Source: Raja brachyura
Taxonomy: Eukaryota
Direction of reading: 5' to 3'
Assembly (NCBI GenBank): GCA_963514005.1
Contig: OY740792.1
Location: forward strand, 27,466,001 to 27,530,000
DNA length: 64,000 nucleotides
Below the pieces are notes generated by a model. That model did not search any database and was not told the origin of the DNA. It was given only the letters and a program-made list of their open reading frames with translations. This document shows positions 1 through 64,000 of this stretch, in pieces; the stretch's first letter is position 1; each line of letters begins with the position of its first letter. The translations under genes were made by a program, and so were the position numbers.

Positions 1-1420
1 TGAAGAGGATTTAAATTGGATAACAACCGGTAGATCCTGCAGGCCTTGGGGACTGAGAGCATGTGTTCATCAAAATGGTCATGGAGTCTACGCTTGGTCT
101 CGCGAATGTACAGGAGGCCACATTGGACACGGCAAATGCTGTAGGTGAGGTTAGACGAGGTGCGCGTGAACATCTGTCTCACCTGGAAGGAATGCTGGGG
201 TTCCTGGATGGGGACGAGGGAGGTGTAGGGACAGGTGTTACATCTCATGATCTCCTGCAGTTGCAGCGGAAAGTGTCTGGGGCCGGAGTGGTTTTAGTGG
301 GAAGGGATGAGTGAACCAATGAGTTGCGGAGAGAGCAATCTCTGCAGAAGGCGGAAAAGAGTGGGGATGAGAAGATGTGACTGGTGGTGAGATCATATTG
401 GAGATGCATCTCATCTAATCCATCCGGTTTTCTCGATGTGGCCTCCTGTACATCAGTGAGTCCACAGTGAGAGTGAAGATGACCTCCTTCGACCTCCCTT
501 CAACTATGTTGAAGACTATCTATGACTACCTTCGACTCTTTCAATAACCTTCGACTACCATCGATTACCTACGAATAACATGCCAACCTACTACGACTAA
601 ACCTACGAGTAAAAAAAAAAATTTTTTTCCATGGCGACCTTTTTTTACTCGCGGGCATTTTTCAGCATGTTGAAAAATACGCCACGACCTAGCTGAGGCC
701 TCGAGTACGTGGGGATTACTCTCGAGCATGAAGGAGAGTTACAAAAACCTCCTAAGACCTCGTGTCGACCATGCTGCGAGTATGAGTCGAGGGCAAACTC
801 TTCTAAACTCGCCAAATAGGTTGCTGCAATGGGACAGCCCCTTCACACTCTATCTGCCAAGTCCTGCAGGATCTTCCGGTTGCTATCCATTTAAACTCCT
901 CTTCCCGTTCCCATACTGACCTTGCTGTCCTGAGCCTCCTCCATTGCCCGTGTAGACACATGCAAACTTTAGGAACAGCACCTCATATTTTGTTTGGGTA
1001 GTTTACAACCCAACTGCATGAACATTAAATTCTCCAATTTTAGGTAACTACCTTAACTCTCCTGCTCTCCTCCCTCTTTTGTCCCCCTCTCCTCCCCTCA
1101 AGGCTCCATATGGACCATTCATCTGTTTCTCTCCTCCCAGCTACATTGCTACCTCTAGCTTCACAATTTGCACCTCTTCAATCCTTTTGTCAAAAACTTT
1201 GTTATTTCATCCCTAGTTTTTGCCAATAATCTGCCGATCAATTAACCTTCCTCACCTGCGTCAGCCTATTACCCAGCATGTTTTGTACTGCCCCTCCCTC
1301 TCTTTTAGGTTTCTTTCCACCACCCCTACAATCAGTCTGCAGAAGGGCCCCGGACCTGAAATATCACCTTTCCATGTTCTCCTAAGATGCTGCCTGACCT
1401 GCTGATTTACTCCAACATCT
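1..1420. mobile_element. Penelope-like retroelement remnant in inverted arrangement (about 1-410 minus; about 411-1420 plus), interrupted by a MITE fragment
   Basis: 1-60 is a near reverse complement of about 845-905. The plus arm resembles the GIY-YIG tail at 57572-57890 and ends in a decayed CTGCAGAAGGG..GAAAT core plus the GATGCTGCCTGACCTGCTGA terminal repeat (about 1337-1415). Confidence 0.65.
470..843. mobile_element. Truncated Harbinger-like MITE (one TIR retained)
   Basis: Ends in ..CAATGGGACAGCCCCTT. The internal sequence (GACCTCGTG..GACCATGCTGCGAGTATGAGTC..GGGCAAACTC) matches the MITE at 13501-13716. Confidence 0.6.
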
Positions 1421-1630
1421 TCCCAGGTTCTTTAGCCTCTCTAGCCTGCAGGATATCCTTTGAGGAAAGCTAACACATCCCAAATTTATTTTTGTCTTCT
1501 GCGTCCAAAAAGGGTTTGCAATTGGATGTGGTGGTAAAAATATTGACAAAGCACACCCAGTGTCTCTATCTACAAAGCACCAGGATTAGTTTCCTAGTAT
1601 GTGATAGAGAAAGATTGGTATTTATGCTTA

Positions 1631-2104
1631 AGGGCCTGTCACACTAGCGCGCGATTAGACGCGATAAGCGCGACAAATTCGGACGCGGGGGTCGCGTGGG
1701 GGTCAGGCGATCCCGGTGCGAGTGAAGGGCCTGTCACACTAGCGCGCGATTACACGCGCGACGTCCGAAGGAAGGACGTTATTTTTCATCACGCGACGAT
1801 GCGCATGAGCATGCGCGTTGCACGACGTCGGGCAGTGACGTCATCACGCAACGCCACGCTGAAGACGCACAACGTCAAAACGTCATCACGTTCCGCGCGA
1901 CAGGATTTTGCCGCGCGTAATTTTTAAGCAGTGTCGGTTTTTGGACACTACGCGCGATGTCGACACCAGCTCCACACGAGTCCGCGGAACTCCACCAGAC
2001 TCCGGCGATCGCAGTGGGACAGGGTCACGCGAGGCCGGACGACTAAAGCGACCACGGTAGGTCGCGCTTATCGCGTCTAATCGCGCGCTAGTGTGACAGG
2101 CCCT
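1631..2104. mobile_element. Non-autonomous PIF/Harbinger-like MITE
   Basis: Perfect 44-bp TIRs (1631-1674 and 2061-2104, AGGGCCTGTCACACTAGCGCGCG..), TTA on both flanks (3-bp TWA duplication typical of Harbinger), very CpG-rich interior. Confidence 0.85.
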
Positions 2105-2518
2105 TTACACAACCAGCAGGCTAGGTGTGACTGGTGGGATGGCTGTAGCTTTTACTGAATGAAATAAAGAAACTCTACATCTACATGGAACCTTGCACAA
2201 ACTGGAGGCAGAGCAACCCAATTAAATATTTTTGTATTTATTTTGTACTTTCAATTTGTACACACCAACCTCCTACAAACTGCAAATGTGATAACACTGG
2301 TTCATTGTCCAGATTCATGGGGACACCATCCTCTTCTTTGAAATACTGCCATACAATCTTTTACTTCCACCAGAGTAAATAAGCTGTGTCTTGATTTAAC
2401 ATCCCATTCACAGTGCTGAGAGTTGTAGACTTGAACTCAGTATTGAAGGTTCTGGTTGGAATCAACAACCTGCTTCTCATGCAGTCATTCGGGATCAATG
2501 ATAGTTTGCAACAACCAC

Positions 2519-2620
2519 TCATATCCTATGGGTTCTGAGGTGGCTGACGAGGCCATTGTGGGAACTGCAAATTCTTCCACAGATGGGGCAGGTGGGCGAG
2601 TAATGGGTAGCCGGTGTTGT
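2519..2620 (-). mobile_element. RTE-type LINE 3' remnant
   Basis: Translates as CPICGRICSSHNGLVSHLRTH*, the C-terminal C2H2-like motif typical of RTE-clade ORFs. Confidence 0.5.
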
Positions 2621-3099
2621 GCTGCCTCTGCTGTATACACAGGGCTTTGGGGTGCTCCTGATGCATAGATGCAAGGGACCCAACAATGCCAAATGTTCAT
2701 ATTCTGCCAATATCTCCTGCCAGCGAGGAAACAGTGAAAATGGAAAACAGTGAAAAAATATTTACCCCAGACAGAATGCTTTAAAGTGCAGTACAATATG
2801 CATCATATTAACACTGCATATAGCAGACTGGGCAATCAGCTAATCCAGATGGTTAAAATACAGAAATGATTCCAAAGGTAGAGGCAGAGGAACTGCTTCC
2901 TCTAGTGCAGGAGTTACTGATGAGTTGGCACAATCTTAAATGAAGATAGCTAAAAGGAGGAAAATTAGGAAATATTCTCCCAGAGATAGTGGAAGTGTGA
3001 AACTCTCCGATCCAAAAAGCCTCATGCACTGAAAATCAATTCATCTTTGCTGGGGGGATGTTTCCAGTCTACTGTTGCCAGTTCTGTGTTGCAATATTG

Positions 3100-3770
3100 A
3101 AATTAGCCCTTCCCCCCCAATCATGATATTAACTCTCAGATCATCCTTATTTTTTTCCATAACCAACTGGAAATTTATGGTCACCATCTCCAAAATGTTC
3201 TCCCACTGACACTCCAACCACTTGCCCAGCTACATTCCCTAGAATTAGCTCCACTAATGCTCCCATTATCGGTCCAAAAAACTCTCCTGAATGTACTTTC
3301 AAAATTCCACCCCCTCCATGTCTTTCCATACTAAAACCACCCTAGTTAATATTGGCGAAGTCGAAAGCCTCTGTTCCTACAATCTTATTCCACCTGACGT
3401 AATATACATACCCGCTCCACTATTTCCTCCTGCTAGACGGCCTATAGTGCGCACCCTGGCAAAGTGATCACGGCTTTTTGTTTTCAAGCTCTAGTTTTTA
3501 GCCTAACTTAAAGAGCCTTCTCAGATATCTTCTCTCATTGCCATAGTAATGAACTCCTTAATTAATATTACAATTCCACCTTCTCATAAACATACCTCTG
3601 TTTTGAATGAAGATTCTATACTCTGGTGCTTTAACTTACCAGTTCTGCCTCCATTTCAATCAGGTCTCTGTGATGGTAATAATATAAAATTTCCATGTAT
3701 TGATGAACACACTAAGTTCATCCACTTTACTCCTTGTATTAAAATAGATGCTATTTAGCCCATGACATCA
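3100..3770 (-). mobile_element. Old CR1 endonuclease-domain remnant
   Basis: ELILGNVAGQVVGVSVGEHFGDGDH resembles the APE 'LD..L.N...V..V..H.G.SDH' motif in the ORF at 60161-62725. Confidence 0.55.
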
Positions 3771-6324
3771 GAGCTTACCCAAAGGTCACAATCTATTCTC
3801 TCATCTGCAACACCAAAGTTGTGTTGGAGGGCCTATTCCCTCTTTTTACCTATGTCGTTTGTTTACCAATGTGGACCACAGCCTCTGATCGTCCTCTCCA
3901 TTTAGAATGTCCTACAACCATTCTTGACTGGCATCAGGAAGGCAAAATGCCATCATGGATTAACAACTAATGCAGAAGCACATCTATAACCCCACTATTG
4001 ATTCTCCTAACACTATTGGAGATTTGCATCTTTCCTCCAATAATGCTGTGATCTTAGTTCTGGCTCAATTCCTCTGAGATTTTCACCTCCACCTTTTCCA
4101 GAGAAATCTTTGGAGCAAGATGCACTCAAACGTTTTCCTGGCGATTTGCCTGCTTTCCTTCCTTTGTCTGGTGGTCACACATTCGTTCCCTGACCCACTG
4201 TAAGTTGCAAGGTAACAACTTGTAAAAACCTGCTATCCAGGTAACATTACCACAGTTCCTGCAGCCAACACTAAGGATCAGAAACCTGGTGCTCATGCTG
4301 GAGACACCAGCCACAGATAGTCAACCAGACCATAGAGGGCATCCCAGGATTTTCCCATACAGGCAGCAATAAAACATCCAGGACTGAGCTCACTTGCCAC
4401 ACTTTTAATTTTGAGAGCACCCCTTCAATCTGTTCCTACACTTTATATGAAGAATAAAACAATGAACATACTGACTCACCACCTACCCTACCTTGCTGGC
4501 TGGCACCAACATCACACTGCGCAACCAAAGGCCAGTATTGTGACAATGTGACAGACAATCCCCACCAAGGCCTCACACTCTCTGAGATCTGCTGTGAAAA
4601 ATAAGTGTGTCTTCCTTTATATCGCCTTGGCCCAATCAGCTGAAATTAATTAATTGACCTCTATTACAAAGGTCACAAGTTCACTTACCAAGGAGTTGGG
4701 AGGTTCTCATTCAAGATACTTTGTTCACCCTGGTCACCCCAAACAGCAAGGTTCAATTAAAGAAAACAGTTTGTAAAGATTTAAGTGGAAAAATTAATAG
4801 CTTTGACTATTAGGATAAATGTAACATCATGATATGCACACATCAAACCCATCTTCCAAGATCCACTTAGAAGAAACTTGTCATGTGTCTCTGCCTCCCT
4901 TTTTGTACCCGCAAACAATATTGGTCCAATCCACTGAAACGTTAACTCTTTCTCTTCCCACAGAAGCAGTCACACCTGTTGAGTATTTTAATTTGGTTTT
5001 ATTTTAAAATAGACCCAAACGCGCACTCTGTGACTACTGGACTCCAGCATTGGACTCCACTGTGATAGACCATTTTCAGAAGGTAATGGTCGTGTACCTT
5101 TTTGAACTGCTTCACTCCTTTTGGTGAAGACTGTCCCAAAGTGCTATTGGTTGGTACCTTCCAAGATTTATACACATTGACAACAAAGAATATCATTGTG
5201 ACTTGTCACATATGACAATAACCTATCACTCATTCATTCATAAAGAAGCGTCTATACTTTTCAAAATCAGGATGGTGCATGACTTGGAGGGAAATCTGCG
5301 GGTGATGGTGTACCATAAACCTACAGCCTTTGCTGGCGGTCACAGGTTTGGGAGGTGGTGTCGGAGTAGCCTGGGCTAGTCCTGGATGGTGCTGTGCAAG
5401 CGGCAGATGCCACAGTGGATTAGATGAATGTCCTGATCTTTCTTCCTGTCTACAAAAGATGACATAACGATGATATAGGTGGCTCGATTTGGGCTCCACC
5501 ATGAGACTCTATGAAGTATCTCCACCAACCAAAGTCCAGGTCACACACATAGATTCGAGGGTTGGAACTTTTTCACTGTTGGACAATTCAGGAGCAGCAA
5601 CAGAATGAAAAAAGGATGTATCAAACATGTTAAAATTTCCACATACCTTATCATCATTTTCCTCATACTTCATCCAAACATCTCCTTTCTTACTGGTATC
5701 ATGTTCACTATCCCCTGGTTACTTGTTTTCCCTCTCCCAACTTTCTTGAAAATGTTACACTAGATTTGTTCTTTTCATACTGCGGGTTATTTGAAAATCT
5801 ACAGAATTCTGGAAGATCGAACCTTATGCATCTGGTGAGCCCACATTACACGTCGAGTACCCAGTTGGCTTTAGTCTCCAGTACCACTTTACCACTGATA
5901 GTAATTTTTTCTTTGGTTCCTCGACTTCACTGTACTCTCAGTCCCTTGCTCTTTCCTGAATGATGTCCATGCTTTCTCCTGCCAAGAAACACACAAATTA
6001 TTTGTCAAGTATCTCTGCGGTTTTCTTATCCGTTCCTTCACTCAGTGCTGAGTGAAGCCATGATATCATCGCAATGTTTGCATCTCATCAATGTATCTAT
6101 CACAGCAGAGAGTTGGTCAGCCAGGGTGAGAGGAAGCAGCATTGAGGATGGCACATGTTTATGTCACATCACAACGGAAAACTACTTGTAGTTGCGCAGG
6201 ACCACACAGGGAGCCGGCACTTCCACTGAACCCACCCACAAGATGTGGTGGAAGGTACGACTTACATATGCAACCAAGCACCTGGCTGTTTCCTTCAGAG
6301 TCAGGGGGCAAATGGACACATTGT

Positions 6325-6615
6325 TTTAGGTCTAGAGATGCAGCGTAGAAACAGGCTCTTTGACCCATCAGTGACCAGCGATCAGCCGTATACTAATTCT
6401 GTCCTACACACGAGGGACAATTTACAGAAGCCAGTTAACCTACAAACCTACACATCTTTGGGATGTTGGGGGAAACCGGATCACCCGGAGAAAACCCACG
6501 TAGTCACAGGGAGAACGTACAAACTTCATACTGACAACACTTGTGGTCAGGATCATACTTGGGTCTCTGGCACTGTAAGGCAGCAACTCTACCGCCGCCT
6601 CACTGTGCCAGCCCG
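6325..6615 (-). mobile_element. tRNA-derived HE1/V-type SINE
   Basis: Reverse complement of the SINE at 48318-48590 (V-domain core GGAGAAAACCCACG..GGGAGAACGTACAAACT, CR1-like tail). Confidence 0.7.
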
Positions 6616-8385
6616 ATAGAAAAAGGAGGATATAGAAGACTCCAACCACCCCCTACACAAGTTGGTGGTTAATGGTAAAATGGGGCTCTGCGTGAATACC
6701 AGAGACATACCACTGTGGTGAATGGCAGACTGTGCTACACTGTAGAGGTCTGCCCACTGCTCAAGGAGGAGATGTGCAGGGTTCCACATAATGACCAATT
6801 AGCCAGCTGTTGATTTGCTGAATCAAACAACAGAAAGATTGGTCCACATTCGTTGTTAATCTCTTCCTATTTAAATAACAAAATAAATGTTTACATTGTG
6901 TTTTTATGACTAATACATGTTTATTCTCATGGTCGATTTTCTTGTTTTTAATCAATTTGTCAATCATACTTATACACTCAGTAATCACCACAATCCTTGG
7001 TGTAACCTTTTCAACGACATTTATTATCTCCTTTGATCTATGATGCACCTGATACTTTACTTGCCATGGCCTCATCCATTTCCCAGAGGATCTTTATTTC
7101 TGAGGGGAATGTACACTTTTTGAAGATTACAGATTCCTTTCATATCTGGAGGCGCATACGCAGATTAGGTTAGGGTTAGAGTTAGATGAAAAGATAGAAT
7201 GGCAGATAAGGAAAGGCAAACATTTTTTCTTAAATCCTTTTCTATAAAAAAATGTAAGGAATAAAAATCCTGTGGGAAACAAGAGGATACAACTGTGATT
7301 AGTGAAATATTAGGTATTACTATTACTAGAGTGAATGAGGATGGTCATAACGTTTTGGAAAGGAATCATCATGCTGAGGATTTAAAAATTCATCCCAGAA
7401 CTTCCATTGTTCTATTGCAAGGCTCTAATTTTGAACAACTAAGGTAACCCTCGAAATTCTATCACGCTATGATCACTTCTAACAATGTTATTAATTGACC
7501 CTGTTTCATATACATAACGATTAAAAAAGACCGATTTCATATTTAACCTCACAGTATCGCAGAGCGCCAAAAGGCCTGTTTCCACACCATATCTCTAATC
7601 TACTGATTTTGAAAACTACCTTGAATGAATGCCTTCTTGTGAGCACTTGCCACAACATTTTTGAAAATTTGGTTTGTTTGCTGATAGGAAAATTAAGCAC
7701 CCTGCAATTACTGTATAACGCTTATTATGTTTCCCTGGTTTCCTAATAAACGCACTGCCCAACGTTACAACTACCATCAGGAAACCCATAAATTACTCCT
7801 ACCAGTGTTTTCTAGCTGCACCTAGAACAAGACCTTTTCTTCCTTGTCTACATTTCCATCCCCCCCATTCCCGAGGTCCTGCATAATCGCCTCTCAACTG
7901 ATCTTGTGATGGAGTTGGGAAGGGTAGCAGCAAGAACCCCTGCTAAAATTCTCCTCCGTTCATGCTGGCTCAGCTAACCATCATTGCTGGGATTCTTCTA
8001 TGCATGTGTCAGCTGCTCTCTGCCAGAGCAATCGTGTGGATGAGTGAGTCAGATGAGGTCAGGTTATGAGTAAGCAGAACTGGTAATGGGACTACAAACG
8101 TCACAATGATTTCTGAGGAGCATCAGAACCTCTGGAAGATGGAGGAAGAAATGCAAGTGACTTTCTGCACCCAACTAGAATATTCAGGATTAATTAAGTT
8201 ATGGAAATCATCGACAGACTATGACAATGGATTATCATTTTGAGAGGTTAAAGCAACATGGCATTATAAATGTCTGCTCAAACCACACCATGGTTTTCAG
8301 GTGCTTCCCAGGGGGGCATTGGAAACCTGCCTTTGATCTCATTGACAAATTCAGGTCAGACCTCTGCAGGGCAGCTCACCTGTAT

Positions 8386-8478
8386 CTGAAGAAGGGTCTC
8401 GACCCGAAACGTCACCCATTCCTTCTCTCCAGTGATGCTGCCTGTCCGGCTGAGTTACTCCAGCATTCTGTGTCTATC
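8386..8478 (+). mobile_element. Short Penelope-derived repeat with minimal hammerhead core (8386-8413)
   Basis: CTGAAGA-AGGGTCTCGACCC-GAAA-CGTC followed by the family body CCCATTCCTTCTCTCCAG..GAGTTACTCCAGCATT..GTGTCTATC. Confidence 0.7.
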
Positions 8479-9802
8479 ATCTGTAACACCATCAGCTGTC
8501 AAGTAAGTCCTGGGTGCAGGATACTGGAGTAGCTACAGAGGGGATGGATAATGATCTCTGTGGGACTCAGCCTGAGAAACTTGAACTGAAAACCCCTGCC
8601 TCTGAGGCATTAATTTTCACCAGATTCCCTGTTTTTAACCCACATTTGAAAAGGTCTGAGACAAGGACAACAAGGACAACATAACGTTTTATTATTTGGA
8701 TCAACCCCACTGCAAAATTGGTCTGGTTTGTAATCCACATCATATTCGGGCATCAGTCTGTATTCATGCTACTCCAGAGTCACCTCTAGTGGATGAGAGT
8801 GGAACAACGTATGCATGGAACAGGAAACTAGTTGCTCGCTGCTTGGATTGTGGGGGCATCACGTTAGTCACCAGCCCAGGTGGTTCCACCTCAAGACCTC
8901 CAACTCCAAGCTGTCGTGCTCAATTAAATAACCAACTGAATTATATGTTTCAAGTTAATAAACAAACCCGGCCAAAGAAACATTATTCCAAAAAAAACGT
9001 TGGCTTTCTTCATGAGGGAAAATGATATTTAAATACATTACCCTCTCCAATTAATTTGGTTTAATGCAACGCCGACTGTGCTCCTGAGTCTGTTTCTCTC
9101 TCGTCACCTGACCCATTGAGTCTTTTTCAGAAGAATTACATCTTTATTTTCCCCTGCTGCCTTCTGCCTGCAAATGTTTACCCGGCTTCTCCACAAACAC
9201 ACAATACGGGGATCATGTCCATTGCCCCCATCCCCTATTGGGTTTAGTCCTAACTACTTGCAGCTATGATTCGGGCTTTTACTCTCCACTCTTTCCACAC
9301 CTGCCCCTTCAAATCCCTTCTTACGTTTGATAACAAACAAAATAGCCACAGTTTATCAAGCACATTTTGTCAGCACTGTCCAATCCAACAATTGAATTGA
9401 ATACTTTTATTGTTAACTGTGACAAGTCACAGTAAAATTATTTGAAATTTAATTTAGTGAAAGTCACCACATAAAGGCCGCTGACAAAGTTACAAAGTAT
9501 CCTGCACTGGATACACCCACTGTAAGTTCTCCCCACCAGTCCTCCATTGTTCTCCCTCCCCCCCCCCCCCCCTTCTCACGGCAGTCCCCCCTCGCTGGGT
9601 CCTCCTTTGTTCCCTGCGGCACATTCTCAGAGTCCCACGTGGCCCGCCCTCGACCACCAGCCAACAGATCACAAGGTCTCAGGTGTTCTGGTCTGAACAG
9701 GTAAATCAACCTTTCCTTCAGGCTGCCTCATTGGTGCAGATACTGCACAAGGTGTGGGAATTGTGGAGCTTTGCTGTTTTTCACTGGAGCTTTCCAATCT
9801 CC

Positions 9803-10570
9803 TCAGCACTCCTCAGACCGGAATGCCGGGTTGTCCGTTCCACAGCTGGCCAGAGAATACTCAGAGAAACTGCGGTTTTCCGTCAAAATGGTGGCCCCAG
9901 AGACCAGACTGTTTCTATCCCATGGGTCCAGGGCGGAAGGGTGGACCTTGTTGTTGGAAAAGAACGAAGGACTCTTGTAACTGAGCAACAGCAGACCAGC
10001 CAGGAGGAGCAGGCCAGAAGAGAAGATGGCCACGTAGATGCCTGCACCAACCTCCTGGGCCTGTGGGGAGCGAGGTAGGCCGAACCGCGGCGGGAAGGCG
10101 ATGGAGCGGTTGCCAGTCACGGAGCTGAGGTTCCAGCCGGCAGGGATGATGACGCAGACTCCGGCCAGCAGGTGGAAGCACCCTGCGGCCCACATGGCCA
10201 GCCCGGCCCGCCCTCTGCCCAGGTAGACGCTCCACAGGCCAGAGGCAGCCGCAGCCTTCCCCAGAGCACCGGCAACGACGGCTGCCCCCATCAGCGGCTG
10301 AGCAGCGGCGATCTCCCACGGCACAAAGGCCTCTCCTACGGCCATCGCCTGACAGGACATCAGGCGGAGTGGCGGGGACGCCAGCCGGTTGCTGCAGAGG
10401 CAAGCCCTCCAGATGCCCACCCAGGCCACGCCCGAGTCAACCTCCGCCGACCTCACGTGCCACACTCTCCACTGGACCAGCCCCATGGCAATGGCGGCTC
10501 CGATCCAGCCCACCGCTCCCAGCACAAACCCCACCAGCTGGATCGGGGCGCCGCTGGGCCGCTGACCCAT
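9803..10570 (-). CDS. CLDN34: Claudin-34 (single coding exon, 255 aa)
   Basis: Four hydrophobic segments, claudin ECL1 signature W..WVGIWRAC..C (W-GLW-C-C type), GC/CpG-rich open frame. It lies downstream of SHROOM2 on the same strand, as CLDN34 does in human. Confidence 0.88.
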   Translation of the reverse strand: MGQRPSGAPIQLVGFVLGAVGWIGAAIAMGLVQWRVWHVRSAEVDSGVAWVGIWRACLCSNRLASPPLRLMSCQAMAVGEAFVPWEIAAAQPLMGAAVVAGALGKAAAASGLWSVYLGRGRAGLAMWAAGCFHLLAGVCVIIPAGWNLSSVTGNRSIAFPPRFGLPRSPQAQEVGAGIYVAIFSSGLLLLAGLLLLSYKSPSFFSNNKVHPSALDPWDRNSLVSGATILTENRSFSEYSLASCGTDNPAFRSEEC

Positions 10571-11196
10571 GACCTTTGAGGTCAGTGGGCAGGGGAGGTG
10601 AGGGGGGTTCGTCGCCAGGGTCGTAGAGGCCTGGATTCACAACAACACGGCGACAGAGCGAGCAGGAGTGGTGATGCGGGTTCACTGCTGGAACAACCTG
10701 AGAAGTTACGGGCTGAATGCTAAGCTGCGGGTTGCCTGGAAACGCTACAAACAATTACCGCCCACCGCACAGAGCTTTGTTAATGTTGCCTCTCGTTTTC
10801 TCAAGCTGCTATTGGTGTTGCGGCCACACCCAAAACAATGAGTGGTGGCAAATTACAGGCTTTACCTCCATATCAAGCAATAGCCCAGACCATAGGTCTG
10901 GTGGAAGCAGGTTCAGACGGTGAGCTTGGATGGGGATGTCAACAACAGGTTAAGGACCATTTAACCATTGACAGGAACCACTGGCAGATGGAGGAGGTGA
11001 CTGGAGCTCCATTGGACGATTCCCTCTTTGAGGATGACGGGCTCTTCCTGTGCTCTGCCCTGCTATGATGGCTGGCCGGTCCCCTTCATGCCAAATTGTG
11101 CAGCCTATTTCAAACAGCTGATGGACCTGTAATGCTGGTGGGAGTCAGAGTTCCCTTCAGCTGTGCAGAGCAGCCTTTTCCCGACCAGATAGCATG

Positions 11197-13250
11197 ACAT
11201 AGAAACATAGAAACATATAAAATTGGTGTAGGAGTAGGCCATTCGGCCCTTCGAGCCTGCACCGCCATTCAATATGATCATGGCTGATCATCCACCTCAG
11301 TATCCTGTACCTGCCTTCTCCTCATACCCCTTGATCCCTTTAGCCACAAGGGCCACATTTAACTCCCTCTTAAATATAGCCAATGAACTAATGAACTGGC
11401 CTCAACTGCCTTCTGTGGCAGAGAATTCCAGAGACTCACCACTCTCTGTGTGAAAAATGTTTTTCTCATCTCGGTCCTAAAAAATTTCCCCTTTATCCTT
11501 AAACTGTGACCACTTGCTCTGGACTTCCCCAACATCGGGAACATCCAACATCTTCCTGCATCTAGACTGTCCAACCCCTTAAGAATTTTGTAAGTTTCTA
11601 TAAGATTCCCCCTCAATCTTCTAAATTCTTCTGAGTACAAGCCGAGTCTATCCAGTCTTTCTTCATATGAAAGTCCTGACATCCCAGGAATCAGTCTGGT
11701 GAACCTTCGCTGTACTCCCTCCATGGCAAGAATGTCTTTCCTCTGATTTGGAGAACAAAACTGTACGCAATACTCCAGGTGTGGTCTCACCAAGACCCTG
11801 TACAACTGCAGTAGGACCTCCCTGCTCCTATACTCAAATCCTTTTGCTATGAATGCTACCATACCATTCGTTTTTTGACTGCCTGCTGCACCTGCATGCC
11901 TACTTTCAATGACTGGTGTACCATGACACCCAGGTCCCGTTGTATCTCCCCTTTTCCTAATCGGCCACCATTCAGATAATAGTCTACTTTCCTGTTTTTG
12001 CCACCAAAGTGGATAACCTCACATTTATCCACATTATACTGCATCTGCCATGCATTTGCCCACTCACCCAGCCTATCCAAGTCAAATTACAGCCTCCTAG
12101 CATCCTCCTCACAGCTAACACTGCCCCCCAGTTTCGTGTCATCCGCAAACTTGGAGATGTTGCATTCAATTCCCTCGTTCAAATCATTAATATATATTGT
12201 AAATAGCTGGGGTCCCAGCACTGAGCCTTGCGGTACCCCACTAGTCACTGCCTGCCATTCTGAAAAGGACCCGTTTACTCCTACTCTTTGCTTCCTGTCT
12301 GCCAGCCAGTTCTCTACCCATATCAATACTGAACCGCCAATACCGTGTGCTTTAAGTTTGTATACTAATCTCTTATGTGGGATCTTGTTGAAAGCCTTCT
12401 GAAAGTCCAGATATAACACATCCACTGGTTCTCCCTTATCCACTCTACTAGTTATATCCTCGAAAAATTCTATAAGATTCGTCAGACATGATTTACCTTT
12501 CGTAAATCCATGCTGACTTTGTCCAATGATTTCACCACTTTCCAAATGTGCTGCTATCCCATCTTTAATAGCCGACTCTAGCAGTTTCCCCACTACCGAT
12601 ATTAGACTAACCGGTCTGTAATTCCCCGTTTTCTCTCTCCCTGCCTTTTAAAAAAGTGGGGTTACATTAGCTACCCTCCAATCCTCAGGAACAAGGTTTT
12701 GAAAAATTATCACTAATGCATCCACTATTTCTGGGGCTACTTCCTTATGTACTCTGGGATGCAGCCGATCGGCCTTTAATATCCATTCAATTTACCTAAC
12801 ACCACTTCCCGGCTAACCTGGATTTCACTCAGTTCCTCCATCTCATTTGACCCCCGGTCCCCTGTTATTTCCGGCAGATTATTGATGTCTTCCTTAGTGA
12901 AGACAGAACCAAAGTAGTTATTCAACTGGTCTGCTATGTCCTTGTTCCCCTTAATGATCAATTCACCTGTTTCTGACTGCAAGGGACCTGCATTTGTTTT
13001 AACTAATCTTTTTCTCTTCACATATCTATATAAACTTTTGCAGTCAGTTTTTATGTTCCCTACCAGTTTTCTTTTATAATCTATTTTCCCTTTCCTAATT
13101 AAGCCCTTTGTCCTCCTCTGCTGGACTCTGAATTTCTCCCAGTCCCCTGGTAGACTGCTTTTCTGGCTAATTTGTATGCTTTATCTTTTGTTTTGATACT
13201 ATCCCTGATTTCCCTTGTTTTCCACAGATGCACTACCTTCCCTGATTTAT
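11197..13250 (-). mobile_element. CR1 LINE, 5'-truncated and frameshifted
   Basis: RT fragments ([35 protein letters not shown]) and (CATAGAAA)n 3' tail at about 11197. Confidence 0.92.
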
Positions 13251-13292
13251 TCTGTTATGCACTACCTTCCCTGTTTTATTCTTTGACACAAC

Positions 13293-13405
13293 CGCAGAAG
13301 CTGGTTTAAACTGAAGATAGACACAAAAAGCTGGAGAAAAATACTATTCCTTTTCTTCAGAGACGCTGTCTGTCCTGCTGAGTTACTCCAGCTTTTGTGT
13401 CTATC
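13293..13405. mobile_element. Short Penelope-derived fold-back element with 10-bp TSD
   Basis: GATAGACACAAAAAGCTGGAG / CTCCAGCTTTTGTGTCTATC inverted arms; TTGACACAAC duplicated at 13283-13292 and 13406-13415. Confidence 0.6.
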
Positions 13406-13500
13406 TTGACACAACTCCATGCTTGGCTCTGGCTACATGATCCCAAAGGGTAGGGACAGGAGCAGTGAAACTGAAGCTGCTGCTCCCTGCCATTCCCTAA

Positions 13501-13716
13501 AGGGCCGGTCCCACTTTCACGACCTAATTCACGACCTTTTTTACTCGTGGATATTTTTCATCATGCGAGAAAAATGCCCCGACCTACTTGATGCCACGAG
13601 TACATCACGGCCTGCTACGACCTACCTACGACCTCGTGACGATCATGCTCCGAGTATGAGTCATGGGCAAACTCGGCAGAGGTCGTGAATTATGTCGTGA
13701 AAGTGGGACAGGCCCT
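13501..13716. mobile_element. Harbinger-like MITE
   Basis: TIRs AGGGCCGGTCCCACTTTCACGAC.. / ..GTCGTGAAAGTGGGACAGGCCCT, flanked by TAA and TAG. Confidence 0.8.
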
Positions 13717-13794
13717 TAGCTCCAGGTGGACAAGGGCAGGCAAAGAGTGGGAGGGTGCAGCCATTGTCTCCCCGGTCTAACCATCCACGGTTCA

Positions 13795-14250
13795 ATAATA
13801 GACAATAGACAATAGGTGTAGGAGTAGGCCATTTGGCCCTTCGAGCCAGCACCGCCATTCAATGTGATCATGGCTGATCATCCCCAATCAGTACCCTGTT
13901 CCTGCCTTCTCCCCATATCCCCTGACTCCGCTATTTTTAAAAGCCCTATCTAGCTCTCTCTTGAAAGTATCCAGAGAACCGGCCTCCATAGCCCTCTGAG
14001 GCAGAGAATGCCACAGACTCACAACTCTCTGTGAGAAAAAGTGTTTCCTCGTCTCCATTCTAAATGGCTTACTCCTTATTCTTAAACTGTGGCCCCTGGT
14101 TCTGGACTCCCCCAACATCAGGAACATGTTTCCTGCCTCTAGTGTGTCCAAGCCCTTAACAATCTTATATGTTTCAATGAGATTCCCTCTCATCCTTCTA
14201 AACTCCAGAGTGTACAAGCCCAGCTGCTTCATTCTCTCAGCATATGACAC
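13795..14250 (-). mobile_element. CR1 3' fragment
   Basis: LGLYTLEFRRMRG..TRGH..FFSQRVV C-terminus of ORF2; (CAATAGA)n tail. Confidence 0.88.
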
Positions 14251-16679
14251 TGCCACAGTGAGGTACCAGCAGTCTGCAGTCTGAAGAAGGGTCTCGACCC
14301 AAAACGTCACCCTTTCCTTCTCTCCAGAGATGCTGCCTGTCTGAGTTACTCCAGCTTTTTGTGTCTATCTTCAGTCTGAAGACTGACACTGGCTGGGTGA
14401 GGCTGAGAATTGTTCACTGATTCTGCAGGCGGCTTCTCAGTGTTTCTCCTGTGGTGATAGGTGCTTTGGAAAGGTTGTGGTCTCCAAACTAGCCTAGGGT
14501 TTTAGTGAACAATCCTGCATGCACCATTGTCAGTGAGGGAGGGTGGGTATCTTCATTCAGCCAAGTCCCTGCACACTGGCATCCATGTACTACCCCTTGC
14601 ATATCTGACTTTATCCTGTCAATTACTCTCTTATAAAAAAAAGCACAGGTTTTGCACATACTGGAGTGTAACAAAGTTCTGTGCAAAGTATTAGTCGCAG
14701 ATTCTAACAGTTCTGGCAGTTCCTTTTATTGACTCACTTTTGGAGATCTGGACGTCACTGCAAAATTCAACATTTATTTTCCACTTTGTACTAATTACAC
14801 TTGAGAAGGTGGTCGTGAACTACTGCCTTCTTGAATCGTTATAGTTCTTATGCTAAGGATGTCCCCACGATATTAAACGTCAAGGGTGTTTTAGTGTCAT
14901 GTGTCCTGAAACAGACCAACAAAATTCTTACGTTAATTCTTAGACCTCATAATAATGATGGAACCATGATAGATTTACATATCAGGATGGTGTGCAACTT
15001 GAAGGGGAATCTGCAGGCGGTGGTGATCTCACGCCCTAGTCCTTCTCGACGGTAGACGTGAGGTATGGTGCATCTGTATGGTACTCTCCTGGGAGGTGCT
15101 GCCACAGTTACTTAGCAAGTGACTGCAATGCCTTTGGTCAACAGTGCACTCTGTGGCCACTGCACGTCTGTGGTAGAGAGAATGATGGGGGGGAAATCAA
15201 ATTAGCTACTTTGTCCAGGATAATGTTGTCATCTAGATTGGTGAGGGAGAGATTTTCACCTATTCTTCTGACTCAGTACACCATGTGGGGCTTACACTAT
15301 ACCCATTTATGTCCACAGTGTGGTCACCACATTTGTCCATCAATTATTTACGCAAGATACAAAGTTATCAGACTGTTGTGAGTTCTTTCTCATTGTGTTA
15401 CGATGGCATGTTAGGAAGCCATCTGCGTCGGTGAGGTTGGTGGTGGGGACATTGATGGAAGGTAGAAGGTGTTAATTAGGTTGACTGCTATGTTATTAGA
15501 ATCATACATCACCCATTGCTCTTGTGTATAATTCCTGCTCATATGTTCCCTTCAGTCCATGGCCCTCCATTCACCTGCTCTCCAAACAGGGCTGCCTCCC
15601 AGCTGCCTGCATGCCTTTCATCCAGCAGCCTAATTCCTTCTGCTGTGTGCAGTCTAATTCCCTGCTGCCCAAAAGACAGGCCAAGACACAAAGTTATCAG
15701 GGGCTGCCTGCCAGGGTATGTGGCAGGGCATGTGGCACTGGCAGAGGCGCCATCTTCAGGATAAGGCCAGGACTGCAGCCCTCCAGGGGAATGGAGGGTG
15801 TTCCATACCATCATTCAAAGTCACTGGATTCTTCTTTTTATTACCACCACCTGGTCTCAATGACACCTACTTTGCAAATGTGAGCACACCTCAGAAAGCA
15901 CCTTATAAGCTTAAATATTTGAGTCTGGTGGTGATAATAGGAACTATCGAACTTCTTCAGACTTCTGCAGATTGAACAAGGGTCCCAGCCCGAAGTTTCA
16001 CCTATCCATGCTCTGCATCCCTGGCCTGCTGAGTTACTCCAGGACTTAGTGTCTCTTTTTGTAAAACAGCATCTGGAGTTCCTGGTGTCTCCATAGAAAT
16101 GCTGTTGCACACACCACATCTGCAGTCAAGCCCCTGATTTTATTGCTCATTGTCAGACAGGGTCGGTGTGTGTTCTTTCTCCCAGCTCAGTCCCCACAAT
16201 CAGCAGTCATCAACTAGTCTTTACACTGTATATGAGTCAGGGTTTGGGCATTTGTGTGTTGTCTGCTGGCTTCCTTCAAACACAGGGATATGGGTGGATG
16301 TGACTCATGTGGCTCAAACTTAGTGACTGATCCAAACTGGTCTTGGACAAATTGGACCTCTGGGAGAAATTTCTTCCACACATCAAGGGCATTGCTGTGC
16401 TTCACTCTTTGATAATGGCCAAAAGAGACCACAAGAAGTGACAGGCCCAAATTATTATAGTATGCAATTAATCCAATCTATAAAATAACACACTGAGGCA
16501 TTCAGATCCATCCCACCAGCACAGCACCTTGCCTCTGATTTGCCATTGAATCATTGAAGGAAGTCATTTAGTACAATGTATTCATGTCAGGAAAGAATTA
16601 TTTATTCATTTTCCTGAATCTGAGCATCACCCACATGCCTTTATTGCCCATCCCTACAAGTATAAATGGGTAATAAAGG

Positions 16680-17250
16680 CTTGTGGGTGATGTTATGTTA
16701 CAGTTGTACAAGACGTTGGTGAGGCCACATGTGGAATTTAGTTTTGGTCACCCAGTTGGAGGAGGGATGATGTTAAACCTGAAAGAGTGCAGAGAAGATT
16801 TACAAGGATGTTGCCCGGACTTGAGGTCCTGAGCTATAAGAGAGAGGTTTGGCAGATTAGGATTTTATACCTTGGAAAGCAGGGAGATGATGGGTTATTT
16901 TATAGAGATGTACAAGGGGAATAGATAGTTTAGATGCACAGTCTTTTACCCAGAGTAGGGGATTCAAGAACCAAAGGTCAGAGGTTTAAGGTGAGAGGGG
17001 AAAGTTTTAATAGGAACCCGAGGGGAAACCTTTTCACAGAGGGTGGCAGGTATATAGAACAAGCTGCTAGACGAGGTAGTTGAGGAAGATACTATAACAA
17101 CATCTAAAAGACATTCGGACAGGTACATGGATAGAAAAGGATGAGGGATATGGGCCAAATGTGAGCCGGTGGGACTAGTGTAGCTGGGGCATCTTGGATG
17201 GCATGGGCAAGTTGGGCCGAAATGCATTTTTCCATGTTGTATGACAATTC
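16680..17250 (+). mobile_element. Old CR1 3' fragment
   Basis: Decayed LYKTLVRPH..VQRRFTRMLPGL coding sequence and CR1 3' UTR. Confidence 0.7.
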
Positions 17251-17705
17251 CCATCATGAGTTCAATCCAATTTACTGATTAACCTTGTAGCATTTACATA
17301 AATTCAGTTTAAACGACTAATCTCTTCTCTCTTTACTGCGCTCACCTGCCTGTCCTGACTGCCAATCTTGCTCTCCCTGGCTGCAATATTTGACACCACC
17401 CTCTCACCTGTTTGCTCTGTGACCCTCCCGTCTGCTAATCCAGTTCAAACTCTGCCTGGTAGCACCAGTAATCTCCCTCTCAGGATATTGATTCCTCTCC
17501 AACTCAGCTGCAACCCGTCCATCTTGTACAGGTCACCTGTGCCCCCAAAAGATCCCAATGTTCCAAAAGCCTGTACCCATGGCTCCCGCTCCTCAGCCAT
17601 GTACTCATCTGGCCTGTCCTTCTATTCATGCCTTCACTAGTATGTGGTCCTTCAGATTGTTCTGCAGCCACACCAAGACATCCTGGACCCAACACCTCTA
17701 GACCC

Positions 17706-17906
17706 TGTGTAGGAAGGAACTGCAGATGCTGGTTTAAACTGAAGATAAACACAAAATGTTGGAGTAACTCAGCGGGACAGGCAGAATCTCTGGAGAGAAG
17801 AAATGGATGATGTTTCGAATAAGGGTCGCGACCCGAAACCTCACCCATTCCTTCTCTCCAGAGATGTTGCCTGTCCTGCTGACTTACTCCAGCATTTTGT
17901 GTCTAT
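17706..17906. mobile_element. Penelope-derived fold-back element with about 11-bp TSD
   Basis: Inverted arms centred near 17820; CCTCT(A/C)GACCC at 17695-17705 and 17907-17917. Confidence 0.65.
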
Positions 17907-18739
17907 CCTCTCGACCCACCTTGCTTCTCTACACCTTGTCCCTCACCCTTCCTGCTCCTCTCTCTCCCCCTCACCATTTTCTCTCACATCTCCTTGATAT
18001 CCCCTGGATAGTCTTCGGCAGCTCACTGCTATCAAAGGATTTTGAGCTGCTTTTAAGTGTCCCTGATCGAAACATTTGAATTCCAATAAAAAAAACATAA
18101 ATACTTGAAAATATCACAAATTCAAACCATAAAGAATAAAGGGTTAAGCACCAAGTGCTGGGCAATGGGACATATACAGACAGGTGCCCACATGATGGCA
18201 TGGAATAGTTTTGCCAAATGGCCTGTTTCAATCCTTTATAGGGGGGCCGCGATTCAATGAAATAAATGTATTTAAATTAAATTAAAGTAAAACAATTAAA
18301 AAATATTAAAATACTGTAGCTTAAATACTTATGTAGCCCTTCTCTCCAGCATCTCAAGGCTCGTGAGTGGGGTCAGTACCAGCTCAATTTGGCCATTGGC
18401 CCTGGCTGATCATGTTATCCTTATCAATGCTTTTGCATTGCTGGGGCACCATAAGCATTATGACATCACAAATAGGAGACGAGTTGGTCATATGATCCCC
18501 ACAAGCTCCACGTCCCTTGATCTCCCAGTAGTCCACAAACCTGTTTATCTCTAACATGACCGTACTTATAACACAGCCTCCAGCTCTCTGGCTGCGAATT
18601 CCAAAGTTGCATGACTCTCAGGGATAAAAGAAAATTCTCCTTATCTGTTCTTTAAATGTACAACCCCTTGTACTAACATTAGGGCCCCTGGTGAGACATG
18701 AGATGAATGTGGTCTGGATCGATGCGGCATTAAGTCATA

Positions 18740-19375
18740 CAGTTATACAACAAAGAAATAGCTCCTCTACCACAACTTGACCAAGTTCCATTTACCTATG
18801 TTTGGGCAATATCACTCTAAACTTTGAGCCTGTCAAAAATGTATTTTAAAACTTGTAATTGTACCCACCTCTACCACTTCCTCTGCCAGCTCGCTCCACG
18901 TACCCACCACCCTCTGTGTGAAAAGGTTTATCCTCAGGTGCCTTGCAAATCTTATCTCTCACCTTAAACCTATGCCCTGGATTTTGACTCCCCTATCCTG
19001 GGGAAAAGACTCTGTTATTCACCTTTTATATGCCCCCTGCAAGATTTTACATGCCTACATACCTGTAAGATCACCCACCCCTCAAGCTTCTACCCTGTAG
19101 GGATAAATGGCCAGGTGTTATCCAGTCTCTAACTCAAGCTCCCCAGTCCCGGTGACGTACAGTACATGCAAATCTTCTCTGCACCTTTTCCAGCTTAATA
19201 ACATCCTTCCTACAGCTGGGTAGCCAAAACTGCATGCAATATTCCAAGCGTGAACCCACCAACGTCTTGTACACACAGCAGTAACATGTTGTTCCATCTC
19301 CTGTACCCAGTGCACCTGACCAATGAAGAAAAACTTAGTAAACACTTTCTTCACCACCCTGCCTAACTATGTCTC
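18740..19375 (-). mobile_element. Old CR1 3' fragment
   Basis: Reverse complement resembles the CR1 ORF2 C-terminus and 3' UTR. Confidence 0.65.
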
Positions 19376-20369
19376 CACGGTAAGAAAGCGGCCACATTAA
19401 TTGTTATTTGTAGTTACAACCTTTTAGATCTTTACTGCAATGTATCTCACTGACCTATCCAGGAGAGGAATCCTGAAAAACTCACCATTCACCCATCTCT
19501 TCAAACCTTCGGCAGGCTCGTGTCCTGTTGCTGATCTCTCCACATCTTTCAGATATAATCTTCCGCACTACCTTACTATTTTCCAGACTGTATTCTCACT
19601 CCAGCTTTTTCGTTGATTTATATCTCTCCCTATTTCCCTTTCCCAGAAGGTTCATTGGGTGACATTGATCCGGGCGACGTTTGGTCGGTTTGTGCTCTGA
19701 ATTCTGGAGGCAAGTGGTGATGAGCGTTAGTTCCCGATATATAGGAAACTGAGCTATGCCCGCATAGGATATGTGTAGGAAGGATCTGCAGATGCTGGTT
19801 TACACTGAAGATGGATATGTGGCCACCTATTCCCTCAAGGTATGCCTACTGCCATGTCTGGAGTATTAGCTGAGCTGTGGCTTCCCCCTTGAGCCGTTTC
19901 CAACATCTGCACCTCAGCAAAGTGGTGACGGATTCTTGCCTCTGGGTTACCATGGTTTCTAACTGTGAGATCACATGACATCACCTTCATGGTAACAAAG
20001 GGGAGGGTTGATGTTGTCCCAGGTTGAGCGCCCATGTAACACCAACCCTTCAAAGTACAGCCCTGGGATACTGTGGTGCAATTTAAATCTGAGCAATCAC
20101 AGATGGGATCTACTGTTACACTAAATGTTTTTGTTTCCCAATCTCTCTGAAGTCATTGTTTGGAACTTCTGCACTAATACTGAAATGGATGGGGCAAAAT
20201 GCTTGCTTCTCAGCTCAAGACTTGTATATAAAATTATTCTATTGCCCTGGGCTCTGGACTGGTCCATTTTGTAAAACTGAAGAAGCATTGGAGGGAATAT
20301 TAAACATGAGCACACACTGGCAAGAGTCATAGAAAACCCACTGCCCACAATCTAGAGTTGACTCATTTC

Positions 20370-21065
20370 TAGGGGAGTGTTGTAGAGCAGAGGAATCTAG
20401 GAGTGCAGGGCATTGTTCCTTGAAGGTCAAGTCACAGGTAGATTAGGTGGTCATAAAGGATTTTGGCACATTGGCTTTCATCAGTCAGAGTAAAGTTGGG
20501 AGGTCATGTTGCAGTTGTATAAGACGTTGGTGAAATCGCATTTTGAATATTGTGTTCAGTTTTGGGCACCATGTTATAGGAAAGATATTCTCAAGCTTGA
20601 AAGGGTTCAGAGAAGATTTACGAGGATGTTGCCCGGACTAGAGGGTGTGAGCTTTCGGGAAAGGTTGAGTACACTGGGTCTCTATTCCTTGGAGCACAAA
20701 ATCATGAGGAATAGATTGGGTAGATTCACAGAGTTTCTTGCCCAGAGTAGGGGAATCTAGGACCAGAGGCCACAGGTTCAAGATGAAGGGGAAAAGATTT
20801 AATTGGAATCTGAGGGGTAACTTTTTCACGCAAAGGGAGGTGGGTGTATTTGAACATAGAAACATAGAAGATAAGCTGCCAGATGAGGTAGTTGAGACTG
20901 GGATTATCCTAACGTTTAAGAAACAGACAGGTACATGGATAGGGCAGGTTTGGAGGGATCTGGACCAAGCGCAGGCAGGTGGGACTAAGTGTAGCTGGGA
21001 CATGTTGGCTGGGGTGGGCAAGTTGGGCTGAAGGGCCTGGTTCCACATTGTATCACTCTATGACC
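20370..21065 (+). mobile_element. CR1 3' portion
   Basis: GSVVEQRNLGVQ.., MLQLYKTLVKSHFEYCVQFWAP, TRGHRFK; CR1 3' UTR. Confidence 0.85.
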
Positions 21066-21099
21066 CTACATGCAGCCTAACAAAAATCTTATGAAACTG

Positions 21100-22220
21100 C
21101 ATCATGACTTACCTGCCTTGGGAATTCACCTCAGCTATCCTGACAGCAGTTTACATGCCTCCCCATGTTGATGTTAAGCTTGCTCTGAATGAACTGTACT
21201 CTGCCATCAATAGCCCAGATGCAAAACATCCCAAAGCCGTGGTCATTGTTGCCAGGGATTCAATCAAGTCAACCTCTGGAGCAAACTACCAAAATACTAT
21301 CAGCATGTCTCTTGTCCCACCAGCAGGCCAGAACACCTGCAGACTGTGGCATGGTCTGAATACTATAACTGGCTGCAAAGTGAAGTCAGGCAGCATCGCT
21401 GGCGATAGTGCAGTCTTACCTGACGAATTTATTGCATTTGATGCTCGATTTGAACAGGTCAACAGGGTGTTGACATCCATCCCGTCAGATTCGAATGTGC
21501 CTTTTCCCAGGGTCGCTGTTGCAGCAGATAGTTTGGCCTATCCGAGGGTAAACCCATGAAAAGCAACAGGCCCGGACGGAGTCCCAAGCCGCGCCCTTGG
21601 GAACTGCGTGGACCAACTAGCGAGAGTTTTGACGAAGATTATTAACCTCTTCTAACTCCGTGCTGAGGTACCCACCTAGTTCAAGATCTCAAAAAGTAAG
21701 ATCTCATGCCTTCATGAACACTGTTCAGTGACCTTAACATTCACCATCATGAAGTGCTTCAAGAGGCTGGTTATGACACACATTCAATCCAGCCTAACAA
21801 ACAACCATGATCTGCCACCATAACAGGTGATACCATCTCCCTGGTCCTATAGACATCCCTGGAACACCTGGATATGAAGGTCACCCACGTCAGACTCCTA
21901 TTTATGGACGGTAGACACAAAATGGTGGAGTAACTCAGCGGGACAGGCAGCATCTCTGGAGAGAGGAATGGGTGATGTTTCGGGTCGAGACCCTTCTTCA
22001 GACTATTCCTATTCATGGACTACAACTCTGCTTGTAATACCATTATACCAACCACGCTCATCTCCAAACTCATGAAACATGGAGTCAGCACTCGCCTCTG
22101 CAACTGGATCCTCGACTTCCTGACCAACAGACCACAATCAGTGAGAATATGTGACAAATAATCCTCTGCGATAATCCTCAACACTGGTGCCCTGCAAGGA
22201 TGCATTCTCAGCCTCCTACG
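21100..22220 (+). mobile_element. Rex1/Babar-like LINE remnant
   Basis: LPWEFTSAILTAVYMPP (APE), KATGPDGVP and [19 protein letters not shown] (RT) motifs, fragmented. Confidence 0.65.
21910..22006 (-). mobile_element. Hammerhead-core short element inserted in Rex1, 14-bp TSD
   Basis: Core at 21974-22001 (minus); TCCTATT(T/C)ATGGAC at 21896-21909 and 22007-22020. Confidence 0.7.
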
Positions 22221-22751
22221 ATACTCAATAGGGCAGTTTTGAAGGGCACGATGGACCTTGCCTACTGAGTCACATTGGCAAGGATGTGGTCCTAATACCT
22301 GGAAGGTGCAGTCGGCAATTCTAAGTACTTCTTTAGGCATCACCTTGCACTGGTAGACAAAATGTTCCAGGTGCACCAGAGAGTGCCTTTCACCAAGTTA
22401 ATGACCAACATTTGCTTCATCCGAACATTGAACAATCCATAGATGACGAGGGCGCAAGACTGCAGATTCTGAAATCTGGAGCAATAGGACAAACCGCTGG
22501 AAGAACTCAGCGGGTCAAGCAGCCTGTGTGGAGACAAAAGCTTGCATCAGGACCCTGCAACAGGAGAGAGTACAGAGGGGAAAGAGACAATGGACAGCAG
22601 TGAGAGGCAGGGGTGAGGCAGAAGTGGAAACAAATGAGTTAGGGTGATGGGCAGGAAGGGGAGGGGGGTGACTTGAGAGGCTAGTAGATGTTAGGGGAAA
22701 TCTTAAAAGATATAAGAACAGTAAACCCACTGCCCACAATCTAGAGTTGAC

Positions 22752-23010
22752 CTACCATTCACTGTGTAGGTCCTGCCCTTGTTATACGTCCCAAAATGCA
22801 ACACCTCACACTTCTCTGTATTAAATTCCAGCAACCATTCATCAGCCCACCTGGCCAATCGATCCAGATCCTGCTGCAATCTTTCACAACCACCTTCACT
22901 ATCTGCAAAACCGCCCACTTTTGTATCAGCAAATTTGCTAATCTTGCCCTTAATTTTCTCATCCAAATCATTGAGGTAGATGACAAACAGTAATGGGCCC
23001 AGCACCTGAC
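22752..23010 (-). mobile_element. CR1 RT fragment
   Basis: VLGPLLFVIYLNDL..KFAD..LQQDLDRL..KCEVLHFG..YTVNGR. Confidence 0.85.
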
Positions 23011-23629
23011 ACATTTGGGTATTGTGTGCAGTTCTGGATAATAATATTATAGGATATGGAAGCTTTGGAGAGGTGCAAAGAAGGTTTACCAGAATGCTGC
23101 CTGGATTAGAGAATATTAGCTATAAGAAAATATAAAGGAGCAGGCCACAGCCCTTCAGGCCGTTCTATACGATTTTGCTTGATCTGCCTCTGGCCTTGTC
23201 GCCTCTTCTGAGCCAATACCCCAGAGCTCTCAATCCCTCGATTATTCAAAATGAATCTAATTGTTTGTTAAAACTGATGATCCAGCCTCCACCACCTGCG
23301 TAGGTTGAGTGTTCCTAAGGTTCACTGCCAGAAGTTCCAAAGTATCTCATTTCCTAACTACTTCCCCTTTACCCTAAAGTAGGTGTGATGAACGCTTTAA
23401 TTTCTTCACATGGAGTCATACGGAACAGAAACAGGCCCTCTGAGTCTCTGCCAACTAGTCACCTACACACTCTGGACAATTTACAATTAAATTACCAACC
23501 ACCACTTCTTTGGGATGAAGGGGGGGGGAGTCAGGAAGCACAGGTGATCACAGGAAGAACGTGCAAGCTCCACACAGACAGCGCCGAAGATCAGGATCGA
23601 ACTCTAGTTTTCGGCTCTGAGGCAGAGAC

Positions 23630-23723
23630 CCTACTAGCTGTGTCTCTGTGCTCTCTAAAAGCAATGCCACAAGATGCCTACTAGCTGTGTCTCTGTGCTC
23701 TCTAAAAGCAATGCCGCAAGATG
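23630..23723 (+). repeat. 47-bp tandem duplication
   Basis: CCTACTAGCTGTGTCTCTGTGCTCTCTAAAAGCAATGCC(A/G)CAAGATG twice, one mismatch. Confidence 0.9.
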
Positions 23724-25972
23724 ATTCTGAATCTTCCGGTTTAACCTCTTTAGTGCATTGCAAGACACCCTCACTATTCAGTCTGGTCGACTATGAGTAG
23801 AAGGGAGAGAGGGAGTTTTTCTGAATGCAAACGTCCCAGTGCTTGGATGGCACAGTGGTAGTGGTCGGATTCAACCTAATTTCCTCACAAGGATAACATC
23901 TCCTCCCTCTAATCCCACTCGAATACCACAATCTCAATGAAATTTATTAGATTGTTGGGGACATAGCAATTTCAAACTACGACTTCTCCAAATATTAAAA
24001 TGTAATTTGATCTAACATGCATTCAATATGTTGATTCCAATTTTGTTTATGTTATTGACATTATGGCTGAACAATATGAGCTTTTAAAGGGCAATCATGA
24101 AGGAGATGAGACTAATGAACTGCTTTATTGTACCATGCTCACCACTGTACAGCTATTAACCCATGAAATCTAAGGCGTAGGTGGCTTCAGTAACATTGAC
24201 ATACGTTTGCAGATTTTATTGCAGCCACATGGTTGCGCTGTTGGGTTACATTGTATTTTTCAATTCTATATGGAGCCATACTCTACATATATAGGCCCTT
24301 CATCCCAATGGGTCCGTGCCAATCATCAAGCCCCCCCGTAGCACTAACTATACCAATACTCTTTCATTCTCATCAAACTCCTCCCCACTGATTCAACCAC
24401 TCATCTACCCACTCGAGGCAATTTAGTGAACAATTAACCCGCCGCCCTGAGGTCATTCCCATGAAACATTAAACCCTCCTGACGGCCCTTTGAGCAAAAA
24501 ACAAACTGCTGGAGGAGCTCAGCAATTCAGGCAGCATCTGACAGGGGAAATGGACAGACTGCACTTCGGGTCGGGACACCTTTTGCAGACTCCTAGCCCA
24601 CCGTTTGAACTGCCCGTAGACGCCATGACACTATTTTGAAGAGGATCAAAAGTGTTGTGGTTGAAATTTAACCCTCCCACATTTAATACACATCTGTAGC
24701 AATGTTTTGTGGGCAAATTAGTTGCCGCGTTTTCTGTAATCTCTCAAGAGGAATGCACATTGATATCCTGTACCACCAAACTGCTGCCACGTACTTAAAG
24801 GGCCTTTGTTAATGCAAAGAGAAGCCATGTACAAATAAAAGCCCTTCCTTCTTCCTTTCCATCAGTTATCCATGCTTCTCTCAATGTGGATCATTCCCAG
24901 AATTAAAATTCTGCATAAATGCTGGGTGCAGCTTCTTTGCACGTGTGCACATAATCACACCAAGCACCAAAACAAAATGTCTCACTATATGGAGTCGACA
25001 GAATTCTGAAATATAACAGACTAGCACCAGCCATCATTCATTCTGGGTTTTTTTAAGCCAAATTGTCTATCGGCTCAAGATTGCTCGAGAGCATTGCAAA
25101 ACTCCTGGCAGTATATTTTAAGTCACTGAAAGTAAAACCTTCTCTTCAACATCTGGGTGCAAGCAGATCCTGATCAGTGCTCGGCTGATAACATAGTTAA
25201 TTTGCTCTCCCACTCTTCACAAGATCAAACGCATTTTAGAAATGAAAGCTGAACCTCTTTGAGACTCAACGCGTATCCAGTTCCTTCAAGAGCTGAGCTT
25301 TCATCTTCAGGATTTAAAATGTGGTCTGAAACCCAAGCAGAGTTCAGGAAAGTCAGACCAGTCGAGACAAAAAGAATCAATAACCTTACATCGTCTGCTC
25401 TGTCAGAGTATAAGAATCTGTAGACCAAGGAAAACAAAATAAAATGCTTTGTTCCAATGACTACACCCTAAAATAACACTGTTGGCTTCTGTAACCACCT
25501 ATTTATTTAATTATGCCACAATAAATTAATTTTATGCACATTTAAAAAAAACAATTCAGTCATCACATCATTTAATGAATGTGTAATATTTACGTAAAGG
25601 AAGCATCCTGTACCGATTAGAATACAGGGTGACAAAGTACCAGATTCTTGCTCGACAGTAATAATGAAGATGTTCTTTGCATTCTTTTCAATTCAAGATT
25701 TGGTAAATTTTGGAGGGAAGGTGGAAACAGAATAGAGAATGTTAGTGCTTGTGACTGAAAATCCAGAAGCTTATGAACATTACACTTTCAATGACAGGGT
25801 ACTGTGCATTACTCTGAAGCTTCAACTCAGTATCTCAGTCCTTCAGGCATTTGGTCCAGAGCACTCAGCTCCCCGGGTGTACAGATCCAGCTATACCACT
25901 CACACCGGCAGGAAATGGGGAACACAGGCTGAAAGCACTTCAATGTCCATTTAGGGTTAACCCTTTTTGATT

Positions 25973-26242
25973 CTACTTTGGTTTACAGTCAAGGGGTAGG
26001 CTGTCCAGCAGGCACTTCAGCTGCTCCTCTCCCAGCTTGATCTTGTCCTCCAGCTCCCTCTGCTCAATGGTGAGGGCTGATTTCATTTTCACAAAATGTT
26101 CGTAGTCCTGGAGGAGCTCGTCGGTCAGGCAGCTGGACAGGATATCAAACACCAGCCGCTCCCTCCGGTCCAGGTTCTCCTTCAGCTCTTTTGCGTCTTC
26201 GTGCTGCCTCGTGAGGAGCTTCTGCTTTTGAGTTAGGGTCCG
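25973..26242 (-). CDS. SHROOM2: SHROOM2 terminal coding exon (end of ASD2)
   Basis: Acceptor TTTCTCAG| at 26243; [51 protein letters not shown] closely matches human SHROOM2; stop codon at 25973-25975. Confidence 0.93.
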
Positions 26243-26267
26243 CTGAGAAAGACAAACACAAGGTAAA

Positions 26268-26398
26268 CCAGTCTGAAGAAGGGTCTCGACCCGAAACGTC
26301 ACCCATTCCTTCTCTCAATAGATGCTGCCTGTTCCACTGAGTTACTCCAGCTTTTTGTGTCTATCTTTGGTCTCAACGAACATCTGCAGTTCCTTCCT
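26268..26398 (+). mobile_element. Hammerhead-core short element with 12-bp TSD next to the SHROOM2 last acceptor
   Basis: Consensus core 26273-26300; ACACAAGGTAAA duplicated at 26256-26267 and 26399-26410. Confidence 0.75.
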
Positions 26399-26423
26399 AC
26401 ACAAGGTAAATCCCCTCCATCTG

Positions 26424-26882
26424 AACTTGGAGATGTTGCATTCAATTCCCTCGTCCAAATCATTAATATATATTGTAAATAGCTGGGGTCCCAGCACTGA
26501 GCCTTGCGGTACCCCACTAGTCACTGCCTGCCATTCTGAAAAGGACCTGTTTACTCCTACCCTTTGCTTCCTGTCTGCCAGCCAGTTCTCTATCCACATC
26601 AATACTGAACCCCCAATACCGTGTGCTTTAAGTTTGTATACTAATCTCTTATGTGGGACCTTGTCGAAAACCTTCTGAAAGTCTAGATATAACACATCCA
26701 CTGGTTCTCCCTTATCAACTCTGCTAGTTCCATCCTCGAAAAATTCTATAAGATTCGTCAGACATGATTTACCTTTCGTAAATCCATGCCGACTTTGTCT
26801 AATGATTTCACCACTTTCCAAATGTACTGCTATCCCATCTTTAATAACTGACTCTAGCAGTTTCCCCACTACCGATGTTAGA
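26424..26882 (-). mobile_element. CR1 RT internal fragment
   Basis: [34 protein letters not shown]. Confidence 0.9.
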
Positions 26883-27014
26883 CACGGCACAGGTGTGGTC
26901 AAAGGCCACACAAACAGCAGCCAAGATCTGTATAAAACCTGGGTCTCTGAACCTGTGAGGCAGCAGAACTACCTGCTGTACCATCAGGCACACAGGCTAA
27001 AGGAACAATGGAGA

Positions 27015-27232
27015 CAGAAGACATTGCTGGAATCTTGAGCAAAAAAAAGTGCTGGCAGAACTCAGTCGGTCAGGCAGCACTAGTGGAAGAAAATGGATAG
27101 GTGACGTTTCAGGTCGGTATCTGCCTTCAGGCTGATCAGTCTGAAGAAGGATCCTGACCTGAAATGTCATCTGTCCATTTACCTCCACAGATACTGCCTG
27201 ACCTGCTGAGTTCCACCAGCACTTTGTTTTTA
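27015..27232. mobile_element. Penelope-derived fold-back element (decayed core at 27141)
   Basis: Inverted arms GTGCTGGCAGAACTCAG..CAGGCAGCA / TGCCTGACCTGCTGAGTTCCACCAGCAC. Confidence 0.6.
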
Positions 27233-27606
27233 GCTGAAGGAATAATGCTGACTGAAGTTAATGAGCAATGAACCATCAGCAGTAAAAATATCTTTGCATC
27301 CTGTCCAAAGCAAGAGCCCCTGAGCCTTTGGTTTAGGTGAGATTTGAGGGGTCAGTTTACTTGCCCAAATGCCAAAATCACCAAGATTACAGTTCTGCAG
27401 ATTTAGATCTCCCTCATCCTCAGCTGTTTTAAACTAAATGTGAATAAACCAACTGGACAGAATGGGAACATGGCTCCTGGATTGTTAGTCAAAGCCCTGG
27501 ACCATCAGCCCAGTATCACAAGCACTGCATCCAATCACATGGTGCTTGCCAGACCTGGCTCAGGTGTACAGAGATGTGCTGGGCAGAAGAATACAAACCC
27601 ACGTAC

Positions 27607-27879
27607 CCGCTCGTCGGGAGAGGCGCTCTCCTCCAAGGTGTTGAGGGCGTTCTCCACCCTGGCCAGCCGGCCAGACAGCGACAACAATAGGTTGACCACC
27701 TTGTCCAGATCTCCGATGAACATTCTGAACTTGTCAAACTCGTTGGGCTTGCAGACCTTCTTCACCACGTCCTCCACCTCGTCGCCCAGCAGGTTGTTGC
27801 CCTGGATGTCGTCCTGCAGGCTCTCCCGTGCCTCCCGCAGCACCTGCAGCTTCTTGCTTATACTGTCGATCAGCTCTTG
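27607..27879 (-). CDS. SHROOM2: SHROOM2 exon (ASD2), 273 bp, phase 0-0
   Basis: CCCGCAG| acceptor, |GTACGT donor; [51 protein letters not shown]. Confidence 0.93.
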
Positions 27880-29053
27880 CTGCGGGAACACAAACAGGAC
27901 CAAAGTATTAGAGACCTTGGGGCTTACAGACCCTAAACCAAGATCCTTGTGGTTACGGGGAAAGAGGCATACTGAAAATGGTTTGACATCTATTGTCAAT
28001 GCATCAGGCCTAGTTTTATCATCTGGTTTAATGTAGTTCATATCAGACGTGTCCCAAACTAAACCGATACTTTAACCAACAGCCACCAACTGGGAATCCA
28101 GGTATTGCCAACTGAATTTCTGGTCAATTCAATAAGCGACCATTCATAGATACCTTAGGTTGTGATCTCGATATTTATATGGGCTGTGCAAAGGAGGTTC
28201 CATTCAAATTAGTGGACCTGGTTAACACTGTAGTGTTGGCCACATGTGGCTGGTCAGTGACTATCTTTGGATCGCACTGGGCTACTGAATATGGGGGGGG
28301 ATTGACACCATTTTTCATTTTAGAAAGGGAATATGTTGGCACATCTAATCCGGCTCATAGGGCAATCCCATTTAACGAGAGACGCTCTTCCTATTGGTGG
28401 TGGGGTCAAGAACGCGAGGGGATAAATTGGCAAAGGAATCAGCAAATACATGGACAATCTTTGTTTACATTCTGTCTGTTTATGGTCCCGAATGCATTAC
28501 TTCCTTTGTTATGTTCAAAAGAAGCTGGATAGGAAAGTCAGTAAGTGTCAGGTTGGATGTGGATGGTGCAGATGTGGTATAGCTCTTGCACGGGGTAGCT
28601 ATAAACGATGGGCTGAATGGCCTCTTCTTCCCATTACCATTCTGTGATTCTTTACAAGCTGGATGCAGAAGCTTATGACTCTCCAGTTCAAGTCACTGAG
28701 CAGCTGGTTTGTTTCCTCAATAAAAGACCATATGTATAATGTAGAAGCAAGATGTGACCTTGTGTCTGTCTCACCATTCACTGACATCACAGCTGATCTC
28801 ACACTGCAAAATTAAACTTTAGATACAGCGGGTAAACAGGCCCTGTGTCCCACCAAACCCGCGCCAACCAGCATCATCCCATACACTAACACTATCCTAC
28901 ACACTAGGGACAATTTACAATTTTACCAAAGCAAATTAACCTATAAACTTGTATGTCTTTAAAGTGTGGGAGGGAACCAGAGCACCTGGAAAAATCCCAG
29001 AGAACATGCAAACTGTGTTTCTCTTTGTGTCTGTCTATATTTGGCTGGATTAC

Positions 29054-29219
29054 CTTCTTTTCGGTGAGATCATTGTTCAGCTCATCTTCAGAGTCCTCCT
29101 CTTCCTCCATTTGCTGCTGCATGTCCTTCATCTTATTCAGCAACTCGGCCTTTGGGGCAGATGTGCTGTAGTATATTGAGCTTGTGGTTAGGGACACTCC
29201 AATGGGTATGGTCTCTTCC
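29054..29219 (-). CDS. SHROOM2: SHROOM2 exon, 166 bp, phase 2-0
   Basis: CACCAG| acceptor, |GTAATC donor; [16 protein letters not shown] motif. Confidence 0.92.
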
Positions 29220-29789
29220 CTGGTGAAACACGGCCTAGAATTATTGCAGTACTCGGGCACCACAATCAAACTAACTTAGCACTTAAATGAAGATACAAGG
29301 AACTGCAAATGCTGCTTTACAAAAAAACAAGACGCAAAGAACTGGGGTAACTCAGCAGGTCAGGCAGCATCTCTGGAGGCGCATTTCTGAAAGAAGGGCC
29401 ACAACACGAAACGTCACCTGTCCTTGTCCTCCAGGGATGCGGCCTGACCCACTGAGTTACTCCAGTACTCAAAATGACCTTGAGTCAACGGCAGAAGTCC
29501 TACGATATAAAATGCAGCCATTGTGTGCTGCTGGGCTTCTCCCCCACCACTACTACCTGACAGGATCACTATCAGAGATGGGTTGAGGGCTTTGTGACCT
29601 ACAGTGGGCCAGCACTCATTCATGTATAAGCTGGGAAAGTGTAAGATTGCTCAACATCAATGAGATGAGGAAACATTTCTTCACCCAGAGTTGTGAATCT
29701 GTGGAATTCTCTGCCACAGAAGGCAGTGGAGACTGAGGCTAGTCCAAGCGTGCCACTCATTTTAAACAGCTGCTTCTCCACACATCAAT

Positions 29790-30060
29790 CCACACCACAA
29801 TAGATGAACATTATGACCAAGATTCATGTTTCAGGCGTGGAGTCCATCACAAGCATAACTCTCCCCACCTTCAAATGTATCTACATGAGGTGCTGCCTCA
29901 AGAAACTGGCATCTATCATCAAGGATTCACCCGCCCTCCCCACCACCCGCATCCCTCTTCTCGCTGCGGGCAGAAGGTAAAAATCCTTGCCGTCCACACC
30001 ACCAGGACCAGGAACAGCTACTTTCCTACAACTATCAAGTTCTTGAAAATCCAGATCCTA
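29790..30060 (+). mobile_element. Rex1-like LINE 3' remnant
   Basis: Decayed SIIKD..HP..TTRTRNSYFPTTIK C-terminal motif. Confidence 0.5.
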
Positions 30061-30424
30061 TCTTGGCAATGGAACAGTATGGATCACCTACTGCATCACC
30101 AAGAGGTGATCCATAATTGTGCATTTTTGCAGACTTTTTCTTTTCACACCAGTTAGAGAGATGCCAATGGACAGTCTTGCCTTCCCTGGAGAAATAAACA
30201 ACACCTAATAAATACTCAAGCACCACATGTCCTGGTTTTTTATTTTGTTAGTGGTTTTTAGCAACCTTCAACATCCTGTCCATATAGGTGCAAATCTCAA
30301 ACAATGCGCTGGAGGAACTCAGCGGGTCAAATAGCGTTGATGGATGGAATGGAATGGTCCTTACTTTCTGCATATGATTGGGTTACATAACGAGAGAATG
30401 GCCAGCTAATTAGCACAGCTACTT

Positions 30425-31150
30425 AGAAACATAGAAAAATAAGTGCAAGAGTAGGCCATTCGGCCTTTCGAGCCAGCACCGCTATTCAATATGATCATGG
30501 CTGATCATCTAAAATCAGTACCCTATTCCTGCTTTTTCCCCCATATCCCCTGATACCTTTAGGCCAAAGAGCTAAATCTAACTCTCTTGAAATCATCCAG
30601 TGAATTGGCCTCCACTGCCTTCTGTGGCAGAGAATTCCACAGATTCACAACTCTCTGGGTGAAGAAATGTTTTCTCATCTCAGTCCTAAATGTCCTAGAT
30701 CCTCGGTCCCCTAGTATTTCTGGGAGATTGGTTCTGTCTTCCCCAGTGAGGACAGAACCAAAGTACTCATTTAACTGTTCTGCCATTTTCTTGTTTCCCA
30801 TTATAAATTCACCTGTCTCTGATTGTAAGGGACCTACACTTGTCTTCACTAATTTTTTTCCTTTTTATCTACCTAAAGAAGCATTTAGTCTGTTTTTATA
30901 TTCCCCACAAGCTTTCTTTCATGCTCTTTTCTCCCCCCTCTTAATCAACCCCTTTGTCATCCTCTGTTGAGTTCTAAATTTCTCCCAATCTTCCGGTTTG
31001 CTGTTTCCTCTGGCCAATTTATATGCCTATTCCGTGGATTTAACACTATCCTTGATTTTCCTCATTAGCCATGGTTGAGCAGCCTTCCCCGTTTTATTTT
31101 TTTGCCAGACAGGGATGAACAATTTTTGGAGTTCGTACATGCGGTCTTTA
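30425..31150 (-). mobile_element. CR1 with large internal deletion
   Basis: 3' tail at 30425; the ORF joins ..LPEILGDRGS directly to FRTEMRKHFFTQRVV, so the RT core is missing. Confidence 0.85.
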
Positions 31151-31824
31151 AACTTCAATGCTCCAGTGACCCAGGTTCAATCCTGGCCTCTGGTCTTGTC
31201 TGTGTGAAGGTTACACCTTCTCCCTGAGGCTTAAGTGAGTTTCCCCCAGACAATCCGGTTTCTTCCTGGCTTGCAGGTTGGTTAACCGACTGGCAGAAAT
31301 AGCCACAGAGCAGGTAGGGGACAAAAAGTATCGAGAGGGAAAGTTGATGTGCATGTGAGAGAGAATGTGGGAGAGAATTACTGAAAATCAGGAGAAGGGA
31401 AATAGAAATGATGGAATTGTTCTGCTGGAAGACGCGGGCAGGGACCTAAAGGGCCAAGCCGCCTCCTGTCTTGTGATAAGTAAGCAATGGTAGTACTTGA
31501 CCCCAACAGCAGCAAAGGTCTGACTGTACTTAGGAAGATCTCTAATGTTTTGAGGTTGGTCGAAGCACTGAGACCTAACATGCATTTATCTCCGAGCCAG
31601 CACATCATCATAGTAGGCTGTGCGGCTCCCCGGCTGCAGCCCATTAGAGCCACAGGGGCACCTGTTTAATTGCAGAGAGGTATTGTTCTGTCTGAGTCGC
31701 CAACAAACTGCTGGGGTCTTATTTCTATGTCAGTGAGTCACAGGGCTGTTCAGTAGGACACTGAAAGGAGCCGCAATAATACTTCTTTGAAACTGTCCTT
31801 GCCTGGACCTCTTCTGACACTGTG

Positions 31825-32292
31825 CTGGGATGGCAGGACTTCCATATGAAGAAAGACTGGATAGACTCGGCTTGTACTCGCTGGAATTTAGGAGATTGAG
31901 GGGGGATCTTATAGAGACTTACAAAATTCTTAAGGGGTTGGACAGGCTAGATGCAGGAAGATTATTCCCGATGTTGGGGAACTCCAGAACAAGGGGTCAC
32001 AGTTTAAGGATAAGGGGGAAGTCTTTTAGGACCGAGGTGAGAAGATCATTTTTCACACAGAGAGTGGTGAGTCTGTGGAATTCTCCGCCACAGAAGGTAG
32101 TTGAGGCCAGTTCATTGGCTATATTTAAGAGGGAGTTAGATGTGGCCCTTGTGGCTAAAGGGATCAGGGGGTATGGAGAGAAGGCAGGTGCAGGATACTG
32201 AGTTGGATGATCAGCCATGATCATATTGAATGGCGGTGCAGGCTCGAAGGGCCGAATGGCCTACTCCTGCACCTATTTTCTATGTTTCTATG
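31825..32292 (+). mobile_element. CR1 3' fragment (young)
   Basis: Open 123-aa ORF2 C-terminus plus 3' UTR and TTCTATGT tail. Confidence 0.9.
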
Positions 32293-32692
32293 AGCTGGGT
32301 GGGGGGCAGGTGTGGGTGGAAGGGCCTGGGAATATTTCCCTTCCTTTTAGCCTCTGATAAAATTGGGAGTTTATGTAAAGAAGAAAGGAGGAGGGGGGGG
32401 AGAGGACGTTTGGAGCCAAATTTGTAAATTTCAAGACATGTCCCCAACCCCAGTCTGGTACACGTATCCCTGGTGCCTGAGTTTTGTCCTTTTTTTTTAA
32501 AGGATAAAAGACTACAATAGTAAACAAGTAACTCCAGTTATTGTTGGAATGACACAGGCCTGCATGGCCGCGAGTTGGGGGAGGAGGCTCTGGAGCTCGT
32601 TGCTGTTCTGCCCATTTCAATAATCTAGGGGACTAAAAGACACACCTCTAGTGGTCTTTTCCGGCTCTTTACCGTGGAACAGGCGATCTTAC

Positions 32693-33226
32693 CTTTCCTC
32701 CGTGACCCTGGGCGAGTGCGGTCGAGGAAGCAGCTTCCTACGTTGCTGGGCTTCTTCCATGAAGGTCTCATCTTTGGGGAATATCCCTTCCATCAGGTCC
32801 ATGGTGGTCTTCATTTTAGAGTTAGGGTAGAAAATGTCAGCCAGGGATCGGTCTTTGACGACAATCTCCCTCACCAGTTCTTCTGACTTGATGTCTTCCA
32901 CGCTCTTCTCCCTCGAGTTTGGGCAATCAGACCCAGAAGAGGCCTCCTCACCGGCCCCCGAGTCACCTGCCCCTGTGTGCTCACTAGCCCTCCAATCTGT
33001 CTCAGCCGGCTGCTCCTGCTCCTGCCGGGAATACGCGGCAAAGAGGGAGTAAGGATGCTCGCGGCTCCCGAGGGCTTTGGGCTGCTCTTCTTTCTTGGGG
33101 TAGCCAACCAGGTCTACGTTGTTCAGGAGGTTGTGTCGGCTCTCCTTCTCAGTCTGGCTTTCCGACCGTACGATCTTAATCGGCACCTTCTTGACCGTCT
33201 TGTTGTTTTCAGTCACTTTCTCGATC
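32693..33226 (-). CDS. SHROOM2: SHROOM2 exon, 534 bp, phase 2-2
   Basis: GATAG| acceptor, AG|GTAAG donor; RIEKV..TVKKVPIKIV.SESQ.EKESR..KSEELVREIV.KD.SLADI..KTTMDLMEGIFPKDE. Confidence 0.93.
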
Positions 33227-35169
33227 CTATCCAGGAGAAAAAGGAAAGCACCACTGATCAGAAAGGAAGCAGAAGGGAGCACGTCAGAAAGAACAAGCTG
33301 TGAAAACCAACCAACTGGCTCCACTCCACAGCAAAATGCACCAACCCTTCTGATGCAGATCCACCTACAAACTGACTGGCCACTCAGGACACCTGGTTCC
33401 TTGCTGTGATTAGCTGCTAAACCCTAACCATTAACATTATGAATAACCATTGTGGGCAGAGTCCACTGATAAGATCCTTATCTGCAGAATGGTGAGCAGA
33501 TAGAGTGGGACAAATGGAAATGTGAAGAATGCATGAAAGATAAAAGGGCAGCTCACCTTTTGGAGAGGTCACAGGAAGGTTGCTGATTTTAAAAGGACAT
33601 TTTGCACAAGGACAAGGAACTAAAGGTGCTCATTTTATGGCCTAACTCGCCAAACTCCAGGAATACACTGGAGAACTCCGAGAAAATATGTTCACCGAGG
33701 GATTCCTCAGAGTCAAGAGTATTTAATTGACATATGAATTGGGAATGGAACAATTACATTCGTACTTGCTGCAGCTTTACAGACACTATCCGGGCCTCTG
33801 TGAACCTGCGAAATTCCAGACAATCCCATTGTCGTTATTAAAGAGGCTGTTGAATGCAGGTGCTCAGGTAGAGTTCTTGCTACTGAGACTCAAGCCCTGA
33901 AACCTGCCATTTCACCGGAGATAAGGACCTCAGCAGTGGCAGAGACTTGCAGGAAGCTCTGTGATGGCAAGTCCAGGGCTCATTGAAAAGCACATGAGCA
34001 CTGAACCTTGAGCAGAGAGCTCTCTCTGTTACCACTGCCAATGTTTACCCCAAAACACCATTGGTGGAAAAAGCTGACCTGGCCATCTATTTTATGGACG
34101 TTGGCAGCAGCTTCCTGTGGGCAAACATGCTGCTGTAGTTGGTATTTTGCAACAGCGATCCCTCTGTGACTTTATTGGCAGATCTTGGCGATGCTCTGTG
34201 ATTGAAAACAAACTAGCCTGCCAATGAGAGAGCAACTCTAGTTGGTCCTGCGCTCATAATAATCAATCAAATCTGCCCTGATATTCTCGCAGGTGGAGGG
34301 GTGCCAACATTTGCCTAGACACTTTTTAGTTTAGTTTTGTTAGAGATACAGTGTGGAAACAGGACCCGGAACAGCATGGAAACAGTCTGTATAAAGTCTA
34401 TACAGGCAGCACCCGAGGTCAAGATCGAACCCAGGTCTCTGCAAGGCAACAACACTACTGCTGTGTCACTGCGCTATCCTCTAAAAAAGTATCAGATATA
34501 AAACTGATATGAACAGATACCAAAATTAGAAACATAGAAAATAGGTGCAGGAGGAGGCCATTCGGCCCTTTGAGCCAGCACCACCATTCATTGTGATCAT
34601 GGCTGATCGTCCGCTATCAATAATCCGTGCCTGCCTTCTCCCCATATCCCTTGACTCCACTAGCCCCTAGAGCTCTATCCAACTCTCTCTTAAATCCATC
34701 CAGTGATTTGGCCTCCACTGCCCTCTGTGGTAGGGAATTCCATAAATTCACAACTCTCTGGGTTAAAAAGTTTTTTCTCAGCTCAGTCTTAAATGACCTC
34801 TCCTTTATTCTAAGACTGTGGCCCCTGGTTCTGGACTCACCCAACATTGGGAACATTTTTCCGGCATCTAGCTTGTCCAGTCCTTTTATAATTGCATATG
34901 TTTCTATAAGATCCCCCCTCATCCTTCTAAACTCCAGTGAATACAAGCCTAGTCTTTTCAATCTTTCCTTATATGACAGTCCCGCCATCCCAGGGATCAA
35001 TCTCGTGAACCTATGCTGCACTGCCTCAATCACAAGGATGTCCTTCCTCAAATTAGGAGACCAGAACTGTACACAATACTCCAGATGTGGTCTCACCAGA
35101 GCCCTATACAACTGCAGAAGAACCTCTTTACTCCTATACTGAATTTCATTTCGGAGTCACGTGAGTGAC

Positions 35170-35204
35170 TTCGTGAAGAGCCCGCCGGCACGCATGCGCG
35201 ACAT
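35170..35204 (+). repeat. DIRS left inverted-repeat core
   Basis: Exact reverse complement of 40332-40366. Confidence 0.9.
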
Positions 35205-35361
35205 ATCGTCGCAACGCATTGCTGCCGACAGCTGGCGGTGGGGCGCGCTCCTCGCCAGCCCTTCAAAAGGAGCCGCTTAGGTAAGTTAAACTCACCTTAA
35301 GTTGGTTGGCCCTTGCTGTCGGTTTTGTCTTTCAGCAAGGGTGCGGATTGGAGTGTTCAGA

Positions 35362-37047
35362 ATGTCTGGACGAAGAAGTCGTGGCCCGGCGCCCTCATCG
35401 TTTCCACCTGGGGCCGGGAAGAAGGCGGGGAAGTCATTGCCGTCTGCTGCTGCAGGTCGGGACCCGCTGAGGTGCCACAGCTCCGAGGAGGAGTGCGTGG
35501 AGGAGGACGTCGGGGTGCCTCCTGAAAGGGTGGACCCTGCCACAAGTTCGCCTTTGGCGACAACGGGGAAGGGGTTTCGTGCTGTGGCCCGACCCCCCTC
35601 CGCTAGCCCTTCATTAAAAGGCAGCAGAGGCGCCCGTAAGCCTAACCCGGTCCGGGCCAAGGCTCCACCAGCCGCCATGGAGCGGTCTGGTGCAACGGCG
35701 GGACCTGGGTCGTTAAGGTCTGCTACCCAACTCCCAACCCCCGCCGCCGGGACGGGGGGCTTGGGTACGGTCCCGCCTCGGTCGCCGAGTCCCCCATGGA
35801 TGGGAGGACGAGACCATGCGTCGGCACCGTCCGAAATGCGGACAGCCGGCAAGCCTGTGCGGGCGTCGCTCCATGCTTCTGCTGGAGTCGACCCCAAGCC
35901 GTCAGGGCCCTTTGTGGCAACGGCTTCTACTCCTGCCAAGAAGAGGCGGTTGGACACCCTGCCCGCACGGGACTCGCACGGTTTCGCTGCGGCGGCCGAA
36001 AGCGATCCATTCCGGCACCGAGATCACTTCTCTGAGGTGCGGGCCGATGATAGGAGCCCCGGCATGTTTTCTGAGCCGGAGGACTCCGACCATCCGAGTG
36101 TTCAGGATGGGGGGCGTATTGACCGCATCGAGCGGCTGCTGGAGCTGGTACTCCATTATCAACAGCAGTACGCACCCACGGATATCGTCAGGCACAGGGC
36201 CGCCTCGCCGGTTTCCCTCATCAGCGAGCCACAAGGGGAAGAAGGGTTTGACCCCACCCCAACACCGTCGGAGCCACCGACAGCTGAGTTACTGGACGTG
36301 GCAGCCAAATTTGCTGCACCAATTACAACTGGACTTCCGCTCCAGCCGAAGCTGGCAGCAACAGTGGACTTTCTCACGAATCATCGGTTGCAGGAGGAAG
36401 TACTCTCACAGGCCACTCAGCGCCACAAGGCCCCGTCCAACTGTAATGCCCTCAACGTGCCACTGGTCAATACGCCCATATGGGGCAACATCGGCGTGGC
36501 TGTCCGCCATCAGGAGGTTAAACTCCAGCGGATCCTCAAACTCCTCACGGCCGGTATTACCGCCTTTGCGCGGTCGGTCGATGGAACGGACCTGTCATTG
36601 GATCAGGAGGATGCGTTAGCACTATTATGTGCCACCCAACATGAAATCAACGATTTCCGGAAGAACAGCATCCGTCCGTCTATCAACCCAAAATTTGCAG
36701 GGTTGTGTAAGCCACCGCCGCCCCCACCGCCCCGACAACTCTTCGGGGAAGACCTTCCGAAGAGGGTCAAGGAGCTGGACGAGGTAGCCAAAACGGTGGG
36801 ACTTATGCGATCTCAGATCGCCCCCAGACCGATGGTGCCAAAAGCTCCCCCTGCTCGACCGCGAGGTCCGGTCGCATCAGCATCAAGACCATATGCTACT
36901 ACTCAGCACTACTACCAACAGGGCCAGCAGCAGCGGTCTTTTTTAGGGTCAGGCACACAGCGACCCCAGTGGAAGATGAAGCCATCTTATCGTCAGCCCA
37001 ACCCAGCACCTCCTCGGCCACCCAAGTATGTCAGGGACCGCCGGTGA
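35362..37047 (+). CDS. DIRS ORF1 (gag-like)
   Basis: Open frame from ATG 35362; Pro/Ala/Ser-rich N-terminus, conserved-looking core (VPLVNTPIW..LFGEDL), positioned before pol. Confidence 0.8.
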   Translation: MSGRRSRGPAPSSFPPGAGKKAGKSLPSAAAGRDPLRCHSSEEECVEEDVGVPPERVDPATSSPLATTGKGFRAVARPPSASPSLKGSRGARKPNPVRAKAPPAAMERSGATAGPGSLRSATQLPTPAAGTGGLGTVPPRSPSPPWMGGRDHASAPSEMRTAGKPVRASLHASAGVDPKPSGPFVATASTPAKKRRLDTLPARDSHGFAAAAESDPFRHRDHFSEVRADDRSPGMFSEPEDSDHPSVQDGGRIDRIERLLELVLHYQQQYAPTDIVRHRAASPVSLISEPQGEEGFDPTPTPSEPPTAELLDVAAKFAAPITTGLPLQPKLAATVDFLTNHRLQEEVLSQATQRHKAPSNCNALNVPLVNTPIWGNIGVAVRHQEVKLQRILKLLTAGITAFARSVDGTDLSLDQEDALALLCATQHEINDFRKNSIRPSINPKFAGLCKPPPPPPPRQLFGEDLPKRVKELDEVAKTVGLMRSQIAPRPMVPKAPPARPRGPVASASRPYATTQHYYQQGQQQRSFLGSGTQRPQWKMKPSYRQPNPAPPRPPKYVRDRR

Positions 37048-38978
37048 CCATGGAGGTAAGGCGGTCTGGGTTTCTTTCCCCTGCCCCTTTAATCTCACAT
37101 GTGGGAGGGCGACTCCGGTTCTTTGCTAAAGCTTGGGTATCAGTTACTTCGGATAAATTTGTGTTACAAAATGTTCGGGGTCATTCTATTGAATTTATTG
37201 ACGGCAAAGTTCCTCCATCCCAGCATATGCCTAAACGGAAGTTTACGCTGTCTGCTGTTGAGCAGGCAGCAGGCACGGCTGAAATTTTTCGTTTGGAACA
37301 AAAAGGCGTGATAGAGAAAACTATTCACGAGCCCATTGAATTCGTCTCCAATATATTTACTAGACCAAAAAAGGATGGAGGTTGTCGGGTGATTATTGAT
37401 TTGACCCAGTTGAATACCTTTGTAACATATACACATTTCAAAATGGACACCTTTGAGACAGCCAAATCACTGATTTCGCATGGTTGCTTTATGGCATGTA
37501 TTGATTTAAAAGATGCATGCTATTCAGTGTCCATCCGGAAACATCACCGGAAATTTTTGAAATTTGTCTGGATGGATCAGCTCTGGCAATATCGAGCCTT
37601 ACCAAATGGGCTTACTACTGCCCCTAGGCTCTTTACTAAATTACTTAAACCTATTATGGCCAAATTACGCATAGAACATCATATTGTAATGGCTTATTTG
37701 GATGATATTCTGATTATTGGCAATACTCTGGAAGCAGCTGAAAGCGCTGTTTTAGCAACTGTTACTATATTTCAGCAACTGGGGTTTATAGTTCATCCAG
37801 AAAAATCGAAGTTTCACCCATCCCAGGTTATGGATTATTTGGGTTTCACGGTGGACTCTATTCAAATGAGGGCCACCATTCCATTTCACAAGGTGGAGGA
37901 TGTCTCCCTTGCATGTCAGGATCTCGCATCCGCCAGTATACCATCTATTCGGCATACAGCTAAGATAATTGGGAAAATCGTAGCTTTATTTCCAGCAGCC
38001 CGGTTTGGGCCTTTACATTATCAAAACCTGCAAAGGGCCAAAATTATTGCGTTAAAAAAGAACGCTGGTCATTTTGACAGACCTATGGAGCTGCCTTCTG
38101 ATGCTAAGGTTGAGCTCCAATGGTGGGTGTCCAATATTGGCAGGGCATTCAAACCCATTGTTGTGCCCAATCCGGTGGTATATTTGCAAACTGACGCAAG
38201 CTCTCTAGGCTGGGGAGCTGCGGACAGCTCTTCTAGTTGTGGAGGCAGGTGGGATCCCCTTGAAGCTAGCATGTTGCTAGTACAAGGGATTAACTATTTG
38301 GAGCTGCTTGCAGCATTTCACGGACTGCGGGCATATTGTGCTCATCTTAGTGGCACTCATGTCCGTCTCCAAATAGACAACACCACAGCGGTGGCATATT
38401 TAAACCATATGGGCGGTACCAGGTCAGTCTCTTGTGACAAATTGGCTAATACTATTTGGTGCTGGTGTATTAATCGAGATATTTGGATTTCAGCCACCTA
38501 TTTGCCAGGTAGGCTTAATACTGTGGCAGACACCAGGTCACGCAAATTCAATGATAGTATTGAGTGGATGCTGCATCCTCAAATATTTGCCCAAATTACA
38601 GCCAAATTTGGCCAACCGGATATCGACCTTTTTGCGTCCCGGTTGAACCATCAGGTACCGACATATGTTTCATGGGAACCAGACCCTGGGGCATTAGCGA
38701 TTGATGCATTCTCGCTAGACTGGGGGAAGTGGTTTTTCTATGCATTCCCCCCGTTTTGCCTCATCAGTCGGGTATTACAAAAAATCAGGATGGATTCTGC
38801 CAGAGGCATTCTTGTCATACCCGACTGGCCTACACAGCCTTGGTATCCGGTGGTCTCTGACATGATTAGTCAACCTTGGGTCCCTCTAGAGGGTTGCCCG
38901 CATGTGGTTTCTCACCCTGTCTCAGGGGAGTTACACCCCTGCCATGCCTATCTAAAATTACTGGCTTGCAGGTTCTGA
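36969..38978 (+). CDS. DIRS pol: reverse transcriptase, RNase H and Dam-like methyltransferase domain (first ATG 37050)
   Basis: RT: KKDGGCRVIIDL, DLKDA, LPNG, YLDD (37695-37706), YLG. RNase H: TDAS, INYLEL, IDN, VAD..SR. MT: DLFAS..DAF..W..YAFPPF. Confidence 0.92.
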   Translation: MEDEAILSSAQPSTSSATQVCQGPPVTMEVRRSGFLSPAPLISHVGGRLRFFAKAWVSVTSDKFVLQNVRGHSIEFIDGKVPPSQHMPKRKFTLSAVEQAAGTAEIFRLEQKGVIEKTIHEPIEFVSNIFTRPKKDGGCRVIIDLTQLNTFVTYTHFKMDTFETAKSLISHGCFMACIDLKDACYSVSIRKHHRKFLKFVWMDQLWQYRALPNGLTTAPRLFTKLLKPIMAKLRIEHHIVMAYLDDILIIGNTLEAAESAVLATVTIFQQLGFIVHPEKSKFHPSQVMDYLGFTVDSIQMRATIPFHKVEDVSLACQDLASASIPSIRHTAKIIGKIVALFPAARFGPLHYQNLQRAKIIALKKNAGHFDRPMELPSDAKVELQWWVSNIGRAFKPIVVPNPVVYLQTDASSLGWGAADSSSSCGGRWDPLEASMLLVQGINYLELLAAFHGLRAYCAHLSGTHVRLQIDNTTAVAYLNHMGGTRSVSCDKLANTIWCWCINRDIWISATYLPGRLNTVADTRSRKFNDSIEWMLHPQIFAQITAKFGQPDIDLFASRLNHQVPTYVSWEPDPGALAIDAFSLDWGKWFFYAFPPFCLISRVLQKIRMDSARGILVIPDWPTQPWYPVVSDMISQPWVPLEGCPHVVSHPVSGELHPCHAYLKLLACRF

Positions 38979-51499: not shown

Positions 51500-51860
51500 A
51501 GAATTAGGCCATTCAGCCCATTAAGGTTACTCTGCCATTCAATCATGGCTTATCTATCTTTCCCTCTTAACCCCATTCTCCTGCCCTCTCCCCCATAACC
51601 CTTGACACCGGTACTAATCAAGAATCTGTCAATCTCCGCTGTAAAAATATCCATTGACTTGGCCTCCACAGCTGTCTGCGGCAATGAATTCCACAGATTC
51701 ACCACCCTCTGACTAAAGAAATTCCTCCTCATCTCCTTTTTAAAGGAACGTCCATTTATTCTGATCTGGACCTAGACTCTCCCACTAGTGGAAACATCCT
51801 CTCCACATGCACCCTATCCAGGCCTTCCACTATTTGGTAAGTTTCAATTAGGTTCCCCCA
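51500..51860 (-). mobile_element. CR1 3' fragment
   Basis: MRRNFFSQRVVNLWNSLP.. Confidence 0.8.
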
Positions 51861-52669
51861 CTCTTCCTTTGAAACACAAGAGAAGACTCTGAACTCAAGG
51901 GGCATCATCCTCTGCTCAGCCCTCACTGCACTATTTGTGGCAATTATGGTTATGAGATTACCCTTGGCAGTCTAGGGCATGGAGTCTCCCCACCGTAAGA
52001 TCATGTGGTTCCCAGGCCAGCGTTTGTGGCACAGCTTCACGCCCATCGGTGTTTTAAACAGCAGCAGAGAGGCAGAGGGAGTGAGACAGACGGAGATTTG
52101 ATAATTGTGTTTGTCTTACATTCAAACTGACTGCCGCAGAGGCGCTGAGACCACGCTGTGAGCTCTGAGTGACTTAGTCCCTTCAAGCTGGAAGGCGACC
52201 TTGGAAAACCAAGGCTCACGAGCACGGCTACTCTCTTATTTACACCTCTGACCCAGTACATTAAACATTAACTTTCACATTATCATATTCACAATGCAGG
52301 GTGGTGTTTACAGATTTACTGCAAGCAGGTGCACATACACACACTGCATAGTCTGAAACAGTGCAAATGCTACGGCAGCCTCTGGCACTCTATAGGCAGG
52401 CCAGAGATATATTTTGTAAGCAATCCCTGTCCACTTTAGATTCAGTCGATACCCACTGCCAACATTCTTAATTCTCAAGGACTAAAATATGCCCTCCATA
52501 TTCACAAAGCTCGTGGCTATTCAACAGAAAACAGAGGAATTCAGGGTCACTGTTCTAGCCAACTTCCTATCACAATTTGAGATCAAGGCTAGTATTCTGA
52601 CCCTTTCCCCCTCCATAATCCAGTGGCCAGGATATTTGTGTTTGTCTTACATTCAAATTAACTGCATCA

Positions 52670-52955
52670 GACGTGCAACGTGATCGTTTCGTTGAATACC
52701 TCCACTCAGTCCACCTTAACCTACCTGATCTCCCACTTGCTCAGCACTTTAACTCCCCCTCCCATTCCCAATCTGACCCATTCTGTCCTGGGCCTCCTCC
52801 ATTGTCAGAGTGAGGCCCGGTGCAAATTGGAAGAACAGCATCTCATATTTCACTTGGTTAGCTTACACTCCAGCGGTATGAATATTGACTTCTCTAACTT
52901 GCTTTCCCTCTCTCTCCATCCACCCCCCCCTTCCCAGTTCTCCCACCAGTCTTAC
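52670..52955 (+). mobile_element. Penelope 3' remnant
   Basis: SVLGLLHCQSEARCKLEEQHLIFHL matches 57760-57850. Confidence 0.65.
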
Positions 52956-52959
52956 TGCT

Positions 52960-53930
52960 GGAGATGCTGGAGTCCATTATAAAAGATGAAATATTGGCAC
53001 ATTTGGATAGCAGTAACAGGATCGGTCCAAGTCAGCATGGATTTACGAAGGGGAAATCATGCTTGACTAATCTTCTGGAATTTTTTGAGGATGTAAATAG
53101 GAAAATGGACCAGGGAGAGCCAGTGGATGTAGTGTACCGGGACTTTCAGAAAGCCTTTGATTAGGTCCCACATAGGAGATTAGTGGGCAAAATTAGAGCA
53201 CATGGTATTGGGGGTAGGGTACTGACATGGATAGAAAATTGGTTGGCAGACAGGAAACAAAGAGTAGGGATTAACGGGTCCCTTTAAGAATGGCAGGCAG
53301 TGACTAGTGGGATGCCGCAAGGTTCGGTGCTGGGCCGCAGCTATTTACAATATACATTAATGATTTAGACGAAGGGATCAAATGTATCATTAGCAAATTT
53401 GCAGATGACACAAAGCTGGGTGGCAGTGTGAACTGTGAGGAGGATGCTATGAGGCTGCAGGGTGACTTGGACAGGTTAGGTGAGGGGGCAGATGCATGGC
53501 AGGTGCAGTTTAATGTGGATAAATGTGAGGTTATCCACTTTGGTGCAAGAACAGGAAGGCAGATTATTATTTGAATGGTGTCAAGTTTGGAAAAGGGGAA
53601 GTGCAATGAGATCTGGGGGTCCTTGTTCATCAGTTACAGCAGGCAGTGAAGAAAGCTAATGGCATGTTGGCCTTCATAACAAGAGGAGCTGTGTATAGGA
53701 GCAAAGAGGTCCTTCTGCAGTTCTACAGGGCCCTAGTGAGACCATGCCTGAGTATCGTGTGCAGTTTTGGTCTCCAAATTTGAGGAAGGACATTCTTGTT
53801 ATTGAGGGAGTGCAGCGTAGTTAATTCCCGGGATGGCGGGACTGTTAATTCACGGGATGGCGGGACTGTTAATTCCCGGGATGGCGGGACTGTTATATGT
53901 TGATAGAATGGAGCAACCAACTGGGCTTGT
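52960..53930 (+). mobile_element. CR1 RT fragment
   Basis: [24 protein letters not shown]; contains a 24-bp triplication at 53820-53891. Confidence 0.9.
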
Positions 53931-54831
53931 ATAATGTTCTTCCACAACAAAGACGATATGACTAGGTTAGTCTACTAATCTGTAAACTTGCTGACCACAT
54001 CACTGCAGATCACTGGGATTGAACTGGAACGCATCATTTGTGTGACTATCCTCCATTCCCTACATTCCTAATGAAAATACCTGGCTTGGATTGCGAAATG
54101 TTTGCCATAGTTTCTGTCACAAACTTTGTCTTCCAGTCTGACTGTGTTAACCGACTCTGCCTTCAAGCGCACAATGAAGTGGTGTGACTCTTGTCAAATA
54201 TCCTGCCCCAGATGTAACTTGCTGACTGATACAGTTTTCGGCTGCAACTTTGTCTGCTAATTGGCAAAATCCGTGCCATTCCTTGGTCTGCCTGAGAAGA
54301 TAGCAGCGGATCTTGCTGTTACTTTTCTGACACTTCAGAATGCGTTTAAGAATCAACTACACTGGTGCAGGAATGGAATCATTTGCAGCCCAGACTGGGT
54401 TATGGTAGCAGTTTGCTGGCTCAACAGATATTAGCTGTGCATCAATCCACCAGCTCCCCAATACCATTACCAAGTTCAGATTTTTCATTTCAAATACCAT
54501 TAAGATTGCAGTCAAATTTTCCAACAGCCAAGATGGGAATTGAACTCGCATTCCCTGCATTATTAGTCCAGCAATATGACCACAACACAATCTTGTGGTG
54601 TGCGTTTTCCACTGTTATGTCAGTCTTCTCTCTAGACTTGGCCAAGGAGACAGTAATTTACGAAACGTTCCGAGTTATCGAGACTCTGAAAGAAAAAGCT
54701 CTGACTCTCAGTCTTGCACACACATCCACCCAGCCTCGGGACTTCAAGGGTGGGTCTCGGGCTTCATGACAGCTTGAATTTAATGTCAAAGACCTGAATA
54801 CAAGTCATTCAGAGACCAAAAGCATGTTCTT

Positions 54832-55054
54832 GGGTACACAAACTGCTGGAGAAACTCAGCGGGGGCAGCAGCATCAATGGAGCGAAGGAGATAGGTAACG
54901 TTTCAGGGGACGTGTCCTGACCCAGTCTGAAGAAGGGTCTCGACCCGAAACGTTGCCTATCTCCTTCGCTCCATAGATGCTGCTGCACCCGCTGAGTTTC
55001 TCCAGCATTTTGTGTACCCTCGATTTTCCAGCATCTGCAGTTCCTTCTTTAACA
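54832..55054. mobile_element. Fold-back hammerhead-core element with 15-bp TSD
   Basis: Core at 54927-54954; CAAAAGCATGTTCTT at 54817-54831 and 55055-55069. Confidence 0.75.
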
Positions 55055-56182
55055 CAAAAGCATGTTCTTATTGAGTGGCAGTCTTGCCTTGAGGGGTTAA
55101 ATGGCCAACTCCTGCTCCTAAATTGGCTTTTCAGTTAACATTTACAGATACTGTGACACTCCAATTCACACACTACAGCTCTTTGTACTGTAATGATAAA
55201 GTGTTACAGCAAGATGGTCCTGACCTACTTTAAAGGCATGAAAAAGCACTTAGCAAAACATTGGCAGAAATTTCTAACACTTCACAAACATAAAAAACAG
55301 CTTAGATTTTACTGCATCAAGGTAGTAAAATGTCCCAAAGAAGAAATGTCATTGAACAAGACCCAACCCTAGAGGTACACGGAGCACAGTAACTGAGGGA
55401 GGTTTGAAAAGAACACTTTTAAAATCAATGGAGAGTCAGTGGAATTTAAAAGAGGAGTGGCAGAGCTTGGAGCTGCGTCTGTGGATAGTGTGGGGGCATG
55501 GTTGCCAATGGATGTCACAACCATGAAGGGTGTCACTACTTAAGTGAGATATTAATGACAAGAGGTTCAAGTCACCTGACTGGAAATTTACTTCCCAACA
55601 AATAACGTTAGTACTGCTTCCCATCCAATGGGATGTTAAAAGCAGTTTAGTTTAGTTTAGAGATGCAGCATGTAAACAGGCCCTTGGTCCATGCCAACCA
55701 TTTCACTAGTTCTACATTATGCCAGTTTCAGATCCACTCCCTACACACTCAGGGCAATTTACAGAGGCAAATTAACCTACAAACCCGCACACCTTTGGGA
55801 TTTTTTCCTGAAGCAAGGAATTACCCGAAACATTACCTGACCACTACCCACCTCGTTCACACCTGGGATCCGCCTTAATCCAGACAACATTACAGCAAGA
55901 CCTGGCCTATTTACTCTCTGCACTTTACATCTCAAAGCTGGAGCTGAGACTGGGGTACAAGATGACCGTCCACCCCTCCTACTCCATCTCAGACCCTGAC
56001 GAGAAGTGGAGCATGACTGAAGAGATAATCCCACTCCTAGAGACTAGCTGTGCACTCAGAAAGGCCAGTCACTTAAACAGCACTCTGGGGCTGAGAGATT
56101 CGAAATATAATTAAATGCAACTCTAAAATAGCAATGTGGAATTGAAAAGCATGCAGAAAAATCACTATCACAGGGAACTTAC

Positions 56183-56470
56183 CCTCTTCTGTTGGGCAAA
56201 TTACACCCTCAGCAGGAAGTTTCCACAACTCTGAAGTGCTAAGTCAGAGAAGTCTCTTGACAACACACTTAACCTCAACCCCTCGCTTCAGAGCAGCGAG
56301 CTCACAATGCACGTTTTCTACAGCGGGCTGGAATTGCTGGAATGATTCACTCAAGTGACAATCCCACAGCTATTCCACCCACAAACCTCTCTCTCTCTCT
56401 CTCTGTTTCATTCCCTCCCTCTCTCCCTCACTGACTGCCCCACCCATCCCACGAAGCTGATTGGCTGACG
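56183..56470 (-). promoter_or_regulatory. Candidate internal SHROOM2 promoter and non-coding first exon
   Basis: AGG|GTAAGT donor at 56182; AGCCAATCAG CCAAT box (56457-56466) and CACCC box upstream; no recognisable transposon sequence in this stretch. Confidence 0.35.
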
Positions 56471-56729
56471 GTCCACATCAGAGCACTGACTGCTCTGACC
56501 TCATCCTGTCAAAAGGCTGAGATAATCCTGGACTTCAGCTTTGCTGTGAAAAGACTTTCCCTTCAAAAAGTTCCACATATACTTTGAAAAGGGTGAAAGA
56601 AAATGTGCACATTAAAGCCAAAAGCATTTAGCAGTCCTGAGTTTGTGGCTTCCATTCTCAAAACTGCTCATTCCACATACACCCTTATAAATTAACCCAA
56701 TTCCCCACAACTGATAATCTGCTCCACGT

Positions 56730-57890
56730 GGCAGAACTTGTCCTCACCTGCCAACAACTTCTCTAGATTCATCTCACTTTCTTCAAGTTAAAGGTGTTAG
56801 CCATGGGCACTCGCATGGGCCCCAGCCATGCCTGCCATTTACTGGTTATGTCGAAGAATCCTTGTTCCAAACGTACCCAGGCACCATGCCCCAACTCTTT
56901 CTTCACTACATCGGCAACTGCATCAGGGCTGCCTCCTGCATCCATACTGAACTCAACATAGACACAAAAAGCTGAAGTAACTCAGCGAGACAGGTAGCAT
57001 CTAGAGAGAAGGAATGGGTGTTGTTTCGGGTCGGGACCCTTCTTCATACCGAACTCGTTGATTTCATTAACTTTACCCGGAGCTTCCACCCTACCCTCAC
57101 ATTCATTTGGACTTTGACACCTCTCTCTCCTTTCTTGATCTCTGTCTCCATCACAGGGGAGGGACTATAAACTGATGTTTACTACAAACCCACCGACACC
57201 CACTGTTTTTTCGACTACACCTCCTGCCACCCTGTCTCTTGCAAAGATGCTATTCCTACTCTCAATTTCTTTGCCTCTGCCGCATCTGCTCCCAAGATGA
57301 CGTTTTCCTTTCTAGGACATCCGAGGTGTCCTCTTTCTTTAGTAAACAAGGTTTCCCCGCCAGCTGTCATAGACGAACCCCTCACCCACATCCCCTCTGT
57401 GTTCCATAGTTCTGTTCTCACACCTTCTCCGCCCAGACTGAACAAGGATAGTGTTCCCCTGGTCCTTACCTTTCACCCACCAGCCTCTGCTTCCAACACA
57501 TAATTTTCTAACATTTCCACCACATTCAATGTGATCTTGCCAGTAGCCACATCTTCCCATCCCAGAGGTTCATGTGCACCTCCTCTAACCTTACCTGCTA
57601 CATTTGGTTTTCCCGATGTAGCCTATTTTACATCCGGGAGACCGAGCATAGACTACGTGACTGTTTCGCCAAACACTCGCTGTTGGTCCACCATGGCCTA
57701 CTGGATCTCCTGATTGTTAACTGGTATAACTCCTCTACCCATTCCCATACTGACCTTTCTGGCCTGGGCCTCCTCCATTGCCAGAGTGAGGCCACACACA
57801 AACTGGAGGAACAGCACCTCATATTCCACTTGCATAGCTTACACCTAATGGTATGAACATTGAATTCTCCAATTGTAGTTAACTAATCCA
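56730..57890 (+). mobile_element. Penelope-like element remnant (RT and GIY-YIG endonuclease)
   Basis: AMGTRMGPS RT motif; CTSSNL..I..SRC..FYI.ET..RL..F.KH GIY-YIG-like segment; interrupted at 56955-57044 by a short element with a 12-bp TSD. Confidence 0.8.
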
Positions 57891-59719
57891 CAAACAACCC
57901 TTCGTTCCATTCCCATCCCCCTACCCTGTACCCCACCTGGACATACCCCATTTATCTCCTCCCAGTGTGGGGGTACATGGAAAGTGGTAATGGAAGCAGA
58001 CACCATAGTGGCTTTTATGAGGCTAGCAGACAAGCATAATATGGTTATGGAGGTAATGGAGGGATATGGATCACATGCAGGCAAGGCAGATTAGTTTAAC
58101 TTGGCGTCATGTTGGGTTTAGACATTGTGGGCCAGAGCCTGCTCCCGTGCTGTACTGTTCTATGTTCCATCAGTAATGGGGAGAAAATAGACACCAGGGG
58201 AGTGCATGGGATCACAATCGAAAGAGTATAGTGATCAGATTGAAGGTACGTCCAGAGATAGGGAGTGGCCAGACCAAAGAGTGGAACACAATGGGAATAT
58301 TTTAAACTGCATCAATAAAGGTGATAAAGAAAAACAATTACCATTGGTCGATTCAAAAACCTTGGTATTCTCTTATTACTTAACAACGTAATAAACAGGC
58401 TTATCAGCCCCAAATTAACGAGAAGCAATCGTCCGCACTGGATGACACATCAGGAACCAGCAAATAGAGTTTTACGGTAATTGGTGAAAGAATTAGCTCA
58501 AATGAATGTTTTTGTTGTCATGAAGTAGCTGATTCAAGGGCAACTTTCAAACTGGAATGGGACACATGGAAGTGCACAGAAAGGAAAAAGCTAGAGGGGC
58601 TGTGTAAGGAAAAGGTTTTCATTTATTTAGTGACTTTCACATTCCTTAAAGGAAATGATGTTGTTATGATATTCGGGTATTGAATTATCACAACAGCCAG
58701 TGCTTTTTTTGGGGGGGGGCAAAAATGTACCTGTAATGCATATTTATCCTTGCTTTTGGTATAAATGGTGGCTCATTGTCATTTAAGCTACTTGCTATTT
58801 CAGAGCATGACTGCCTAATTAAATATTTTTAAAATTGTTTTTAATTTAGCCATTATTTGGGAATATTTCAAATGTTAAAAACAAAATGTCACACTTCTAA
58901 AGGTGCCAGTACCCTGTAGCATCGCTGCACTGACAACAGCCATTTTGTACATAGATTGTACAAAGGTAATCATAGCTAAATGAGTAGGAAGAGAATGGGG
59001 GTGAGGTGGGGGGTGAGTAGAGGGACAAACAGTGTGTTCCTTTCCTATTTCTCTCAGGCATAGATGGGCTCTTGTGCTGGGAGATTCTGGGGATATTTAG
59101 GCTGAGTTTTGTTCTGCTACCTGTGGTTTTACAAAGTGATGCTTTGAAAATGGATTCCAAATTTTATGAGGTTAGACGATAAAAAAGTTAGACGAAAGCA
59201 AAAAGTGGGCCAAATAGAAGATGTAAAATATTGCAGTTGTTTGACGGCTATCAGTTACTCATTTCCCACAGCTCTTTGATTATTTCCCAGGTTATCTTGT
59301 ATTGTGATAACAAACACACCCACTCCAAGAGCTTCTCAGTACCGTGCAAACATGAACGTTGGTCCTGAATTTTAACCCTAGACTCAGAGAATGATTGGCA
59401 TTGAGAGCTTTATCACCTGAGAGAGCTTGGGTTGTGGAGATGGAGGTTCCTCAAATCAGGCAGAGCTGACCAGCTGCACAGGCAAACTAATTTGGTTCAC
59501 TTTAGATTAGTTTAGAGATACTGAACAGAAACAGCCCTTTCAGCCCACCGAGTCCGCACCGACCAGCAATACCCGCACATTAACACTATCTTACGCATAC
59601 TAGGGAAATTTACATTTATACCAAGCCAACCAAGTCAATTAACCTACAGGCCTGTATGTCTTTGGAGTGTGGGAGGAAGATCTCGGAGAAAACCCACGCG
59701 GTCACGGGGAGAATGTACA

Positions 59720-62668
59720 TAGAAACATAGAAAATAGGTGCAGGAGTAGGCCATTCGGCCCTTCGAGCCTGCACCGCCATTCAATGTGATCATGGCTGAT
59801 CATCCAACTCAGTATCCCGTACCTGCCTTCTCTCCATACCCCCTGATCCCTTTAGCCACAAGTGCCACATCTAACGCCCTCTTAAATATAGCCAATGAAC
59901 TGGCCTCAACTACCTTCTGTGGCAGAGAATTCCAGAGACTCACCACTCTCTGTGTAAAGAATGTTTTCCTCATTTCGGTCCTAAAGGAATTCCCCCTTAT
60001 CCTTAGACTGTGACCCCTTGTTCTGGACTCCCCCAACATCGGGAACAATCTTCCAGCATCTAGCTTGTCCAACCCCTTAAGAATTTTGTAGGTTTCTATA
60101 AGATCCCCCCTCAATCTTCTAAATTCCATCGAGTACAAACCGAGTCTATCCAATCTTTCCTCATATGAAAGTCCTGACATCCATCAGTCTGGTGAATCTT
60201 CTCTGTACCCCCTCTATGGCAAGGATGTCTTTCCTCAGATTTGGAGACCAAAACTGTACGCAGTACTCCAGGTGTGGCCTCACCAAAACCCTGTACAACT
60301 GTAGTAGAACCTCCCTGCTCCTATACTCAAATCCTTTCGCTATGAATGCTAACATACCATTTGCTTTCTTCACTGCCTGCTGCACCTGCATGCCTACTTT
60401 CAATGACTGGTGTACCATGACACCCAGGTCTCGTTGCATCTCCCCCTTACCTAATCTGCCACCATTCAGATAATAGTCTACCCTCATGTTTTTGCCACCA
60501 AAGTGGATAACCTCACATTTATCCACATTGTACTGCATCTGCCATGCATCTGCCCATTCACTCAGCCTATCCAAATCACCCTGCAGCCTCCAAGCATCCT
60601 CCTCACACCTAACTATACCCCCCAGCTTGGTATCATCTGCAAATTTGGAGATGTTGCATTGAATTCCCTCGTCCAAATCATTAATATATATTGTAAATAG
60701 CTGGGGTCCCAGCACTGAGCCTTGCGGCACCCCACTAGTCACTGCCTGCCATTCTGAAAAGGACCCGTTTACTCCTACCCTTTGCCTCCTGTCTGCTAGC
60801 CAGTTCTCTATCCACATCAATACTGAACCCCCAATACCGTGTGCTTTAAGTTTGTATGCTAATCTCTTATGCGGGACCTTGTCGAAAGCCTTCTGAAAGT
60901 CTAGATATAACACATCCACTGGTTCTCCCTTATCCACTCTACTAGTTACATCCTCGAAAAATTCTATCAGATTTGTCAGACATGATTTACCTTTCGTAAA
61001 TCCATGCTGACTTTGTCCAATGATTTCACCACTTTCCAAATGCGCTGCTATCCCATCTTTAATAACTGACTCTAGCAGTTTCCCCACTACCGATGTTAGA
61101 CTAACTGGTCTGTAATTCCCCGCTTTCTCTCTCCCTCCTTTTTTAAAAAGTGGGGTTACATTAGCTACCCTCCAATCCTCAGGAACTACTCCAGAATCTA
61201 AGGAATTTTGAAAAATTATCACTAATGCATCCACTATTTCTGTGGCTACCTCCTTGAGTACTCTGGGATGCAGACTATCTGGCCCTGGGGATTTATCGGC
61301 CTTCAATCCGTTCAATTTACCCAACACCACCTCCCGGCTAACCTGGATTTCACTCAGTTCCTCCATCTTATTTGACCCCCGTTCCACTGCTATTTCCGGC
61401 AGATTATTTATGTCTTCCTTAGTGAAGACAGAACCAAAGTAGTTATTCAATTGGTCTGCCATGTCCTTGTTCCCCATGATCAATTCACCTGTTTCTGACT
61501 GCAAGGGACCAACATTTGTTTTAACTAGTCTCTTTCTCTTTACATATCTATAAAAACATTTGCAGTCAGTTTTTATGTTCCCTGCCAGTTTCCTTTCATA
61601 ATCTATTTTCCCTTTCCTAATTAAGCCCTTTGTCCTCCTCTGCTGGATTCTGAATTTCTCCCAGTCCTCCGGTAGGCTGCTTTTTCTGGCAAATTTGTAT
61701 GCCTCATCTTTTGTTTTTATACTATCCCTGATTTCCCTTGTTATCCATGGATGCACCACCTTCCCCGATTTATTCTTTTGCCAAACTGGTATGAACAACT
61801 TTTGTACTTCATCCATGCAGTCTTTAAATACCTTCCATTGCACATCCACTGTCAACCCTTTAAGAATCACCTGCCAGTCTATCTTGGCCAATTCACATCT
61901 CATACCTTCAAAGTTACCTTTGTTCAAGTTCAGAACCCTTGTTTCTGACTTAATTTTGTCACTCTCCATCCTAATGAAGAACTCAACCATATTATGGTCA
62001 CTCTTGCCCAAGGGGCCACGCACAACAAGACTGCTAACTAACCCTTCCTCATTACTCAATACCCAGTCTAGAATAGCCTGCTCTCTCGTTGGTTCCTCCA
62101 CATGTTGGTTGAGAAAACTATCCCGCATACATTCCAGGAAATCCTCTTCCTCAGCACCCCTGCCAATTTGATTCACCCAATCTACATGCAGATTGAAGTC
62201 ACCCATTATAACCGTGTTACCCTTGTTGCACGCATTTCTAATTTCCTGTTTGATGCCATCCCCAACTCCAATACTACTGTTAGGTGGCCTGTACACAGTT
62301 CCCACTAGCGTTTTCTGCCCCTTAAAGTTTCGCAGCTCTACCCATATCGATTCCACATCCTCCACGCTAATGTCCTCCCTTTCTATTGCATTAATCTCCT
62401 CTCTCACCAGCAACGCTACCCCACCTCCTTTTCCTTTTCGTCTATCCCTCCTGAATATTGAATATCCCTGGATGTTCAGCTCCCAGCCTTGGTCATCCTG
62501 GAGCCAAGTCTCCGTGATTCCAACTATAGCATAGTCATTAATCGCTATCTGCACCTTCAACTCATCCACCTTATTACGAATGCTCCTCGCATTGAGACAC
62601 AAAGCTTTCAGGCTTGTTTTTACAACACTCTTACTCCTTATACAATTATGTATGTATACAAGTATGGA
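59720..62668 (-). mobile_element. Young CR1 LINE with almost complete ORF2 (APE and RT), 5'-truncated, inserted in a SINE
   Basis: About 820 aa open APE+RT (NARSI, ITETW, GDFN, SDH, FADD); 5-bp deletion frameshift at about 60182; (CATAGAAA)n tail; GTACA at 59715-59719 and 62669-62673; SINE halves on both sides. Confidence 0.95.
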
Positions 62669-62961
62669 GTACAAACTCCATACATACAGCACCCATAGTA
62701 GGGATCGGACCCAGGTCTCTGGCACTGTAAACGCTGTAAGGCAGCAACTCTACCGTTTCGCCACCCTGCTGCCCAAACATGTGTTTGAACCTTTATGCTT
62801 GTTTACCCTAGACACTGTTCCCTTGTGTTATATCACTGCATTTAACCTAAAGTATTCTCTTAGTCACTGTCGTATGCTGAAGAAAACTGCAGATTTTGGT
62901 TCTTGTTTGAGAGTCTTGCAGCACAGAATCAGACCATTCGGCCCACCACGTCAATGCTGAC

Positions 62962-64000
62962 CATGCATTTGATAAGGTCCCACAAAGGAGATTAGTGGGC
63001 AAAATTAGGGCACATGGTATTGGGGGTAGAGGGCTGACATGGACGAACCCCTCACAAATTGGTTGGCAGACAGGAAACAAAGTGGGGATTAACGGGGCCC
63101 TTTCAGAATGGCAGGCTCGGTGCTGGGACCGCAGCTATTTACAATATACATCAATGATTTAGATGAAGGGATTCAAAGTAACATTAGCAAATTTGCAGAT
63201 GACACAAAACTGGGTGGCAGTGTGAACTGTGAGGAGGATGCTATGAGAATGCAGGGTGACTTGGACAGGTTGGGTGAGTGGGCAGATGCATGGCAGATGC
63301 AGTTTAATGTGGATAAATGTGAGGTTATCCACTTTGGTAGCAAAAACAGGAAGGCAGATTATTATCTAAATGGTGTCAAGTTGGGAAAAGGGGATGTACA
63401 ACGGGATCTGGGGGTCCTTGTTTATCAGTAAGCATGCAGGTACAGCAGGCAGTGAAGAAAGCGAATGGCATGTTGGTCTTCATAACAATAGGAGAAAAGA
63501 GGTCCTTCTACAGTAGTATAGGGTCCTGGTGAGACCACACCTGGAGTATTGTGTGCAGTTTTGGTCCCCTAATTTCAGGAAGGACATTCTTGCTATAGGA
63601 GGGAGTGCAGCGTAGCTTTACAAGATTAATTCCCGGAGTGGCCGGACTGTCATATGCCGAGATAATGGAGCGACTGGGCTTGTATACTTTGGAGTTTAGA
63701 AGGATGAGAGGGGATCTTGTAGAAACATATAAGATTATTAAGGGTTTGGACACGCTAGAGGCAGGAAACATGTTTCCGATGTTGGGGGAGTCCAGAACCA
63801 GGGGCCACTGTTTAATAATAAGGGGTAAGCCATTTAGAACGGAGACGAGGAAACACTTTTTCACACAGAGAGTTGTGAGTCTGTGGAATTCTCTGCCCCA
63901 GAGGGCGGTAGAGGCAGGTTTTCTGGATACTTTCAAGAGAAAGCTAGATAGGGCTCTAACAAGATAGCAGAGTCAAGGGATATGGGGAGAAGGTAGGAAC
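62962..64000 (+). mobile_element. CR1 3' portion (runs off the window)
   Basis: [24 protein letters not shown]; several small deletions. Confidence 0.9.

Follow-up and report, generated by a model that had tools for sequence, protein, structure and literature searches.

The window, by which we mean the whole 64-kb stretch of DNA that was analysed, apparently from the genome of a shark or ray, is densely populated by short insertions that carry a hammerhead motif or part of its unit. They occur at about 21 loci plus two weak ones and comprise 29 arms (Table 1), which corresponds to about one per 3 kb; the density of one copy per 5 kb estimated in an earlier note on this DNA was too low. Insertions span about 90-225 bases, and single arms about 95-135 nt. 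The same note described non-coding elements of 90-220 bp; those of about 200-225 bp consist of two arms placed head to head and are not one long unit. Unit positions are counted from the C of CUGAAGA (+1), with the predicted cut at +28|+29.

Table 1. Hammerhead-bearing units and Penelope remnants in the window (pLTR, pseudo-LTR; TSD, target-site duplication).
Positions	Strand	Feature	Remarks
51..406	-	Inverted arm, 5'-truncated Neptune-type Penelope	Frameshifted CX4CxxC linker and GIY-YIG remnant; tblastn with P0001/P0002; runs off the window start
422..1421	+	Penelope GIY-YIG C-terminus, UTR and pLTR	Insert at about 478-845 interrupts GIY-YIG; pyrimidine-rich 3' UTR
1334-1421	+	Decayed hammerhead pLTR without tail	Sole ORF-linked arm
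8385..8476	+	Single arm, subfamily A	Core and ACGU intact; untailed; weak 9-bp TSD, p=0.31
13293..13405	.	Head-to-head pair	Both arms without hammerhead; - arm tailed; + arm from about +30; 10-bp TSD
14277..14372	+	Single arm, subfamily A	GAAA changed to AAAA; untailed; TSD, microhomology at both ends
15948..16095	+	Decayed tailed arm (15969-16089) with very short upstream inverted stub	No significant TSD
17706..17906	.	Head-to-head pair	Tail on - arm, none on + arm; 11-bp TSD, p=0.09
19776..19812	-	Tail-only insertion	About +91 to +127; 9-bp TSD
21910..22006	-	Single arm	Intact core, ACAU in stem III; untailed; 14-bp TSD
22458..22720	-	Decayed tailed arm after about 160 nt of pyrimidine-rich sequence	Second read-through arm; by its composition, the pyrimidine-rich part is probably Penelope 3' UTR
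24491..24591	-	Decayed single arm	Untailed; TSD not convincing
26268..26398	+	Best-preserved copy	2-bp stem I, core, stem II, ACGU, GUC triplet, 3' hairpin (+64..+79), tail; perfect 12-bp TSD; antisense within last Shroom intron
27011..27232	.	Head-to-head pair, joint -5/-5	Tail on - arm only; 15-bp TSD with 2 mismatches, p=0.09
29293..29469	.	Head-to-head pair	Tail on - arm only; no significant TSD
30298..30356	-	Decayed arm from about +30	Untailed
42490..42703	.	Head-to-head pair	Joint is a near-palindrome around +1; tail on - arm only; 9-bp TSD
45253..45340	+	Old, weak arm	15.8 bits
46903..47032	+	Single tailed arm, subfamily of ORF-linked arm	Broken core; TSD not found
48861..48970	-	Single tailed arm, subfamily B	Starts at +4; perfect 15-bp TSD
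49440..49547	+	Decayed single arm	Untailed; TSD not found
52682..52950	+	Penelope GIY-YIG C-terminal remnant	Interrupted by CR1-like LINE; pLTR not found downstream
54832..55054	.	Head-to-head pair, subfamily B	+ arm with intact hammerhead (GUU triplet) and tail; - arm untailed; perfect 15-bp TSD
56955..57044	-	Single untailed arm	Within older Penelope RT ORF; 12-bp TSD duplicates HTEL codons of host ORF
56704..57900	+	Older Neptune-type Penelope RT/thumb/GIY-YIG remnant	Host of the insertion at 56955; pLTR not found

A strict hammerhead descriptor has exactly four matches in the 64-kb window (8386, 26273 and 54927 on the forward strand, 22001 on the reverse strand) and none in 100 dinucleotide shuffles of it; these are the four sites at which the motif had been reported intact. 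With nhmmer, 26 arms score at least 15 bits, the best score in 10 shuffles being 6.9, and a covariance model gives 28 matches at E<=1; all decayed copies named previously are among these matches. The search with Rfam hammerhead models, which had been proposed as a check, gave no match to a hammerhead family in the window, nor did a 251-nt slice yield one when the threshold was relaxed to E<=10. These models seem to be insensitive to the minimal form, since they also miss the hammerhead of L001, a distant Neptune-like element. Rfam matches of miRNA type at 17761-17890 and 54878-54973 were rejected as they represent inverted pairs. Exact DNA matches were absent from prokaryotic genome contigs, and a protein scan led to one locus.

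All four strict matches contain the CUGANGA ... GAAA ... UH core with a closed stem II; the extra base after A9, the G10.1-C11.1 pair and a palindromic stem III are also present, the ACGU palindrome occurring in three of the four. As judged from sequence, the motif belongs with the minimal type I hammerheads found in Penelope-like elements (PLEs). This had been proposed before, and it holds for the core, stem II and the G10.1-C11.1 pair, but the ACGU palindrome is replaced at 22001. Only 26273 and 54927 retain every hammerhead element, the latter with its GUU triplet at the cut site; at 8386, stem I is without its -2 base. Canonical type I features (a 6-bp helix I, a loop-loop contact) are absent from the window hammerheads. 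The core is intact in 5 of the 15 arms that span it and is modestly better conserved than the rest of the unit (0.90 vs 0.82, p=0.024, which becomes p=0.055 when CpG columns are excluded).

Stem covariation, another check proposed earlier for stem II, is not significant among 21 window arms. In L001 the hammerhead lies at L001:1242, 131 nt after the ORF and in the same register as in the window. Stem I has 3 bp there and 2 bp in the window copies, with a G-C to C-G swap, and compensatory changes are found in both stem I and stem II. Addition of L001 yields two both-side changes, a value which 35-52 of 500 shuffles equal in this set of only five sequences. In predicted folds a competing hairpin has a probability of 0.95-0.99, and the ribozyme-form dimer reaches -6.1 kcal/mol compared to -22.3 kcal/mol for the MFE; the hairpin is predicted to mask the hammerhead fold in the RNA. 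Folds of single arms are no better than those of shuffles (z -1.3 to +0.7), and consensus folding of eight tailed arms gives just three pairs and no covariation.

All eight direct-repeat pairs listed in the earlier note were recovered, each at the coordinates given there. TSDs with a null p<=0.033 are found at 9 of the 20 loci tested, two further loci (17702 and 27005) have p=0.09, and at nine loci no TSD beats the null; a wider search at six loci detected none adjoining the element. The TSDs are 9-15 bp long, flank separate insertions and are mildly AT-rich (0.60 vs 0.54). That the repeats are part of the element itself was considered and rejected, because they differ at every locus and one copies codons of a host ORF. 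The data support the repeats as host sequence and as true TSDs, and the units were inserted independently, as had been claimed.

PLEs are the sister group of telomerase. Penelope remnants in the window match two relatives, P0001 and P0002, with respect to RT, the C-terminal GIY-YIG domain and the CX2-5CxxC linker. Pfam RVT_1 and GIY-YIG were matched on these relatives, and Pfam gave no match on the decayed window ORFs. By sequence comparison the parent looks like a Neptune-type PLE, a label under which Neptune and Nematis are not separated here. The copy at about 1337 does end a Penelope GIY-YIG remnant, from which it is separated by a pyrimidine-rich UTR of about 290 nt; only one of three ORF remnants keeps a pLTR downstream. 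Among the short copies 3-4 subfamilies can be told apart; the arm at 1334, which is linked to an ORF, clusters with the short copies 15969, 29387, 29379 and 46906 (support 87/82, below the starred threshold). This pattern fits by-products of several Penelope families. Copies of subfamily A are up to 96% identical, and for the young subfamilies, A and B, the 64-kb window contains no partner with an ORF. A tRNA, 5S or 7SL head was not detected at the elements by Rfam. In subfamily A one frame is open from +1 through the tail, and the element may be a coding 5' end that overlaps the start of the ORF, yet none of 152 related proteins carries the element translation and a direct protein search with it found nothing.

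The arrangement of the arms is highly regular. Six loci are head-to-head pairs (the stub at 15948 and the inversion at 1-1421 are excluded from this count), and each has exactly one Penelope tail of about 40 nt (6 of 6, p=0.015 under independence; arms that share a pair or a subfamily depend on each other, which bears on this and on the boundary statistics). One insertion is a tail alone. The 3' ends of arms lie at two positions, about +93 and about +131. Three marks of a PLE, namely an inverted 5'-truncated copy, a 30-40-bp tail on one end and a TSD, were all found. Very probably the short insertions have a pLTR/TPRT origin: they are a known type of by-product, the separately inserted ribozyme-bearing end of a Penelope-type element.

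The 5' edge is equally sharp. Of the 20 arms that reach it, 18 stop at -6..+6 (expected probability 0.052, p~1e-21; positions were read by eye and arm 22538 was classed as read-through), and a harsher count still gives 12 of 17 (p~2e-12). Ribozyme cleavage was rejected as the rule that sets the ends, as just 2 of 29 arms start at +27..+31. When the A of CAGT is taken as the start site of 26273 and 54927, Inr is matched at 7 of 7 positions, CGANC lies at +18..+22, and MTE and DPE match at 9 of 12 and 5 of 6. Inr, MTE and DPE coincide at only 2 of 127,920 window positions, but the comparison is post hoc, the motifs are mostly derived from Drosophila, and under a hammerhead-constrained null P is 0.044. 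G replaces C before AGT in three of the five arms starting at -3, a weak signal from arms without TSD. Three arms retain bases -5/-4, upstream of the proposed A+1, and L001 has no CAGT at the corresponding place. In D. virilis Penelope, transcription starts 121 nt upstream of helix I, whereas the feature that maps at helix I is the 3' end of an intron, which counts against a start site at this boundary. Taken alone, a transcription start as the 5' boundary has, in our view, slightly less than an even chance.

The boundary could instead be a stop of the RT in a longer RNA, where it meets structure, a protein on the RNA or the pyrimidine tract, and the units would then be copies of the 3' pLTR with extreme 5' truncation. 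Right up to the boundary, pyrimidines make up 80% of the upstream UTR, two arms read through, the ends scatter over 13 nt, and 5' truncation is common in PLE insertions. However, the RT would have to clear the hammerhead hairpins only to halt just beyond them, and neither the Inr/MTE/DPE spacing nor the G before AGT would be explained; we regard this as possible, though on balance unlikely. Alternatively, CAG|T at -2/-1 may be a 3' splice site, splicing or spliceosome binding setting the boundary as in D. virilis. While a pyrimidine tract and CAG do precede the hammerhead at 1294-1336, a shared upstream exon is found in no arm, CAG is retained in several arms, the UTR has a single GTRA donor candidate (1044), and L001 lacks the AG. 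A splice site is accordingly improbable.

We consider it likely that the elements are ORF-less pLTR insertions of Neptune-type PLEs formed in the following way. The Penelope RT/GIY-YIG protein would cut the target in a staggered fashion, and reverse transcription would be primed within the RNA, at either of two sites about 40 nt apart. If both DNA ends prime, one per site, a head-to-head pair with exactly one tail would result. The cDNA would traverse the uncut hammerhead and halt at a constant point. Most likely this is where an RNA begins that is transcribed from an internal Pol II promoter overlapping the ribozyme, so that a run-off, strong-stop-like cDNA is made. The hammerhead would be a passenger in the short copies, its likely role being protein-assisted, dimeric processing of the parent element RNA.

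Integration would be the same if the short units were self-propagating, non-autonomous masters mobilized in trans, a Pol II "Penelope SINE" with internal promoter, hammerhead and RT start sites in about 135 nt; only the RNA source, transcription from short copies, would differ. This is the idea of the earlier note without its retrozyme cycle. There are about 19 short loci compared to 3-4 ORF-linked remnants, none of the window copies of young subfamily A is linked to an ORF, the unit contains promoter-like motifs, and in rotifers pLTRs are enough for mobilization in trans. On the other hand, the 5' boundary is identical in 3-4 subfamilies, one of which contains the ORF-linked arm, numerous copies begin at -1..+6 and have thus lost the proposed Inr, and a full-length partner is not to be expected in just 64 kb. 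We consider such masters unlikely.

The earlier note had proposed a retrozyme-like, non-autonomous Penelope derivative, of which the Penelope origin stands. A non-LTR retrozyme, with ribozyme-cut monomers that are circularized and reinserted, is highly improbable. The unit does have a type I hammerhead, with palindromic stem III, and known retrozymes likewise carry a type I hammerhead, derive from pLTRs, and occur as dispersed non-coding monomers (PMC7229834), including one chondrichthyan case (10.64898/2026.07.22.740005). But as these sources define them, retrozymes are repeated in tandem, with units of 150-450 bp, and have canonical hammerheads and RNA circles, whereas the units found here are single or inverted arms with a minimal, non-canonical hammerhead. 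The unit is never in tandem in the window (TRF gives two unrelated arrays only), and 18 arms, in which the cut site is preserved, have their start upstream of the core. Two arms begin at about +30, near the cut site, but 2 of 9 internal starts is close to chance (expected about 0.5). Because tandem arrays are lacking and copies hold the uncut ribozyme, we assign the unit to pLTRs.

The scheme preferred here, pLTR insertion from two priming sites, matches PAc, a Poseidon element from Anolis (Frangieh et al. 2024, PMC11167929). According to the parts of that report used here, the hammerhead lies upstream of two internal RT starts, which set the limits of the tail. Each of the two DNA strands is cleaved and then extended, the main substrate is RNA that has not been cut, and the ribozyme depends on the protein. 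PAc belongs to the Poseidon clade while the window elements are Neptune-type, and the TSDs are only mildly AT-rich here. The minimal hammerheads of metazoan PLEs (Cervera and de la Pena 2014, PMC4209133) share the core boxes, the extra base 9/10.1, G10.1-C11.1, palindromic 15.2-16.2 and the pLTR location; a 2-bp helix I is known from D. virilis, and helix II has 4-5 bp here compared to 7-8 bp in Schistosoma. These hammerheads are mostly solo, "probably related to truncated PLEs", or occur as opposite-strand pairs 100-700 bp apart; the consulted portion of that paper does not name chondrichthyans and does not analyse end positions, TSDs or tails of solo copies. Penelope of Adineta vaga (Arkhipova et al. 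2013, PMC3846280) likewise has head-to-head pLTRs with palindromic junctions, an Inr-like pLTR motif, 8-10-bp TSDs and, on one arm of the inverted pair, a tail of 31 bp. In the excerpted account, however, an ORF lies between its inverted pLTRs and TSDs are missing from several solo pLTRs, whereas ORF-less units with TSD dominate here.

The class is thus already known, solo and opposite-strand Penelope hammerheads and tails having been published, and the repeats are probably in curated repeat libraries. The earlier note missed the one-tail pairs, the tail-only insertion and the sharp 5' boundary. These offer countable tests, in genomic copies, of the two-start-site model developed in vitro for inverted, tailed Penelope insertions, and the unusually sharp ends hint at the Penelope copying mechanism. 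They also provide a warning that plentiful solo hammerheads in such genomes need not mean retrozymes or active ribozymes.

A more speculative joint reading, which we think rather unlikely, is that the first ~135 nt of the Neptune RNA are a Pol II core promoter, a hammerhead and a two-site RT primer platform at once. Inr would lie at the 5' edge of the hammerhead, MTE/DPE would be written into stem II and the GAAACGUC core, and the competing hairpin would hold the hammerhead off. A dimeric RT would prime both DNA ends, one per site, on the 5' copy, and strong-stop-like cDNAs would be inserted. If so, the inserts would keep the promoter and re-amplify. They would then be a class of Pol II SINEs among Penelope elements that encodes no protein, and would constitute a genomic fossil record of Penelope priming geometry.

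The window holds a real, well-supported family of Penelope pseudo-LTR (pLTR) insertions with a minimal hammerhead. The strict hammerhead descriptor recovered exactly the four copies that the earlier note had described as intact, with no match in 100 shuffles. A profile search of the window returned 26 arms (copies of the unit, single or in a head-to-head pair) with at least 15 bits, the best shuffle score being 6.9, and a second one returned 28 matches at E<=1. Hand-called stubs bring the count to 29 arms, spread over about 21 loci, with two weak loci in addition. Target-site duplications (TSDs) exceed a null of 300 random loci (p<=0.033) at 9 of 20 loci, are borderline at two and were not detected at nine. 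All eight direct repeats listed previously were found in the window, and the concern that they belong to the element itself is dispelled: they are host sequence outside the unit. One unit interrupts the reading frame of an older Penelope reverse transcriptase (RT), with a 34-residue gap in the protein alignment and duplicated host HTEL codons on both sides.

The unit is a Penelope pLTR, because a GIY-YIG remnant continues into it by way of a pyrimidine-rich UTR, which bears out the earlier assignment of the copy at about 1337. Together with the inverted ORF arm next to it, this remnant is a usual 5'-inverted Penelope insertion. The CX4CxxC linker marks this insertion as Neptune or Nematis type, and it is labelled Neptune-type since the Neptune clade is widespread in vertebrates. 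Among named proteins, the best relative of the Penelope remnant in the window comes from Mobula hypostoma (43% identity), which suggests that the DNA is that of a cartilaginous fish. Two further ORF remnants in the window have lost their pLTR. A tree of 25 arms contains three to four subfamilies, mostly with weak support; the ORF-linked arm clusters with four short arms (support 87/82), and the arms of each pair share the same broad group. For the stop-free frame of subfamily A, a young group of short copies, no protein match was found that would make the unit a coding 5' end.

The motif shows the hallmarks of Penelope minimal hammerheads: one additional base following A9, a G10.1-C11.1 pair and palindromic positions 15.2-16.2 (PMC4209133). 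The distant Neptune-like element on public contig L001 has a hammerhead in identical register, 131 nt downstream of its ORF match. Relative to the window, stem II changes from U-A to C-G and stem I from G-C to C-G; these paired changes are suggestive of the hammerhead fold, without being significant with only five sequences (35-52 of 500 shuffles are as high). The ORF and hammerhead pLTR of L001 (43-1360) lie on a contig that was binned with a bacterial genome and are probably animal DNA that ended up in that bin.

The covariance-model search proposed earlier gave no match of Rfam hammerhead models to the window copies, and the L001 hammerhead was missed as well; nor was stem II or any other covariation significant among the window arms. 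Conservation in the core exceeds that of the remaining unit by a modest margin only (0.90 vs 0.82, p=0.024; p=0.055 without CpG columns), and a 3' hairpin stem at +64..+79 (+1 being the C of CUGAAGA, with the cut predicted between +28 and +29) reaches 0.92, on par with the core. The core is retained by only five of the 15 arms that span the hammerhead; 26273 and 54927 are alone in retaining the stems and ACGU as well. For these two, the predicted fold favours a competing hairpin (+9..12/+29..32, P 0.95-0.99), with stem II at about 0. The lack of an Rfam match and of significant covariation, the modest conservation and rarity of intact cores and the competing hairpin count against an active ribozyme, whose activity is therefore putative. 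In Anolis, cleavage by the Penelope ribozyme requires the element's protein, and insertion does not depend on the ribozyme (PMC11167929).

The anatomy of the ends (tails, pairs and a 5' pile-up) had been overlooked. The 3' ends of arms fall at about +91..93 or +126..131, and the gap between these classes therefore corresponds to the 30-40-bp Penelope tail. Head-to-head pairs occur at six loci, all six with a tail on exactly one arm (p=0.015 if independent). A tail is present on six of the 15 arms that stand alone, and one insert consists of the tail alone. Eighteen of the 20 arms that reach the 5' edge of the hammerhead end within -6..+6 (12 of 17 by a harsher count), where 0.052 is expected from the downstream stopping rate (p~1e-21), with positions taken by eye and arms partly non-independent. 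No more than two of the 29 arms begin close to the predicted cut site; they are possibly copies of cleaved RNA, their number not being above chance.

The Poseidon protein, a predicted dimer, cuts and extends both strands in vitro, and reverse transcription begins at two internal RNA sites bounding the tail (PMC11167929). Priming of one DNA end would yield a single arm, tailed or untailed; priming of both, one per RNA site, would yield a one-tailed pair with a microhomology junction, and cDNA begun at the distal site and halted at the proximal one would leave a tail-only insert. The template RNA may derive either from full-length elements or from short master copies. Twin priming, strong-stop and the cap-G idea serve as analogies. 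The unit inserts as by Penelope target-primed reverse transcription and behaves as a Penelope pLTR in the tests applied, and the family's ends turn the Penelope priming mechanism into something countable. If transcribed, the pairs could be sources of dsRNA. Two of them account for miRNA-like Rfam matches.

The 5' boundary may reflect the transcription start, a reading to which we give slightly less than an even chance. When numbering starts from the A of CAGT (+1), copies 26273 and 54927 score 7/7 for Inr, carry CGANC at +18..22 and score 9/12 for MTE and 5/6 for DPE, in the strict spacings tabulated in PMC4581360. The joint test is passed at 2 of 127,920 window positions, and this motif match favours run-off at the 5' end of the RNA. 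However, the motifs were picked post hoc, part of the match follows from the hammerhead alone (null P=0.044), three arms reach -5 and CAGT is absent from L001. In D. virilis, an intron end maps here and the start site elsewhere. Stalling of the RT is an unlikely cause of the boundary and splicing an improbable one; the remaining probability belongs to an unexplained boundary.

A retrozyme, to which the earlier note likened the unit, is very unlikely: the window has no tandem units, the hammerhead is minimal and the ends are uncut. The unit also differs from SINEs with a Pol III-type head, no such head having been found at the units. Solo and opposite-strand Penelope hammerheads (PMC4209133), a tail on one inverted pLTR (PMC3846280) and pLTR-derived monomers in vertebrates, one chondrichthyan among them (10.64898/2026.07.22.740005), have already been published. 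No report of a fixed 5' boundary, promoter overlap or tail-only inserts was found in literature lying mostly outside subscription papers; this comparison leaves out the supplements of 10.64898/2026.07.22.740005 and Fig. S2 of PMC11167929, either of which may bear on novelty. We expect Repbase/Dfam to hold such repeats.

Coordinates of units, Penelope remnants and other features in the window
Position	Strand	Feature	Details
51-406		Inverted Penelope ORF arm	
422-1421		GIY-YIG remnant, UTR and unit	
~478-845		Insert splitting the Penelope remnant	Probably a non-autonomous DNA transposon; looks unrelated to 1630-2105
1630-2105		Short element, probably a non-autonomous DNA transposon	Perfect 45-bp inverted ends; starts at TTAA
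8386, 26273, 54927	+	Strict hammerhead copies	
22001	-	Strict hammerhead copy	
9803-10636	-	Single-exon claudin-family ORF	Downstream of Shroom exons; presumably resembles, with these, the SHROOM2-CLDN34 neighbourhood
13344	+	Arm starting near predicted cut	
30356	-	Arm starting near predicted cut	
16621-16696		Lone hairpin	Several weak miRNA-family matches; no relation to the unit
17706-17906, 27011-27232, 42490-42703, 54832-55054		Head-to-head pairs	Predicted ~90-100-bp hairpins, -105 to -152 kcal/mol
19776-19812		Tail-only insert	9-bp TSD
22458-22720		Probably second arm reading into Penelope UTR	
25973-43724	-	Shroom ASD2 exons	
26235-26398		Best-preserved hammerhead copy	Antisense; what looks like the last Shroom splice acceptor lies ~20 nt downstream; the copy's TSD is in the pyrimidine tract
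26273-26401	+	Stop-free frame, subfamily A	43 codons from +1 through the tail, as expected if ORF and ribozyme overlapped
34474-34527	-	U2 snRNA-like fragment	28 bits (below gathering score); immediately follows a CR1 3' end
35143-40438		DIRS-like tyrosine-recombinase retrotransposon	Looks young; three long overlapping open frames (585 aa, 755 aa RT, 361 aa integrase)
35143-35179 / 40103-40139		Perfect 37-bp inverted repeat of DIRS-like element	More internal complementary repeats up to 40438
41579-41765, 6338-6498, 50956-51052		Second dispersed repeat family, SINE-like (examples)	~200 bp, ~11 copies
56955-57044		Unit within older Penelope RT	
60161-62749	-	CR1-like LINE	862-aa open endonuclease-RT frame; related fragments numerous throughout the window
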